Made by a program: the position numbers and the translations under genes. From an uncultured Geobacteraceae bacterium (lineage in GTDB: Bacteria; Desulfobacterota; Desulfuromonadia; Geobacterales; Pseudopelobacteraceae), in the NCBI GenBank assembly GCA_903845365.1, contig CAIMXI010000475.1:24912-88911 (forward strand): 64,000 nt of DNA. The letters run 5' to 3'. The stretch's first letter is position 1, and each line of letters opens with the position of its first letter. Of the stretch, positions 1 to 64,000 are shown in pieces. The notes under the pieces are model-generated. The model saw only the letters and a list, made by a program, of their open reading frames with translations. It made no database searches and was not told where the DNA came from.

Positions 1-539
1 AGAGTGTTAAATCAATCAGCACATCCACACAGCAACCAACCCTGTTCAGTTTTTCTTCATCAACATTCACAGAAGTTGTACCAGTAGAAGGCGCAAATGC
101 TGAAGAGTTGTATTTTCGCGCCAGAGAGTGGTTTTCAAGAGCATTCAAATCATCCAACAATGTTCTTCAAATGGATTCCAAAGAGAGGATGACTCTGATT
201 GGAAAGGGTACGATTGAAATCCCTCCAGGTAGTTCTTTTGGGCCTTCAAAGGACGCAGCAGGTTTTGTTCACTTTACAATAGCGATATACCTCAAAGATG
301 GTCGCTATAAATTTGAAGTTGCGGATGCTAAGCATGAAACATCATTTGCTCGTATCGTAAGTGCTGGATCCCTTTATAAATCAGAGGCTGATGGTAGCAG
401 CGTTTGGTTTGGTAAACTCTCTGGTGGTGCTTTTGAATATATTAAAACTTATTCTGCGAATAAATTAGGATTGCTGATTGATAACCTCAAGCTTGATATG
501 GTTAAGAGCGGTAGTCCAGCAAAGAAAGAAAATTGGTAA
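1..539 (+). CDS. DUF4468-like (TBP-like fold) protein, 5' end outside window
   Basis: The frame of ORF 108..539 stays open back to nt 3 (…TFTEVVPVEGANAEELYFRAREWF…), so the listed TTG at 108 is probably not the start. The motifs ELYxRAREWF and KDGRYKFEV are typical of DUF4468 as I remember it. Confidence 0.55.
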   Translation, partial: SVKSISTSTQQPTLFSFSSSTFTEVVPVEGANAEELYFRAREWFSRAFKSSNNVLQMDSKERMTLIGKGTIEIPPGSSFGPSKDAAGFVHFTIAIYLKDGRYKFEVADAKHETSFARIVSAGSLYKSEADGSSVWFGKLSGGAFEYIKTYSANKLGLLIDNLKLDMVKSGSPAKKENW

Positions 540-787
540 ACAGTAGGAGTGCAAAAGGGACTGCAAAGGGGACGTAGTTAAATTGGTTAACTTGAAAAGC
601 AACGTGTTGTCATTCTTGCTGGATTACAAGTTGCGACGTGGTTGAAATCAACACCAAAACCCGGTGGGCAATAAACCCTGCCCACCCTACCAAATCAAGT
701 AAACCAAGTGTTTATGAGTGAGCAGGTGCAGGAATCACCCCGACGATATGCGGCGTAGCGGGTTTGAGCGAGGATAAAAACCTGAGC

Positions 788-805
788 ATTCCGCACGTGC
801 GGAAT
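788..805. promoter_or_regulatory. Perfect 18-bp palindrome ATTCCGCAC/GTGCGGAAT, about 100 bp upstream of brnT; possible operator
   Basis: Read directly from the sequence. An operator role for the RHH-type antitoxin is inference only. Confidence 0.25.
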
Positions 806-908
806 TAATAGCTAACATACTAATTTTAAAGAATACAGCTTCAAAAACTGCCCAAATTTTTCAGTTAGTCAGTAGGTACAGTTGAACTGCAACTTTCCGA
901 GGCGCTCC

Positions 909-1202
909 ATGCATTACAATTTTGAATGGGATCAGCAAAAAGCAAAATCCAATCATCAAAAACATCGGGTAAGTTTTGAGCGTGCGGCGTCAATTTTTCT
1001 CGATCCAAATATGCTTGTCCAGTATGACGATGAACATAGCTCGGATGAGGAGCGTTGGGTCACAGTAGGTATTGATCACCGAGGAACTCTTTTGACAGTA
1101 TGCCATACTTTTAAGGCGGAATCTGAATTGGCAGCGATGATACGGATATTCTCGGCACGGAAAGCAACTTCAAAAGAAACCACGCAATATAAGGAGTTAT
1201 AA
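909..1202 (+). CDS. brnT: BrnT-family (DUF497) toxin
   Basis: MHYNFEWDQQKAKSNHQKHRVSFERAASIF…RIFSARKATSKE matches the DUF497/BrnT pattern (F-WD…K…N..KH.vsFeea…iSAR.A). An internal ATG at 909 is preferred over the 882 start. A 1-nt gap separates it from the downstream antitoxin ORF. Confidence 0.8.
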   Translation: MHYNFEWDQQKAKSNHQKHRVSFERAASIFLDPNMLVQYDDEHSSDEERWVTVGIDHRGTLLTVCHTFKAESELAAMIRIFSARKATSKETTQYKEL

Positions 1203-1203
1203 C

Positions 1204-1404
1204 ATGAAAGAGGAATATGATTTTTCAAAAGCTGAGCGGGGAAAATTTTATCGTCCCGATGCGACGTTGAATATTCCAATATATCTTGAACCTGAAAATT
1301 TTGTGTTTGTGGAAAAACTTGCAAAAAAAAAGCGGGCAGATATGTCCAAGATTGTAAATGATCTTATCCGTAGCGACATACAGATGGCCAGATTGCTGGC
1401 GTGA
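1204..1404 (+). CDS. brnA: BrnA-like antitoxin
   Basis: 66 aa, MKEEYDFSKAERGKFYRP…, which is a typical BrnA N-terminus. It lies immediately downstream of brnT. Confidence 0.7.
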   Translation: MKEEYDFSKAERGKFYRPDATLNIPIYLEPENFVFVEKLAKKKRADMSKIVNDLIRSDIQMARLLA

Positions 1405-1535
1405 AAAACAGTATGAGAGGCGAAGGGGACGTTGTTGATTAGTTGCCTAGCTCCGCACTCAAACTATAAAGCAATAACGAAGGACGACTTTTTCTGGTGT
1501 GTTGGGCAACCTGGGTTATGTGCTAAGGAACTGAA

Positions 1536-2060
1536 ATGGATGAGTTGTCAAAAATAGTCATAATCGCTGGTCCCAACGGTGCTGGGAAGACAACTTTTGC
1601 CCGTGAATTCCTTCCCAACGAGGCCAATTGTCCGATATTTATCAATGCTGACCTTATTGCGGCGGGGCTTTCACCATTTAACCCTGAAGCTGCTTCAGCT
1701 AGAGCGGGACGATTGTTGTTGGGAGAAATAGATGAAATGGTACGCTGTCGAAAGAACTTCTCATTTGAAACGACCTTGAGCGGGCGCGTCTATCTCCTCA
1801 AAATTCAGAAATGGCAAGCCTGTGGGTATCATGTCAAGCTTCTGTTCCTGAGCCTGCCCTCTGTTGAAGTGGCAGTTGCCAGGGTTGCCGCCCGGGTTGC
1901 GCAGGGTGGGCACAATATTCCAGAAAATATTATTCGGCGCAGATTTGATGCCGGTCTGCATAATTTTAGTGTACTCTATAAACCGCTTGTAAACGCGTGG
2001 ATGCACTACGATAATTCGGGAAGCAAACCAGGAATAATTGGATGGGGTGAACGATCATGA
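1536..2060 (+). CDS. Zeta-toxin-like / AAA-family P-loop kinase
   Basis: Walker A motif IIAGPNGAGKTTFAREF near the N-terminus. The ~170 aa size is typical of small zeta-toxin-domain proteins. Confidence 0.7.
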   Translation: MDELSKIVIIAGPNGAGKTTFAREFLPNEANCPIFINADLIAAGLSPFNPEAASARAGRLLLGEIDEMVRCRKNFSFETTLSGRVYLLKIQKWQACGYHVKLLFLSLPSVEVAVARVAARVAQGGHNIPENIIRRRFDAGLHNFSVLYKPLVNAWMHYDNSGSKPGIIGWGERS

Positions 2061-2233
2061 AAAGAGCCTTGCCACAAGATACGGATTTGTTAGGTTCAAT
2101 CAGCGCAATTAAAAGGGCTGCCAAAACTGCTTTAAAGCTGGCTCGCAAGACCCATACACCCTGCTATGTTGTCAAGGATGGCACTATAATCAACACTGCC
2201 GAGCGTCTAAAAAAGGTTGCTGAGAGTGACTGA
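2057..2233 (+). CDS. 58-aa ORF translationally coupled (ATGA overlap) to the zeta-like gene; candidate partner/antitoxin
   Basis: Hand translation gives MKRALPQDTDLLGSISAIKRAAKTALKLARKTHTPCYVVKDGTIINTAERLKKVAESD*. It is below the 60-aa cutoff of the ORF track. The 4-nt start/stop overlap suggests co-translation. Confidence 0.4.
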   Translation: MKRALPQDTDLLGSISAIKRAAKTALKLARKTHTPCYVVKDGTIINTAERLKKVAESD

Positions 2234-2296
2234 GAAAACCGGAATATCCTGTAAGCCAGAGGAAAATCGTGTAGTAGGGAGTCTTAAGGAGCAGAG

Positions 2297-2794
2297 ATGA
2301 GAGCGGCTATTCTTACGTTGAGCGACAAAGGGTCACGGGGCGAACGGGTTGATGAAAGTGGCCCGGCACTGACCGCCTGGCTGGAAGAACGAGGGGTAAC
2401 TACCGTTCAGACACGTATCATAGCCGATGAGTTCACCGAAATTGTCGAGGTGCTGACGGAGTGGGCTGATGCCGATGTGGCCGATCTGATCCTGACAACC
2501 GGCGGCACCGGCGTTTCTCCGCGTGACATAACGCCTGAAGCAACCCTGCAGGTTGTGGAGCGGCTGATCCCCGGCCTTGGAGAGCTGATGCGCATCCGGA
2601 GCCTGGAGAAAACCATTATGGCTCCACTCTCCCGCGCCGTTGCCGGGATTCGCAAGCGATCGCTCATTATAAATCTCCCCGGCAGCCCGAAAGGTGCGCT
2701 TGAAAACCTTGAAGCTGTCTGGGCGACGATCGGCCATGCTGTTGAGAAGATCCGGGGCGGGCAGGAAGACTGCGGCGGTAGATTTGCAAAATAG
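2297..2794 (+). CDS. mog: Molybdenum cofactor biosynthesis protein MogA/MoaB family
   Basis: AILTLSDKGSRGER…LILTTGGTGVSPRD…INLPGSPKG are classic MoaB/Mog motifs. Confidence 0.85.
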   Translation: MRAAILTLSDKGSRGERVDESGPALTAWLEERGVTTVQTRIIADEFTEIVEVLTEWADADVADLILTTGGTGVSPRDITPEATLQVVERLIPGLGELMRIRSLEKTIMAPLSRAVAGIRKRSLIINLPGSPKGALENLEAVWATIGHAVEKIRGGQEDCGGRFAK

Positions 2795-2809
2795 AGTGAT
2801 GGCGAATAT

Positions 2810-4060
2810 ATGAAGACGCCAAACGCGGCACGCATCGTAGGACCGGAAACGGTCCGGATGCTGGAGTTGGGTCACCCCTGGGTTATTGCCGATTCCTATA
2901 CGCGAAAATGGCCGACCGGCATTTCCGGTCAGACGGTGGAACTATACGACAACAAAGGGCGTTTTCTGGCAACTGCCCTGCTTGATCCTCAAGACCGGAT
3001 CATCGCGCGGGTACTGGATCGTAGGCGGATTCAGCTTGATCGTGCATGGCTGACCGGGAAACTACGGAGCGCCATCGAACTGCGCAGCAGCCATGCCACC
3101 TTGTGCGAGACCACCGCCTACCGTCTGGTCAATGCCGAGGGAGATGGTCTCCCAGGTCTGACTGTCGACCGTTATGGCGATTATCTGATGCTTCAGCTTT
3201 ATACTCCCGCATGGCGACCGCACCTTCAACTGTTCACCCAGGTTTTGCAGGAACTCCTCTCCCCTCGCGGTATCTACGAAAAAAGTCGCCCACAGAAAAC
3301 CCGCGAATTGGAAGCTGTCAGTGACAGTAAAAGTTACGGGCGCCTTCTGAGCGGAACCGCCGCTCCTTCACGCTTTGAAGTGCAGGAGAATGGCCTCACG
3401 TTTCTGGTGAGCCTTGAACAGGGGCTGAACACCGGGCTGTTCCTCGATCAGCGCCGCAACCGGAAAGATCTGATTGAACGGGCAAAAGGAAAGCGGCTGC
3501 TCAACCTGTTCTCCTACACCGGGGCTTTTTCAGTTGCAGCCGCAGCCGCTGGCGCTCAGCAGGTGACAAGCGTCGATGCCTCCCAAGGTTATAGTGACTG
3601 GGCTCGCGACAATTTTACTGCGAATCGCCTCAACCACAAACAGCATGAATTTATTGTCGGGGATTGTCTTGCAGTATTGGGCAAACTGGCGCAGAACGGA
3701 AAACTTTTCGATCTGATACTGATGGATCCCCCATCTTTTTCTACAACGGCCCAGAGCCGCTTTACCACTCGTGGCGGCACTTCGGATCTGCTGGCCGCTT
3801 CGCTACCGTTGCTGGCCAACAACGGACTAATGATCGCATCCTCTAACCACCAGAAAGTTGATGTTGCCGAATATCTCAAAGAGTTGCGGCGTGGAGCCAT
3901 TAGGCTCTCGTGTGACCTGCGGGTTATTGCCCTGCTTGGACAGCCGGAAGACTTCCCCTATCCTGTGACTTTCCCGGAAGGGCGCTATCTTAAATACGCC
4001 GTTTGCGTGAAGTCGGAAAATGTGGCTGGCAATAGAACAGAGAGAGAGGAGATGAAATAA
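2810..4060 (+). CDS. Class I SAM-dependent rRNA methyltransferase, RlmI-like (PUA + MTase)
   Basis: The N-terminus has [24 protein letters not shown] and ILMDPPSF are hallmarks of the RlmI/RlmK family. Confidence 0.75.
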
Positions 4061-4542
4061 TGCGCATTGGGCACGGTTACGACGTTCACCGCCTGGTTGA
4101 AGGGAGAAAACTGATTATCGGCGGGGTTGACATTCCGTGGGAAAAGGGGCTGCTCGGGCATTCAGACGCAGACGTGTTGCTCCATGCCATTGCTGACGCG
4201 ATTCTGGGGGCGATCGGTGAAGGTGATATCGGCAGGCATTTTCCCGATACCGATCCGGCATACAAAGGGGCGGACAGCCTGAAACTTTTGGCTCAAGTTA
4301 TGGAACTTGCGGCTGGAGAGGGATACCGCTTGGGCAATCTGGATGCTACCATCATCGCCCAACAGCCGAAGATGGCGCCACATATTCAGAGTATGCGGGA
4401 AAACATTGCGAAGGTGCTGCATGCTGATGTAAGCCGGGTCAATGTTAAGGCAACAACCGAGGAGGGTCTTGGTTTCAGCGGTGCCGGTGAGGGGATAGCG
4501 GCTCATGCAGTGTTGCTGATGGAAAAAATAAGCAATAGATGA
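4060..4542 (+). CDS. ispF: 2-C-methyl-D-erythritol 2,4-cyclodiphosphate synthase
   Basis: [12 protein letters not shown]…[11 protein letters not shown]…FPDTDP…. Confidence 0.95.
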
Positions 4543-4561
4543 TGATTCGTAGGAGCCACGC

Positions 4562-5572
4562 ATGAAGGAAGCCATGTTTTACGAGCGGGAGGGGGAAGGC
4601 AAAGTGCGCTGCGGCCTGTGCCGTTTTTGCTGCCTGATTAGTGACGGTGCCCGAGGTATCTGTGCTGTCCGCGAGAATCGCGGGGGTAAGTTGTACAGCA
4701 TGGTCTACGGCAGTGTCTGCGCCGAAAGTGTAGATCCGATAGAGAAAAAACCGCTCTTCCACGTGATGCCTGGGAGCAGATCGTATTCAATTGCCACTAT
4801 GGGATGCAACTTTCACTGTCACCACTGTCAGAATTACAGCATCTCCCAGGTTGTGCGTGATGCACCTGTCCAGGGGAGAGATGTGAGCCCACAAGAGATC
4901 GTTCAGCGGGCTCTGGAGAACTCTTGCAGCTCCATCTCCTACACCTACACTGAACCGACTATTTTTTTCGAGTTCGCGTACGATACAGCGCATCTGGCTC
5001 GTGAAGCAGGGCTGAAAAACATCTTCGTCACCAACGGCTACATCAGCAGAGAGGCGCTGGCAACGATAGCCCCTTTTCTGGATGCCGCCAATATTGATCT
5101 GAAGGGCTTTTCCGAGGGGTTCTATCGCGATATTGTCCACGCCAGCCTCTCCGAACTGCTCGATTCAATAGTCGAGTATCGCAAACAGGGGATCTGGATC
5201 GAACTGACCACTCTGATCATTCCGGGACTGAACGATTCGGACGCCGAACTGCTTGGAATTGCAGAGTTTATCGTTACCAATCTGGGGGCTGACACCCCCT
5301 GGCACGTATCCGCCTTCCATCCGACCTACAGATTAACCGACCGCCCCGGAACTCCCGTTGAAACCCTGCGAAAGGCTCGTCAGATCGGCATTGCCGCCGG
5401 GTTACGCTATGTTTACGAAGGTAACAGGCCGGGTGAGGGGGGCGAAAACACATATTGTCCCGGCTGCTCGCTCCCGCTGATCAAGCGCTACGGTTTCAGA
5501 ATCAGCAGCAACAAAGTTCTGAACGGCTCCTGCCCGGAGTGCGGTACCGCAATAGCCGGCATCGGCTTGTAA
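4562..5572 (+). CDS. AmmeMemoRadiSam-system-type radical SAM enzyme (PFL-activase-like)
   Basis: VRCGLCRFCCLI…VDPIEKKPLFHV…GCNFHCHHCQNYSISQ (Cx3Cx2C motif) plus a C-terminal Cys pair CPGC…CPEC. Confidence 0.8.
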   Translation: MKEAMFYEREGEGKVRCGLCRFCCLISDGARGICAVRENRGGKLYSMVYGSVCAESVDPIEKKPLFHVMPGSRSYSIATMGCNFHCHHCQNYSISQVVRDAPVQGRDVSPQEIVQRALENSCSSISYTYTEPTIFFEFAYDTAHLAREAGLKNIFVTNGYISREALATIAPFLDAANIDLKGFSEGFYRDIVHASLSELLDSIVEYRKQGIWIELTTLIIPGLNDSDAELLGIAEFIVTNLGADTPWHVSAFHPTYRLTDRPGTPVETLRKARQIGIAAGLRYVYEGNRPGEGGENTYCPGCSLPLIKRYGFRISSNKVLNGSCPECGTAIAGIGL

Positions 5573-5578
5573 TTGCCG

Positions 5579-6646
5579 TTAATTGCCTTCGCTTTGCGCC
5601 TTAAGCGCTTCCATCTGATAATAGGCTCGCAACGCATCGGTGATCTCGGCAATATCGCCTGTCATTATGGAATCGAGGCGGTACAGCGTCAGGCCGATGC
5701 GATGATCGGTCATGCGCCCCTGCGGGAAGTTGTAGGTGCGGATCCGTTCGCTCCGGTCGCCTGAGCCGACCTGCTGTTTGCGATCTGCGGCCATTTTTGA
5801 ATCCTGCGCCTGCCGGATCGTGTCAAGAATGCGCGTTTTCAAAACCTTCATGGCTGTGGCGCGGTTCTTGATCTGGCTCCGCTCCTCCTGGCAGGCAACA
5901 ACGGTGCCGGTCGGCAGGTGGGTGATGCGCACCGCCGAGTCGGTTGTATTGACGTGCTGACCACCGGCACCGGAAGAGCGATAGACATCGATCTTCAGAT
6001 CATCCGGGCGGATGTCGATATCGACATCTTCAGCTTCCGCCATGATTGCCACGGTGCAGGCGCTGGTGTGGATTCGCCCCTGTGCCTCGGTTTCGGGAAC
6101 TCGTTGCACGCGATGAGTACCAGATTCGTACTTGAGTTTTGCGAACACGCCGGTTCCCTCAACGGCGGCAATGATCTCCTTGTAACCGCCCCGCTCCGAC
6201 TCCGACGCCGAGACTATCTCAACCTTCCAGCGGTTTGCGTCAGCGTAGCGCGAATACATGCGGAACAGGTCTCCGGCAAAAAGGGCTGACTCGTCTCCGC
6301 CGGTTCCGGCGCGAATCTCCAGGATGACGCTCTTGTCGTCGTTCGGATCCTTGGGGAGCAGCAACAGGCGGATATCCGCATCAAGCCGCTCTTTTTCCTC
6401 TTCCAGAGATTTCAACTCATCCTCGGCCATCTCTTTCATGTCTGGATCGGCCAGCAGTTCCCTGTTGTCGGAAATATCGACCAGCACTTTCCGGTAACGA
6501 CGGTAGGCGGCTACCAGTTCGCTCAAATCGGAATGTTCGCGGGAGAGTTTGCGGAACTCAGGCTGATTGGAAATAACCGACGGATCCGACAGCAGCGCCT
6601 CCAGTTCCTGATAGCGCCGCTCCAGTTCTTCTATCTTGTCCATCAT
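5579..6646 (-). CDS. prfA: Peptide chain release factor 1
   Basis: The GGQ motif ([24 protein letters not shown]) and the PET tripeptide (RVPETE) are present. Confidence 0.95.
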
Positions 6647-7374
6647 AATCGTCCCTTTGTAAAATTTATCGCTTCATTTAGCTTGATCGCTCCGGTATAA
6701 ACCGCCTTGCCAGTGATAACTCCGGTTACACCGCTCGCCTCAATAGCCATAAGGTTCTCAATATCTTTAAGCGAAGAAACGCCACCAGAGGCAATAACCG
6801 GGATAGAAACGGCTTCTGCAAGTGCTTTGGTAGCTTCAAGATTCGGTCCCTGGAGCATACCATCACGGCTGATATCGGTGTAGATGATGGCAGAAACGCC
6901 AAAACCTTCAAACTTTCCTGCAAGATCTACGGCAGTAATGTCGGTCAGTTCAGCCCACCCCTGCACGGCAACCATGCCATTTTTAGCATCAATACCGACG
7001 ACGATCTGTCCAGGAAATTTTGAACAAGCCTCCCGAACAAGTTCCGGATTGCGCTGCGCTGCTGTGCCGATGATCACGCGGGAAAGCCCCAGTGACAGGT
7101 ACGCCTCGATTGTGGCAATGTCACGAATCCCCCCACCCAGTTGCGCCGGGATGGTGATAGCTTTCAGTATGGTCTCAATGGCGTCCCTGTTTTTTGGCTG
7201 GCCTGCAAAGGCGCCATCAAGATCGACAATATGCAGCAGTTCAGCGCCCTGATCCTGCCAGACACGAGCCTGGGCGGCGGGGTTGTCACTGAAGACTGTA
7301 TCTTTATCCATCAGCCCCTGTTCAAGGCGGACGCATTTTCCTTCTTTCAAATCAATGGCGGGAATAACTATCAT
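6643..7374 (-). CDS. hisA: ProFAR isomerase (histidine biosynthesis)
   Basis: [17 protein letters not shown]…VDLDGA…IASGGVSS. There is a 4-nt overlap with the prfA start. Confidence 0.9.
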
Positions 7375-7403
7375 TATGAATCCTTTCAGAATCCGTCTAT
7401 TTG

Positions 7404-8657
7404 TTAGAAACGTGGCCCCATCGGTGAAGCGCCGACTCCGCCCTTCTTCGTATCTCCTCCGACCTGCTCGATGATAACCTCATCACCCTCTTTCAGACTG
7501 CTCTCGACCAATTCGATGCTGCTGTTATTGGCTATGCCGGTTTTGACCGGTGTCGCCACCGGCTTGCCATCCGTAAGCTGATAAACCTGCTGGCTCCGCT
7601 CCTTCCCTTTGACTGAGCCCCCCTTGCCGCCTCCAGCAGATCCACCCGCCATTGGGCGCTGGCCGGCTCCACTCTGTTCGCCGTTCTTCGCTTTAGAATC
7701 ATCACCTTTTGATTTCGGCTTAAAGCGCAGAGCTGCCGGCGGCAGCTTGAGAACGGCATCCTTTTTTGCGACTTCAACAGACACATTTGCCGTCATACCA
7801 GGCTTCAGCTTCATGTCACTATTGTCAACGCTGACAACAACGACGTATGTGACCACATTCTGGGTAATGATCGGTGCATTGCGAATCTGGATGACGTTGC
7901 CACGGAAAGTCCGCTCCGGATAGGAGTCAACTGTGAAGCTGGCTTGCTGCTGAAGCCTGACACGGCTGATGTCGGCCTCATCAACACTGACCTCGATCTG
8001 CATCTTGGTCAGATCCTGCGCAATAGTGAACAGCGTTGGTGTCGAAAATGATGCGGCAACCGTCTGGCCGACATCAATAGCGCGGGAGATGACCACACCA
8101 TCCACCGGGGAGCGGATGACAGAGTAGCGCAGGTTGGTTTTGGCCTGCATCAGCGAGCCTCGGCTCTGGGCGAGACTCCCTTCGGCTGCTTTAACTGCGG
8201 CTTTTGCCGATTGGAGAGCGGTTTCGCCAGCGTCAAAATCCCCCTGGGAGATGATTCCGCTACTCAGCATCTGTTTATTACGATTGAATGTCCGCTCGGC
8301 GTCTACCACTGCAACCCTGGCTTTCTGGAGGTTCGCCTCCGCACTGAAATAATTTCCCTGCGACTGCTCCACTGCAGCGTTGAAGAGAGACGGATCGATC
8401 TCGGCGATCGGCTCCCCTTTTTTTACCCGTGAGTTGAAATCAACGTGGAGCTTCTGGATCGTTCCTGATACCTGGGTACCGACCTGAACAGTGGTAACAG
8501 CCGAAAGATTGCCGGTAGCGGCGACACTTGAGACAATCGTACCGCGCTCTATTTTTGCGGTCTTGTAGCTGATTTCAGGCGTTTGTTTATAGTAGAAATA
8601 GCCGGCAATGCTGCAAATGGTAAGGATGATGGCCAGAATAAGGAGGTATTTTTTCAT
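7404..8657 (-). CDS. Efflux transporter periplasmic adaptor subunit (HlyD/MacA family)
   Basis: The protein has a signal anchor ([19 protein letters not shown]), a lipoyl-like region (VGTQVSGTI…V…G), a coiled-coil hairpin and a beta-barrel. The internal ATG at 8657 is preferred. No pump or ABC partner is adjacent. Confidence 0.8.
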
Positions 8658-8730
8658 GCGGCTCTCTCTTGACGAAGTTAAAACTGGAAATTGTATGCGA
8701 CCGGCATAATAGCAGATAAACATACGGTAT

Positions 8731-8781
8731 AAATAAAAAAAGGAGTCCCGCTGCCTGACGACAGCGGGACTCCTTTTTTTT
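8731..8781 (-). terminator. Strong bidirectional intrinsic terminator or attenuator hairpin between the leader and the adaptor gene
   Basis: 12-bp perfect stem GGAGTCCCGCTG / CAGCGGGACTCC (8742-8753 and 8762-8773). It is flanked by an A-run on one side and T8 on the other, so it gives a U-tract on either strand. Confidence 0.75.
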
Positions 8782-8808
8782 GTACGCCCGCAACCTGTCG
8801 GAGGCGGG

Positions 8809-8871
8809 CTAACTAGGGCAACCCTCTTTGCAGTGAGAAACCGGGCGAATCTTAAATCTTGCAGTCCACAT
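8809..8871 (-). CDS. Candidate 20-aa leader peptide (MWTARFKIRPVSHCKEGCPS)
   Basis: AAAGGAG lies 9 nt upstream of the ATG. The stop codon abuts the 5' arm of a GCCCGC…GCGGGC hairpin that precedes the terminator. It is a very short ORF, so this call is speculative. Confidence 0.3.
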   Translation of the reverse strand: MWTARFKIRPVSHCKEGCPS

Positions 8872-8921
8872 TGGCAGGGTCTCCTTTCGACTAATATTTA
8901 ACTCCTAACAGGATGATTTTT

Positions 8922-8949
8922 ATATTAATACTATTTTAAAACTTGTCAA
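8922..8949 (-). promoter_or_regulatory. Sigma-70-like promoter on the minus strand (TTGACA-N16-TAATAT) driving the leader upstream of the adaptor gene
   Basis: Read on the reverse complement: cTTGACAagttttaaaatagtatTAATATaaaaatc. Confidence 0.4.
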
Positions 8950-8997
8950 GCAAGAAATGAAACTCTTTAGTTGAACAGAAAGGCCATGACTTGAAAT

Positions 8998-9474
8998 TTA
9001 TTTTGAGTACGTACCAGCGCCTACAAACATATCCGTCCATCCGACCCGATGGATGAAGGTGAACTTATTTGAAGGAACCTTCGAATTCGGCTTCGGCCAT
9101 TTGTAATCAACCCACCCTTCGCCGTTATTAAAGGCCACATCGACAAACTCGGAAAATATTTTCCTGGGTTTCGTTTGATTAAAATCGGTGTCATTGAGTA
9201 GAGTATCTTTTTTGAGTAACTCCGGTTTAAATGGGTGAGCCAGCATCTTGCCACTTTTGTTCATAAGAAAGATGTATGAGTCCTTCCACACAAACTTACC
9301 TTTAGGGTTGTTGATTTCCTTAATGCCAGCATCCATGTTAGCTTCAAGCATTTTTGAAGCGGCTTTGGTCATGGCTATACACTCTTCCTTAGTCGCCTTA
9401 TCTTCAGCATTTACAGCGCCTGACAATATTACCCCTGACAACAGTGTTCCCAACAAAATGGACAGTATTCGCAT
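8998..9474 (-). CDS. Secreted single Cache-like (sCache_2-type) domain protein
   Basis: A signal peptide (MRILSILLGTLLSGVILSGAVNA) is present. …YIFLMNKSGKMLAHP…GEGWVDYKWPKP…K.TFI….GW..GAG.Y is typical of Cache-type sensor domains. No output domain is attached. Confidence 0.6.
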   Translation of the reverse strand: MRILSILLGTLLSGVILSGAVNAEDKATKEECIAMTKAASKMLEANMDAGIKEINNPKGKFVWKDSYIFLMNKSGKMLAHPFKPELLKKDTLLNDTDFNQTKPRKIFSEFVDVAFNNGEGWVDYKWPKPNSKVPSNKFTFIHRVGWTDMFVGAGTYSK

Positions 9475-9651
9475 AGATTAACTCCTGTTTTTTATTGCTC
9501 TCTGTATACACACTAAACTGGTTTGTTTGCAATGAAAAATAAAACGATGTGTATGAGAGACAGATGCGCTTGCCTCGTGTCAAATCTCATAATGTTGTTT
9601 TGGTTGCTGTTTTAACCCGCTATCAATGTTGGTATAAAGTCGTTTTTTGTG

Positions 9652-9680
9652 TTGACAAAATCCACTGACTTTCATATCAC
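9652..9680 (+). promoter_or_regulatory. Sigma-70-like promoter TTGACA-N17-TATCAC upstream of the first cytochrome module
   Basis: gTTGACAaaatccactgactttcaTATCACtg, about 90 nt upstream of the ATG at 9773. Confidence 0.4.
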
Positions 9681-9772
9681 TGCAGTTGAAAAAGCTGATT
9701 TACTTGTCGAACCGTGTCCCGGTCTTGATAATATGGCACCTTACAACATACTAAAACGACATTGAGGTTGAG

Positions 9773-10384
9773 ATGAAAATACTCCGCACTGCTTGTCCCA
9801 CATTAGTTTTACTTGGCATAATGTCACTGCTGTTTCTCTCTGCGGAGCCGGTTTTCGCTGCCAAGGTCAAGGAATTCGACCGATCGGGGCAATTGACTGT
9901 CACTGAGAAGAGCGCCGCAGAACTGCAACCATCCTACAATATCAAGAACCGACCGAAGGAAAAAACCTTTGAGGTGCCGCGTCCCCCATTTACGGAGGGG
10001 ATTTTCCCCTGCACCCAGTGCCACAGCTCAATGAAACCTAATCCGCAGCGGAGGACTCTGACAGACTTTCACACCGACATAGTGCTTCATCATGCCGAAG
10101 GGGAGCGCTGGTGTACTGATTGCCACAACCTGCTGGATCGGGACAAACTGCGACTTGTATCCGGCGAGCTGATTAGTTTTGACGAGTCGTACAGATTGTG
10201 CGGCCAATGCCACGGTGACAAGTTCCGTGACTGGAAGGTCGGCGTTCACGGCAAGCGTACCGGTAACTGGAACGGGGACAAACAGTATCTGCTCTGTGTT
10301 CACTGCCATAACCCTCATGATCCGAAGTTCAAAGCACTCAAGCCTCTTCCACCGCCGGTACGCCCCGGCGCACTCAGGCACTGA
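9773..10384 (+). CDS. Periplasmic tetrahaem c-type cytochrome (module 1)
   Basis: A signal peptide and four CxxCH motifs are present: CTQCH, CTDCH, CGQCH, CVHCH. Confidence 0.85.
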   Translation: MKILRTACPTLVLLGIMSLLFLSAEPVFAAKVKEFDRSGQLTVTEKSAAELQPSYNIKNRPKEKTFEVPRPPFTEGIFPCTQCHSSMKPNPQRRTLTDFHTDIVLHHAEGERWCTDCHNLLDRDKLRLVSGELISFDESYRLCGQCHGDKFRDWKVGVHGKRTGNWNGDKQYLLCVHCHNPHDPKFKALKPLPPPVRPGALRH

Positions 10385-10420
10385 TTCTGTCCTACATTAT
10401 CTAAATCAGGGAGCTGATCC

Positions 10421-11344
10421 ATGTCAGAAATAAAAAATAATTCGTACGACCAGCACAGATCGCGCCGCAAATTTTTAAAGGGGATGGCGGCAGGGATCGG
10501 TTTAATTGCGCTGCCTGGCAATGAGGCGTCGGCCTCAATCTGGGAGGAATTTTTTCAGAAACATTTTCGTGAACTCTCAAAAGATGAGCTCAAGGGTGTA
10601 ATTACCCGACTTGAAAAAGATTACAGTAAAAAATACGGCAAACAGGTCACCGTTAAGACGACCCCGCCAATTGAGGGCGTGCGCTATGGCTATGCACTGG
10701 ATATTTCCCGCTGCATCGGTTGCAGGCGCTGCGTGTATGCCTGTGTGAAAGAGAACAACCAGTCGCGGGATCCTCAAATTCATTGGATCAGGGTTTTGCA
10801 GTTAGACAAAGAAAAAGGGGTCGATCTGTCTCATGCCGAACAGTACTACAACCCCGAAAAAGTACCGGAAAAAGGCCATTTCTACATGCCTGTCCAGTGC
10901 CAGCAGTGTGAAAAGCCCCCCTGTACCAAAGTATGCCCCGTCCAGGCCACCTGGAAGGAGAACGACGGGATTGTCGTCGTTGACTACAACTGGTGCATCG
11001 GCTGTCGTTACTGCATGGCGGCCTGTCCTTACGGCGCCCGCCATTTCAACTTTGGCAAACCGAGTATTCCCGCTTCAGAGGTGAATCCCGTTACCCACTA
11101 CCTCGGTAACCGTCCACGCCCCAAAGGGGTTGTGGAAAAGTGCACCTTCTGCGTTCAGCGTACGCGTGAACAGCCGGGGCGTTACCCCGCCTGCGAAGAG
11201 ATCTGTCCGGTCGGCGCCCGCAAATTCGGCAATCTGCTCGACCCTGAGAGCGAAATCCGCTATCTGATGGAGAAGAAGCGGGTCTTTATCCTGAAGGAAG
11301 ATCTCAACACTCAGCCAAAGTTTTTCTACTTCTACGCAACTTGA
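10421..11344 (+). CDS. Tat-exported 4Fe-4S ferredoxin-type subunit (DmsB/PsrB/HybA-like, module 1)
   Basis: A twin-arginine signal (SRRKFLKGMAAG) is followed by several ferredoxin motifs: CIGCRRCVYAC, CQQCEKPPC, CIGCRYCMAACP, CTFC. Confidence 0.9.
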   Translation: MSEIKNNSYDQHRSRRKFLKGMAAGIGLIALPGNEASASIWEEFFQKHFRELSKDELKGVITRLEKDYSKKYGKQVTVKTTPPIEGVRYGYALDISRCIGCRRCVYACVKENNQSRDPQIHWIRVLQLDKEKGVDLSHAEQYYNPEKVPEKGHFYMPVQCQQCEKPPCTKVCPVQATWKENDGIVVVDYNWCIGCRYCMAACPYGARHFNFGKPSIPASEVNPVTHYLGNRPRPKGVVEKCTFCVQRTREQPGRYPACEEICPVGARKFGNLLDPESEIRYLMEKKRVFILKEDLNTQPKFFYFYAT

Positions 11345-11412
11345 CCCTGATAAGCAGGGATAGTGTGTGAGCCAATGTTTTAGCAGAGCCAGATCATTTG
11401 CAGGGAGCGACA

Positions 11413-12717
11413 ATGAAAAATATATGGAACTTTTTTACCGGCACTATTGTGCTGGTCTCCAAAGGGAGCAAGGCTTATTACTGCTGGGTCATTACCCTGC
11501 TCGTTCTGATGGGCATAGGAGCTTCGGCTTATATCTACCAGCTTAATGAAGGGCTTATCGTCACAAATATGCGGGATCAGGTGTCCTGGGGCTTTTATAT
11601 CTCCAATTTTACCTTCATGGTCGGCGTGGCTGCGGCAGCCGTACTGCTGGTGATTCCGGCATATGTGTACGGATGGGGGCCAATCAAGGAGTTTGCCGTT
11701 CTAGGCGAGCTGCTGGCGGTATCGGCAATTGTCATGTGCATGCTCTTTGTAACTGTTGATCTCGGACACCCCGAGCGTTTCTGGCATCTGATCCCGAAGA
11801 TCGGACTGCTCAATTTTCCACAGTCCCTGCTGGCCTGGGATGTGGTCGTCCTAAATACTTATCTGGTGTTAAACCTTACCATTTCCATATACATCCTCTA
11901 CTCTCTCTACTACAAGCGGGAGCCAAAACATAATTTTTACACACCGCTGGTTCTCCTCTCAATCCCGTCTGCAATCTCTATCCATACCGTAACGGCGTTT
12001 CTCTATAACGGACTTGGTGCCCGGCCGTTCTGGAATTCATCCATCCTGGTACCCCGTTTTCTTGCCTCGGCATTCTGTTCTGGCCCAGCCTTCATGCTTT
12101 TGATCTTCCTGCTTGTGCGCAGGTATACGAAATTCAGGATCAAGGACGAGGCCATTCAGAAGATCGCAGAAATCATGGCATATGCGATGTTCATCAATCT
12201 TCTTCTGCTCGGTGCCGAACTCTTCAAGGAATATTATACCGATACGGTTCACCTGGATTCCTTTAAGTATCTTTTACAGGGATTGCACGGGCATTCCGCT
12301 CTGGTTCCGTGGATCTGGACGGCGATGATTTTCAACGTGACCGCATTCTTTCTCTTTTTAATCCCGGCCACCCGCAGAAACAACACGACTCTGGTCATCG
12401 GCTGTATTCTGGTTTTTATCGGTGTCTACATTGAAAAGGGGATGGGTCTTGTAATACCAGGGTTTATTCCCGATACGCTGCATGAGATCTATGAATATTC
12501 ACCGAGTGGAACAGAACTCCTTCTTGCTATGGGGATCTGGGCCACCGGTCTGTTTGTTTACACAATGCTGCTGCGGGTAGCCATACCTATATTAAACGGC
12601 GATTTTCACGTCGCCGATGATGGTGTCGGTTCATTTATCGGCGACGAGGTGTTTTTTTCCACTCAGGATTCGGAAGAGGGAACGGTTGTTGAAGAAAAAG
12701 TCGTTGTATCCCACTGA
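11413..12717 (+). CDS. NrfD/PsrC-family integral membrane quinone-interacting subunit (module 1)
   Basis: A polytopic hydrophobic protein of ~435 aa directly after the FeS subunit. The AGGGAG RBS favours the ATG at 11413. Confidence 0.85.
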   Translation: MKNIWNFFTGTIVLVSKGSKAYYCWVITLLVLMGIGASAYIYQLNEGLIVTNMRDQVSWGFYISNFTFMVGVAAAAVLLVIPAYVYGWGPIKEFAVLGELLAVSAIVMCMLFVTVDLGHPERFWHLIPKIGLLNFPQSLLAWDVVVLNTYLVLNLTISIYILYSLYYKREPKHNFYTPLVLLSIPSAISIHTVTAFLYNGLGARPFWNSSILVPRFLASAFCSGPAFMLLIFLLVRRYTKFRIKDEAIQKIAEIMAYAMFINLLLLGAELFKEYYTDTVHLDSFKYLLQGLHGHSALVPWIWTAMIFNVTAFFLFLIPATRRNNTTLVIGCILVFIGVYIEKGMGLVIPGFIPDTLHEIYEYSPSGTELLLAMGIWATGLFVYTMLLRVAIPILNGDFHVADDGVGSFIGDEVFFSTQDSEEGTVVEEKVVVSH

Positions 12718-12791
12718 CAATTGTCAGATGAACGGACTTTACTGATTTAGTCAAATACGATGCCACAATAAATGGCAATAAAGGAGAGAGA

Positions 12792-13283
12792 GTGAAAAGT
12801 CATGTCTGGCGGCCACTGTATGTGGTTATTGCATTAGCAGTTGCATTACTGGTATTTCGTTTCTTCTATGTGCCGAACGACTTTGGCTCGGGGAAAAGGG
12901 GCTTCATGTACTCTTACCATCGTCAGTCGAATGAAACGGAATGGAAAAACCAACCGGCAAAATATTCTGTTTCTGGCCGCGAGAGGATGCATGAATATTG
13001 CAGCGAATGCCACGGAGAGATTGTCAAGGTACGCTCGGAAAAACTGCACGGCATAATCCCCTGTGAAGATTGTCACGGTCCGGCCATGAAACATCCTGAT
13101 AATCCGGAAAAACTGACCATCGACCGCAGTCGTGGGCTCTGCCTCCGCTGTCACACCGATCTCCCCTATACGACAAGCGAGCGACATCGCATTCCCGGCA
13201 TTGACCCAAAAACACACAACACCGGCACAGAGTGCGTAAAATGTCACAATCCGCATAATCCCAGTCTGGAGGGAATGAAATAA
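12792..13283 (+). CDS. Membrane-anchored tetrahaem c-type cytochrome (module 2)
   Basis: An N-terminal TM helix and four CxxCH motifs are present: CSECH, CEDCH, CLRCH, CVKCH. The start is GTG after AAGGAGAG. Confidence 0.85.
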   Translation: MKSHVWRPLYVVIALAVALLVFRFFYVPNDFGSGKRGFMYSYHRQSNETEWKNQPAKYSVSGRERMHEYCSECHGEIVKVRSEKLHGIIPCEDCHGPAMKHPDNPEKLTIDRSRGLCLRCHTDLPYTTSERHRIPGIDPKTHNTGTECVKCHNPHNPSLEGMK

Positions 13284-14056
13284 TGGAGAGGCGAGAATTT
13301 CTGCAAAAATGTATTCTGGTTATTGCCGGTGCCTCAGTGCCGCTATCAGCCTTGACCTTGATCGACCCCAAAAAAGTGTTCGCCGAGAATCCAGACATCC
13401 AGTGGGCGTTTCTGGTTGATACTAACAAGTGCGTGGGCTGCGGATTTTGCGTAAAGGCCTGCAAGACGGAGAACGATATTCCTTTTGACGCCAATGTTTC
13501 GCGAACCTGGGTGGAGCGATACGTCTACACGAAAGATGACAAACGCTATGTGGATAGCCCTCAAGCTGCTCTGAACGGCTTTACAGACTCCAGGATTGAT
13601 CTTGGTCGGGGAGAGTACAAGGAGATTGACAAGGCAAATGTCGGTAAAGCATTCTTTGTCCCCAAGCTGTGCAATCACTGCTCATCACCCGCCTGTACGC
13701 AGGTCTGCCCCGTCGGCGCTACCTATAAAACTGATGATGGAGTCGTTCTGGTTGACCGTACCTGGTGTATCGGCTGCGGTTACTGCATCATGGCTTGTCC
13801 ATACGGCGCACGGTTTTTCCACCCAGTAGCCAAAGTCGCCGACAAGTGTACCTTCTGCTATCACCGCCTCAGCAAGGGACTCGATTCGGCCTGTGTCAAC
13901 GCCTGTCCCTTCAAGGCTCGCAGGATGGGCAATATTCACGATAAAAACGACCCGATCACCCAGATCATCATGAATGAGCGGGTCGGGGTACTGAAGGATG
14001 AATTTGGAACAAAGCCTCAGGCCTTTTATATTGGTCTGGCACAGGAGGTGCGCTAA
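13283..14056 (+). CDS. Tat-exported 4Fe-4S ferredoxin-type subunit (module 2)
   Basis: RREFLQK Tat motif, followed by CVGCGFCVKAC, CNHCSSPAC, CIGCGYCIMACP and CTFC. Confidence 0.9.
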   Translation: MERREFLQKCILVIAGASVPLSALTLIDPKKVFAENPDIQWAFLVDTNKCVGCGFCVKACKTENDIPFDANVSRTWVERYVYTKDDKRYVDSPQAALNGFTDSRIDLGRGEYKEIDKANVGKAFFVPKLCNHCSSPACTQVCPVGATYKTDDGVVLVDRTWCIGCGYCIMACPYGARFFHPVAKVADKCTFCYHRLSKGLDSACVNACPFKARRMGNIHDKNDPITQIIMNERVGVLKDEFGTKPQAFYIGLAQEVR

Positions 14057-14058
14057 CC

Positions 14059-15360
14059 ATGGTCGGAGAAATCGCAAAACACGCAGCTACGGTAGTGCAC
14101 GGGGAAGCATGGACGATCAAGGAACTTTTCACCCTACCGAATGAGTACATCTACTGGTCGATCCAGATAGTCATGTACCCCTACATGACCGGGCTTGTCG
14201 CTGGGGCATTTGTTCTCTCCTCGCTCTACCACGTTTTCGGAATCGAAAAACTCAAAGAGATTGCCAGATTCTCGCTGGTGTTTTCGTTCGCCCTGCTACC
14301 GGTGGCGATGATGCCTCTAACGCTGCATCTACAACAGCCGTTTCGCGGTATAAACGTCATGATGACACCGCATTTCACCTCCGCAATCGCCGCCTTTGGC
14401 TTCGTATTCACTACCTACGGCTGCATTGTAGCAACCGAACTATGGCTGGTATACCGAAAATATTTTGTGCAGACCGCTGTGGCACTGAAGGCTCAGAAAA
14501 ATCGCAGCGCTGTTGACGGCTTTCGCATGCTGTTGTTTTCGGCGCTTACGCTTGGTGCCTGGGATATAAGCAACGAAGCGGTGGAAAAAGACCACAAGGC
14601 CTGCAAGACCATGGCCGCTATCGGTATCCCGGTCGCCTGCTTTCTCCATGGTTACGCCGGTTTCATTTTCGGTTCTGTCAAGGCCAACGCTCTCTGGATG
14701 ACACCGCTGATGCCGGTTATCTTTATCTGTTCGGCCGTTGTTTCCGGGGTTGCCCTGTGCATTCTCTGCTACGTAGTCGTACAAGAGATTCGTAAGTTCA
14801 TGGCAAAACGGAAGATAGCCCGCTGGGCCAAGGATCCTGCTGCTCCGACCATCGAGGAGCTGGAAGGAGCTAAACATGAAGAGGTCATGATTGCATCAAA
14901 CTATCTGATGTATTTCATGATAGCCGCCTTGACCCTGGAAATACTGGATCTGATCTTCCGTGGTTACACCCAGGTCAAATCATGGGACATCCTCCGTGAG
15001 GTCATTATGGAGCGCGACTTCACCAAGATTTTTATCATGCAGTACGGACTTGGCAACATACTCCCGTTCCTGATTATGGTTCTACCGGGTCGTACCGTTC
15101 GCCGGACTACCATTGCCACGGTACTCGTACTATTCGGCGTCTTTATGATGCGTTATAACGTCGTCATCGGTGGCCAGGCGTTTTCGCTCAGTTTTTCCGG
15201 TTTCATGGATTACACGCTGCCGATCATTCCACATGACCTGGAAACATTCAAGGAGGGGCTGTTCGGCGCTCTGTCGGTCGCAGTCACCCCGTTCGTGCTA
15301 TTTTTCTTTATCAACAAGGTTATGCCCGCCTTCCTGAAAGAGGAAGAATCGACTCACTGA
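14059..15360 (+). CDS. NrfD/PsrC-family integral membrane subunit (module 2)
   Basis: A polytopic membrane protein of 433 aa in the same position as in module 1. Confidence 0.85.
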   Translation: MVGEIAKHAATVVHGEAWTIKELFTLPNEYIYWSIQIVMYPYMTGLVAGAFVLSSLYHVFGIEKLKEIARFSLVFSFALLPVAMMPLTLHLQQPFRGINVMMTPHFTSAIAAFGFVFTTYGCIVATELWLVYRKYFVQTAVALKAQKNRSAVDGFRMLLFSALTLGAWDISNEAVEKDHKACKTMAAIGIPVACFLHGYAGFIFGSVKANALWMTPLMPVIFICSAVVSGVALCILCYVVVQEIRKFMAKRKIARWAKDPAAPTIEELEGAKHEEVMIASNYLMYFMIAALTLEILDLIFRGYTQVKSWDILREVIMERDFTKIFIMQYGLGNILPFLIMVLPGRTVRRTTIATVLVLFGVFMMRYNVVIGGQAFSLSFSGFMDYTLPIIPHDLETFKEGLFGALSVAVTPFVLFFFINKVMPAFLKEEESTH

Positions 15361-15385
15361 CAGCAGATTCGTTTATTCACCCTGA

Positions 15386-15424
15386 GGGCGACAGGCAAAT
15401 ACTGTCGCCCTGTTTTTTTGTTTT
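15386..15424 (+). terminator. Rho-independent terminator after module 2
   Basis: GGGCGACAG-gcaaata-CTGTCGCCC followed by tgTTTTTTTTgTTTTTT. Confidence 0.8.
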
Positions 15425-15514
15425 TTACTCTGTATTGACTTTGTATAGTCCATTTGATAGCTTGTCGCCAATTGGTTCTGAAGTTTTGCCCACTACAAAG
15501 CGGAGTTGTCTGTC

Positions 15515-16597
15515 ATGCACAAAAAACTGTTTATTCCAGGACCTGTTGAAGTCCATCCAGATGTTTTGAAAGCCATGGCTTCGCCAATGATCGGCCACCG
15601 CATGAAAGAGTACGGGGAGTTGCATGGTCGGGTCACCAGAGGACTAAAAAAACTGTTGTTCACCAATGACAAGGTTTTTCTGGCAACTTCGAGTGCTTTT
15701 GGCGTTATGGAAGGGGCTGTACGCAATCTGGTCGGAAAGCGCTGCGCCAATTTCTGTAATGGTGCCTTTTCTGATAAATGGCACGATGTCACCATCCGCT
15801 GCGGCAAAGAGGCGGACGCCATCCGTTTTGACTGGGGCACTCCTGTTACGCCCGACGCGGTCGAAAAAGCTCTTGCCACCGGAAAGTACGACAGTATGAC
15901 GATGATCCACAACGAAACCTCCACTGGGGTAATGTCACCTCTGCCGGAGATCGCTGCGGTCATGCGCAAATTTCCGGAAGTCATGTTTATTGTCGATACC
16001 GTATCTTCAATGAGTGCCCTCAAAATCCCGGTTGACGAGCTAGGTATCGATTGCTGTATTTTCGGCGTACAGAAGGCGTTTGCGCTGCCGCCCGGCCTGG
16101 CGGTCTTTACGGCCAGCGAAAAGTCCCTGCAGCGGGCAGCCGACATGGAGGGTCGCGGCTACTACTTCGATTTTATTGAGTTTGCCGCCAACGATGCCAA
16201 AAACAATACTCCATCGACTCCGTGTATTTCCTTGATCTATGCACTTGACTGCCAACTGCAGCGGATGTTTGCTGAAGGTCTGGAGAACCGTTGGGCGCGT
16301 CATGACGATCTTGCCGGATATGTCAGGAGTTGGCTGACTGATCGTGGATTTGCATCATTTCCGGCTGCTGCTTATCGCTCGCAGACATTGACCTGCAGTC
16401 GCAACAGTCGCGGTATTGATCTGGCTGCTCTGAAAAAAGGCCTTGGTGACGCCGGGTTTGCGTTTGACGACGGGTATGGCAAGATAAAAGGAGAAACCTT
16501 CCGTATCGCTCATATGGGTGACATGACGCGAGCAGATATGGATGGGCTGTTCGCTGCGATTACAACGATTCTGCCGGAACTGGCGTTATCGCATTAA
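15515..16597 (+). CDS. Class V aminotransferase (serine-pyruvate / alanine-glyoxylate type)
   Basis: …LFIPGPVEV…HNETSTGV…GVQKAFALPPGL… shows the PLP-Lys context. The ATG at 15515 behind GGAG is preferred over the TTG at 15506. Confidence 0.8.
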   Translation: MHKKLFIPGPVEVHPDVLKAMASPMIGHRMKEYGELHGRVTRGLKKLLFTNDKVFLATSSAFGVMEGAVRNLVGKRCANFCNGAFSDKWHDVTIRCGKEADAIRFDWGTPVTPDAVEKALATGKYDSMTMIHNETSTGVMSPLPEIAAVMRKFPEVMFIVDTVSSMSALKIPVDELGIDCCIFGVQKAFALPPGLAVFTASEKSLQRAADMEGRGYYFDFIEFAANDAKNNTPSTPCISLIYALDCQLQRMFAEGLENRWARHDDLAGYVRSWLTDRGFASFPAAAYRSQTLTCSRNSRGIDLAALKKGLGDAGFAFDDGYGKIKGETFRIAHMGDMTRADMDGLFAAITTILPELALSH

Positions 16598-16604
16598 ACA
16601 ACAA

Positions 16605-16639
16605 AAGACCTTTGAGGTTTTAATAACCTCAAAGGTCTC
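16605..16639. terminator. Bidirectional hairpin between the convergent aminotransferase and rubredoxin genes
   Basis: GACCTTTGAGGTT-ttaat-AACCTCAAAGGTC, with A/T-rich flanks. Confidence 0.6.
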
Positions 16640-16676
16640 GTCTGAAACAACCGACTTTTTGACTGCAGAAGCGGAT

Positions 16677-16835
16677 TTACTCTTTCTCGAATACATCCTT
16701 GCCTACTCCGCAGAGCGGGCAGCGCCAATCGTCGGGTAGCGCCTCAAATGATGTCCCCGGTTCAATGCCGCTGTCCGGATCGCCAACTGCGGGGTCGTAC
16801 ACATACTGACAGATAGTACAGATCCAACGTTCCAT
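16677..16835 (-). CDS. Rubredoxin (52 aa), absent from the ORF track
   Basis: Hand translation of the reverse strand gives [52 protein letters not shown]. It has the CxxC…CPxCG pair and the conserved YVYDP and DDW motifs. Confidence 0.9.
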
Positions 16836-17014
16836 AGTGTTTTACTCCTCGTGTAATGCGTAGTATGTCCAGCGGATACGCTGAACGGGGCAACCGCCAA
16901 AGGTTAACTGCGAGGCAGTTTACTCATCTCCAGTGAAGATGTCAATACACAGTGAAAGTTTTAAATTATTAACCGGCGACTGATTCCGGAATTGCACAAA
17001 AAGAGAGGGGAACG

Positions 17015-17638
17015 ATGATATTTGAATCAACAGCCGTAGGGCCACTTGAAGTTAATTGCTATATTGTTGGATGCGAGCAGAGCCGCGAAGGGATTGTTGT
17101 CGACCCTGGAGGCGATCTGGAGAAGATTGCGGCTATTGTTAAACGACATGGGCTGAAGATCCATACAGTCATCAATACGCATGGCCACTTTGATCACCTT
17201 GGGGGGAACCGGCAGGCGCTGACTGTCTTTGGTGCCAGACTGCTGATTCACCAGGCTGATGCACACATGCTGAGCAAATCAGCCGAGGTAGCCCGTATGT
17301 ACGGTATACCCGGTGATAACTCTCCGGAGGCAGACGCCTGGCTGGTAGACGATATGGAGATATTATTCGGTACGCATCGCCTGAAAGTTCTCCATACGCC
17401 TGGGCACACTTTGGGGGGATGCTGTCTCTATTTTGAAGATGAGCATAAAGTGATCACCGGGGATACACTCTTTGCTGATTCAATCGGGCGTACCGACCTG
17501 CCGGGCGGGTCGCATGAACAACTGCTGAATTCAATCCGCACCAAGCTTTTTTCCCTGCCGGACGACGTAATCGCGTATCCGGGGCATGGCCCTGAGACAA
17601 CCATCGGACACGAAAAACGTTGTAACCCCTATTTCTGA
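17015..17638 (+). CDS. MBL-fold metallo-hydrolase (glyoxalase II-like)
   Basis: INTHGHFDHLGG motif, and TPGHTLGG. Confidence 0.85.
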   Translation: MIFESTAVGPLEVNCYIVGCEQSREGIVVDPGGDLEKIAAIVKRHGLKIHTVINTHGHFDHLGGNRQALTVFGARLLIHQADAHMLSKSAEVARMYGIPGDNSPEADAWLVDDMEILFGTHRLKVLHTPGHTLGGCCLYFEDEHKVITGDTLFADSIGRTDLPGGSHEQLLNSIRTKLFSLPDDVIAYPGHGPETTIGHEKRCNPYF

Positions 17639-17652
17639 GGCGCTCCTTCTCT

Positions 17653-18849
17653 ATGCTTACCAATAAAAAAATTATTCTGGGAATCTGCGGTGGGATTGCT
17701 GTCTACAAGGCTGTTGAGTTGCTACGGCTTTTAACTAAGGCGGGTGCTGAGGTTCATGTCATTATGACCAGTGCTGCTCAGGAATTCGTCACGCCGCTTA
17801 CATTCCAGACGCTTTCGTCAAATCCGGTACATACAGAGCTGTTTAATCTGATTGCAGAGCGGGAAATCGGCCACATATCACTTGCTGATCAGGCGGATCT
17901 GTTCATTATCGTTCCGGCTACGGCCAATGTCATCGGTAAAATAGCCGCCGGCATTGCCGATGATCTGCTTACGACGACGGTTATGGCTACCAAAGCTCCG
18001 GTACTGTTTGCCCCCGCGATGAACGTAAACATGTTTACCAATCCGATTTATCGGGAAAATGAGCAGAAACTGCGGCGCTTGGGTTACCTTTTTGTAGACC
18101 CGATACGTGGCACCCTTGCATGCGGTTGGGAAGGCGAAGGTAAGCTGGCGGCGCCTGAGACTATTTTCGAGGGTGCATCTGCTGCGCTGACAGAAAAGGA
18201 TCTGCTTAACCGGACGATTATGATCACCGCCGGGCCGACCCGCGAAGAGATCGATCCGGTCAGGTATATCAGTAACCACTCTTCCGGCAAAATGGGTTAT
18301 GCCCTCGCCCGCGCCGCATCCCGGCGGGGTGCCAACGTGTTTTTGATCAGCGGCCCGACCACTCTGGCAGAACCGTGTGGAGTGCAATTTGTAAACGTAA
18401 CCAGCGCCGATGACATGCACAGAGAAGTTATGGCGCGGGTCGATGAGTGTGATGTCATCATCAAGGCGGCCGCAGTGGCAGACTATCGCCCCTTGGTTAG
18501 AAGCGCGACAAAAATCAAGAAGAAAGCTGATTCTGCAACGATTGAGCTGGTCAGAAACCGTGATATTCTTGCCGAACTGGGTGGGATTGAGCATCGTCCG
18601 TTTCTGGTAGGATTTGCTGCGGAAACCGATGCTCTGGCTATAAACGCAGAGAAAAAACTGCGCGAAAAAAATCTTGATATGATTGTCGCCAATGATGTGA
18701 GCCAGGTAGATGCCGGTTTCAACGTGGAGACCAATCGGGCTCTACTGCTGTTCAGAGACGGCAGATGTATTGACTGCGGGCTGATGTCTAAGGATCAACT
18801 GGCCGGAACAATCCTTGACCATGTTGCCGCCCGCCTGATGGCGGATTGA
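17653..18849 (+). CDS. coaBC: Bifunctional phosphopantothenoylcysteine decarboxylase / phosphopantothenate-cysteine ligase
   Basis: ILGICGGIAVYKA…PAMN..M…ITAGPTREEIDPVRYISNHSSGKMG…. Confidence 0.95.
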   Translation: MLTNKKIILGICGGIAVYKAVELLRLLTKAGAEVHVIMTSAAQEFVTPLTFQTLSSNPVHTELFNLIAEREIGHISLADQADLFIIVPATANVIGKIAAGIADDLLTTTVMATKAPVLFAPAMNVNMFTNPIYRENEQKLRRLGYLFVDPIRGTLACGWEGEGKLAAPETIFEGASAALTEKDLLNRTIMITAGPTREEIDPVRYISNHSSGKMGYALARAASRRGANVFLISGPTTLAEPCGVQFVNVTSADDMHREVMARVDECDVIIKAAAVADYRPLVRSATKIKKKADSATIELVRNRDILAELGGIEHRPFLVGFAAETDALAINAEKKLREKNLDMIVANDVSQVDAGFNVETNRALLLFRDGRCIDCGLMSKDQLAGTILDHVAARLMAD

Positions 18850-18868
18850 GTTCATTTTCCGTTTTGTC

Positions 18869-18897
18869 TTGACTTGACTGTTCGAAAGTTCTAGTTT
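18869..18897 (+). promoter_or_regulatory. Possible sigma-70 promoter TTGACT-N17-TAGTTT upstream of tolQ
   Basis: Read directly from the sequence. The -10 element is weak. Confidence 0.3.
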
Positions 18898-18930
18898 TTC
18901 CAACTTCTAATCCACTCGGAGGTATCATCC

Positions 18931-19602
18931 TTGGACATAATCCTCGGCGCCGGTATTATCGTAAAACTGGTTCTATTACTGCTATTATCATTCTCCGTAG
19001 TCTCGTGGGCCATTATCCTGTTCAAGTTTTTTCAGGTTCATCGGGCAAAGAGCGAATCAGAACGCTTCATGGACTTTTTCTGGAAGTCAAAACGCTTCGA
19101 CGCAATCGCCTCGCAGGTTGACCGCTTTGCCAACTCGCCATTGACCGTTCTGTTCAATGAGGGATTCAGCGAGTTGAAAAAGGTTGTTGAACCTGACAGC
19201 AAAAGCGATGGCAGCGCTCTTAGTACCGATCTTGGAGGCATTGAGAATGTCTCCCGTGCGCTGCGTCGAGCCACAAATTCCGAGATAACCCGACTGGAAA
19301 AGTACCTGACGTTCCTGGCCACAACCGGTTCGACTTCCCCCTTTATAGGGCTGTTCGGTACAGTCTGGGGCATTATGACGGCATTTGAGGGGATCGGCAA
19401 AACCGGATCAGCTTCGTTGGCAGTAGTTGCCCCCGGAATCGCAGAAGCGTTGATAGCCACTGCTATCGGACTTGTCGCCGCCATTCCGGCTGTCATGGCG
19501 TACAATCACTTTCAGCATAAAATTCGCGTACTGATAAATGAGATGGACAGCTTTTCCACAGAATTTCTCAACATAGTGCAGCGTAATATTGCGGGTAAAT
19601 AG
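18931..19602 (+). CDS. tolQ: Tol-Pal system protein TolQ (MotA/TolQ/ExbB family)
   Basis: TTG start 8 nt after GGAGG. Three TM segments are present, with …TTGSTSPFIGLFGTVWGIM…AL.ATAIGL.AAIPA…. Confidence 0.85.
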   Translation: MDIILGAGIIVKLVLLLLLSFSVVSWAIILFKFFQVHRAKSESERFMDFFWKSKRFDAIASQVDRFANSPLTVLFNEGFSELKKVVEPDSKSDGSALSTDLGGIENVSRALRRATNSEITRLEKYLTFLATTGSTSPFIGLFGTVWGIMTAFEGIGKTGSASLAVVAPGIAEALIATAIGLVAAIPAVMAYNHFQHKIRVLINEMDSFSTEFLNIVQRNIAGK

Positions 19603-19605
19603 AGT

Positions 19606-20022
19606 ATGGCTATGGGTGGGCAAAATAATAATCGTGCTGTGATGGCTGAGATCAACGTTACTCCGCTGGTGGATGTCATGCTGGTACTGCTGGTTATTTT
19701 TATGGTTACCGCTCCGATGATGCAGCAGGGAGTTCAAGTAAATCTTCCGAAAGCAGACACTAAAGCCATGGCACCCGCAGATGCTTCCGTTGTTGTATCT
19801 GTCGACAAGGGTGGGAAAGTATTCATAGATAAAGAAGAAATTCCTGCAGGGCAGTTACGCACGCGACTCTCAACGATGTTTGCCACCCGGGCGAAAAAAG
19901 AGGTATTTTTGAATGCCGATGCCGGAGTGCCTTATGGTGAGGTTGTGCGAACAATGGCTGACATCAAGGGTGCCGGTATCGAGCGCCTCGGCATGGTAAC
20001 GGAACCGGCTGCAAAAAAATGA
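19606..20022 (+). CDS. tolR: TolR / ExbD family protein
   Basis: EINVTPLVDVMLVLLVIFMVTAP motif. Confidence 0.85.
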   Translation: MAMGGQNNNRAVMAEINVTPLVDVMLVLLVIFMVTAPMMQQGVQVNLPKADTKAMAPADASVVVSVDKGGKVFIDKEEIPAGQLRTRLSTMFATRAKKEVFLNADAGVPYGEVVRTMADIKGAGIERLGMVTEPAAKK

Positions 20023-20801
20023 GCCGTCTGGTTTCAAGAGATGATACCGTTAGTGGTGTCTGCTTCGTCGCTTCGGCCGTCATTCACCTGACGGTTTTTT
20101 TATTACTGCTCTGGTGGGGGCGGCTATTTTCGTCACCGTCGGCAATTCATGAAACATATTACGTGGATGTAGTGAATCTTCCGACCGCAGAGCCGCAAGC
20201 GGGGCTGCCCGCCCAGAAAAGCGATGAAGCCGTAGCCGTGCCGCTACCTGCCGCGCCGCAGGCGATGACAGTGCCGGTGCCTGTGAAAACTCCACCTCCC
20301 AAAGTTGTTAAAACAGTCACTAAGCCTACAAAGCCAACAAATGTTAAAGCACCTGCTGAAACAGAGTCTGCTTTTGCATCACAGATGGCAAAACTGGAGA
20401 GTGCCAGAGATGCGAGTCGCAAAGAAGCCGATTTTGAAAAATCGCTCAGCAAGGTAAAGGGGGCCGCCGGTTCCAAGCCAGGGATGCCCGGAGCCGGTGG
20501 TATTACGGCAGGAAGCAGCTATCCTGATTTCATCAAATCAAGACTGGAAGATGCCTTAAAGGTAACGAGCAGCTACAGCAGTAAAAACCCTGAGGTCTTC
20601 GTCCGACTGACGATTACAGCAGAGGGGAAACTTTCGAGGATGAATATGGTGCGAAGCAGCGGTGACGCGATCTTTGAGATGGCGGTCAGGCGAGCCGTTG
20701 ATCTGGCCAGCGAAAAATTTGTCCCACCACCAAACCGCACCGTTTTTGAAAACGGCTTCGTTTTTAAGCCAAAAGGAATAGCAAGCGCCTCATCACGATA
20801 A
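20019..20801 (+). CDS. tolA: TolA/TonB-family energy transducer (Pro/Ala-rich linker plus TonB-C-like domain)
   Basis: A TM anchor is followed by the PAAPQAMTVPVPVKTPPPKV linker and a C-terminal TonB-like fold. The position between tolR and tolB supports the call. Confidence 0.6.
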   Translation: MSRLVSRDDTVSGVCFVASAVIHLTVFLLLLWWGRLFSSPSAIHETYYVDVVNLPTAEPQAGLPAQKSDEAVAVPLPAAPQAMTVPVPVKTPPPKVVKTVTKPTKPTNVKAPAETESAFASQMAKLESARDASRKEADFEKSLSKVKGAAGSKPGMPGAGGITAGSSYPDFIKSRLEDALKVTSSYSSKNPEVFVRLTITAEGKLSRMNMVRSSGDAIFEMAVRRAVDLASEKFVPPPNRTVFENGFVFKPKGIASASSR

Positions 20802-20810
20802 TACGATGAA

Positions 20811-22103
20811 ATGGGATATGGTATGAAAATCTGGTTACTTGTTATTCTTCTCGTTGGCCTGCCGGCTGTTCTCTTTGCGCAACCTGACTACATTGAGGTA
20901 AATGCTCCCGGAAATCGTCAACTGAAGCTGGCGGTTGAACCGGTACTTTCGCCTGACGGCTCATCGCCCCCGGATGCTTCCCGAAACTCCTCCGAGGTAA
21001 TTACGAATGATATTAACATGTCCGGAGTCGTTATGGCCGAGGGTCGTTCGCTGCAGCCGCCTGCAGGGAATACGTCATTATCTGATGTCAATTATGCCCC
21101 GTGGCTGACTGCCGGTTTTGATATGCTGGTACGGAGTGAACTCAGCCTGCAAGGCGACCGATTGGTGGTCGAATTTCGTCTTTTTGACGTTGTTAATCGG
21201 AAAATGATCACCGCAAAGCGGTACCTCGGTGTAGCAAAAGAACTCCGGAGGTTCAGTCACTCCTTTGCCGATGAAATTCTTCGTGCGCTTACCGGTGAAA
21301 AGGGTGTTTTTACGACCAGAATAGCCTACGTATCTGCGCAAACCGGCAATAAAGAGATCTATGTAATGGATTGGGACGGCTACAATCCGCTCCCGTTGAC
21401 GAAAAACGGCTCTATCAACCTTAATCCGGACTTCTCCCCTGATGGACGGGAAATTATTTTCACCTCATACAAACGACGCAATCCTGATCTGTATCGTCGA
21501 CCACTCTCAAGCCCGGTAGAAGTTCTGCTATCAAACAGCAAAGGGCTTAATATTACAGGGAGCTGGTCACCGGACGGCAGCAAAATTGCCCTTGCGCTCA
21601 GTAAAGATGGTGATGCCGAGATATATACCATTGATAAGGATGGTAGTCGCCCAACCCGATTGACTATTGATCCGGCTCTTGATCTGTATCCTTCCTGGTC
21701 GCCTGACGGCAAGCAGATCGCTTTTGTTTCCGACCGTATGGGTAAACCACAGCTCTTTGTCATGAAGGCTTCTGGTGGCGATGTCAGGCGCCTGACAACT
21801 ACCGGCAACTATAACGTCAATCCGCGATGGTCTCCAAAGGGTGATAAAATAGCCTATTCTAGAATGGTTAATGGTGCATTCCAGATATTCACCATCTCCA
21901 CAGACGGAACATCTGACAGCCAGCTCACGACTGAAGGGAGTAACGAAAATCCAGCCTGGTCCTCAGACGGTCGATTCATCTGTTTCAGCTCTGTGCGCAG
22001 TAGCGGTAACGGAGTGTATGTTATGCGCGCCGATGGCAGCGGTCAGAAGAATGTCTCTCAAACGAAAGGTAAGTACTTTCAACCGGTCTGGTCTGCTCAT
22101 TAA
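20811..22103 (+). CDS. tolB: Tol-Pal system beta-propeller protein TolB
   Basis: The P-SWSPDG motif recurs (SWSPDGSKIA, SWSPDGKQIA, RWSPKGDKIA, AWSSDGRFI). The start could instead be the ATG at 20823. Confidence 0.9.
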   Translation: MGYGMKIWLLVILLVGLPAVLFAQPDYIEVNAPGNRQLKLAVEPVLSPDGSSPPDASRNSSEVITNDINMSGVVMAEGRSLQPPAGNTSLSDVNYAPWLTAGFDMLVRSELSLQGDRLVVEFRLFDVVNRKMITAKRYLGVAKELRRFSHSFADEILRALTGEKGVFTTRIAYVSAQTGNKEIYVMDWDGYNPLPLTKNGSINLNPDFSPDGREIIFTSYKRRNPDLYRRPLSSPVEVLLSNSKGLNITGSWSPDGSKIALALSKDGDAEIYTIDKDGSRPTRLTIDPALDLYPSWSPDGKQIAFVSDRMGKPQLFVMKASGGDVRRLTTTGNYNVNPRWSPKGDKIAYSRMVNGAFQIFTISTDGTSDSQLTTEGSNENPAWSSDGRFICFSSVRSSGNGVYVMRADGSGQKNVSQTKGKYFQPVWSAH

Positions 22104-22145
22104 TTGCATGAGATACGTTTTTCTCAGAAAACGCATTAATATCGA

Positions 22146-22173
22146 TTGCAATCCTAACGCTGTTATGTATAAT
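22146..22173 (+). promoter_or_regulatory. Sigma-70-like promoter TTGCAA-N16-TATAAT upstream of pal
   Basis: gaTTGCAAtcctaacgctgttatgTATAATcgc. The -10 element is a perfect match. Confidence 0.45.
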
Positions 22174-22241
22174 CGCGCAGAAAGCAATTTACAGAATTTA
22201 CAGGGCAGAGAGCCTAATTTTATTCAAAACAGGAGATTAAA

Positions 22242-22859
22242 ATGAAAAAATGGATGGTAGCATTATTGGCAGGCATCAGCATGGCTGCGTTACTTGTAAG
22301 TGGCTGTGCAAACAAGGAAGCTGTCAGAAAAGAAGAGTCGTTACAGTCTTCATCCAGCGTATCACAGAGTGGAGCGACTAAGTCGGTTGATTCGGCTGAT
22401 CAGGCACGATTGGGGGAACGACCGGCAGAGAAGGTTCGACCGGCAGAACAGAACCGGCCGGCAGAGCAAGTTCGTCAGGCAGAGCAGGTACCTCGGGCAA
22501 CGGCGGAGACTGCTGTTCAGTCTCTCATGTTTGAGGCTGTTTATTTTGATTTTGATAAATCTGAGCTTCGCCAGGACGCTCGTGATGTCATTTCGAAGAA
22601 TTCTGCCGTCATCATGAAAGCTGCCTCAGGAACCAAAATTCAGATCGAAGGTCACTGCGATGAGCGTGGCTCTGCAGAATACAACCTTACGCTTGGTGAG
22701 AGTCGTGCCAAGTCTGTCCTGAAATATCTGACTACTCTCGGAGTCAAAGCAGATATGCTCTCCATAATCAGCTATGGTAAAGAAAAACCGGCCGTTCAGG
22801 GGAGCGATGAAGCTGCATGGTCAAAAAACAGACGCGCTGAGTTTGTAATCGTAAAGTAG
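22242..22859 (+). CDS. pal: Peptidoglycan-associated lipoprotein Pal (OmpA-C domain)
   Basis: Lipobox LLVSGC is present. The OmpA-like C-terminus reads IEGHCDERGSAEYNLTLGESRA…NRRAEFVI. Confidence 0.9.
   Translation: MKKWMVALLAGISMAALLVSGCANKEAVRKEESLQSSSSVSQSGATKSVDSADQARLGERPAEKVRPAEQNRPAEQVRQAEQVPRATAETAVQSLMFEAVYFDFDKSELRQDARDVISKNSAVIMKAASGTKIQIEGHCDERGSAEYNLTLGESRAKSVLKYLTTLGVKADMLSIISYGKEKPAVQGSDEAAWSKNRRAEFVIVK
22416..22487 (+). repeat. Four in-frame 18-nt tandem repeats in the pal linker (ERPAEK/VRPAEQ/NRPAEQ/VRQAEQ)
   Basis: gaacgaccggcagagaag / gttcgaccggcagaacag / aaccggccggcagagcaa / gttcgtcaggcagagcag. Confidence 0.85.
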
Positions 22860-22884
22860 TTACCCCTCAATCTATTTAACCGAG

Positions 22885-22927
22885 CCACACCGGATTTGCC
22901 TGCAGAGGCAGACGGTGTGGTTTTTTT
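22885..22927 (+). terminator. Rho-independent terminator after pal
   Basis: CCACACCG…CGGTGTGG stem followed by T7. Confidence 0.75.
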
Positions 22928-22936
22928 GTTTATTCA

Positions 22937-24244
22937 TCAAGCGTCTTTTTGCAGATTTTTTAACATTTTATAAAACCCACGTGGCGTTGAATCAAAGAGT
23001 ACAATCTGGCAGCCAAGCCGATGTTCAAGCTCTACAAGCGAAATATCATCCAGAAAGAGTCCTTCACCCTCCTTCACCATCACGTCGGGCACAAGCAGGG
23101 CTGCACCGGTTTCGTGTCCATCCAACGCTGCGATTATATCGTTACCGGACACCAGACCGCTGACGGTAACTGATGCTCCAAAGAGTCGATTCTCCACTGC
23201 AAACGGCACAAGCTCCAGTCCGCTCTTCTCCTCCAGATTCTCCAAAAAGTCACTCACGAACGGGAACGATGAGACGCCGGTAACTACTGTTGCCCGGAAT
23301 TTTCCTACAGTCGTGGCGCGGCGCAGCACTTGTGCCGCTTCCTTCTTGAAGAGCGGCACCATGCCGACACCGTTTTCGATCTGCGGGAAATCACCGTACT
23401 CCTTGATGGAGGGGAATGGCAGATCCGCTTTAAGGAAAAATTCATCTGCCAGGAAGAGAAACGGCTGACGCAGCTTTCTTCGGAGAGCTTCAGAGTCCGG
23501 CTGCCAGCGTGCAATGAACCGCCGGGCATATTCTGCATCTACCGGAGTCAATGACGGTAACTTCTGGCGATGTGCAGTAAGTCCCAGTGGTACAATCGCC
23601 AACGACTGTACGGTTGGAAAGAGTGCGGCAAGATCCTCCACCGTGCGTTGCAGCTCTTCTCCATCGTTTAGCCCAGGGCAGAGAACTACCTGTGTATGCA
23701 TGATAATTCTGGCGGCGGCCAGCTTTTGCAACTGTTCCAGAATTGGTGGAATTCCCGACTTGCCAAGTAACCGTTCCCGAAGGTGCGGATTAGTGGTATG
23801 TACCGAGATATAAAGGGGTGACAGGCGCTGTTCGGTGATGCGCTTCAGAGCAGAGCGTGAGAGGTTGGTCAGTGTGACATAGTTGCCGTTTAAAAAGGAG
23901 AGCCTATAATCTTCATCCTTAATATAGAGTGCTTTACGCAGACCTTTCGGGAGTTGGTGGACAAAGCAGAACAGGCAGTTGTTGGCGCAACGGGCAGGGG
24001 CGGGAGCGGTGAAAGTCAAGCCGAGAGGTTCACCATCACCCCGTTCAACCTCCAACTCCCATATTTCACCATTTTGTTTTTCAATCTCCAGAAGCAATTG
24101 TTCTTCATAAGCGGTGCAGTAGCTATAATCAATCAGATCGCGAACCGGTCGGCCATTAACCGTCAATAAGCGGTCACCCGCCAGAACCTCAAGCTCATCA
24201 GCGATCGAACCGGGAGAGACAACATCGATCAGAAGTCCCGCCAT
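22937..24244 (-). CDS. PDZ + radical-SAM-like + DUF512 protein
   Basis: An N-terminal PDZ-like region (SIADELEVLAGDRLLTVNG), CANNCLFCF (Cx3Cx2C), and a C-terminal DUF512-like region. Confidence 0.75.
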   Translation of the reverse strand: MAGLLIDVVSPGSIADELEVLAGDRLLTVNGRPVRDLIDYSYCTAYEEQLLLEIEKQNGEIWELEVERGDGEPLGLTFTAPAPARCANNCLFCFVHQLPKGLRKALYIKDEDYRLSFLNGNYVTLTNLSRSALKRITEQRLSPLYISVHTTNPHLRERLLGKSGIPPILEQLQKLAAARIIMHTQVVLCPGLNDGEELQRTVEDLAALFPTVQSLAIVPLGLTAHRQKLPSLTPVDAEYARRFIARWQPDSEALRRKLRQPFLFLADEFFLKADLPFPSIKEYGDFPQIENGVGMVPLFKKEAAQVLRRATTVGKFRATVVTGVSSFPFVSDFLENLEEKSGLELVPFAVENRLFGASVTVSGLVSGNDIIAALDGHETGAALLVPDVMVKEGEGLFLDDISLVELEHRLGCQIVLFDSTPRGFYKMLKNLQKDA

Positions 24245-24247
24245 TAG

Positions 24248-24472
24248 CTACTGATGGAGCCGGAAGGCGCCTTCGGCAGAGGTAATGGTAGCAATGGCGT
24301 GTTTATAAATGAGTATATCGCCACCGGAATCCAGCAGCACCGAAAAGTTGTCAAACGACTTGATTAAACCTTCCAGTCTGTCGCCCGACATCATTATAAC
24401 AGCTACCCGCACCCGCTCTTTGCGAGCCTGGTTGAGATACTGATCCTGAATATTGAAAAGTGCTTTAGACAT
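24248..24472 (-). CDS. hfq: RNA chaperone Hfq
   Basis: MSKALFNIQDQYLNQARKERVRVAVIMMSGDRLEGLIKSFDNFSVLL…IYKHAI shows the Sm1 and Sm2 motifs. The internal ATG at 24472 lies just after the miaA stop. Confidence 0.9.
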   Translation of the reverse strand: MSKALFNIQDQYLNQARKERVRVAVIMMSGDRLEGLIKSFDNFSVLLDSGGDILIYKHAIATITSAEGAFRLHQ

Positions 24473-24476
24473 GGCG

Positions 24477-25415
24477 TTACGCCTCCCGTTGCTCATAAAA
24501 TTCAATTGCATGACTGATTATGCTATCAGAGTTATCAGGATATTCAAACCACAATATGTCAGGATTGGCCTTAAACCAGGTCATCTGGCGCTTGGCGTAG
24601 TGGCGAGTATTACGTTTGATCAGGCGACAGGCCTCTTCGGCAGATATCTCGCCTGCCAAACAGGCGGCGGTCTCCTTATAGCCGATTGAGCGCATTGATT
24701 TGAGATTGCGGCCAAACCCGGCAGCCATAATTCCTCGTACCTCTTCCATCAAGCCTGCAGCAATCATCTGCTCAACGCGTTCTTCTATGCGTTTATACAG
24801 TAGTCTCCTGTCCACCGTAATTCCGATCTGAAGCGTGTCATAACGCCGTCCGGCAAAAGCGTGCTCCTGTTGATATCGCGATAATGGAATGCCGGACAAC
24901 CGGTACACCTCCAGGGCTCGAATGATCCGCAGCAGATTATTCGGGTGCAGTGTCGCCGCCAGTTCAGGATCCACAAGGCGGAGCTGATCCAGCATGGCCT
25001 CGTTACCCACCTCGGCTGCTTCATCCTGCAGCGCCTGTCGCAAATCCCCCCCCCCGCCCGGAGAATCAACAAGACCATGTATCAGGGCTCTTATATAGAG
25101 GCCAGTCCCGCCAACAACGATGATCCGTTTGCCACGACTTACAATATCTCTGATAGCGGCATCGGCGGCATCAGCAAAATCAGCGGCGGAGAACGATTGA
25201 TCAGGTTCGACGATATCAATCAGATGGTGTCGAATCTCAAGTTGCTGCACGGAAGAAGGCTTGGCAGTCCCGATATCCAGCCTGCGATAAACCTGCATTG
25301 AGTCAGCGTTGACAATTTCAGCATTCAGAGCGTGAGCAAGCTGAAGAGCAAGAGCACTCTTGCCGGAAGCGGTCGGGCCGCAGATGATGAGGAGTTTGGT
25401 GAGAACTTTATGCAT
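24477..25415 (-). CDS. miaA: tRNA dimethylallyltransferase
   Basis: LIICGPTASGKSALAL…DSMQVYR.LDIGTAKP…. Confidence 0.95.
   Translation of the reverse strand: MHKVLTKLLIICGPTASGKSALALQLAHALNAEIVNADSMQVYRRLDIGTAKPSSVQQLEIRHHLIDIVEPDQSFSAADFADAADAAIRDIVSRGKRIIVVGGTGLYIRALIHGLVDSPGGGGDLRQALQDEAAEVGNEAMLDQLRLVDPELAATLHPNNLLRIIRALEVYRLSGIPLSRYQQEHAFAGRRYDTLQIGITVDRRLLYKRIEERVEQMIAAGLMEEVRGIMAAGFGRNLKSMRSIGYKETAACLAGEISAEEACRLIKRNTRHYAKRQMTWFKANPDILWFEYPDNSDSIISHAIEFYEQREA
25046..25055. repeat. C10 (G10 on the coding strand) homopolymer inside miaA
   Basis: Counted by hand. It encodes the GGG of the PGGGGD segment and is currently in frame. Confidence 0.9.
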
Positions 25416-25642
25416 CGGTTTTCAGGATTCCTTGATGTTTTGAACATGTTCCCTGGAATAATTTCTTATCGTAGGCGGCTAATTCTACCAGGGTTTGTGC
25501 AGTATCGTACAGGGGGTGAATTGTTGGCAACGATTTTCATCCGGTTTGTGAGATTGTTATGTCAGAAACCTTGATTTGACCTTGTAAATTATGCAGTTCT
25601 GAAGTAGAGGTATTCTCAGTTATGATTTTCAATTGGAGCCCC

Positions 25643-26365
25643 ATGGGAAAAATCAGATGCATGAAGCTGCTCCTCTGTTTTGTTGCCGGTTTGGCTGTGA
25701 TAGAGAACCTGCCGGTTGCGATAGCCGCCGAGTCTGTGCGTACACAAGAAATTGCCCAGTGCCTGGATAGCGAAATTGTAACGTGGGGGGACGGCAGGGA
25801 TCGCCCCGCCGTCAGCTCGCCGCTGAGTTTTTCCTATAAGCATACAGATGCCCCCGGCTGGTTTACCAAATCTCAGGTAGCGGAGATGATAGCAAAAAGC
25901 AGTGCAGCATGGTCACAATGCGGTGTTCCAAGTGGGGTGATTGATCTTGACAGCATAAAGGGACGGCACGAGGACGTGATCAGGATACAGTGGAGCGAGA
26001 AGAGTAGCGGCAGTAATTTTGGTTTGGCCAATCTTGGCAGTCGGACACTTTCTCTGGGTCCTAAGGCTTTTGAGCTTTTGAAAACCAGGAATCCGGCTTA
26101 TGATTCGCGCGAGACTCTGCAAATGGTAATTTCTCACGAAATGGGACACTTTTTTGGCCTTATGGCACATTCGCGACGATGCGTAGATGTCCTTTCTTAC
26201 TACAACAATGGAAAAGGTGCTACATGTTACAGTCGCAACCCAGCAGCTATGAAGGCGGTGACTGAATATCGGTATACATTACCGACGGCATGCGATATCC
26301 AACGCTGCCGGATGAAAAACGGATTCCCACCGTTGCCTGACGGGCGATTGGCTGAACAGCCTTAG
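25643..26365 (+). CDS. Secreted matrixin-like zinc metalloprotease
   Basis: A signal peptide is present (…MKLLLCFVAGLAVIENLPVAIAA), and the zincin motif ISHEMGHFFGL. The start is uncertain among 25622, 25643 and 25661. Confidence 0.6.
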   Translation: MGKIRCMKLLLCFVAGLAVIENLPVAIAAESVRTQEIAQCLDSEIVTWGDGRDRPAVSSPLSFSYKHTDAPGWFTKSQVAEMIAKSSAAWSQCGVPSGVIDLDSIKGRHEDVIRIQWSEKSSGSNFGLANLGSRTLSLGPKAFELLKTRNPAYDSRETLQMVISHEMGHFFGLMAHSRRCVDVLSYYNNGKGATCYSRNPAAMKAVTEYRYTLPTACDIQRCRMKNGFPPLPDGRLAEQP

Positions 26366-26396
26366 TTGTCACTCACGCTGAAAGGATGTAGTTTTT

Positions 26397-27560
26397 ATGA
26401 AAAAGACCATCGATGAGGATACGGTTACTGACCCCGATTTTGTAGTCAATCCAGAATTGCTGTTTTGCAGTGATGCTTTGGTGGTGGATTACCTGAATGC
26501 GTTGCTCGCGTCCGAGCCTGCCCTGAATATGGATTTTAGAGAAATTCATTTTGTACATAAGGAGATAACCCCAAATAGCAATGCCAGTTCAATCGTTACT
26601 AATGCGATGTTTATCGAGTCGGAAACTTCTAAATCAGAAGCTGATACATTAAGGAGTGAGAACGAAAACCTCAAATTTAAAACTGAGCTTGCGTCAATAG
26701 ATGCTCAAGTGCTCAGAAACGAAAACAACAGGCTCAAAATAGAGAAAGAGCGCCTGGTCGCTCAATTGAGTGAGTTGAAAGACAAGCTAATTAGTGTGCA
26801 GGCTGAAAATGATTCGATGAGACGCATCGCCGAAACTGACCGCCATCAATTTGATCGTCCGGCGATACCTGTTGAGGAACTGACTGAGAACACTCCTACA
26901 GACTTAATCAATTGTGCAGCAATAGCAACAGTTGAAAACATCCTGTCGGATTTGGAACATACTGATACTGATCAGGGCAGTATCCCTGAACAGGATATGC
27001 AGCCGGAACCGGTAGAAGCAGTGGCCTATGAATCGCGTAATGATAATATAATCAGCATTACAAGCGAAAAAGAGAGGTCAATTATATCTGGCACGACCGG
27101 CCCGAATGAAAGTGCAAAACCGGTGTCTGCTCCCGCTGTGACCATCTTTTCTCGCGAGAGGAGTGCGGGAGGAATTGCCAGTCATAATGTTCAGTCGCTG
27201 TCAAAAGTCGTTAAGCACCATCCTGCCGAAATAAATCATTCCAAGCAGAGTGACCAGATAAAAAGGGTTACCTCTCCGGATCCTGTTCAGCAAGAGAAAA
27301 GTAGTGCTACAGTTGATCGAAGTCCGGATTTTACGCTGATGCAGCAACATCATGTTGAAGAGACTGCGAACAACCAGGAGAGCCATATCCCTGCATCAAA
27401 TGCGGCTATTCCGAGGCTTAATGATGTTGACGAAATTACCATGCCGGATGCACCGTCACCAGAAGTTGTTATTCGCCGCAATGTAAAGAGCTATGTGGAT
27501 CTTCAGATGGAGTCTGAAGGCGTTAAGACACCTGAAACCGGCCATAGTGCAAAGGTTTGA
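26397..27560 (+). CDS. Hypothetical protein with coiled-coil segment and long low-complexity acidic/Ser-rich tail
   Basis: The heptad-like stretch LRSENENLKFKTELASIDAQVLRNENNRLKIEKERLVAQLSELKDKL is present. No family was recognised. Confidence 0.45.
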   Translation: MKKTIDEDTVTDPDFVVNPELLFCSDALVVDYLNALLASEPALNMDFREIHFVHKEITPNSNASSIVTNAMFIESETSKSEADTLRSENENLKFKTELASIDAQVLRNENNRLKIEKERLVAQLSELKDKLISVQAENDSMRRIAETDRHQFDRPAIPVEELTENTPTDLINCAAIATVENILSDLEHTDTDQGSIPEQDMQPEPVEAVAYESRNDNIISITSEKERSIISGTTGPNESAKPVSAPAVTIFSRERSAGGIASHNVQSLSKVVKHHPAEINHSKQSDQIKRVTSPDPVQQEKSSATVDRSPDFTLMQQHHVEETANNQESHIPASNAAIPRLNDVDEITMPDAPSPEVVIRRNVKSYVDLQMESEGVKTPETGHSAKV

Positions 27561-27572
27561 GGAGTTGGCTAA

Positions 27573-29584
27573 ATGACTGTATCTACAATCAGATCCGTCT
27601 GCCCATATGACTGCCCCGATGCCTGTGGCCTTCTCGTCTCGGTCGAAAACGGTCGAGCGACCTCTGTAGTTGGCGATCCTGACCATCCGGTAACGCGCGG
27701 CCTGCTCTGCGCCAAAATGAACCATTACGAGCAGACCGTGCATTCACCCCATCGGCTGACAACACCACTGCGCCGGGTCGGTAAAAAAGGTGCCGGAGAG
27801 TTCAAGCCTGTTTCGTGGGATGAAGCAATTTCATCCATCTGTAACAACTGGCGGCGGCTCATCGCCAGCCACGGAGCAGAGGCGATCCTTCCCTACTCAT
27901 ATGCCGGTACCATGGGGTTGGTACAACGAAATGCAGGGCATGCCTTTTTCAACAAACTGGGGGCGTCGCGACTGGAGCGAACCATCTGTTCTCCGGCCAA
28001 GGATAGCGGCTGGAAAGCGATTATGGGAGAGACGCCGGCTATGAACCCTGCCGAAATGGAGCAGAGTGATCTGGTAATACTCTGGGGGATCAATGCCGCT
28101 GCCACAAGTATTCACGCCATGCGGGATGCTCAAACGGCCCGGAAGCGTGGCGCGCGCCTCTGGGCCATTGATACGTATCGTACCCCGACCTGTGATGCCG
28201 TTGATGATGCGTTTCTGGTTCGCCCGGGGGGTGATGGCGCTCTGGCATTGGCGATGCTGTATGTTATTGAGCGGGAGCAGTTGCTGGATCAGGCATTCAT
28301 AGCAGCCAATGTCCTCGGTTTTGAGGAGTTGACAACTGAGGTTCTGCCCGATTGTTCTCCCGAGCGGATGGCCGTGGTCTGTGGTCTGCCGGTCGAGGTC
28401 ATCGAGCGTATGGCGCGTGAGTATGCAAAAGCAGAGGCTCCTTTCATCCGTCTGGGTAGCGGCCTTACGCGCTACGGCAATGGCGCCATGACGGTTCGTA
28501 CGATCAGTTGCCTGCCGGCAGCGGTTGGCGCCTGGGGGAAACCGGGGGGGGCATCTTCATCGGCACTTCGACCGGGGGAGCTTTCCCGCTGCAGATCGTG
28601 ACACGAGAGGATTTCATGTCGGGCGAGCCGCGCCTGATCAGCATGAACCAGCTTGGTGCCGCACTGACAGAATTAACTGATCCGGCGGTTATGTCGCTCT
28701 ATGTTTATCACTCCAATCCTGCTGCCATAGCGCCAGATCAGAATGCCGTCATTAGAGGCCTGGAGCGGGAAGATCTCTTCACAGTGGTCCACGAACGTTT
28801 CCTGACTGACACCGCCCGTTACGCCGACATAGTTTTGCCGGCGACTTCTTCGCTCGAACATCCTGACCTGTATCGCTGCTATGGCAGCTATCATGCCCAG
28901 CGTTGCGGCGCAGTTATCAAGCCGCTTGGTGAGGCCAAGAGCAACTGGGAGGTATTCAGCCTGCTCGCCACCGGAATGGGGTGGGAAAAATCGTTTTTCA
29001 GCTTGTCAGCAGATGAACTTATCGAATTGCTTCTGAGTGAAGAAAACCTCTGGCGGAGTGCCGCTGTTACCGAGCGATTACGGCAGGGGGAGCCAATCAT
29101 CCTGACACCGCTCTCCTCACCAAAGAAACAGTGGCTGACCACTTCGGGAAAAATAGAGATTCTGAACCGGGGTGAAATTGAGCCGCTGCCGCGCCTGCTG
29201 CAGACCCACGCCGAGTATGATGGATATCCGTTACGCCTGCAACCTGCAACCACACCATTTGCGCTCAACTCGAGTTTTTACGAACAGGACGATTTGCGCT
29301 TGAAGCAGAATTGCATGGAGTTGCTGATAAACAGGGTCGATGCTGAAGCCCGCCGATTGGCCGATGGACAGAGAGTGGCGGTTTTTAATGATCGGGGAAA
29401 CGTTTGTTTCGCGCTACAGATTTCAGAGCGGGTACCGGTCGGAACGGTCGTCACCGAAGGGGTCTGGTGGGGGGAATTTATCCCAGGCGACCGTGGCGTC
29501 AACGCCTTGACATCACAGCGGCTTACCGACGGCGGAAGAGGGAGTACACTGTATGATGTCACAGTGGAGGTCAGGGCGGTGTAG
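27573..29584 (+). pseudogene. Cytoplasmic molybdopterin (bis-MGD) oxidoreductase family gene, interrupted by a frameshift
   Basis: ORFs 27573..28601 and 28508..29584 are the N- and C-halves of one enzyme. The N-half has a 4Fe-4S motif (CPYDCPDAC…C). The C-half has a MopB barrel (GQRVAVFNDRGNVCFALQISERVPVGTVVTEG). The frames switch inside a G8 run, and no Tat signal is present. Confidence 0.8.
28544..28551. repeat. G8 homopolymer at the frameshift point
   Basis: aaa ccg ggg ggg gca… reads KPGGASSS* in frame 1. A G9 (or G6) run would read KPGGGIFIGTSTGG… straight into the second ORF. Confidence 0.9.
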
Positions 29585-29621
29585 AATACGTTCTCGCCGG
29601 GTTGAATTTATAAATACTACT

Positions 29622-29648
29622 TGAATGAAGGGTCAATTTATCCGATAA
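29622..29648 (+). promoter_or_regulatory. Possible sigma-28-type promoter (TGAA-N15-TCCGATAA) upstream of the first TPR gene
   Basis: One mismatch in each element relative to TAAA-N15-GCCGATAA. Confidence 0.35.
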
Positions 29649-29713
29649 GGTGGGGGATACGTCACAAGTGCTATGTCTGCAATTTCTGGATGTAGTTGAA
29701 AAAGGAGTGGGTT

Positions 29714-30925
29714 ATGGCGGATATGTTTTCATCATCAGGGGCGAATCCCTTTGCCGGTATCTACGATAATGTGCAGGCTCAGCGCAGCCAGATTGCCCAG
29801 TACGCCTTGAATAAAGCGGCAACTTACTGGAATGCCAAGAAACCGGACGAGGCGATTAAGGAATTTAAGAAGGTGTTGGCCTTTGACCCCCAAAATAAGG
29901 ACGCTTACTCCAGCCTGGGTAAAATTTACCAGAGTCAGGGAAATCTAACTGAAGCCATAAAATACTTTAAATTAGGGGTGCAGGCTGATCGTACCTCCGT
30001 AACTGCCCACAATAACCTTGGTAATGCCTATCTCCAGGCAAAGCAGTACACCGATGCGGAAAAAGAATTCAAAGCGTCTGCCCGAATGGATCCTATCAAT
30101 CCACTGGCTGATTATACTCTCGGTCTTCTCTACACCCAGACGGATCGTTTTGTCGAGGCCGAAGCACAATTCAACAAGGTAGCCAAAGTATCGCCCAGGG
30201 ATGGCAACGTTCCCTACAGTATGGGGGTTCTCTACAACAAGATGGGACGCCCGGAGGACGCAGCCAAACTGTTGGAAAAGGCACTCACGTTCAAGAAGGA
30301 TTTCCCGGCAGCAAACTATGAGCTTGGCGCCGCATATGTGAAAATGGGTGAAACCGACAAGGCTACAGAGCAGCTTAGTATCCTCAATACAAAACGATCC
30401 AGCTTTGCCAATGATCTGAGTTTTCTCCTCAATAAACCAAAAATGCTCTACATGAACGAGGTCAACAACCGTGGCTTCAGTCAGTCGTTAGGAGCCGTAA
30501 CTGGTGGTGTCCGAACTAAGCTCTCTCTCGACACGTCGTTTTTAAACTCAGGTGTTTTCAGCAAACAGGTCTCTGTGGCCATCCAGTTCAATAATGAAAT
30601 GGACATCACCTCAATCATGAATCCATCCAACTGGGAAATATCGAGAGCCAATAGTATGGAAGCGGGTTACTACAACAACTTCTTGGGGGTACCGTCTACT
30701 GAAGTAACAATTCCCAAACGTCCCTTCTCTGTTACCTACAATCCGTCAACACGTGAGGCGAGCGTAATATTTATCTTGACTCAGAATGCGAACAGTGATG
30801 CCACAATCGACCCGGAGCACCTTGTTTTCAAGTTTTCCGGCAAGGATGCATCCGGGCGACAGATGGACACGGCGGCTGATCAGATCGACGGCTATTCAGT
30901 TAGAATGTCAGGTAAAGCGTTCTGA
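29714..30925 (+). CDS. TPR-repeat protein with C-terminal beta-rich (Ig-like?) domain
   Basis: About 6 TPR motifs are present (…AYSSLGKIYQSQGNLTEAIKYFK…). AAAGGAG lies 6 nt before the ATG at 29714. No signal peptide is present. Confidence 0.7.
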   Translation: MADMFSSSGANPFAGIYDNVQAQRSQIAQYALNKAATYWNAKKPDEAIKEFKKVLAFDPQNKDAYSSLGKIYQSQGNLTEAIKYFKLGVQADRTSVTAHNNLGNAYLQAKQYTDAEKEFKASARMDPINPLADYTLGLLYTQTDRFVEAEAQFNKVAKVSPRDGNVPYSMGVLYNKMGRPEDAAKLLEKALTFKKDFPAANYELGAAYVKMGETDKATEQLSILNTKRSSFANDLSFLLNKPKMLYMNEVNNRGFSQSLGAVTGGVRTKLSLDTSFLNSGVFSKQVSVAIQFNNEMDITSIMNPSNWEISRANSMEAGYYNNFLGVPSTEVTIPKRPFSVTYNPSTREASVIFILTQNANSDATIDPEHLVFKFSGKDASGRQMDTAADQIDGYSVRMSGKAF

Positions 30926-30949
30926 TTTATCCGATACATGTCAGCGTAA

Positions 30950-30990
30950 CGGCAGAGGGGATTCAAGTAATGAATCCCCTCTGCCGTTTA
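30950..30990 (+). terminator. Rho-independent terminator
   Basis: 16-bp stem CGGCAGAGGGGATTCA-agtaa-TGAATCCCCTCTGCCG followed by TTTAT. Confidence 0.75.
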
Positions 30991-31070
30991 TCAAGGAATC
31001 CATTGCAAATAGCAAGCGACTATTGTAGAAACAGCTTGTTTATAAAATAATCTACTATCAGGGAGATGAT

Positions 31071-32633
31071 ATGAATAAGCTGACACTACATGGTCTGGTC
31101 GTAATTGAAGGGCGCGCCACATATGAGCGGATCGCCTCGGCAATCCGTGACATGGAACCGGATGAAACGCTTCGCCAGATTCAGAACTTCCTGAAAATAT
31201 ATCCTGAATTTGCACAGGCGCATAATGACCTGGCGGTGCTTTACTACCAGGCTGGCAACGGCATGAAAGCGCTGGCTCATTATGAAAAGGCTCACAAACT
31301 AGAACCGTCAAATATAACGTATCGTAAAAATCTGGCAGATTTCTATTTTATCGAACTCGACTGGACCGATGATGCCATCCAGACCTACCTTGACATCCTG
31401 AAAGATAACCCGTTTGACGTTGAAACCCTCAACGCCCTTGGCACTATCAGCAGTCAGATCGGTCGCCCCGAGCAGGCTCGCCAGTATTTTACCCGTACCC
31501 TGCAGTTGGATGTCGTTAACAGTCAGGCTCGCCAGGCTTTGCAGCAGTTGGGTGGGCAACTTCCAGCGCCGCCACAGCCGGCACAAATTCCCAACAAACA
31601 ACCAGAAGCGTATTCAACTCCTGCCGTGCGTCACCACCCCACTCCCGTTCAGCAGGCTGCCGTATTTCAGCCACCACATCAGGCACCACCCCAGACCCCG
31701 GAGAATCTTCACAGACAGGCTCTGGAATTGGCAAACTCCGGAAAGGCTGCGGAAGCGGTTCGCGGCTTGGAAACGCTGCTTGTGAGTTATCCCGAATATT
31801 CTGCTGCTCATAACGACCTGGGTGTACTGTACCAGCAGACAGGTGATCTGTCGCGAGCCCGCCGTCATCACGAAGAAGCATTGCGGCTGCAGCCAGCCAA
31901 TCAGATTTTCAAGAAGAACCTGGCTGATCTGCTCTATATTGCCTGTGGCGAAACCGAAGAAGCGATGAAGCTCTATGTCAATATACTCGGCAGCACTCCG
32001 CGCGATATTGAAACACTTAAGGCCATAAGCCGCATCTGCCTTGAAGTAGGACAAACCGACGATGCCCGGATGTTTCTTGATACCATCCTGAAAATTGAGC
32101 CCTGGAACAGTGAAGCACACAAATCACTTGCCGCTCTTTCAAGCGCGGAAAAACCTTTTTATTCATCACCCGCTAAAGTTCGCGCTCCTGATGATATATA
32201 TGCTGAAGTACAGCAGTTCATTCAGCAGGATCAACTGAGTGAAGCGTATATTCTGCTGGAAGAACTGGTTCGGAATAACAGCAGCAATGCACTCTTTCAT
32301 AACGATCTAGGCGTTCTCCGCTACCGTCGTGGCGATGTCAAAGGGGCACAAAGAGCCTACGAAAAGTCGGTTGAGTTGGAGCCGACAAACAGAAATTACC
32401 GCAAGAATATGGCCGATCTGTACTTTGCAGAACTGGGTATGACCGATGATGCCATCAACATATATCTCGATCTTTTCCGGCAGCAACCGAGAGACATTGA
32501 GGCTTTGGCCAGCCTGGGTCATATCAGTACCGCTGTCGGACGTCCGAATGAAGCAATATCATTTTATCGCCGGGCTCTGGAAATTGAGCCGTGGAACGCT
32601 GAGATCCGCGCCGCACTGCAAGGGGTGATGTAA
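31071..32633 (+). CDS. TPR-repeat protein built from three ~123-aa paralogous modules plus a P/Q-rich linker
   Basis: Modules at aa 36-158, 232-354 and 395-517 share YPE…AHNDLGVLY…A…EP.N…KNLADLY…DDAI..Y..I….P.D.E.L…. The linker at aa 160-212 is Pro/Gln-rich. Confidence 0.8.
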   Translation: MNKLTLHGLVVIEGRATYERIASAIRDMEPDETLRQIQNFLKIYPEFAQAHNDLAVLYYQAGNGMKALAHYEKAHKLEPSNITYRKNLADFYFIELDWTDDAIQTYLDILKDNPFDVETLNALGTISSQIGRPEQARQYFTRTLQLDVVNSQARQALQQLGGQLPAPPQPAQIPNKQPEAYSTPAVRHHPTPVQQAAVFQPPHQAPPQTPENLHRQALELANSGKAAEAVRGLETLLVSYPEYSAAHNDLGVLYQQTGDLSRARRHHEEALRLQPANQIFKKNLADLLYIACGETEEAMKLYVNILGSTPRDIETLKAISRICLEVGQTDDARMFLDTILKIEPWNSEAHKSLAALSSAEKPFYSSPAKVRAPDDIYAEVQQFIQQDQLSEAYILLEELVRNNSSNALFHNDLGVLRYRRGDVKGAQRAYEKSVELEPTNRNYRKNMADLYFAELGMTDDAINIYLDLFRQQPRDIEALASLGHISTAVGRPNEAISFYRRALEIEPWNAEIRAALQGVM

Positions 32634-32754
32634 GAGAAGTATACTCGGATCGTTAGGTGGCCTTTCCCCATTTTCTTTATTTTTTTCGGAACAGAAATTT
32701 CGGGATGTTTTAGATGTTTTTTTTGGTTCCAGCTCATCCGGGTTGGGAGGCATT

Positions 32755-34239
32755 ATGATAAATCCCAGAGTATGTTTTATAATACCTCCCTCTCCTTTTT
32801 TAAGCGATGAAAGAGTTTTTGTCAGCTTAGGGGTGCTCAAAGTTGTATCTGCCATCGAGAATACATACCCGGTTGATGTTCTTGATCTCTCTGGTGTTGC
32901 CAATTTTGAAGAAGTGGTCGAAGAATACATCTGTAGTAAACAAACCTCCATTATCGGCATTACAGTAACAACTCCACAACTGCCGGCAACGGTTTCAATT
33001 ATTAACACCATACGTCGATGCGCTCAAACCGTCAGAATTATTCTGGGTGGTCCTCATATGACCTTGGTATATGCGGCTTTTACTCGTGAACATGATAAAG
33101 GGATAAGTAGTAGGGCAACCGCAACCTTCCGTGAACTTGAAGAGTTGTCCGATGTGATTGTTGCAGGTGATGGTGAAAAAGCCATTTTTATTGCTTTGGG
33201 CCCAAACCCACCAAAAGTTATTAATGCGGATGATCCACATAGTCCGCTGTTTTTGCGCAATGATGATTTGAACAAAATGGCGTGGCCTGCAAGGCATCTC
33301 ATAGATGTAAACAGTTATCATTATTATATTGATGGCGAGCGAGCACTTAGTCTTGTTTCCCAGCTTGGTTGTCCGTTTGGATGTGGTTTTTGTGGGGGAA
33401 GGCTTTCTCCGTCACTTCGTCGTATGCGTAGCCGCTCTAAAAACAGTGTATTGGCTGAGATAGAACACCTTCACTCTACCTATGGTGTTAAGGGATTCAT
33501 GTTTTATGATGACGAACTGAATGTTAATCACTCACTTTTTACGGAACTATTGACGGGTGTGATAGAACTTCAGGATAGACTTGGAGTGGAATTCCGTCTA
33601 CGAGGTTTTGTAAAGTCTCAACTCTTCAATGAGAAGCAAGCACGATTGATGTATACAGCCGGTTTTCGCTGGATACTTACGGGGTTTGAGTCAGCTTCTC
33701 CAGAAATTCTGGTGAATATGAACAAAAAAGCAACCGTAGAGGAAAATACGCGTTGTGTAGAATTTGCAAGGGCAAACGGGCTTAAGGTAAAGGCTCTCAT
33801 GTCGCTTGGGCATCCTGGAGAGTCACATACAACTGCCGAAATGACGCGCAATTGGTTACTTCAAGTAAAACCTGATGATTTTGACATCTCATTGATTACT
33901 ATATATCCGGGTACTCCCTATTATGACGATGCGGTTCCACATCCGCAGTTGGAACACGTCTGGATATATACTTATAACGGTGCCAAGCTTTACAGTCGAG
34001 AAGTCGATTACCTAATAATATCTGACTACTACAAGGGTGATCCTAATATCGGTTATGAATCATTTGTTTATACTGACTATCTTCAACCGCACGAGATTGT
34101 CAGTTTAAGAAATGATATCGACCGTGACGTTAGAGAACAGCTAAATATTCCCCCTCCCTGCAGTATTCCAGCTATGCGTTATGAGCACAGTATGGGACAA
34201 ACTGGATTTCCTGCTACAATTTTGCGATCTTCTCCCTGA
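32755..34239 (+). CDS. B12-binding-domain radical SAM protein
   Basis: An N-terminal Rossmann-like B12-binding region (IIGITVTTPQL…ILGGPH) is followed by GCPFGCGFCGG (Cx3Cx2C). The ATG at 32755 is preferred. Confidence 0.8.
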   Translation: MINPRVCFIIPPSPFLSDERVFVSLGVLKVVSAIENTYPVDVLDLSGVANFEEVVEEYICSKQTSIIGITVTTPQLPATVSIINTIRRCAQTVRIILGGPHMTLVYAAFTREHDKGISSRATATFRELEELSDVIVAGDGEKAIFIALGPNPPKVINADDPHSPLFLRNDDLNKMAWPARHLIDVNSYHYYIDGERALSLVSQLGCPFGCGFCGGRLSPSLRRMRSRSKNSVLAEIEHLHSTYGVKGFMFYDDELNVNHSLFTELLTGVIELQDRLGVEFRLRGFVKSQLFNEKQARLMYTAGFRWILTGFESASPEILVNMNKKATVEENTRCVEFARANGLKVKALMSLGHPGESHTTAEMTRNWLLQVKPDDFDISLITIYPGTPYYDDAVPHPQLEHVWIYTYNGAKLYSREVDYLIISDYYKGDPNIGYESFVYTDYLQPHEIVSLRNDIDRDVREQLNIPPPCSIPAMRYEHSMGQTGFPATILRSSP

Positions 34240-34290
34240 TTCAAGTTAACCAGGCTCAAAAAAGTACCCACATTGTGTTAAGGATGGACA

Positions 34291-37200
34291 ATGCCTGATA
34301 ATCCGAATACCGCTGTTTTTTTTAATAAACTATACTCAGGTACTTGGGAAATAAATAATTTCTCGAGTGAATGGTTGTATGAGGAAAGTGGCAGGCTTGC
34401 GTTTTACCAGAGATTAGCCATGTTGGATTTCTTTGACTGTAATGGTGCCATTCTCGATGTTGGTTGCGGTATGGGAGGGCTGTTCTCGACTCTGGCAAAT
34501 GACAAACGTCTGGATAAATTTGGTATTGATTTTTCGGATAAAGCGATCGAGATAATAAAAAAAAGGGTTAAAGGTGAGTTCGTTGTTGGGGATGTACATA
34601 CACTCCCATACGAAAACAACCGCTTTGACAGAATCATCTGTATTGAAACGCTAGAGCATGTCAGTTATCCTGACGTATTGATTAAGGAAATGATAAGAGT
34701 ATTGAAGCTCTCCGGCAAGATCCTGATTACCGTTCCCAATAAGGAAAACGATATATCCTCCGAAAATTGGCCGGGTGGAGTTAACCTGCATATTAATCAA
34801 TTCACCCCCGGCACATTGTCTCAGCTTATTTCTGATAATCATATGGTTGTAGAGTTTTGTGACGTAGTTGATGGCGTTATCCAGATTCAGGCTTGTTTAT
34901 CATCCCCGAAAGTTTTCATGATTGAATCTACCCTTGCCTGCAACCTGCGCTGCCCCGAATGTGCCATCGGCGGCAAACTGATTACCAGAAAGCAGCAAAT
35001 GATGAGCTTTGGTAGTTTTAAAATTCTCGCAGACAAAATAAAACCTTATGCCCAATTTCTCTATCCCTATATATGGGGAGAGCCAACGCTGAATTCCGAT
35101 ATTATTCCGATTCTTCGCTACGCTTCGACTTTCACCAAAACCAATATCAGCACTAACGGCATGTTCATGACTGAACTCCTTGCAGAAGAGTTAATAAAGT
35201 CAGGTGTCTCGAGTATTATTGTGTCTATTGACGGCTTGAGCCAAAATGTTTACGGACGGTATCGGATCGGTGGCGATGTGCAAAAAGTATGGACTGCACT
35301 GGAGGTGCTTCAACGATACAACCTAAAACATGGCAAACCTGTGGCCATAACCCCCCAATACATTGTTTTCCGTCACAACCAACATGAAATGGAGTCATTT
35401 GTGGTTCGATGTCGGAACTTAGGATTAGAACCAACATTCAAAGCGCCGTATCTCAGAGATAATTCTCGTTTCGAGTATTCTGACCGTACTGAGTATATCA
35501 GAACGCACTACCCGACAGAAGATGCGCTAAAATATGCCATGCGCGAATGTCCTGATGCTCGCTATACATTTACCATATTTGTGGACGGTTCTGTTGTGGC
35601 TTGCTGCTACGACCATGACAACGCGACCGTTTTCGGCAACCTGTTTGAACAGGATGTTGATGAGATCTGGAATAGCCCTCGTTATCGCCAGTTCCGATGG
35701 GATATGGTAACTGGGAATACACCAAAGTTTTGTACCGAGAACTGTCTGGCATACTACAGAGGGTCACCTGAACGGCATTGCTCAACGGCGGCAAATGCAG
35801 CTCAAGGTGTTGATATAACCTGTTCAGAAGCCAGTCTTCCTGCACAACGTGAAGACAACAGCGTAAGGATCTCTATGAAAAGAAAGAAAAATACAGATTT
35901 TCCGCTCGATGATCTTAATGCTGCTGTTAACTACGCCCGTAATTTATTCTGCAGTAATGACTATCAGTTGGCATTCGATCTCTATGAAAGTTTGATTGAT
36001 TATTGGCGAAACCATGCCATACCGCTACTGGCAGAGGTCTATGATCAGTACGAGACACTGCCGGACAAGGAAAGCCGATATTTGCTTTATCAGTCGCGCC
36101 ATTTTGACTTTAAAATTAGCCCTGGTGATAGGGTTCTGGATGTTGGCAGTGGACACATACCCTTCCAGCTTGCCACACATTTAACCGATATTTCTGTTAA
36201 CGATGATGGTGTCGGGCGTGCCGGCACCCCATTTAAACATCTGGAAGGTATACCGGTGTATGAGTGCAATGTTGAAAGCATGCCTTTCTCAGACAAAGAG
36301 TTTGATTTTGTATATTGCTCACATGTACTTGAACATACTAATAATCCGGAAGCGGCTTGTCGTGAGCTGATGCGAGTTGGTAAGCGAGGCTATATCGAGA
36401 CACCGAACAGAGGTAAGGATGCTTGGCTAAACATGGCCAAAACGAGTAATCACCGCTGGGCAGTGGAATGGGTAAACGAAACACTTATTTTTACAGAATA
36501 TACTCCAGAGGAGAAGGAAGGACTGGGTAACGACATTTTGATGAGTATGCACTGCTCACCGCAGACCCCTCGTGAGAAAGCTTTTTCGGCGTTGATATAT
36601 CTCAAGGCACCATTGGTCAACACAATGTTTTGTTGGAATGACTCATTTCGGTTTGAGGTTAGACATTGCATTTCTGCTCCCAATCTCGATAGTGTTGATC
36701 ATGGCAACGCTACATGGCAGAAAACCATGAATCTTCCGAGCGTTAAGCTCTACGCTGGTGACATGCCAGAAATGGATCAGTATATCGGCTGGGTTGGCCT
36801 CTCAATATCGAAGAGTGATCATCGGCACATCCTTCATGACGTCACCCGACCTTTTCCCATTCCAGACAATTCGGTGGATGCCTTCCAAGCAGAAGACGTA
36901 CTTGAACACATACCTTACGATCAACTGCTCACGGTATTGAATGAGATATATAGAGTTCTCAAGCCGAGAGCTCTTTTCCGACTTTCCGTGCCCGATTACG
37001 GTTGCGACGTTCTTCAAGAGCGCTCCCTCAAAGATTCCTATGGAAAAATAGTATTTGATCCTGGTGGTGGCGGAACCGTTGAATTCCCCGGGCACGTATG
37101 GTTTCCAAGGATTGATAATGTTCGAAAACTTATAAACGAATCATTGTTTGCCATATTCGGGCGGGTTGACTATCTGCACTACTACAATATGGACGGTTCC

Positions 37201-40200
37201 TTCGTTGTAAAACCGGTGGATTATGCAATAGGACACGTTGACAGGACTCCAGATCACGATGATAGGGTAAAGTCGCCGTATCGTCCTATGTCGATGATTA
37301 TTGATCTTGTCAAGGCTGCTGGCAAAGGGTTCTGTCTCTTTATCAATACCTATTACGGTGCCTTTTTGAGCAAAGCCTATTCTCAATACTCCGACTTGGG
37401 CGACAAACATTATAAAGAACAACTACAACAGCTCGTCGATTGCCACTTCGGCGACAGTGACTTCTATTCAGGAAGGCTTAAAGACGCTGGCTGGAATGCT
37501 GACGATCTGATAGTCAACTGCGAGCCATTGCAGTTGGCCTGGGCACGCGAAAACGAGACAAGCTATGAAGGTCAGGATCTGGTTGTTGAACAAGTAAAAC
37601 TTGCGAAACCCGATTGTATTTATCTGCAAAATCTTGGTCTGGGCACAAAGGAGTTTCTTTCCGCAATCAGGCCTTACACCACTTTGATCCTCGGCCAGAT
37701 TGCATATCCATTACTAGAGCAAACAGATCTGTCTGGTTTTGACATCATCTTTTCATCGTTTCCCCACTTTGTTGACAGATTCCGCGCGGCAGGTATTACC
37801 GCATATTACCAGCCTCTGGCCTTTGAACCACGCATCCTGAAATCGGTGACAAAATTTGCTTTTAGCCAGCGCCCGGTTGAATGTTCGTTCGTCGGGGGAA
37901 TTTCTCCTATGCACGGCAAAGGGTACCAACTTCTTGAAACGCTCGCAACACATGTTCCGATCGACTTTTGGGGATATGGTGCCGTGACATTGCCGCCTGA
38001 CTCCGCTATCAGAGCACGTCATCATGGCGAGGTGTGGGGAACCGAGATGTTTTATCTCCTGGGTGCCTCGAAAATAACGATTAACCGTCATATCGACGTA
38101 GCAGAAAACAACGCCAATAATATGCGATTGTTTGAGGCAACTGGTTGCGGTGCATTGCTTATAACCGATTACAAGGACAATCTTAGCGAACTATTTGAAA
38201 TTGGAAAAGAAGTTGTAGTGTACCGCTCCCCTGAAGAATGTATCGAGCTTGTAAGATATTATCTGGCCCACTCCAAAGAAGCGGAAGAAATTGCTAAGGC
38301 CGGACAGGCACGTACGCTCCGTGATCATGTCTATGAAAAACGGATGAAGCAAACGGCAAAGCTTATGTCACGACATCTAAGGTATCGCCGGGAGCAGGGA
38401 ACGTTGCATTTTCCGGAAAGGATTTCGGATGGCTATCAGGGACTTTCTGCCGCTGACGTAACACCTAAACTTGAATCTGCCTGGAAAAGCCCTGATATTC
38501 CTCGACAGCAAAGGGCATTAGTTCAGCAGCAGCTAATGGAGATGTATCTAGGCAATATACCAGAGCCATTCAAGGTATTGAGTGATCTTTTGTTGCCGCT
38601 CGCACACGCGGGGATTTCAATTTTAGAAATTGGCTGTGCTAGCGGATACTATTGCGAAGTTCTTGAGTATCTTCTGAAAAGACAGCTTGACTACACCGGA
38701 GTGGACTATTCCTTGGCCATGATTGATATGGCCAGAGATTATTACCCGGAAGCTTCCTTCCTCACTGCGGACGGAGCCAAGCTTCCGATTGCAGACAAAA
38801 CGTTCCGGATTGTCGTATCCGGTTGTGTGCTTTTGCATACTCCAGCATATGCCCAACATATTGCCGAGACAGCTCGCGTGGCAGAACAGTGGATCGCAGT
38901 CCACCGAACGCCGGTCTGCCGGACGCGCCCGACGACTTGCTATACAAAAATGGCCTATGGCGTTGAAACCGTGGAATTCAGGTTCAACGAACAGGAACTA
39001 CTCTGGCTTTTTGAGCAGGAGGGCTTCAAACCTGCGAAGGTCTGCACCTATCTGGAGCGCCAAGAGAATGATGAGTACGAGGCGAGCTATCTGCTGGAAA
39101 GAGTCCAGCAACTGGTTGGCATTAAACTGCCTTTGGCATCGCCTCCCATCCGGCCATTATTAGTGCTCAACCGGCCTGTAGTACTGGTTTCGCGAGCAAT
39201 TGCCTATACCTTCCCGCTCTCCTATGCCTACCTTGCCGGACAACTGCGCTCACAGGGAGAAGATGTCAGGGTGCTTTTCAAGGATATTCCTCCTCAGGCA
39301 CTGGTGAAACAGATCATGGATCTGAACCCGCTTATTGTTGGATTCGGCAATCTGTATCCAGAACTAGCAGAAACAAAGACTCTGATCCGGATGCTTGACG
39401 CAGTCGGAAGAAAGTTTCCTATTGTCATCGGTGGCCAGATGGTGAGCCCGACGCCAGAATTTGCCGTCAGAATTACCGGAGCTGATTTTGGCGTTATTGG
39501 TGAAGGGGAGCTTATACTCGGGGAACTCGTCAAACGGCTCAGGAATGGCCAGGATATCTCTGACCTTAAGGGTCTTGTTATTAGAGACGGAGCATATATT
39601 CAAAACAACGGTCCCGGGCCTTTCATAGAAAATCTTTCTTCGGGGCTGCCATCAATCCCCTATGAACTTTTTCCTACGGAACAGTGGCTACCGATCGGTG
39701 AATGGTATGCCAAAAACATCCCTGTACCACACTGGAAAATTGACGATCGGGTTATCAATGTGCATGGCGGTAGAGGCTGTCCGTTCACCTGTAACTTTTG
39801 TTATCATCACAGCAAGGCTCGCTATCGCGACGTTTCGGTTATGATGGACGAAGCTCAGGAAGCGCTCATACGTTTCAATGGCAATATGCTCTACTTTTCT
39901 GATGATCTTGTCATGGCAAACCCCAAGCGGGCCCGAGAATTAATTGATGCCATATGGAAGTTGGATAGGCCGGTTTCGTTCCAGATATCAACTAGGTTTG
40001 ACATCCTTGCAAGAATGGATGATGAAATGCTGCGTGACCTGAAGCGGGCGGGTTGTCGAAGTATGGGGCTTGGCCTTGAGTCCGGTTCAGACCGTATCCT
40101 GAAGATAATCGGCAAGAACTGTACCGCACAACAGATAGAAGAGGGGCTTGAGCGTCTTCGCCTTGTGGGCATATACCCGACGACCTCAATAATGCTGGGG

Positions 40201-40524
40201 CAATATACTGAGACACTCGAAGATGCTGTCGCGTCGATAGCCCTGATGCAACGAACGGTTCAGAAAGACCCGTATTTGAACTATGCCTTTACGCTGACCA
40301 CGCCATTTCCAGGATCGGCTCTCTATGATCTTATTTTCCAGAAAGGACTCCTCAAGGATGATCAAGAGTTTTATGACCGGTATTTTTCATCTGCCGGAGA
40401 TTTAAAGCAGGTTGTCAATCTGTCATCAATGTGTGATGACGAGGTCACATCTGCATTTTATGAAATTCATCGCATCTATAATATTGAAAAAAGAAAAGCA
40501 AATGCACTACTGGGAATTGGCTGA
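34291..40524 (+). CDS. 2,077-aa multidomain enzyme: MTase / radical SAM-SPASM / MTase / MTase-like / CgeB-type glycosyltransferase / MTase / B12-binding radical SAM
   Basis: A single uninterrupted ORF. Motifs by residue number: LDVGCGMGG (aa 55-63), CNLRCPEC (aa 217-224), a Cys-rich tail VACCYDHD…FCTENC (aa 436-485), VLDVGSGH (aa 615-622), DVLEHIPYDQL (aa 869-879). Further motifs: NMRLFEATGCGALLITDY (aa 1277-1294), ILEIGCASGYY (aa 1444-1454), GRGCPFTCNFCYHH (aa 1827-1840). Confidence 0.85.
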   Translation: MPDNPNTAVFFNKLYSGTWEINNFSSEWLYEESGRLAFYQRLAMLDFFDCNGAILDVGCGMGGLFSTLANDKRLDKFGIDFSDKAIEIIKKRVKGEFVVGDVHTLPYENNRFDRIICIETLEHVSYPDVLIKEMIRVLKLSGKILITVPNKENDISSENWPGGVNLHINQFTPGTLSQLISDNHMVVEFCDVVDGVIQIQACLSSPKVFMIESTLACNLRCPECAIGGKLITRKQQMMSFGSFKILADKIKPYAQFLYPYIWGEPTLNSDIIPILRYASTFTKTNISTNGMFMTELLAEELIKSGVSSIIVSIDGLSQNVYGRYRIGGDVQKVWTALEVLQRYNLKHGKPVAITPQYIVFRHNQHEMESFVVRCRNLGLEPTFKAPYLRDNSRFEYSDRTEYIRTHYPTEDALKYAMRECPDARYTFTIFVDGSVVACCYDHDNATVFGNLFEQDVDEIWNSPRYRQFRWDMVTGNTPKFCTENCLAYYRGSPERHCSTAANAAQGVDITCSEASLPAQREDNSVRISMKRKKNTDFPLDDLNAAVNYARNLFCSNDYQLAFDLYESLIDYWRNHAIPLLAEVYDQYETLPDKESRYLLYQSRHFDFKISPGDRVLDVGSGHIPFQLATHLTDISVNDDGVGRAGTPFKHLEGIPVYECNVESMPFSDKEFDFVYCSHVLEHTNNPEAACRELMRVGKRGYIETPNRGKDAWLNMAKTSNHRWAVEWVNETLIFTEYTPEEKEGLGNDILMSMHCSPQTPREKAFSALIYLKAPLVNTMFCWNDSFRFEVRHCISAPNLDSVDHGNATWQKTMNLPSVKLYAGDMPEMDQYIGWVGLSISKSDHRHILHDVTRPFPIPDNSVDAFQAEDVLEHIPYDQLLTVLNEIYRVLKPRALFRLSVPDYGCDVLQERSLKDSYGKIVFDPGGGGTVEFPGHVWFPRIDNVRKLINESLFAIFGRVDYLHYYNMDGSFVVKPVDYAIGHVDRTPDHDDRVKSPYRPMSMIIDLVKAAGKGFCLFINTYYGAFLSKAYSQYSDLGDKHYKEQLQQLVDCHFGDSDFYSGRLKDAGWNADDLIVNCEPLQLAWARENETSYEGQDLVVEQVKLAKPDCIYLQNLGLGTKEFLSAIRPYTTLILGQIAYPLLEQTDLSGFDIIFSSFPHFVDRFRAAGITAYYQPLAFEPRILKSVTKFAFSQRPVECSFVGGISPMHGKGYQLLETLATHVPIDFWGYGAVTLPPDSAIRARHHGEVWGTEMFYLLGASKITINRHIDVAENNANNMRLFEATGCGALLITDYKDNLSELFEIGKEVVVYRSPEECIELVRYYLAHSKEAEEIAKAGQARTLRDHVYEKRMKQTAKLMSRHLRYRREQGTLHFPERISDGYQGLSAADVTPKLESAWKSPDIPRQQRALVQQQLMEMYLGNIPEPFKVLSDLLLPLAHAGISILEIGCASGYYCEVLEYLLKRQLDYTGVDYSLAMIDMARDYYPEASFLTADGAKLPIADKTFRIVVSGCVLLHTPAYAQHIAETARVAEQWIAVHRTPVCRTRPTTCYTKMAYGVETVEFRFNEQELLWLFEQEGFKPAKVCTYLERQENDEYEASYLLERVQQLVGIKLPLASPPIRPLLVLNRPVVLVSRAIAYTFPLSYAYLAGQLRSQGEDVRVLFKDIPPQALVKQIMDLNPLIVGFGNLYPELAETKTLIRMLDAVGRKFPIVIGGQMVSPTPEFAVRITGADFGVIGEGELILGELVKRLRNGQDISDLKGLVIRDGAYIQNNGPGPFIENLSSGLPSIPYELFPTEQWLPIGEWYAKNIPVPHWKIDDRVINVHGGRGCPFTCNFCYHHSKARYRDVSVMMDEAQEALIRFNGNMLYFSDDLVMANPKRARELIDAIWKLDRPVSFQISTRFDILARMDDEMLRDLKRAGCRSMGLGLESGSDRILKIIGKNCTAQQIEEGLERLRLVGIYPTTSIMLGQYTETLEDAVASIALMQRTVQKDPYLNYAFTLTTPFPGSALYDLIFQKGLLKDDQEFYDRYFSSAGDLKQVVNLSSMCDDEVTSAFYEIHRIYNIEKRKANALLGIG

Positions 40525-40626
40525 TGCTTTGTTTTTCAGCAGTTAATCCGCAATAGATTTTGCTTGTTGCTTTTGAATACCATAAATGCAAAACACCCAC
40601 AAAATAATCGTATCCAGGGGTTTAAT

Positions 40627-41532
40627 ATGGACATTGTAGACCAGATACTAAGCTGCCCTCTTTTGTTGGAATATCCGCCGGTGCTGCTTGATATCGGGGC
40701 GTCTGGGGAGATACACGCAAAGTGGAAACCCATTGCTAAATACTCGATCTGCATAGCCTTTGATGCTGATGATCGTGAAATCGGTTTTGCTGTCAATGAA
40801 TCAAAGGGTTACAGAAAGCTGTATGTATTTAATAGTCTGGTTTCAGACCGAGCGTTAGACGAAGTCGATTTTTTTCTCACAAAATCGCCTTATTGTTCAA
40901 GTATCCTTGAACCGGACCACACTAGTCTCAATAACTGGAATTTCGGCAATCTGTTTGAAGTAAACCAAGTTACTCGGTTAAAAACGGTTTTACTTTCAGA
41001 TGTGTTGCAGAAAATCGGAGTAAAAAAAATTGATTGGTTTAAAACGGATTCCCAAGGGACTGATTTGCGTCTATTTGCAAGCCTCGGCGAAGAAGTCATC
41101 AATAAAATCCTTGTTGCTGAATTTGAACCCGGCATTATCGATGGTTATAAAGGTGAAGACAAGCTTCATATGCTTATGAAATTTTTGGACACTCTCCCAT
41201 TCTGGATGAGTGATATCAAGATCTGTGGCACGCAGCGAATTAGTCAAAATTCTATACAGCAAAGGTTTAGTAATTACTATGGCGCGCAATTACTTAGCAT
41301 GCCTTTCAGGACATCACCTGGCTGGGCTGAAGTATCTTACTTCAACACGTTTGGAGCGGCGGCTTACTGCCTGGATGTTCGGGATTACCTTTTGGGATGG
41401 GTTTTTGCGCTCATTGAAGGTCAATATGGCTTTACTCTTGATATTGCATTACAAGGAATAGAGCGGTTTGGTGAACCTGCCTTTGAAGATTTGGCAGAAT
41501 GTTCAACTAAGTTGGTTTTTTACAACCCATAA
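40627..41532 (+). CDS. FkbM-like methyltransferase (tentative)
   Basis: VLLDIGASGE…KIDWFKTDSQGTDLRLF resembles the FkbM-family DIGAN.G…K.D.EG.E motifs. The ATG at 40627 is preferred. Confidence 0.5.
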   Translation: MDIVDQILSCPLLLEYPPVLLDIGASGEIHAKWKPIAKYSICIAFDADDREIGFAVNESKGYRKLYVFNSLVSDRALDEVDFFLTKSPYCSSILEPDHTSLNNWNFGNLFEVNQVTRLKTVLLSDVLQKIGVKKIDWFKTDSQGTDLRLFASLGEEVINKILVAEFEPGIIDGYKGEDKLHMLMKFLDTLPFWMSDIKICGTQRISQNSIQQRFSNYYGAQLLSMPFRTSPGWAEVSYFNTFGAAAYCLDVRDYLLGWVFALIEGQYGFTLDIALQGIERFGEPAFEDLAECSTKLVFYNP

Positions 41533-41561
41533 AATAGTTGTCTAGGAAAAAAGGGAATTTC

Positions 41562-42557
41562 ATGGTGTCATTTGACAAAAAAAGTATTCTTATTACCGGT
41601 GGCCTTGGCTTTATCGGCTCGAATCTCGCGATCCGCCTGGTGGAAGTTGGCGCTAATGTCACTTTGGTGGACAGCCTGATTCCGGAGTATGGCGGAAATC
41701 TCTGGAATATAGAGCCGATTAAAGAGCGAGTGCGGATCAATATTTCGGATGTACGGGACGAACATGCCATGAAATATCTGATCCAGGGGCAAGATTACCT
41801 GTTTAATCTGGCTGGCCAGACCAGTCATGTTGACTCGATGAATAATCCTTTCCCTGATCTGGAAATCAACGCCAAGGCACAGCTCTCCATTCTGGAGTCC
41901 TGCCGCAAATACAATCCGGGAATCAAGCTGGTTTTTGCCAGCACCCGCCAGATGTATGGTGTTCCGCAGTACCTGCCGGTAGACGAAAAACATCCTCTTG
42001 CCCCCGTGGATGTTAATGGTATCAACAAGATGGCTGGAGAGTGGTATCACATCCTCTACAACAACGTGTATGGAATACGCTCGTCAGTACTCCGCCTCAC
42101 TAATACCTATGGACCCCGTATGCGGGTTAAGGATGCACGGCAAACATTCCTCGGCATATGGGTCAAAAGGATTATTGATGGGGAGCCGTTACTCGTCTAC
42201 GGCGATGGGAAACAGATCCGTGATTTCAATTATGTGGATGATGTTGTGGATGCTATGCTTGCCTGTGCTATAACTGAAGATGCAAATGGAGAAGTATTCA
42301 ATCTTGGAGCAGATGACCCGATAAATTTGATGGATACGGCACAGCTTATGATTGATGTTGCTGCTGCGGGGACATTCGAAAGGGTTCCTTTTCCTTTGGC
42401 TAGCAAGGTGATTGACATCGGAGATTATTACGCCGACTACCGCAAAATACGGGCAATACTGGGATGGAAACCTAAAATCAGCTTGAATGAAGGTCTTATC
42501 AAGACCCTTCAATATTATTGGGAGCACGGTTCACATTACTGGAGTAACAATAAGTGA
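41562..42557 (+). CDS. NAD-dependent sugar-nucleotide epimerase/dehydratase (extended SDR)
   Basis: ILITGGLGFIGSNL (GxxGxxG) is present, along with a probable YxxxK catalytic motif that I did not locate unambiguously. The ~330 aa size fits the family. Confidence 0.85.
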   Translation: MVSFDKKSILITGGLGFIGSNLAIRLVEVGANVTLVDSLIPEYGGNLWNIEPIKERVRINISDVRDEHAMKYLIQGQDYLFNLAGQTSHVDSMNNPFPDLEINAKAQLSILESCRKYNPGIKLVFASTRQMYGVPQYLPVDEKHPLAPVDVNGINKMAGEWYHILYNNVYGIRSSVLRLTNTYGPRMRVKDARQTFLGIWVKRIIDGEPLLVYGDGKQIRDFNYVDDVVDAMLACAITEDANGEVFNLGADDPINLMDTAQLMIDVAAAGTFERVPFPLASKVIDIGDYYADYRKIRAILGWKPKISLNEGLIKTLQYYWEHGSHYWSNNK

Positions 42558-42646
42558 CGGACAATATTCCCACTGCGAATCTTCAACGACAATAGGCGAT
42601 AAAAAATATGCAGTGCTCTCCGCAGCTTTGGAAAAGATAGAATACA

Positions 42647-43696
42647 ATGAGCAAACGCTATTACTGCACTTATTTTGATAGGAACTATCTGGTACGGGGA
42701 CTGTCACTCATATCATCACTGAACCGCCACGAGAGTAGCTTCACTATTTTTGTTGTCTGCCTTGATGAGCTGACTCGTATCATACTTAAGAAACTGGATC
42801 TTTCCAATGTGATCCTTGTCCCTCTGCATGAGGTGGAAGAGCGTGACATCGCCTTGTCGGCAGCGAGGCAAAATAGAAGTGTCGTTGAATATTACTGGAC
42901 CCTTACCCCATCGATCATTCTCTATCTGATTGGAACGCATCGCCTGGAAAAACTGACCTATCTTGATTCAGATCTTTTCTTCTTTTCATCACCGGAACCA
43001 ATATTCCAGGAAATGGGAAAGAGTTCAATCCTTATCCATGCTCACAGATTTTCTGACAAAACAAGATGGATGGATATTTTTGGAATATACAATGTTGGTC
43101 TTATGATCTTTAAAAATAATGCGGATGGATTATCCTGTTTGAAGTGGTGGCGGGATCAATGCAACCGGTGGTGTTATCACAAAATAGAAGATGGCAAATA
43201 TGGTGATCAGCTCTACCTGAACCAATTTCCACATCTTTTCAATAATGTACATATCCTTCAGCATCCTGGTGCAGGGGTTGCCCCTTGGAATCATGATCAA
43301 TACAAAATCGTAAAAGAGTCTGCTACAGGAACAATTTTTGTTGATGGCTATCCGCTAGTAGTCTACCACTATCATTCACTGAAGTTTTTTCAACCAAATA
43401 TTATTTTTCCTATTTGCTCCAGTAGCTATGATTTTTCGAAAGGAATTCTGGAAATATGCTATCTCCCTTACCTGTACTCACTTCATGAATCGATTGCTGC
43501 AGTGTGGGGGATTATTGGTGATTATGCTTTTGGGCTTTTTGACTCTTCAATCTACAATGCGCCTCTTGTGGCAACAAAAAATTGTCACTCGGGTATTTCC
43601 GCAATCAATGAAAGCGAATGGTATTCCCTTGACGAGGTATGGAACTACTACGGCTTATTTATAGAATGCCCCCAGGCCAGCCCCACATATCCGTAG
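42647..43696 (+). CDS. Putative GT-A-fold nucleotide-diphospho-sugar transferase (GT8-like)
   Basis: The N-terminus YYCTYFDRNYLVRGLSLISSL and a DxD-type motif YLDSDLFFF are present. No confident family assignment. Confidence 0.45.
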   Translation: MSKRYYCTYFDRNYLVRGLSLISSLNRHESSFTIFVVCLDELTRIILKKLDLSNVILVPLHEVEERDIALSAARQNRSVVEYYWTLTPSIILYLIGTHRLEKLTYLDSDLFFFSSPEPIFQEMGKSSILIHAHRFSDKTRWMDIFGIYNVGLMIFKNNADGLSCLKWWRDQCNRWCYHKIEDGKYGDQLYLNQFPHLFNNVHILQHPGAGVAPWNHDQYKIVKESATGTIFVDGYPLVVYHYHSLKFFQPNIIFPICSSSYDFSKGILEICYLPYLYSLHESIAAVWGIIGDYAFGLFDSSIYNAPLVATKNCHSGISAINESEWYSLDEVWNYYGLFIECPQASPTYP

Positions 43697-43703
43697 GTAC
43701 ACA

Positions 43704-45611
43704 ATGAATATTTCTGAAGTAGAGGGGATAGGTTCAACTTTGATGCAGATTCTCGAATGCGCCAATCTGTCATTTGACGCAGGCAATTTCACGGAGGCAC
43801 TTGAGGGGTTCAAGTGCGCCATAAATATGTCTTCGGATAGCATTGAGGCGCAGACAGGTATGGCACTAAGCCTGGTACATCTTTGCCGCTACGCGGAAGC
43901 CATACCTTTACTTGTGTCGCTTGAAGCGGAGATGCCGATGTCTCTTGAGCTACAGTTTCTGCTGGGAGACGCGTTGTATTGCACCGGCCGACTTGATGAG
44001 GCGGAACTCCGTCTGAGTAGCGTTATTGCAAAAGCCCCTGATTACGTTGATGCTCAAAGCCTCCTTGGTAGAGTCTACATGTGTCTGGAGAAATATCCTG
44101 AAGCAAATAAATGTATTTCCACAGCTTTGGCGTTAAACCCGCGACACGTAGTCTCTCTTGCGTACATGGCCATGATGATGACCCATTTCTGTCAGTTTGA
44201 CAACGCCTTGATTGCTCTGGGAAATGCCCTTGCGATTGAACCGAAGAATACTCTTGTGCTGAACAACCTTGGTCGTGCATGCATGATGATGGGGCGCAAT
44301 GATGAAGCTATAGGCTGGTATCGGCAGGCACTGGAGATAGCTCCCGGGGATGTCAGTATCATAGGCAACTATCTGTTTGCGCTCAATTACTGCGCAGATA
44401 CGAGCCCGGAGTTCGTCGCACAGGAGAGCTTTCGTCTTGCTCCGAGCGCTCATCGATTGGACTTCGATTCGACTCCATATCCCCTTCAAAGGAAGCAAGA
44501 CGGTAAATTGCGCATTGGTTACGTTTCCGGCGATTTTTACACTCATTCTGTCACATACTTTGTTGAGCCGATCCTTATACATCACGATTATGATAATTTT
44601 GCTGTCGTTTGCTATTCTCTTGGGACGAACAGAGATGCGACAACTGATCGCATCAAGGCGCTGCCGTGTACCTGGCGCGATATGGCTGGGTCAGCACCGG
44701 ATGCTCTGGCACAACAGATTCGCGAGGACAGAGTTGATATTCTGGTAGACCTTGCCGGCTATACGGCTGTCAACCGCATTGGTGCGTTTGCCCGCCGCCC
44801 GGCACCACTACAGGTAAGCTGGATCGGCTATCCCAACACCAGCGGTCTCCCGCAAATCGATTATTTCCTGACCGACAGCATCTGTGATCCTCCAGGTATG
44901 ACTGATCATCTGTTTAGTGAGCGCCTCTGGCGCCTGCCGAGAATTTTCTGCTGCTACCTGCCGCCCATGGAGTTTCCTGCTGTTGTACCACCGCCGTATC
45001 TTGCAAACGGTTTTGTGACATTCGGCAGTTTTAATAATTTCGCAAAGGTTACGCGGCAGCAACTTATACTCTGGGCTCGAATTATCCGCGCGGTACCTGG
45101 TTCCCGGCTGTACCTGAAGAGTCTGTCTTTGGGTGATCGATCGGTTAATGAGTCAGTTCTGGCGCAGTTTGCTTCAGAAGGTGTTGATAGTGACCGTATC
45201 GACATGAGAGTTGTAACTACGACAAAACTTGAGCATCTTGAAGAGTATTCACGTGTCGATATCGCCCTCGACACATACCCCTATCATGGTACAACCACCA
45301 CCTGCGAAGCTTTATGGATGGGGACTCCGGTCATAACTCGATCAGGTGTCACCCATGCCTCACGCGTCGGCGTTTCTCTTTTACGGAATATCGGTTGTAC
45401 CGATTGTATTGCTGTCGATTCTGATGATTATGTTGTCCGTGCGGTTGCTTTGGCACAGAACCCGGCTCGGTTGATAGCGCTGAGCAGAGAGTTGCGGGCA
45501 ATGATGGCCAGATCTGCTTTAATGGACGTGGGCGGAGTAACCCGTGAAGTTGAAGCAGCATTTGTGGCAATGTATGAGTTGAAGTACCGGGAAGGAAAGA
45601 GTGCTCCATGA
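43704..45611 (+). CDS. TPR + GT41 (SPINDLY / O-GlcNAc-transferase-like) protein glycosyltransferase
   Basis: N-terminal TPRs are followed by LRIGYVSGDFYTHSV…VDLAGYT…LQVSWIGYPNTSGL..IDY..TD…FGSFNN..K…DTYPY.G.TTTCEALWMG.PV.T. Confidence 0.8.
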   Translation: MNISEVEGIGSTLMQILECANLSFDAGNFTEALEGFKCAINMSSDSIEAQTGMALSLVHLCRYAEAIPLLVSLEAEMPMSLELQFLLGDALYCTGRLDEAELRLSSVIAKAPDYVDAQSLLGRVYMCLEKYPEANKCISTALALNPRHVVSLAYMAMMMTHFCQFDNALIALGNALAIEPKNTLVLNNLGRACMMMGRNDEAIGWYRQALEIAPGDVSIIGNYLFALNYCADTSPEFVAQESFRLAPSAHRLDFDSTPYPLQRKQDGKLRIGYVSGDFYTHSVTYFVEPILIHHDYDNFAVVCYSLGTNRDATTDRIKALPCTWRDMAGSAPDALAQQIREDRVDILVDLAGYTAVNRIGAFARRPAPLQVSWIGYPNTSGLPQIDYFLTDSICDPPGMTDHLFSERLWRLPRIFCCYLPPMEFPAVVPPPYLANGFVTFGSFNNFAKVTRQQLILWARIIRAVPGSRLYLKSLSLGDRSVNESVLAQFASEGVDSDRIDMRVVTTTKLEHLEEYSRVDIALDTYPYHGTTTTCEALWMGTPVITRSGVTHASRVGVSLLRNIGCTDCIAVDSDDYVVRAVALAQNPARLIALSRELRAMMARSALMDVGGVTREVEAAFVAMYELKYREGKSAP

Positions 45612-47272
45612 ATGAGATGGAAGACTTTGTTAAGGGGTGCCGTTTTTTTGCCGAAGGAAACCACTCCGCTGCGGAAAACCTCTTCAGACGCTGTCTCAGG
45701 CAGATGCCAGAGGACCCCGATGTTCTGAATGCATTGGGAAGTGCCCTTGATGCTTTGGGATCTCTGGACGAGGCCGCACACTACCTGAACCGTGCCTGCC
45801 AATTGCAGCCAGATAGTGCTCCGTTCCATTTTAATCGTGGCAACCTGTTGCGCAGATGCGGAGAGAGACCTGCTGCTGAACGTGCTTATCTGGAAGCGAT
45901 AAAGTGCGATCCTGGCCTGGCGGAAGCGTATCATGGCCTTGGAAGTCTGTATCTCGAAGAAGGTAAAATTGAACCTGCCGATGCTTGCCTAAAGAAGGCA
46001 ATAAACCTAAAGAATGGCTTTGTTCCTGCCCTCTACGACCTTGGGCAGCTTCGCCATGGGCAGGGATTGCTTGAAGAAGCCGAACAGTATTACCGCCTGA
46101 GTGTCGTCGGTGATGCTCATTTTCTTCCGGCATTGAATTCACTGGGAATGCTGCTGGTACGAAAAGGTCAGGTTGAAGAGGCGCGGAGCTGTTTTGAAAA
46201 GGTGATCCAGAGAGATCAAAACTATCTGCTGGCACGCTGCAATCTTGCTGTACTTGACTCCTGGTGCGGGAATCTCGATCATGCAATCGATGTGTTGCAG
46301 CAGGCTGCCATAGAGGCACCGAACGATGGTAATGTCCAGTTCAACTTGGCACTGGCTTTGCTTAAGGCCGGGAGATTCAAAGAGGGTTGGCGAAAACACG
46401 AGTGGCGCTTTTATAAACCTAATCCGGTGCAAATGCGACATGGTGAAATTCCCCGCTGGCACGGAGAATCGTTAGTCGGCAACTCAATATTGATTTATGC
46501 CGAGCAGGGGTATGGAGACTCCCTCCAGTTCGTCCGCTTTGCATCGCTTCTGGCTGCTCAGGGTGCTACTGTACTGGTTGAAGGACAGGATTGGACAATC
46601 ACACCGTTATTAGCAACGGTTTCTGGAGTTGCCGTCGCCTTCAGTCGTGGTGAGGAGTTGCCATTCAAGCCTGATTACCAGATTCCGATGATGAGTCTAC
46701 CGCTGGAATTGGTTGTGGATGGGGCTCATCCGCTGATTATCAACTACCTGCGTCCCCCTGAAGAGAGGATACGCTTCTGGCACGATAGATTGTCAGGATT
46801 GCCAGGGTGTAAAGTAGGGATAGCCTGGTCTGGCCGTCTGGAACACGTGAACGCCTCTAACCGCTCCATCTCACCGGAACATCTTGCCCCGCTGTGCGGA
46901 ATATGCGGCATCTCCTGGGTCAGCTTGCAGTTTGGTCCTGATAAACCATCACCGTCGCCGATTCCCATGCTTGACCCCAGGGACAGCGTCGTTGATTTTT
47001 GCGACTCCGCTGCACTTATTTCCGTGCTTGACCTGGTAATAACGGTGGACTCGGCAGTTGCTCATCTGGCGGGAGGATTGGGCGTGCCGGTCTGGTTGCT
47101 ACTCCCCTGGAATCCTGATTGGCGCTGGATGCAAGATCGTGAAAAGTCGTCATGGTATCCGTCTGTGAGATTATTTCGACAAACGTCGCCGAACAAATGG
47201 ACAGATGTGATTAACGATGTAATTCAGCTTTTCTCTTACTTTCTGGAAAGGGGTTATAATGGGATTAATTAG
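45608..47272 (+). CDS. TPR + GT9-like (heptosyltransferase-fold) fusion protein
   Basis: TPRs occupy aa ~1-250. They are followed by W.KHEWRF…IPRWHGESL…IYAEQGYGDSLQFVRF…VDSAVAHLAGGLGVPVWLLLPWNPDWRW…SSWYPSVRLFRQ. The start overlaps the upstream stop (ATGA). Confidence 0.75.
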   Translation: MNEMEDFVKGCRFFAEGNHSAAENLFRRCLRQMPEDPDVLNALGSALDALGSLDEAAHYLNRACQLQPDSAPFHFNRGNLLRRCGERPAAERAYLEAIKCDPGLAEAYHGLGSLYLEEGKIEPADACLKKAINLKNGFVPALYDLGQLRHGQGLLEEAEQYYRLSVVGDAHFLPALNSLGMLLVRKGQVEEARSCFEKVIQRDQNYLLARCNLAVLDSWCGNLDHAIDVLQQAAIEAPNDGNVQFNLALALLKAGRFKEGWRKHEWRFYKPNPVQMRHGEIPRWHGESLVGNSILIYAEQGYGDSLQFVRFASLLAAQGATVLVEGQDWTITPLLATVSGVAVAFSRGEELPFKPDYQIPMMSLPLELVVDGAHPLIINYLRPPEERIRFWHDRLSGLPGCKVGIAWSGRLEHVNASNRSISPEHLAPLCGICGISWVSLQFGPDKPSPSPIPMLDPRDSVVDFCDSAALISVLDLVITVDSAVAHLAGGLGVPVWLLLPWNPDWRWMQDREKSSWYPSVRLFRQTSPNKWTDVINDVIQLFSYFLERGYNGIN

Positions 47273-47966
47273 GGATGCATGGGGTGTTCTTTACATGGTG
47301 TGGGGCAGTTCCCATGATCAGTTGCTCGAACGTTCCATCAATTCTCTAAAGATATATCACCCTGATCTGCCGATACATATCCACAGGGTTGAGGTTGCTG
47401 ATAGGGACAGCGCTTCGGCGGTGATGTTTCTGGCCAAGGCGGCCATGGCTAAATTTTCACCTTTTGAAAATACATTGTATCTTGATGCGGATACCATTGT
47501 AATGGGGCCACTGGAGTATGGTTTTGAGAAAGCGGAGCAGTTCGGGCTCACCTGTTGTATCTGCGAGTGCCCGTGGGCTCAGCGCTACAAAGGGCTCAAA
47601 CATTTGGATGGACTGGTTGAATACAATACAGGAGTCCTTTTTTTTACCAAAAAAGCACAATCAGTATTTTATCTGTGGGAACAGTTAGCCAGAGTGGTCG
47701 ATTCTTCCGTTCGTTATAACGACGAAAATGGAGTAAATGTCATGGATCATAACGACCAGGCAGCCTTTGCCAGGGCAATAGAGATGACAGGCTTTAACCC
47801 ATTTGTGTTGCCGATTAATTGGAATCTTCGCCCCAGATGGCAGAGATCTTTTTTCGGTCCGCTCAGGATATGGCATGACATTGCGCCTCCACCTACAGAA
47901 ATATCTTCCGTGAACTCGTATTATGAAAAAGAAGATCCGATCTTCTTTGAAGTGAAAATGACATGA
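47259..47966 (+). CDS. GT8-like GT-A glycosyltransferase (tentative)
   Basis: The LYLDADTIVMGPL DxD context and NTGVLFF are present. It overlaps both neighbouring genes. Confidence 0.5.
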   Translation: MGLIRDAWGVLYMVWGSSHDQLLERSINSLKIYHPDLPIHIHRVEVADRDSASAVMFLAKAAMAKFSPFENTLYLDADTIVMGPLEYGFEKAEQFGLTCCICECPWAQRYKGLKHLDGLVEYNTGVLFFTKKAQSVFYLWEQLARVVDSSVRYNDENGVNVMDHNDQAAFARAIEMTGFNPFVLPINWNLRPRWQRSFFGPLRIWHDIAPPPTEISSVNSYYEKEDPIFFEVKMT

Positions 47967-50149
47967 TCAATACTCCAGAGCTTCCAGTGCACTTCTTCAC
48001 CATAGTCCTTAACGGCGAACCGTTTATCAGATACCACATAAACGTGCTCAACCGGCTGCCATTTCGCTGGCACTGGCATGTGGTGGAAGGAGTGGCTGAA
48101 CTTCGACACGACACGGCCTGGGCTCTTGCATATGGCGGAGCTGTGCCGGAGGCATACCACGAAAACGGCCTTAGCAATGACGGAACGACCAACTATCTTG
48201 ACCGTCTGGCGGCACTATTTCCGGACAATGTGTCCGTCTATCGGCTCGAACAGGGGAAGATGTGGGATGGCAAGTGTACAATGATAAATGCACCTTTGAA
48301 TTATATCAGGGAAGAATGTCTGCTCTGGCAGATAGATGTTGATGAGTTCTGGACAGAAGATCAGCTCTGTAGAGGGCGAGAGCTCTTTCTTCGGAATAGG
48401 GAGAAAACGGCTGCATGGTACGACTGCCATTTTTTTGTCGGGCCCAATCTACTGATTTCAGATACTGAAGCCGAAGGGCATCGTTTGAGCACGAACTGGC
48501 TGCGCACGTGGCGTTATACACCGGGATGCCGGTGGGCATCACACGAACCTCCCATTCTGGTACGTCCGGGAGAAAATGGCACAGACCTTGATATTGGCCG
48601 AGAGAATCCATTGCTACCTGACGAGACCCGCCATGAGGGGCTTGTTTTTCAACACAAAGCATATATTCTACAGAAACAGCTCAGGTTTAAGGAGGCGTAT
48701 TACGGTTACCACGGAGCAACCATGAATTGGCTGCTCCTGCAAAAGCAGCATGATTTCCCATTGCAGTTGAAGGAATTTTTCCCTTGGCCTTTTGTGGCTA
48801 ATGGGACGCTGGTGATACGGGACATTCAGGCAGGTGTAAAATCCATCCCGCTTCCGGAAGAAAGTGAATATGTTGTACTCGATACCCCTCAAGACCTTAA
48901 TAAGCTGAGCCGTTTTATAAAACGGATGGCACAAGATATTTATCCGGAAACGCCGAGCCTCCTGCATTCTGAAATAACAAGCAAGGCATTGGTGAAACTT
49001 GAAGAATTATTTCCCCTGCAGCCAGGTATGCATGTTCTTGATGTGGGGTGCGGTCAGGGTCCTGCCTTGGAATATTTCAGTTCCCGTAAACTCGAATACT
49101 TGGGAATTACTCTGAGTGAGGAGGATATTGCAGAGTGTCGAGCGAAGGGATATCGCGTTGAGAAGATGGATCAGTCATTTCTCACGTTTTCTAATGGCAG
49201 CAAGGATCTTGTATGGGCTCGTCACGTAATTGAGCATAGTATTTTCCCTCTCTTCACTCTGGAGGGTTTCTGGAAGGTTCTAAAGCCTGGTGGCATGCTC
49301 TATCTGGAGGCTCCCGCTCCGGAGACCTCCTGCCACCATGAACGAAACCCCAATCACTATAGTGTGCTTCCTAAAGGTTGCTGGCGTGCACTCCTTGAAC
49401 GGTGCGGATTTAAGATACTTGGTGATGTAGATTATTCTTTTGAAGTACCTGCCGGGCCTGATGTTTACTGGGGGTTTTATTGCCAGAAATTAGACACGGA
49501 GATTGGAGTGCATAATAGATACTATGGATTGGATCGCCTCGACAATAAGCTGCTTGCTTATATAGGTGATATTTCCAAGGGTTTTTTTGTAGAAGCTGGA
49601 GCACATGACGGGGTGTCACAATCAAACACTAAATTACTGGAAGAAATGGGCTGGAGTGGGTTACTCGTTGAGCCGTCGCCTACAGCCTTTGCACAATGTC
49701 AAAAAAATAGATGCAATCCTGTAGAAAATTGCGCCCTAGTTTCAGGCACTTACAGGGAGTCGTCCATTTGCGGAAGCTTTGACGGAAGTCTCTTGTCTGG
49801 CGTTCTTGGATCTAGCATGCGGAGTTCATCGGGCATTGTTATTCCTGCAAGAACAGTAGCAAGCCTTTTTCGCCAGTATAAAATTTCTCATGTTGACTTC
49901 TTCAGTCTTGATGTAGAAGGTTATGAATTGGAAGTATTGCATGGCATCGATTGGGATGAGGTAACCATTGACTGGTTTCTTATTGAGGTTAATAGTACGG
50001 CTTACGACATATCCTCATTTTTCAACTATATGAATAGTGTCGGTTATGACTGCATCGCCAAATTGTCTGACCACGAATCAAATCCATACTGGGACGGAAC
50101 TCATCAAGATTATCTGTTCAAGAGAAAAGGCAAGAGGGGTAGTCGGTAA
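47963..50149 (+). CDS. Tri-modular protein: GT-A-like N-domain + class I SAM methyltransferase + FkbM-type methyltransferase
   Basis: The N-domain has FFTIVLNGEPFI…WQIDVDEFW. The middle module has VLDVGCGQGPALEYF…LKPGGMLYLE. The C-terminal module has FFVEAGAHDGVSQSNT…VDFFSLDVEGYELEVL. Confidence 0.7.
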   Translation: MINTPELPVHFFTIVLNGEPFIRYHINVLNRLPFRWHWHVVEGVAELRHDTAWALAYGGAVPEAYHENGLSNDGTTNYLDRLAALFPDNVSVYRLEQGKMWDGKCTMINAPLNYIREECLLWQIDVDEFWTEDQLCRGRELFLRNREKTAAWYDCHFFVGPNLLISDTEAEGHRLSTNWLRTWRYTPGCRWASHEPPILVRPGENGTDLDIGRENPLLPDETRHEGLVFQHKAYILQKQLRFKEAYYGYHGATMNWLLLQKQHDFPLQLKEFFPWPFVANGTLVIRDIQAGVKSIPLPEESEYVVLDTPQDLNKLSRFIKRMAQDIYPETPSLLHSEITSKALVKLEELFPLQPGMHVLDVGCGQGPALEYFSSRKLEYLGITLSEEDIAECRAKGYRVEKMDQSFLTFSNGSKDLVWARHVIEHSIFPLFTLEGFWKVLKPGGMLYLEAPAPETSCHHERNPNHYSVLPKGCWRALLERCGFKILGDVDYSFEVPAGPDVYWGFYCQKLDTEIGVHNRYYGLDRLDNKLLAYIGDISKGFFVEAGAHDGVSQSNTKLLEEMGWSGLLVEPSPTAFAQCQKNRCNPVENCALVSGTYRESSICGSFDGSLLSGVLGSSMRSSSGIVIPARTVASLFRQYKISHVDFFSLDVEGYELEVLHGIDWDEVTIDWFLIEVNSTAYDISSFFNYMNSVGYDCIAKLSDHESNPYWDGTHQDYLFKRKGKRGSR

Positions 50150-50161
50150 ACCGACTACCCC
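50136..50161 (+). other. Perfect 11-bp hairpin with the stop codon of the preceding gene in its loop, followed by a C7 run
   Basis: GGGGTAGTCGG-TAAA-CCGACTACCCC. The C-run spans 50158-50164. Only a weak T-tract follows (cttgtttt). Confidence 0.5.
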
Positions 50162-50200
50162 CCCTTGTTTTACAGTAGCTGTGGCAAATATATTGCTGAC

Positions 50201-51052
50201 ATGGATTCTATGCGTATTCTTTTTACCATACCTCATTATTTTGGCCCCGGACCTTCCTGCTTCGGCTCCGCAGACGCATCGAAGCGCAAGCAGCGTGTTG
50301 CCTCTCTTCGTTCATGCATCGCTTCGCTTCATCATAATTTTGGACGTAGTCAGAAACTAGGAGATGTTTGCCCGGCCAATCAGATGTTGACCAATGATAT
50401 TGATATTGTGATCTGTGTAAACGGTTCAAATCATCTGATAAATGAACTTGATCTCCCTTCCGGCAGTTTTATATCGCGTGAATTTACAATGGCTAACCCT
50501 CTTTTCCTTGGTTATTCATGCTATGACGTTTTACGCGAAGCAAGTGGTAATTATGATTGGTACTGTTATCTTGAAGATGACATTGTCATATCGGATTCCT
50601 TGTTTTTTAGTAAGCTTCAGTGGTTCTACCATGTAGTTAATAATGCCAGGTATCTACTACAGCCGAATAGGTATGAAATTGGAGTAGATCCCGAATTTTC
50701 AAAGGTATATGTCGACGGTCCGGTCTGGTATAACAGCGCAGAATTTAATGCAGGGCTGCGTCTCCCGGGATGTTTTGACGAAATTTTGATTAAATGCGGT
50801 GAAACAACATTTCGGACGACTCCCGCACTGAATCCGCATTCAGGATGTTTCTTTCTGACCAATGTCCATCTTCGTCATCTGCTGGAGCAACCTTGGTACG
50901 GAGATCGGCTCGCACATTTTGCCGGCCCAATGGAGAGTGCCGCTACCCAGTACATCATAACACTGTTCAACGTCTTTAAGCCGGCTCTAGAGTGTGCCTC
51001 ATTTCTGGAGGTGTACCATCACCATCAGAAATGGGTAAATAATAAAACATAA
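50201..51052 (+). CDS. Hypothetical protein (possible GT-A-like transferase)
   Basis: MRILFTIPHYF… and YLEDDIVISD (a DxD-like motif). The start is uncertain (50165, 50201 or 50210). No family was recognised with confidence. Confidence 0.4.
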   Translation: MDSMRILFTIPHYFGPGPSCFGSADASKRKQRVASLRSCIASLHHNFGRSQKLGDVCPANQMLTNDIDIVICVNGSNHLINELDLPSGSFISREFTMANPLFLGYSCYDVLREASGNYDWYCYLEDDIVISDSLFFSKLQWFYHVVNNARYLLQPNRYEIGVDPEFSKVYVDGPVWYNSAEFNAGLRLPGCFDEILIKCGETTFRTTPALNPHSGCFFLTNVHLRHLLEQPWYGDRLAHFAGPMESAATQYIITLFNVFKPALECASFLEVYHHHQKWVNNKT

Positions 51053-51062
51053 AGGCGAATAG

Positions 51063-53015
51063 GTGACTCTTCTGCGCAACAAATTAATAAATAACACTAA
51101 AACAGTCTGGCTTTCCTACGTGGGCTATTCTGTGACGACTGCCGTTTACATTGAACGGGCATTGCGTAAAATTTGTCGTACTGTTACGGTTGGGCCACCA
51201 CTTCCAGGCGAATTCATCGAAAAGTGGCAGCTTCAAAATATGAAACAGCCAATCCTTCATCACGATATTGAAACCGATTTTGAAACTGATATGGGTGAGG
51301 TGTTATCGTTAAATCCTGATATACCACGCCCGGATCTTTTTCTCTGGATCGAGTCGGCGCTCGGCTACATACCTGGCAATATCGCTGCTCTTGAATGTCC
51401 TACCTGCTGTTACCTCATCGATAGTCATCTGCAACTTGAAAGGCATTTGAAACAAGCCGTGGACTTTGATTATGTATTTATAGTCCATCGTGCATATCTG
51501 GAAGAGTTCCGGAAGGTAAATCCCAGGACATACTGGTTGCCGGTTGGTTGCGACGTAGAGGTACACCGTCAATGGGCGGTTGAAAAAATTCACCGGATTG
51601 GATTTGTAGGCGCAGTCATTCCTGGGTCACGGCGTGAGAAGCTGGTGAATAGATTGCTCGCTGCAGGTGCACTTCACTATGAGCGTTGTTATGGGGATGA
51701 AATGTCGCGGGTTTTCTCAGAATCACGTATTGTGTTTAATAATGCGGCCAACCATGATCTGAATATGCGCTTTTTTGAGGTTCTTTCGACTGGAGCCATG
51801 CTGCTTTCTGATGCGACTCTAGGAAGTGGTCAAACCGAACTGTTCAGAGACGGGGAGGACTATGCCTGTTATCAGGATGGCAATCTGCTGGAAACGGCTC
51901 GCTTCTACCTGGAAAATGAAGAGTTGAGAGAACGGATCGCCGCTCGGGGGCAGCGGTTGGTACACAATGCACACACCTACCGGCATCGTGTTGAAGATCT
52001 TATGGCTGTTGTCTGCGAAGGGAAACCGGATACATTCTCGCTTGCAGAGCTACGGGAGCGTTCATTGATAGGGCTGACCGCGCCTTTGGAGGAGATGCAG
52101 AGCCGGATTGAGATCAACTTACCGGCAAGGAGTTTTGTTATTCCGGTACTCGACTATTCGCCCGCCAGTGAATACAACATACTAACGTTGCTAAACGACC
52201 TTGAAAGTATTGATGGAGAGGTAATAGTTGTATTCAACGGTGCGGATATTGGTGAAGAGTTAAAATGGCATCCCCGCATCACTCGCCATGCCATCATGAA
52301 ACAGAATGTAGGTGTGGCGAGAGGGTGGAATGTAGGTTTTGACATGGCCGAGGGTAAATCAGTCTTCATCGTTAATGCCGATGCTCATATCTCGTCTAAT
52401 GCTGTAGTCTCCATCGAACAGGGGTTGTATACACTGCCCGGCGCAGTCTGTGTCGGCCCTCAAGGGGCGTTTTTCAATTTTTCGCTCTGTACCGATCACT
52501 GTTACTTTGACAAGGGGAGTTTCAATCAGGCCATGGAAGTAGATGCGGTCTCCGGTTTCTTTTTTGCGGTAAACCGCAGACTTTTTTCGGAAAACGGACT
52601 ACACTTCGAGCCTGCGTACACACCCTGTTATTTTGAAGAGTGGGATCTGGCGCTCCAGGCAAAACGCGCCGGACTCAAGTGTTACATAGTGCCGACAGAA
52701 GCGTACGATCACCACTGGAGCGGTACCATCAGAGCCTTGCGAACAATCCCCTATCTGGGGCGTGAGGAGGAGGCCGGAGCTGTCCTCAAGCGGAACCGTC
52801 AGCTCTTTCTGGCCAAGTGGCGGGCAATTGCACGAAAGGAGCATAAACCTGAACTGCTGGAGAGTGGCTGGAAAAGGTATCTGCTTGCGACCGTGAGGGA
52901 GTTTATGGCCACAGGCAGGCAGACAGAGGCTCTTGAGAAGATGCAGAGTTTGTTTGAATTATATCCTCATGACTTTGAAGTTGTATCGCTGTATAAGTTC
53001 GTTTCGCTTGTATAA
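51063..53015 (+). CDS. CgeB-type glycosyltransferase (GT1_2) fused to a GT2-like domain
   Basis: The N-terminal module has NMRFFEVLSTGAMLLSD…ELFRDGEDYACYQD…. The C-terminal half has SFVIPVLDYSP… and EEWDL. GTG start. Confidence 0.65.
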   Translation: MTLLRNKLINNTKTVWLSYVGYSVTTAVYIERALRKICRTVTVGPPLPGEFIEKWQLQNMKQPILHHDIETDFETDMGEVLSLNPDIPRPDLFLWIESALGYIPGNIAALECPTCCYLIDSHLQLERHLKQAVDFDYVFIVHRAYLEEFRKVNPRTYWLPVGCDVEVHRQWAVEKIHRIGFVGAVIPGSRREKLVNRLLAAGALHYERCYGDEMSRVFSESRIVFNNAANHDLNMRFFEVLSTGAMLLSDATLGSGQTELFRDGEDYACYQDGNLLETARFYLENEELRERIAARGQRLVHNAHTYRHRVEDLMAVVCEGKPDTFSLAELRERSLIGLTAPLEEMQSRIEINLPARSFVIPVLDYSPASEYNILTLLNDLESIDGEVIVVFNGADIGEELKWHPRITRHAIMKQNVGVARGWNVGFDMAEGKSVFIVNADAHISSNAVVSIEQGLYTLPGAVCVGPQGAFFNFSLCTDHCYFDKGSFNQAMEVDAVSGFFFAVNRRLFSENGLHFEPAYTPCYFEEWDLALQAKRAGLKCYIVPTEAYDHHWSGTIRALRTIPYLGREEEAGAVLKRNRQLFLAKWRAIARKEHKPELLESGWKRYLLATVREFMATGRQTEALEKMQSLFELYPHDFEVVSLYKFVSLV

Positions 53016-53035
53016 ACTTTATTGGAGGTCGAAGG

Positions 53036-54181
53036 ATGCAATATCTGTATAGAATTAAGGAGAACCTCCGTTGCGCCCTTAATTTATTACAATTGACAGA
53101 AAATCAAGGTAACATCGCCGGAATGAATAGCTGCCTGAGTCGTCTCGGAGATATGCTGTTGTTCTACCGTATGAACTGGGATCTTTCCGAAGATTGGGTA
53201 TATGAAGAGATGATTAAAATCCTAAAAGAACCGGCTGACTTAATGATCGCTGCCGCCATGGATTGTGAAAAGCGATTATTAAGTGAAGCTGCGGCTCAAT
53301 TTGTTAATGCGGCATATCTTATTAGTTCAGGGTCTCAACATAAAACTATTGCAGCCAGCTACTGTCGAAAGAGCGGAAATATAAAAAAGGCTCGCAAGAT
53401 CTGCCTTGAATTGAGCACGCAACAACCGGAAAATCAGACTGTCTTGTCTGAATTGTTTTCATGCGATGTCGCCGAACGATTCTGGCCGCTTGACTACTAT
53501 CATCTGTTGGCGGAAATTCATCGCAAGTGGCCGCCACGTGTCTATATAGAAATCGGTGTCGCAACCGGCAAATCACTTGCATTGACCGGCACCAGTACAC
53601 GTTCGCTCGGTATAGACCCATCTACGGCCAGCCAGGAACATTTTCACTATAATTCTCCCGAAAACGATCCACATCTATATAAAATGACCAGTGATGATTT
53701 CTTTGCAAACTGCGATGTTATTAAAGAGATGGGACGACCACACTTTGACGTCGCTTTCATTGACGGACTTCATCATTTCGACCAGGTGTTACGTGACTTC
53801 ATCAATCTTGAAAAATTCGCAGGGCCAGACTCCATAATTTTGATTCATGACGGTCTGCCGATAAATGCCCGCGTTGCAGTCCGGGAGCCATCCACTTGGT
53901 TCTGGACCGGAGATGTCTGGAAGGCAATACCTTGCCTGTTGGCCATCAGACCTGACCTTGAGATTATCACACTTCCGGCTTCCCCTTCAGGACTTGCCCT
54001 GATTCGCCGTTTGGATCCTTCCTCACATATTCTGGAGCGACAGTACGACAGTCTGGTTCAGCACTTTGCTGCTCTTGAACTTCCTAATGACTGGAGTGAG
54101 CGCTGCACAATGCTTAACGTTCAGGTGGATCAGGCTGCCTTTAATCTGGCTGACTACCTACCACCGGAAGGATGGTCATGA
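53036..54181 (+). CDS. Helical N-domain + class I SAM-dependent methyltransferase (Methyltransf_24/CmcI-like)
   Basis: VYIEIGVATGKSLAL…VAFIDGLHHFDQVLRDF…ILIHD. A GGAGG RBS is present. Confidence 0.6.
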   Translation: MQYLYRIKENLRCALNLLQLTENQGNIAGMNSCLSRLGDMLLFYRMNWDLSEDWVYEEMIKILKEPADLMIAAAMDCEKRLLSEAAAQFVNAAYLISSGSQHKTIAASYCRKSGNIKKARKICLELSTQQPENQTVLSELFSCDVAERFWPLDYYHLLAEIHRKWPPRVYIEIGVATGKSLALTGTSTRSLGIDPSTASQEHFHYNSPENDPHLYKMTSDDFFANCDVIKEMGRPHFDVAFIDGLHHFDQVLRDFINLEKFAGPDSIILIHDGLPINARVAVREPSTWFWTGDVWKAIPCLLAIRPDLEIITLPASPSGLALIRRLDPSSHILERQYDSLVQHFAALELPNDWSERCTMLNVQVDQAAFNLADYLPPEGWS

Positions 54182-56862
54182 ACGTCGCAATGCCTCATGG
54201 TACTACCCACGGCTGGGGGATCGCCGGAAACTATCTGACGGCTGAGATAGCAAAACTGCCGCCGATTCCGGATGTGACTCTGCACTGCGTGGCTGGGCAC
54301 CATTTTGTGGCAAGTGATGAGGCACAGTGGAACCGCTTCAATATCGGTTACTGTTTTTTCGAGTATGAGATTCTCGCCTATCGCTACATTCCGGAAGCGG
54401 CCAAACGGTGGGATCATATCGTTGCAGGATCAAGCTGGTGCGAACATCACCTTCGCATTGCGGGGATGGAGAGCACCTCAACCGTCCTGCAAGGGGTTGA
54501 TCCGGCAATATTCCATTCATTGCCGCCTCGTCAGGATGATGGTCGTTTCATCGTCTTTTCGGGAGGGAAATTCGAGTTCCGCAAAGGACATGATCTGGTC
54601 ATTGCTGCCATGCAGATTTTCATGGCCAGACACCATGATGTCTGGCTCGCCTGCGCCTGGCACAACCATTGGCCGAATTCAATCAGGACAATGGAGCAAT
54701 CCCGTTGTATCAAGTTTCAATATAGGGATCTCCCATGCGACCAACTTTACTCCGGCTTGATCTCTACTAATGGTATCGATCCGGCCCGTGTCATACTCTA
54801 CCCTGTGATGGAAAACCATCTTATCAAGTCGGTATATGCCAACAGCGATGTCGGACTGTTTCCCAATCGTTGCGAGGGGGGCAACAACATGGTGATGTGT
54901 GAGTACATGGCCTGTGGCAGGCCGGTCATAGCTTCGACCATGACCGGACATCGTGATGTTGTCGCACGTGAGCATGCCCTTTGTCTGCAGAGCTACGAAC
55001 CGGTTCTGGCGCGTATCGGTAATGATATTGCCGGTGTCTGGTTTGAGCCGGCTCTTGAGGAGATAATCGCACTTCTGGAACAGGCATATTGCGACAGACA
55101 GATGCTTCAGGGTGTCGGCAAAGCTGCAGCTATGGCAATGACACGGCTATCCTGGTCTGGTGCCGCCCGGAATTTTCATGCTCTTGCCGATCAACTGGCT
55201 AAGCCACATCGTGCTGCTGCCGTTTCGACTCTACCGGAAGATCCTGAACTGCTGTTTGCTGCCGGGTGCTTCGCCGAAGCAGAAAAAGGGTTCCGCACTC
55301 TGCTGGAGAAGTCTCCCTTTGATCCGGAACTTTACAACAGTCTGGCGACAACTCTTGACCGGCTAGAGAGGTATGGCGAAGCTGCCTGGTATTATGAAAA
55401 GGCTCTGGCTCTTCGCCCAAGTTTTTTTATTGCCCGCTTTAACCTTGCCAATACATTGAAACGGCTTGGGGATTGTGGAGCTGCCATTGAAAATCTCGAG
55501 CTTGCAGTTGCCGAAGAGCCGAAATTCGTTGCGGCCTGGCAGAATCTTGCCCTCTGTTTTTTTGACGGGGGAAATCTGCATCGAGCCGTTGAGTGCCAGG
55601 AGCGGGCTGTTCTTTTGGAGCCTGACTGCACGAAAAGCAGAATAGACCTGGGCGATATGCTTATGGAGCTGGGTCGTTATCAGGACGCTATAACATGTTT
55701 TGATGAGGTGCTGGCTTCAACACCTGATAACGCTGGAGTACTCAATTCCAAGGGGATGTCCTTGCAGGATCTTGAAGATCTTGACGGCGCCGAGACCTGT
55801 TACCGTCGGATACTGGAGGACGATCCTGGTAATACGGAGGCGCTCAACAACCTGGGTACCATTCTCCGTTCGCGCGGCATGCCACTTCAGGCAATCGACT
55901 ATTTTGACCGTGCCCTGCAGGAAGTACCTGGTGATGGACAATTGATATTTAACCGTTCACTGGCCAGGCTCACGCTGGGAGATTTTCAAGCAGGGTGGCA
56001 GGATTATGAAAGCAGATTTTCACTGGCTGGCCCTGTTAAACTGAACCATCCGGATCTGCCGCGATGGCATGGCGAACCGTTGGGTGGTAAAACCCTGTTG
56101 GTGCAGGCCGAGCAGGGGTACGGAGACACACTGCTGTTTGCTCGTTATTTACCGTTGCTGAACCGTTTCGGAGGTTCTGTGCTGTTTGAGGCACAGGATC
56201 ATTCCATAAAATTGGCGATTGATCGTATAGACCCGTCAGTTACCGTTATTGACAGAGGAGAACAACTTCCGGAAGTAGACTGTCAGGTGCCGTTACTAAG
56301 TCTGCCGTTGATCTTTAATACTGATTTCGCCACGATTCCCTTCCCCAACGGCTATCTATTTCCGGATTACGATAGAAAAAAAGGATGGGATCAGTTTCTG
56401 GGCTCATCTGACCGACGGATGAGGATCGGCCTTGTGTGGGGTGGCAGAAAACCTCGCCTGAATGCAAACCGCTCCATGCGATTACAGGATATGCTGCCGA
56501 TACTGCAGGTTAAAGGACTTCGCTTTATCAGCCTTCAGACAGGTGATGATGCTGCACAGTCGTCTGAATTCGGCGGGCTTGTTGAGGATGTTATGCACAA
56601 GGTGACCAGTTTTGCCGATACCGCAGCACTTGTTGCGACGCTGGATCTGGTCATATCAGTCGACACTGCCGTGGCGCATCTGGCTGGCGCACTAGGTGTT
56701 AATACCTGGGTTTTGCTGAAATATGCTTCTGACTGGCGCTGGTTTCTGGAACGCGATGACAGCCCTTGGTACTCCTCTATGAGGCTCTTCCGCCAGGAGG
56801 TGACGGGAGAGTGGAGCGCGCCTGTTACCCGGATTTTGGAGGCTTTAAAAAAGCAGTCATAA
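54172..56862 (+). CDS. GT4 glycosyltransferase + TPR + GT9-like tri-domain protein
   Basis: The GT4 module is at aa 1-~345 (FSGGKFEFRKGHDL…FPNRCEGGNNMVMCEYMACGRPVI). TPRs occupy aa ~350-600. The GT9-like tail reads W.DYESRF…LPRWHGEPL…VQAEQGYGDTLLFARY…VDTAVAHLAGALGVNTWVLLKYASDWRW…SPWYSSMRLFRQ. Confidence 0.8.
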   Translation: MVMNVAMPHGTTHGWGIAGNYLTAEIAKLPPIPDVTLHCVAGHHFVASDEAQWNRFNIGYCFFEYEILAYRYIPEAAKRWDHIVAGSSWCEHHLRIAGMESTSTVLQGVDPAIFHSLPPRQDDGRFIVFSGGKFEFRKGHDLVIAAMQIFMARHHDVWLACAWHNHWPNSIRTMEQSRCIKFQYRDLPCDQLYSGLISTNGIDPARVILYPVMENHLIKSVYANSDVGLFPNRCEGGNNMVMCEYMACGRPVIASTMTGHRDVVAREHALCLQSYEPVLARIGNDIAGVWFEPALEEIIALLEQAYCDRQMLQGVGKAAAMAMTRLSWSGAARNFHALADQLAKPHRAAAVSTLPEDPELLFAAGCFAEAEKGFRTLLEKSPFDPELYNSLATTLDRLERYGEAAWYYEKALALRPSFFIARFNLANTLKRLGDCGAAIENLELAVAEEPKFVAAWQNLALCFFDGGNLHRAVECQERAVLLEPDCTKSRIDLGDMLMELGRYQDAITCFDEVLASTPDNAGVLNSKGMSLQDLEDLDGAETCYRRILEDDPGNTEALNNLGTILRSRGMPLQAIDYFDRALQEVPGDGQLIFNRSLARLTLGDFQAGWQDYESRFSLAGPVKLNHPDLPRWHGEPLGGKTLLVQAEQGYGDTLLFARYLPLLNRFGGSVLFEAQDHSIKLAIDRIDPSVTVIDRGEQLPEVDCQVPLLSLPLIFNTDFATIPFPNGYLFPDYDRKKGWDQFLGSSDRRMRIGLVWGGRKPRLNANRSMRLQDMLPILQVKGLRFISLQTGDDAAQSSEFGGLVEDVMHKVTSFADTAALVATLDLVISVDTAVAHLAGALGVNTWVLLKYASDWRWFLERDDSPWYSSMRLFRQEVTGEWSAPVTRILEALKKQS

Positions 56863-56868
56863 AAAGGC

Positions 56869-56895
56869 TAAAGTTTACGAGACGCTCGCCGATAG
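56869..56895 (+). promoter_or_regulatory. Sigma-28 (FliA) promoter upstream of flagellin
   Basis: TAAAGTTT-N11-GCCGATAG compared with the enterobacterial consensus TAAAGTTT-N11-GCCGATAA, a single mismatch. It lies ~70 nt upstream of the flagellin ATG. Confidence 0.75.
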
Positions 56896-56966
56896 TTTCA
56901 AATACACAAGCGATTATCCAATAATGGTCAGAAGACCATAATAAACCAAGAAAGGGGTATCAAATC

Positions 56967-57776
56967 ATGGCAGACGTAACATTAACATCAGGCATGCGTA
57001 ATAATCTCTTGCAACTCCAGGGGACCTCCAAGCTCATCGACCGCACACAGGAGCGCCTTTCAACCGGTAAAAAGGTAAACAGCGCACTCGACAATCCGAC
57101 CAACTATTTTGCGGCACAGGCGGCAGTCAACAGATCAGCCGACTTGGCTATCCGTAAAGATGGCATGGCAGAGGGAATCCAGACCGTAAAGTCTTCCGAT
57201 GCCGGTATAACTGCCATTGCAGCTTTAATCGAAGCAGCCAAAGGTATTGCGTCTGCAGCTTTAGCGGCAGATGCGGATGGTCGTGGCGCATTCGTAACAC
57301 AGTATGACACTCTGATGTCACAAATCGACACCCTGAGCAGCGATTCCGGCTACAGAGGCACCAATCTCCTGAACGGCGCTAACCTGACTGTCACCTTCAA
57401 CGAGGATGGCGCTTCGAAGCTGACAGTTAACGGATTTACAGCCACATCTACTGGCTTAAGTATTACGGGTGGTGGTGCTTGGGGTGGAACCGAAGCTCAG
57501 GTTATAACACTGGAACAGCAGCGCCTAGCCAGTGCCACAACTATTTTACGCACGCAATCTAAAAACCTTGCCGGTAACCTGAACATCATTTCTACTCGTC
57601 AGAATTTCACCGATAGTATGATTACTACGCTGCAGACCGGTTCCGACAACCTGACTCTGGCCGACATGAATGAGGAAGGCGCCAACATGCTGATGCTGCA
57701 GACCCGCCAATCCTTGGGCACTACAGCCTTAAGTCTCTCTTCGCAGGCTTCCCAGGCTGTCCTCAGACTCTTCTAG
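56967..57776 (+). CDS. fliC: Flagellin (short, 269 aa, FlbT/FlaF-associated type)
   Basis: The conserved N-terminus (…LSTGKKVNSALDNPTNYFAAQA…) and C-terminus (…MLMLQTRQSLGTTALSLSSQASQAVLRLF) are separated by a short, Thr/Ser/Gly-rich central region. Confidence 0.9.
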   Translation: MADVTLTSGMRNNLLQLQGTSKLIDRTQERLSTGKKVNSALDNPTNYFAAQAAVNRSADLAIRKDGMAEGIQTVKSSDAGITAIAALIEAAKGIASAALAADADGRGAFVTQYDTLMSQIDTLSSDSGYRGTNLLNGANLTVTFNEDGASKLTVNGFTATSTGLSITGGGAWGGTEAQVITLEQQRLASATTILRTQSKNLAGNLNIISTRQNFTDSMITTLQTGSDNLTLADMNEEGANMLMLQTRQSLGTTALSLSSQASQAVLRLF

Positions 57777-57812
57777 TCGTAAACGAAGAGGACGCGTCAA
57801 TTTAAACCTGAG

Positions 57813-57845
57813 CGGGGAGAGGGCAACCTCTCCCCGTTTGCATAT
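57813..57845 (+). terminator. Intrinsic terminator after flagellin
   Basis: CGGGGAGAGG-gcaa-CCTCTCCCCG followed by TTTGCATATTTT. Confidence 0.6.
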
Positions 57846-57868
57846 TTTATAATTGTGAGGTGATTACT

Positions 57869-58504
57869 ATGAGAATCGAGGGTAACGATCAGAGACTGGC
57901 GGCGGTAACAGCCACCCAGATGCAGAACACCGGAACCCAGCAGATGCTGGCATCGAAATACGTCCAGGAGCAGGAGGCCCAAAAGGTGAGCAAAGATTAC
58001 TCGCCGCAGCCGATAGCAGGTGATAGAGTTTCTATTAATGTCGAACTTCCTAAGAGCACTGTTGATACGTTGCAGAAAATGGGCAATATCTCGGATTTCC
58101 TCAATACGACCGCCGTCAATCTTCGTCAGACAAATGAAGGTCTGCAGGCAGCCGCCAGTATTATTACTGATATGAAGAGTTCTATGGATCAGATTATCAA
58201 GAACTATCCACCGTATTCAGTTGAAAGTCAGGCGCGCATAGATTTGTTAATGAATTTTTCGTCGCTAAAAAAGCAGATACAGAGTCTCGAGATTCCCGCG
58301 CCCCCCCCCCCGTTTTATGAAGTTGTCAAGCATCTCTGGGCGGATCTCTTCGCCGAAGTGGATAAAAAGCTCCAGACGCCTACTCTGCCGAGTGATGCCT
58401 CGGATGCTCAAGTTGCTGCGGCCGCTAAACAGTTAGACGAGATTGCAAGTAACATCAGTAATGTTCAGGATACTATGAGTAATTATTTAGCGAACGGCGG
58501 CTGA
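57869..58504 (+). CDS. Hypothetical flagellin-locus protein (211 aa) carrying a C11 tract
   Basis: GTGAGG lies 8 nt upstream of the ATG at 57869. The protein is Gln/Ser-rich and no family was recognised. It sits between flagellin and flbT. Confidence 0.55.
   Translation: MRIEGNDQRLAAVTATQMQNTGTQQMLASKYVQEQEAQKVSKDYSPQPIAGDRVSINVELPKSTVDTLQKMGNISDFLNTTAVNLRQTNEGLQAAASIITDMKSSMDQIIKNYPPYSVESQARIDLLMNFSSLKKQIQSLEIPAPPPPFYEVVKHLWADLFAEVDKKLQTPTLPSDASDAQVAAAAKQLDEIASNISNVQDTMSNYLANGG
58301..58311. repeat. C11 homopolymer inside the coding sequence (encodes PPPP)
   Basis: gcg ccc ccc ccc ccg, counted by hand. Confidence 0.9.
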
Positions 58505-58506
58505 GT

Positions 58507-58905
58507 ATGCCACTCTCCCTGACCTTAAAGCCGGGAGAGCGGGTGATTCTGGCCGGGGCGGTGATAAAAAACGGCTCTTCAGTCGCTCATCTGCAGATAG
58601 AAAACCGTGTGACGCTCCTCCGGCAAAAGGATGTTCTGACTGAACAGGAGGCTACATCTCCCTGTAAGAAAATATATTTTGTAGTTCAGTTGATGTATGT
58701 TGGCGATGGCTTGACTTCAGAGCTTGCTCAGGTGTACTGGGATCTGGTTCGGGATGTGCTTGCAGCCGCTCCGAGCACAAAAGAGTTGATTTCTCAGATA
58801 AGCGCGTATATTGTCGGGGCCGATTTTTATCCGGCTCTTAAAGTGGCCAAGAAACTGATTTCCTACGAAGAGGAGCTTATTAGTTATGTCTCAAAACCAG
58901 CTTAA
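58507..58905 (+). CDS. flbT: Flagellin synthesis repressor FlbT
   Basis: MPLSLTLKPGERVILAGAVIKNG…LLRQKDVL…IYF.VQLMY…KLISYEEE closely follows the FlbT pattern known from Caulobacter. Confidence 0.8.
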   Translation: MPLSLTLKPGERVILAGAVIKNGSSVAHLQIENRVTLLRQKDVLTEQEATSPCKKIYFVVQLMYVGDGLTSELAQVYWDLVRDVLAAAPSTKELISQISAYIVGADFYPALKVAKKLISYEEELISYVSKPA

Positions 58906-59266
58906 CGCCTATACAGCCGTACAGAAGGAACATTTGAGTGGGAGGGAGTTGGAGGCTTCCGTCCTCTCTAGAGCTGGCCTGATGTTGAAGAGTGTCAAAG
59001 AAAATTGGGGCGCGCCTGATCGGGATCGTAAGTTGCTGGAAGCTGTTAAGTTTAATCAAAAGGTCTGGAGCTTTTTCCAGGCGGAGCTTTCTGACCCCGA
59101 AAATCCGCTTCCCAAAAACCTGCGCGAAGACATTCTGAACCTGAGTATCTTTGTTGACAAGCGACTGTTTGAAGTTATGGCGTACCCGAACCCCGAAAAA
59201 CTTGCTATCATCATTGATATCGATTTCAATATTGCCGCAGGTTTGAGGGCAGCTCCAGTGCAGTAA
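58886..59266 (+). CDS. flaF: Flagellin synthesis regulator FlaF
   Basis: …AYTAVQKE..SGRELEASVLSRAGL.L… and N.KVW..F……P.NPLP..LR..I.NLS.FV are FlaF-like. It overlaps the flbT end by 20 nt. Confidence 0.75.
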   Translation: MSQNQLNAYTAVQKEHLSGRELEASVLSRAGLMLKSVKENWGAPDRDRKLLEAVKFNQKVWSFFQAELSDPENPLPKNLREDILNLSIFVDKRLFEVMAYPNPEKLAIIIDIDFNIAAGLRAAPVQ

Positions 59267-59288
59267 ACGAAACTGACATCTTGTTGCG

Positions 59289-59322
59289 AAAAAATCCTTT
59301 GTGGCGACTCAAAGGATTTTTT
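59289..59322. terminator. Bidirectional terminator hairpin between flaF and the convergent TPR-GT9 gene
   Basis: AAAAAATCCTTTG-tggcgact-CAAAGGATTTTTT. Confidence 0.7.
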
Positions 59323-60676
59323 TATTGCTGCGCGAAAATGTTTCAAGAGCAGATTTCACTCTGGTTATGACATCACTCCAATCACCAGGCTGTTTTTGTC
59401 TAAAAATTAGCGTGCTCGGGTACCATGGCGAGTAGTTCCGCTCCAGCAACCAGCGCCAATCGGGGGCAAACGGAATCATAAGATACAGCTCTTTGCCAAT
59501 TGCACCGGCCAGGTGGGCAACCGCAGTATCAATAGTTATTACAAGATCAAGCTGCTCTATCAGCGCAGCGGTGTCAGCAAAGTCATCAATCTGACCGGTA
59601 AGATCCACCATATCCATACCGAATGGCGAACAGGCTTTCTCTCCGAGTTGCAGTGAAAAAAAAGTGACGTTCTTCACGGATAGTAGCGGGGCAAGCTCCG
59701 CGAAACAACAGGAGCGGAGCGGATCTGGATATTTTTTACCGACCCAGACCAGGCCGACTCGTCTGTTTTCCGGATAAGCGGACATGAGTGCAGACCATTT
59801 CAGGCGCAGTTCCTCACTTGCAGAGAGGTATTGATACGCTGACGGAATGGTCTGCAGCGTGGTGCCAAAAATACCTGCTAATGAGAGCAGCGGCGCTTGA
59901 GTGCTGAATGGCGGAAGAGCTGCCCCGAAAGGGGCGACGGAGTGAACGGCAGGCAGGCCTTGAAAGAGTAGCACAAGCTGCGGATGACACTCTATGATAA
60001 CCACGCCGCCACGCGCCGCAACCAGCGGAGCATAGCGGATGAACTGTATGGCGTCACCGAAGCCCTGCTCAGCATGCAGCAGGATAGTTTTACCTTCCAA
60101 AGGTGAGCCGTCCCAGAGCGGGATGTCAGTATGACGGCATGGAGAAGTGAAATCAGGCTTTTGCCAACGCCATTCGTACTCCCGCCACCCCTCCTCGTAC
60201 CGTCCCTGAAGCAGCAGGTTCAAGGCGAGATTCCAATGGGCTGCGGCAAAAGCGGGATCGAGCAGGATTGCTCTGCGGCACTCTGCTTCTGCTTCAATAA
60301 TTTTCCCCAGCGCCTGCAGCGCGGTGGCGCGTGCAGCGAGAGGAACCGGAGATGTCGTTAAAATCGACGCTGCCTGTAAAAAAGAGTCGGCTGCTTCGGA
60401 AAAAAGGCCGAGCGCCAGCAAAGTATTTCCCAGATTATTATGTGCCTCCCCCATACCAGGCGCAAGGCCTAAAGCCTCCCGATAACAGGCAGCCGCCTCC
60501 TGATAGCGTCCCAATTCGTGCAAAGCAGTACCGGCATATAGATGGAGAGTCGCATTTGAACGATCCAGAACTAAGGCGCTCTGGAAACGCACCAGCGCCT
60601 CATTGGAATTCCCTCCCCGCAATAACGTGGAGCCTTCCATGAACATCTGCTCTATCTGATTGCTGCTATCATTCAT
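59309..60676 (-). CDS. TPR + GT9-like fusion protein (third paralogue)
   Basis: TPRs occupy aa ~1-160. They are followed by W.EYEWRW…IPLWDGSPL…LHAEQGFGDAIQFIRY…IDTAVAHLAGAIGKELYLMIPFAPDWRW…SPWYPSTLIFRQ. The start lies 12 nt after the ilvA stop. Confidence 0.75.
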   Translation of the reverse strand: MNDSSNQIEQMFMEGSTLLRGGNSNEALVRFQSALVLDRSNATLHLYAGTALHELGRYQEAAACYREALGLAPGMGEAHNNLGNTLLALGLFSEAADSFLQAASILTTSPVPLAARATALQALGKIIEAEAECRRAILLDPAFAAAHWNLALNLLLQGRYEEGWREYEWRWQKPDFTSPCRHTDIPLWDGSPLEGKTILLHAEQGFGDAIQFIRYAPLVAARGGVVIIECHPQLVLLFQGLPAVHSVAPFGAALPPFSTQAPLLSLAGIFGTTLQTIPSAYQYLSASEELRLKWSALMSAYPENRRVGLVWVGKKYPDPLRSCCFAELAPLLSVKNVTFFSLQLGEKACSPFGMDMVDLTGQIDDFADTAALIEQLDLVITIDTAVAHLAGAIGKELYLMIPFAPDWRWLLERNYSPWYPSTLIFRQKQPGDWSDVITRVKSALETFSRSNKKIL

Positions 60677-60688
60677 AGTCCACTACCG

Positions 60689-61894
60689 CTACAAAACCGT
60701 CAGGCTGTAGCCCCTTCCTTTCAGATAGCCGACAATATCCTTGATATGCTCATACCCGCGTGTCTCAAGCTCCAGAGATACGTCTGTCCTGCCAATCGCC
60801 AGCGATTTCGAGCGGCGGTCATGGGTTATGTGAAAAATATTGGCACGAGTTGCTGCGATGTCATTGGCAAGTGTTGCCAGAGCACCGGTATGATCGTCCA
60901 GCTCTACTATCAGTTTGAGATAGCGACCGCCGGCGATCAGGCCACGCTCCACTACCTGGGCGATCGTCTTTACATCGATGTTACCCCCGGACAACAGGCA
61001 GACCGTTTTGCCCCCAAGGCCCGGTATCCGGCGATTGAGTACTGCCGCCAGTGTTACGGCCCCTGCACCCTCAACCAGCATTTTGGTTTTTTCCAGCAAC
61101 GAAACAATCGCCAGAGCGATGTCCTCCTCCTCTACCTGGATAATTTCATCGACTAACTGACAGAGGATCGGTACCGTGCGCTTTCCGGGCAGCTTGACAG
61201 CTATGCCGTCGGCTAGCGTCAGATTCACCGGTCGTTCGGTCGGTTTTCCAGTTGCAAATGAGGCAGACATGGAGGGGGCGGCGGTTGATTCAACGCCGAT
61301 AATCCGTACCTGCGGGGCTCGCTCCCGCAGTGCTGCCGCCATACCGGCGATCAAGCCCCCACCTCCGACCGGTATGATGATGTTGCGCAGATCAGGGAGC
61401 TCTTCAAGTATCTCAAGAGCGATAGTTCCCTGTCCAGCCATGACCAGTTCATCATCAAATGGATGGACGAACAGCGCTCCGCTTAATTTTTGCGCAGCTA
61501 TCGCCGCTGCGTATGCCTCATCGAAATTACGCCCGGTCAACACAACCTCGGCGCCGTAGTCGCGGGTAGCCTGAACTTTTTGCGGCGGTGTTATTTCCGG
61601 CATATAGACGGTGGCGGCAACGCTGAGGAGATCGGCAGAAAAAGCGACCCCCTGAGCATGATTTCCTGCTGATGCGGTTATGACACCACGCGCCAGTTTT
61701 TCTCGCGGCTGGGAGGTCATAAAATTCAGCGCCCCCCTGATTTTGAATGAGCCGGTACGCTGCAGGTTTTCACACTTGAAATAGAGCGGAATTCCCAACT
61801 GCTCACTGTAATAATGCGAATATATCAGTTCACTGCGCCGGACACGCTTGCGGAGACGATCATAAGCATCAGAAATAAGGGTAGTAAGCTGCAT
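60689..61894 (-). CDS. ilvA: Threonine ammonia-lyase (short form with C-terminal ACT-like domain)
   Basis: FKCENLQRTGSFKIRGA (PLP-Lys) and GGGGLIAG are present. The internal ATG at 61894 is preferred. Confidence 0.9.
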   Translation of the reverse strand: MQLTTLISDAYDRLRKRVRRSELIYSHYYSEQLGIPLYFKCENLQRTGSFKIRGALNFMTSQPREKLARGVITASAGNHAQGVAFSADLLSVAATVYMPEITPPQKVQATRDYGAEVVLTGRNFDEAYAAAIAAQKLSGALFVHPFDDELVMAGQGTIALEILEELPDLRNIIIPVGGGGLIAGMAAALRERAPQVRIIGVESTAAPSMSASFATGKPTERPVNLTLADGIAVKLPGKRTVPILCQLVDEIIQVEEEDIALAIVSLLEKTKMLVEGAGAVTLAAVLNRRIPGLGGKTVCLLSGGNIDVKTIAQVVERGLIAGGRYLKLIVELDDHTGALATLANDIAATRANIFHITHDRRSKSLAIGRTDVSLELETRGYEHIKDIVGYLKGRGYSLTVL

Positions 61895-61919
61895 GTCGAT
61901 GAACTCCCTGTGAAAATGA

Positions 61920-62969
<1,050 letters not shown>

Positions 62970-62971
62970 TT

Positions 62972-63154
62972 ATGGCGATCATTGATCAAGCACCGGATGA
63001 ACTGGAAAAATTACTAGTCGACGTGCAGCGCACCATCCGCGAGAACGATCTGTTCATACGCTCTCTGAAGAAAGAGGCCGCCGATTCAGCTGCGACGGAC
63101 ATTGATGAAGAAAATGATGATGCTGACGTTACCCGAGAGTATGAGGAGTTGTAA
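62972..63154 (+). CDS. Small acidic hypothetical protein (60 aa)
   Basis: An ORF only, starting 3 nt after the trxB stop. The C-terminal half is highly acidic. Confidence 0.35.
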   Translation: MAIIDQAPDELEKLLVDVQRTIRENDLFIRSLKKEAADSAATDIDEENDDADVTREYEEL

Positions 63155-63197
63155 TGCGCGAAGCGGTATTTATTGAATTGTAAGAGGATATATTGTG

Positions 63198-64000
63198 ATG
63201 TCGAATAAAATAAATGTGGTTCTGCCTTCCTCCGACAGGGTACATATCTTATCTGGTTACCAGGAGGTGACCGAAACACTATTATGGGGACTGGCTGAAA
63301 TCGGATATGATGCCAGTTTTACAATTAATAAGTTAAAACCTCACACTCGTAATATAGTATTCAGAGGTGATGATTCACCCATATCTGACTTAAAAACCTT
63401 CCCTGCAGATACTATTATTTACAATCTTGAACAATCTTATGAAATGTACAGCTACACTGAGAGGCCAAAAAAACAACGCACGGCTGATAGGTGGGATCGA
63501 TATATTCATATTCGAAAAAATTTTGAGGTGTGGGATTACAGCCATAAAAATATTAGTGCTATGCTGACAGTAGATTCAAAAATGCCTGTCAAATATGTCC
63601 CGATCGGATTCGCCCCAATACTGCAAAACATCGCACGACCGCAGGTTCAGGACATTGACGTATTAATTTATGGTATGCCTCACACCTACCGCCTTGAAGT
63701 TTTTCAAAAATTAGGAATGAATTGGTTTCGCTGTTTGTTTGTCTGTGGGCTTTATGGGCAAGCCCGCGACGAATTAATTGGTCGTTCGAAAATTATTTTA
63801 AATCTTACCAGTCATGGTCCTGAATCAATATATCCCATAGTTCGCGCATCTTATCTTCTGGCAAATCGGAAACTGGTCATCTCCGAGTTATGTCCCAAGC
63901 TTCAAATAGAAATGGATATCTTAAATGCAGTGAAATTTTGCTCAACAGAAGTTATTCACTTATTTTGTCAATACTGGCTGACAAATGATAGTGAACGATT
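63198..64000 (+). CDS. AT-rich ORF running off the window (>267 aa), CgeB/GT1_2-like C-terminal region (tentative)
   Basis: Hand translation from the ATG at 63198 is open to nt 64000 (MSNKINVVLPSSDRVHILSGYQE…GQARDELIGRSKIILNL…IVRASYLLANRKLVISE…). It is not in the ORF track because no stop lies inside the window. Confidence 0.55.
   Translation, partial: MSNKINVVLPSSDRVHILSGYQEVTETLLWGLAEIGYDASFTINKLKPHTRNIVFRGDDSPISDLKTFPADTIIYNLEQSYEMYSYTERPKKQRTADRWDRYIHIRKNFEVWDYSHKNISAMLTVDSKMPVKYVPIGFAPILQNIARPQVQDIDVLIYGMPHTYRLEVFQKLGMNWFRCLFVCGLYGQARDELIGRSKIILNLTSHGPESIYPIVRASYLLANRKLVISELCPKLQIEMDILNAVKFCSTEVIHLFCQYWLTNDSER

Follow-up and report, generated by a model that had tools for sequence, protein, structure and literature searches.

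A probable flagellin modification island with TPR-linked glycosyltransferases in a Geobacterales bacterium

What is the function of the long run of same-strand genes directly upstream of the flagellin gene in this bacterium? The window, i.e. the whole 64-kb stretch of DNA that was analysed, contains 15 such genes in a 27-kb block (29714-56862), followed by a flagellin-FlbT-FlaF unit, plus one TPR-glycosyltransferase gene on the opposite strand. An earlier note had described the block, and its open reading frames were found at the coordinates claimed, with real start/stop overlaps of -4 nt (45608/45611), -14 nt (47259/47272), -4 nt (47963/47966) and -10 nt (54172/54181). We consider it probable that in this bacterium, from the Desulfuromonadales/Geobacterales, the block is an island for the post-translational modification of flagellin. 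In the most likely scheme, cytoplasmic glycosyltransferases tethered by TPR domains O-glycosylate the flagellin, with a glycan that is both methylated and tailored by radical SAM enzymes. This reading starts from the synteny and promoter motifs of the block and from the domain content, solubility and fold of its proteins; from these we infer that flagellin is the substrate, how the steps are ordered and what kind of glycan results. The system is an uncharacterised variation on known flagellin modification systems rather than a new type. The searched literature contained no experimental evidence of modified flagellin in any Geobacterales, which counts against our reading.

Domains were counted with Pfam and NCBIfam. 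Two TPR proteins without a glycosyltransferase domain and four TPR-glycosyltransferase fusions were present, as the earlier note had claimed:

29714-30925, plus strand: TPR protein, first gene of the island (Pfam TPR_1, 4e-31), with homologues in 27 loci and an additional 170-aa C-terminal domain giving no Pfam match
31071-32633, plus strand: TPR-only protein of 520 aa (Pfam TPR families), with homologues in 32 loci
43704-45611, plus strand: TPR + GT41, OGT/SPINDLY-type protein glycosyltransferase of 635 aa (PF13844, 1.4e-55, 189 bits)
45608-47272, plus strand: TPR protein with a GT9-like C-terminal domain (46400-47272), from domain searches
54172-56862, plus strand: GT4 + TPR + GT9-like protein of 896 aa, conserved, directly before flagellin
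59309-60676, minus strand: TPR + GT9-like protein of 455 aa, its position conserved among relatives

The GT41 protein matches SPINDLY over residues 112-631 (9e-112), in favour of protein glycosylation. It is a clear homologue of OGT and of the O-fucosyltransferase SPINDLY, sharing N-terminal TPRs, cytoplasmic location and action on proteins, but differs in its bacterial origin, its shorter TPR array and its place at a flagellin locus. The recurrent 290-aa C-terminal domain of the other fusions has a GT9 fold by modelling, and its closest structural neighbours are LPS heptosyltransferases and TibC, a protein O-heptosyltransferase (TMq 0.66 to 3tov, 0.64 to WaaF and 0.55 to TibC). The GT9 structures were matched by the model of the C-terminal domain alone of the 455-aa protein; the AF2 model of the whole protein (pLDDT 93.4) resembles SPY/OGT in overall architecture, also supporting our reading. 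The domain bears GD...DT/SxxAHLAxAxG-type motifs, its Pfam GT9 match is about 30 residues long and around the cut-off, and no sequence relative was detectable in the PDB. The fold is common to WaaC, WaaF and TibC (BAHT family), which have no TPR, unlike the island proteins. A precedent is TibC, a GT9-fold enzyme that works in the cytoplasm and glycosylates a protein on Ser. The GT9-like domain occurred 139 times among 69 Geobacterales loci (1.36 Mb), in 49 of them and at most five times per locus, and the GT41 catalytic domain 58 times in 35, both in line with our reading.

Six further glycosyltransferase modules were also recovered as described: two CgeB-type Glyco_trans_1_2 modules (E 1e-35 and 2e-25), a GT4 module (E 4e-10), and weakly matching GT8-like (6e-5), GT2-like (4e-4) and small GT-A-like (5e-4) modules. 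Three glycosyltransferase assignments and one methyltransferase assignment are under the curated thresholds, which weakens the case for our reading. The island is indeed rich in methyltransferases, but instead of the claimed nine or more modules, three of them FkbM-like, eight were detected, of which two are FkbM-like (one sub-threshold). Four of the eight are in a 2077-aa fusion protein (one partial), and the others are Methyltransf_11 and FkbM in a 728-aa protein, Methyltransf_24 in a 381-aa protein and the sub-threshold FkbM in a 322-aa protein. Only one SDR was found, as stated before; its PDB relatives span GalE, UXS and RmlB-type enzymes.

40564-41532, plus strand: 322-aa protein weakly matching FkbM-like methyltransferases (PF05050, E 2e-3, under the cut-off)
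41538-42557, plus strand: NDP-sugar epimerase/dehydratase-type SDR of 339 aa (PF01370, 2e-48)
42647-43696, plus strand: GT8-like glycosyltransferase, weak (PF01501, 6e-5)
47259-47966, plus strand: small GT-A-like protein of 235 aa, weak (PF11051, 5e-4), with 85% identical homologues in loci L011 and L019
47963-50149, plus strand: 728-aa protein with an N-terminal 340 aa giving no match in domain searches, a class I methyltransferase (PF08241, 6e-14) and an FkbM methyltransferase (PF05050, 1e-18)
50165-51052, plus strand: protein of about 285-295 aa with a probable ATG start at 50201 or 50210, homologues in 6 loci and no Pfam/NCBIfam match
51063-53015, plus strand: CgeB-like + GT2-like glycosyltransferase of 650 aa (PF13524, 2.5e-25; PF00535, 4e-4), belonging to the conserved core, about 50 of 75 loci having a homologue
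53036-54181, plus strand: Methyltransf_24 methyltransferase of 381 aa (PF13578, 1.6e-11), present in 26-28 loci

Such a set of many glycosyltransferases and methyltransferases with one SDR might also make a polysaccharide of the cell surface (LPS O-antigen, capsule or EPS), and O-antigen clusters, too, contain methyltransferases of the FkbM and Methyltransf_24 types. However, none of the 20 island and flagellin-unit proteins had membrane segments, and neither the island nor the flagellin unit encodes a flippase, polymerase, initiating transferase or exporter. The island pathway is thus cytoplasmic, as our reading expects. With Wzx/Wzy, an ABC exporter, an initiating phosphoglycosyltransferase and a ligase all absent, protein-binding TPR domains fused to four glycosyltransferases, and flagellar synteny and promoter motifs at the locus, a role in polysaccharide synthesis is highly improbable.

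The flagellin unit and the sigma-28-type sites are the following:

29622-29648, plus strand: sigma-28-type promoter-like site before the first island gene, two mismatches, -35 TGAA (not TAAA), -10 CCGATAA
56869-56895, plus strand: sigma-28-type promoter of flagellin, TAAAGTTT-N11-GCCGATAG, one mismatch, conserved in relatives at an unchanged distance
56967-57776, plus strand: flagellin, 269 aa, 28.08 kDa unmodified (Pfam/NCBIfam)
57809-57840, plus strand: terminator-like hairpin of 14 pairs, 3' of flagellin
57860-58504, plus strand: conserved protein of about 210 aa in the flagellin-flbT interval, present in 39 loci, with no Pfam, NCBIfam or PDB match
58507-58905, plus strand: FlbT, flagellin translational regulator (PF07378, 9e-37)
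58886-59266, plus strand: FlaF, flagellin secretion chaperone/regulator (PF07309, 6e-33)

The flagellin contains 21.6% Ser+Thr and has a variable, Ser/Thr-rich central segment (136-195), consistent with O-glycosylation. The degenerate -35 (TGAA) of the putative island promoter speaks against our reading. At the homologous first-gene position, TAAA-N16-CCGATA was found in 19 related loci, and TAAA-N15-17-CCGATA gave 33 matches in Geobacterales loci compared to 6.65 in shuffles, in support of it. These matches lie directly before TPR409 homologues (19), before flagellin (9) or elsewhere (4-5).

In the 69 Geobacterales loci both ends of the island and the flagellin unit recur, and the middle varies. 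The recurrent frame is [GT4-TPR-GT9-like]-flagellin-210-aa protein-FlbT-FlaF-(minus strand) TPR-GT9-like, with varying genes upstream; the 896-aa protein has an equivalent position in L001, L002, L004, L007 and L010-L021. At the left border, the order molybdopterin oxidoreductase-TPR409-TPR520 is shared with L028, L030 and L040. The arrangement is order-wide in Geobacterales, and the previously proposed link of the block to flagellin holds by this synteny and by the sigma-28-type motif at the first gene and at flagellin. Several observations suggest instead that the island might modify other proteins, or be a general cytoplasmic protein glycosylation system with flagellin as an incidental neighbour. 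The GT9-like TPR family (more than 4298 matches) occurs in non-flagellar contexts and taxa, of 36 long metagenome loci only 3-4 have flagellin, FlbT or FlaF nearby, and the copies in Azospirillum, Ralstonia and Burkholderia are away from flagellin. Furthermore, the minus-strand TPR-glycosyltransferase gene is 12 nt downstream of the housekeeping gene ilvA on the same strand and appears to be co-transcribed with it. Order-wide synteny with flagellin, the location of 28 of the 33 motif matches at the island's first gene or flagellin, and the lack of another candidate substrate gene in the block make this explanation improbable.

Three radical SAM modules, each with CxxxCxxC, were confirmed, two with B12-binding domains and one with SPASM:

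32743-34239, plus strand: B12-binding radical SAM enzyme of 498 aa (PF04055, 2.5e-19; PF02310, 4e-8), CPFGCGFC at 33370-33393
34291-40524, plus strand: 2077-aa fusion of methyltransferase, radical SAM/SPASM, methyltransferase, partial methyltransferase, CgeB-like glycosyltransferase, methyltransferase and B12-binding radical SAM, from domain searches

The exact 2077-aa protein was found on 7 contigs, and its modules are shuffled among relatives. The earlier note had argued for either a different, methylated glycan or direct protein modification. This interpretation is upheld in part. Direct modification would involve N- or O-methylation of flagellin residues by the methyltransferases, or C-methylation or cross-linking by the B12/SPASM enzymes. 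Salmonella and Shewanella are known to methylate flagellin lysines, peptides are frequent substrates of SPASM/B12 radical SAM enzymes, and the weaker NCBIfam matches include RiPP C-methyltransferases and MCR glutamine methyltransferase. Direct modification is nevertheless less supported, because relatives of the fusion protein are found amid NDP-sugar genes (sugar C-methyltransferase, DegT aminotransferases, formyltransferase and 4,6-dehydratase-type SDRs) and the nearest solved radical SAM enzymes, BtrN, BlsE and AprD4, act on sugars, these matches being weak (E 1e-5 to 4e-11, the latter for AprD4 with the 498-aa enzyme). As a glycosyltransferase module is fused to the radical SAM and methyltransferase modules, and the flagellin has only 8 lysines, we regard direct modification as quite improbable.

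The claimed lack of pse/leg/neu-type genes and of Maf was borne out in the 64-kb window: NeuB, CMP-transferase, NeuC-type epimerase, DegT, PglD-like and NTP-transferase queries had 0 matches in six-frame tblastn, and Pfam MAF_flag10 had none. NeuB, CMP-transferase and NeuC-type epimerase homologues were absent from all 69 related Geobacterales loci, and nonulosonic-acid genes from 80 metagenome loci with members of the GT9-like family. To call such genes the usual cores of flagellin glycosylation was an overgeneralisation, as nonulosonic-acid-free flagellin glycosylation occurs in Pseudomonas, Burkholderia, Listeria (GmaR) and Clostridioides difficile. Absence from the 64-kb window does not prove a nonulosonic-acid-free glycan, because the Caulobacter TPR-glycosyltransferase FlmG uses pseudaminic acid (PMC7591256) and, in L009, a complete NeuB/CMP-transferase/PglD/NTP-transferase (legionaminic-acid-type) cluster is followed immediately by a homologue of the 2077-aa protein and then by a double TPR-GT41 gene. 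The flagellin could carry a nonulosonic or keto-acid sugar (pseudaminic, legionaminic or Kdo-like) synthesised by genes elsewhere in the genome, the survey spanning 64 kb of it; the TPR-GT9-like proteins would then be FlmG-class enzymes with a CMP-activated donor, and the island would serve transfer and tailoring only. The compact GT-B domain of FlmG (about 290 aa, residues 309-596) is of the size of the GT9-like domain and likewise follows a TPR domain, and FlbT/FlaF control is common to the locus and Caulobacter. Against this stand the negative searches, the nearest structures, which take ADP-heptose and not CMP-sugars, and the neighbouring transferase in L009, which is GT41 and not GT9-like. 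We consider this alternative unlikely, though less so than the other alternatives.

Of the known systems, the FlmG class (Caulobacter crescentus, Brevundimonas subvibrioides) resembles the island in domain layout (N-terminal TPR and compact C-terminal GT-B), in its soluble, cytoplasmic enzyme and in having a short flagellin (~270 aa) under FlbT/FlaF control. It differs in transferring pseudaminic/legionaminic acid, for which the window and the 69 loci contain no pathway, whereas the island has four TPR-glycosyltransferases of two catalytic families and many extension and tailoring enzymes. The Maf/nonulosonic islands of Campylobacter, Helicobacter, Aeromonas and Shewanella are similarly flagellin-adjacent and strain-variable, include methylated glycan variants, and glycosylate in the cytoplasm before export, as proposed here, with Maf-1 recognising flagellin by its TPR. 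In contrast, the present island has no Maf (MAF_flag10/DUF115), NeuB/PseI/LegI or CMP-nonulosonate synthetase, and its catalytic families are GT41 and GT9-like. In Pseudomonas, Burkholderia, Listeria and C. difficile, flagellin-linked glycosyltransferases, some with TPRs, make deoxyhexose, amino-sugar or methylated glycans; none of these systems is known to pair GT9-like TPR arrays with B12 and SPASM radical SAM enzymes.

In FlmG the TPR binds the acceptor and the glycosyltransferase selects the donor (PMC7591256; bioRxiv 10.1101/2022.03.25.485807), and the flagellin-binding modules of FlmG and Maf-1 are TPR domains (PMC7591256; bioRxiv 10.1101/2023.12.03.569772), in agreement with our reading. 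We propose that the island proteins would modify flagellin in the cytoplasm while it is unfolded or free of chaperone, ahead of FlaF-assisted export. The TPR domains of the four TPR-glycosyltransferases (one GT41 OGT/SPINDLY-type, three GT9-like) would bind flagellin, as may the two stand-alone TPR proteins as adaptors, presenting Ser/Thr of its exposed central segment to the fused GT-B domains in the manner of FlmG and Maf-1. The glycan could then be extended by the untethered GT4, two CgeB-like, GT2-, GT8- and GT-A-like modules and its sugars methylated by the eight methyltransferase modules. The SDR and the three radical SAM modules may make or tailor an unusual sugar (e.g. deoxy, C-methyl or oxidised), on the nucleotide sugar or the growing glycan.

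The island anatomy is that of a conserved frame with a swappable middle. TPR409-TPR520 forms the left frame, and CgeB/GT2-MT24-GT4/TPR/GT9, with flagellin next, the right. The middle is a lower-GC cassette (about 32.7-50.15 kb) within which the radical SAM genes lie. Parts of the block had been called conspicuously AT-rich; the island has 47.2% GC compared to 50.5% and 50.2% in the flanks, and its lowest genes 41-43.5%, so that the bias is real but modest. The strain-variable cassette ends at a hairpin:

50136-50161, both strands: G+C-rich, terminator-like hairpin of 11 bp

The best reading of the locus is that it would be a flagellin glycosylation island operating like FlmG or Maf-1, in which flagellin is bound by a TPR domain and, still in the cytoplasm and ahead of its export, receives the sugar from the glycosyltransferase fused to that domain (PMC7591256; bioRxiv 10.1101/2023.12.03.569772). 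It differs from both systems in using other catalytic families and in having an unusually rich set of tailoring enzymes. The genes concerned are:

29714-56862, plus strand: the island, 15 genes, of which the first two encode the TPR proteins TPR409 and TPR520
34291-40524, plus strand: fusion protein of 2077 aa
43704-45611, plus strand: TPR-GT41 protein of 635 aa
47963-50149, plus strand: protein of 728 aa
50165-51052, plus strand: protein of 295 aa
54172-56862, plus strand: GT4-TPR-GT9-like protein of 896 aa
56967-57776, plus strand: flagellin
57860-58504, plus strand: protein of 214 aa
59309-60676, minus strand: TPR-GT9-like protein of 455 aa

The open reading frame map of the earlier note agrees with the 15 plus-strand genes at 29714-56862, and the four start/stop overlaps it claimed were found, the gaps among the 15 genes ranging from -14 to 145 nt. 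From the end of the island to the start of the flagellin gene there are 104 nt, both being in the same orientation. Domains were counted by scanning the proteins, whole and in cut segments, with Pfam and NCBIfam. As had been claimed, the scans gave two TPR proteins without a glycosyltransferase and four TPR-glycosyltransferase fusions (one GT41; the other three end in a GT9-like domain, and one of them also begins with a GT4 module), as well as further glycosyltransferase modules (two CgeB-type and weaker GT8-, GT2- and GT-A-like ones), a single SDR and three radical SAM modules, every one with the canonical CxxxCxxC motif. The methyltransferases had been overestimated: eight modules, including one partial and one below threshold, were counted instead of at least nine, and two FkbM-like modules instead of three. 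The AT-rich parts are apparent in the GC content, which is 47.2% in the island compared to about 50.4% in the flanks, with the lowest genes at 41-43.5%. By exact-sequence look-ups the window belongs to a Desulfuromonadales bacterium; TrxB and the 728-aa methyltransferase cluster with proteins of MAGs annotated as Desulfuromonadaceae or Geobacteraceae, on contigs of up to 111 kb. The first 29.5 kb of the window contain housekeeping genes (MoaB, IspF, PrfA, a histidine biosynthesis protein (PF00977), NrfCD-type complexes, CoaBC, Tol proteins and MiaA), and ilvA and trxB are located 3' of the island. The window has no tRNA genes or Rfam elements, and thus none at the island borders. No long direct or inverted DNA repeats were found in the 27-62 kb region, indicating that the TPR-glycosyltransferase paralogues are old and not recent duplicates.

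The possibility that the island is a polysaccharide cluster was also considered. Wzx/Wzy- or ABC-dependent polysaccharide clusters need a membrane-bound initiating transferase, a flippase or exporter and a polymerase, whereas no flippase, polymerase, exporter or initiating transferase was found in the island, and none of the 20 proteins of the island and flagellin unit had a hydrophobic stretch that could span a membrane. The lack of membrane proteins and export machinery speaks against a polysaccharide cluster and in favour of protein modification in the cytoplasm.

Among the island proteins, the GT41 assignment applies only to the 635-aa protein, which by sequence is a true GT41 enzyme. It scored 189.1 bits with Glyco_transf_41 (cut-off 25) and matched the solved structures of SPINDLY (8.8e-112), T. 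terrenum OGT (6e-81) and human OGT (5e-67). The GT9-like domain, the C-terminal ~290 aa of the proteins encoded at 45608, 54172 and 59309, has no sequence relative in the PDB. With Pfam Glyco_transf_9 (gathering threshold 22 bits) the whole proteins scored 19.4, 21.1 and 20.5 bits and isolated domains 21.3 and 23.0 bits, with only ~30 residues matched. The AF2 model of the 455-aa protein (pLDDT 93.4) consists of a TPR superhelix of helical repeats (residues 1-172) followed by a GT-B fold of two Rossmann-like halves, and its overall architecture is that of OGT/SPINDLY (fold match SPY/OGT). When the GT9-like domain alone was modelled (pLDDT 90.1), the nearest folds found with Foldseek were those of GT9, i.e. 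3tov (E 4e-9, TMq 0.66), WaaF 1psw (1e-6, 0.64), TibC (7e-6, 0.55) and WaaC (3e-5). As modelled, the domain is a GT-B fold closest to GT9 structures. TibC is a GT9-fold enzyme which heptosylates serines of autotransporters. Enzymes of the GT9 family use ADP-heptose as donor. No heptose pathway genes were present in the window; such genes would be housekeeping LPS genes sited elsewhere. FlmG has been called a GT-B enzyme with domain limits of 1-313 and 309-596 (PMC7591256), and the likeness to this class, as assessed from the published description, lies in an N-terminal TPR followed by a C-terminal GT-B in one soluble protein. In the FlmG class, transfer relies on a Pse or Leg donor.

The GT9-like TPR family is very large, with more than 4298 matches; members bear the NCBI name 'tetratricopeptide repeat-containing glycosyltransferase family protein'. 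Azospirillum chromids contain up to 11 GT9-like copies per replicon, together with FkbM and class I methyltransferases, GT4 and GT2 genes and transposases, and no flagellin was seen in the 30 kb viewed in Azospirillum, including the Azospirillum ramasamyi plasmid NZ_CP029835.1 (locus L079). The copies in Ralstonia and Burkholderia are also away from flagellin, and among long metagenome loci of the family flagellin, FlbT or FlaF occurred in just 3-4 of 36 and NeuB in none. As flagellin is mostly absent near the family in plasmids, chromids and metagenomes, we do not claim that the whole family is flagellin-specific.

Flagellin homologues are plentiful in Geobacterales, with 67-83% identity among the best 120 listed. 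Scanning species-representative genomes with the 896-aa protein gave 69 loci, the contents of which were determined by tblastn; all were from Geobacterales, including Geobacter, Geomonas, Trichlorobacter, Pelotalea, Oryzomonas and Citrifermentans. The GT9-like domain was present in 139 copies in 49 of the 69 loci, up to five of them consecutive, and the GT41 catalytic domain in 58 copies in 35 loci. The CgeB/GT2 protein was found in about 48-50 loci and the Methyltransf_24 protein in 26-28 (tblastn). The frame around flagellin is constant, consisting of a ~900-aa GT4-TPR-GT9-like protein, flagellin, a ~210-aa protein, FlbT and FlaF, a ~460-aa TPR-GT9-like protein on the opposite strand, ilvA and trxB. 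Several cultured relatives have the same frame, among them Pelotalea chapellei DSM 13688, Trichlorobacter thiogenes ATCC BAA-34, Geomonas oryzae S43, Citrifermentans bremense R1 and Oryzomonas japonica Red96. The genes farther upstream vary between genomes. The left border is also kept, as the order molybdopterin oxidoreductase-TPR409-TPR520 recurs in three of the comparison loci (L028, L030 and L040). The lowest-GC genes lie, like both radical SAM genes, in the middle of the island (~32.7-50.15 kb), the right end of which is a strong hairpin at 50136-50161. The gene content of this middle part changes between genomes, the right-hand third (43.7-50.1 kb) being common to the closest relatives, L011 and L019. 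The constant borders and flagellin unit and the variable middle indicate a conserved frame with a swappable cassette. The island is ordinary for its clade, yet uncharacterised.

The flagellin (269 aa, 28.08 kDa) contains 21.6% Ser/Thr and has a variable, Ser/Thr-rich centre, and would thus offer many acceptor sites. The sigma-28 control proposed earlier for its gene is supported by the promoter-like sequence TAAAGTTT-N11-GCCGATAG 5' of it. The gene is followed by a 14-bp terminator hairpin, the 214-aa gene, which has no family assignment and whose product had no match in a PDB sequence search, and FlbT and FlaF. A conserved cTAAAcAA-N12-CCGATA, which fits the sigma-28 consensus, was present in the DNA 5' of aligned TPR409 homologues. 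On both strands of the 69 loci (1.36 Mb), TAAA-N15-17-CCGATA had 33 matches, compared to 6.65 in shuffles; 19 were directly 5' of the island's first gene, 9 were 5' of flagellin and 4-5 elsewhere. The site before the first island gene in the window (29622-29648) has retained CCGATAA, with TGAA as the -35 element. For the island and for flagellin, the predicted sigma-28 start sites are at about 29655 and 56902, respectively. The sigma-28-type motifs give in-silico support for co-regulation of the island with late flagellar genes. This support does not extend to the minus-strand TPR-glycosyltransferase gene (within 59309-61999), which begins 12 nt past ilvA on the same strand, an arrangement kept in L010, L011, L017 and L019; with such spacing it is probably co-transcribed with the housekeeping gene ilvA.

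A phase-variable homopolymer of the Campylobacter-island type in the 214-aa gene was rejected. The C11 tract at 58301-58311, within codons for PAPPPPF, merely encodes PPPP, its length is constant in two independent assemblies (L001 and L002), and it is interrupted in the relative L010. Sigma-54 promoters in the island were likewise rejected, as matches to TGGCAC-N5-TTGCW occurred at chance level across the window (35 vs 37.7 expected), despite a one-mismatch sigma-54-like site, TGGCAAATATATTGCT (50182-50197), just before the next ORF. This site is 20 nt on from the 11-bp hairpin (50136-50161), within which the 728-aa gene has its stop codon.

The 2077-aa protein is no artefact, as its exact sequence was found on 7 contigs, but it is rare: a set of 5.8 billion proteins contained 51 relatives with E values up to 1e-20. 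Its modules reappear in other orders and fusions. PF02310 and PF04055 matches with CxxxCxxC define the product of 32743-34239 and residues 1633-1983 of the 2077-aa protein as class B (B12-binding) radical SAM modules. All NCBIfam equivalog scores were far under the cut-offs and thus no specific radical SAM function can be assigned. Among solved enzymes, the SPASM module was nearest to BtrN and BlsE and the two B12 modules to AprD4; every match was weak, and the three enzymes all act on sugars. One relative of the 2077-aa protein is encoded beside an SDR and a DegT aminotransferase, and another has a sugar C-methyltransferase, an SDR, a GT2 and a transposase nearby. These weak matches to sugar enzymes and the nucleotide-sugar neighbours make tailoring of a glycan or nucleotide sugar more likely than a direct modification of residues in flagellin. 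The PDB and NCBIfam matches of the island SDR were scattered over GalE, UXS, RmlB, LegB and tyvelose epimerase.

In Pelotalea chapellei (L025, 16420-22104) the modules occur as separate blocks in another order, and the adjacent SDR is 84% identical to that of the window, compared to 53-65% for neighbouring genes, which hints at recent cassette exchange. In L084 (40-18163) the neighbours of a 1925-aa fusion homologue are a sugar C-methyltransferase (Methyltransf_13/14), two DegT aminotransferases, a formyltransferase and an SDR, as well as three B12 radical SAM genes that are separate from one another; this dense gene set resembles a pathway that would make an amino-deoxy sugar with heavy tailoring. 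The metagenome scaffold L009 (1-21185) carries a complete legionaminic-acid-like cluster of the NeuB type and, after it, a B12 radical SAM gene, an uncharacterised 457-aa gene, a methyltransferase, a 2336-aa fusion homologue and a 1374-aa double TPR-GT41.

The absence of pse/leg/neu genes noted earlier was confirmed by six-frame tblastn (E 1e-3) with NeuB, CMP-transferase, NeuC-type epimerase, DegT, PglD-like and NTP-transferase queries, which gave zero matches in the window, and PF03102 and PF02348 had no Pfam match in the window proteins. Homologues of NeuB, CMP-transferase and NeuC-type epimerase were found by tblastn in none of the 69 related Geobacterales loci. Neither was a Maf-type factor found, in line with the same note, as MAF_flag10/DUF115 had no Pfam match in the island proteins or their segments, although two stretches, the 295-aa protein and the first 340 aa of the 728-aa protein, have no family assignment of any kind. 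The island resembles Maf/nonulosonic-acid islands in adjoining and being co-oriented with flagellin, and this synteny is seen in relatives. However, those islands have NeuB/PseI/LegI, a CMP-nonulosonate synthetase and Maf, none of which was found here. The clade-wide lack of nonulosonic-acid genes near flagellin favours a glycan without these acids, although the context in L009, the Caulobacter precedent and the inspection of only 64 kb of the genome call for caution. The observation in the earlier note is confirmed, and its proposal of a different, heavily methylated glycan or direct protein modification is partly supported, the direct modification being disfavoured by the context of the fusion protein.

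To our knowledge, flagellin glycosylation is mechanistically understood for two transferase classes only, Maf and FlmG, both tied to nonulosonic acids. The present analysis points to the use of another toolkit throughout an order of metal-reducing bacteria of environmental importance, in which GT9-fold and GT41 enzymes tethered to TPRs occur in arrays. A more far-reaching proposal, which we consider possible but rather doubtful, is that the TPR plus GT9-fold proteins form an uncharacterised and very large group of enzymes that O-glycosylate proteins in the cytoplasm, represented by 139 copies in 49 of the Geobacterales flagellin loci and by over 4000 relatives in other places, and are fold kin of LPS heptosyltransferases and TibC, and that the sigma-28-co-regulated arrays of Geobacterales would, together with GT41, build a multiply methylated, nonulosonic-acid-free flagellin oligosaccharide with sugars tailored by the B12/SPASM radical SAM modules. 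Our literature search gave no paper on Geobacter flagellin glycosylation and none tying radical SAM enzymes to flagellin glycosylation islands, and radical SAM sugar tailoring is so far unreported for any flagellin glycan. If confirmed, the toolkit seen at this locus would provide a function for a very large family now named only 'TPR-containing glycosyltransferase family protein', bring the tailoring of sugars by radical SAM enzymes into the chemistry of protein glycans and supply glyco-engineering with soluble, modular glycosyltransferases that are specific for their acceptor. The conserved sigma-28 motif at the first island gene is a testable regulatory link to flagella.

Some features were observed at the left border. 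The molybdopterin oxidoreductase gene (27573-29584) consists of two overlapping ORFs in different frames, with the break at a G8 tract (28544-28551), and the halves share one frame in L028, L030 and L040; the split reflects either an error of assembly or a frameshift that turned the gene into a pseudogene. Two genes without an assigned family lie between miaA and the oxidoreductase, for a 247-aa protein (25622-26365) with a signal-like N-terminus, a HEMGH zinc-protease motif and no NCBIfam match, and for a 387-aa low-complexity, coiled-coil-like protein (26397-27560). A C10 tract (25046-25055; G10 on the coding strand) is located inside miaA.
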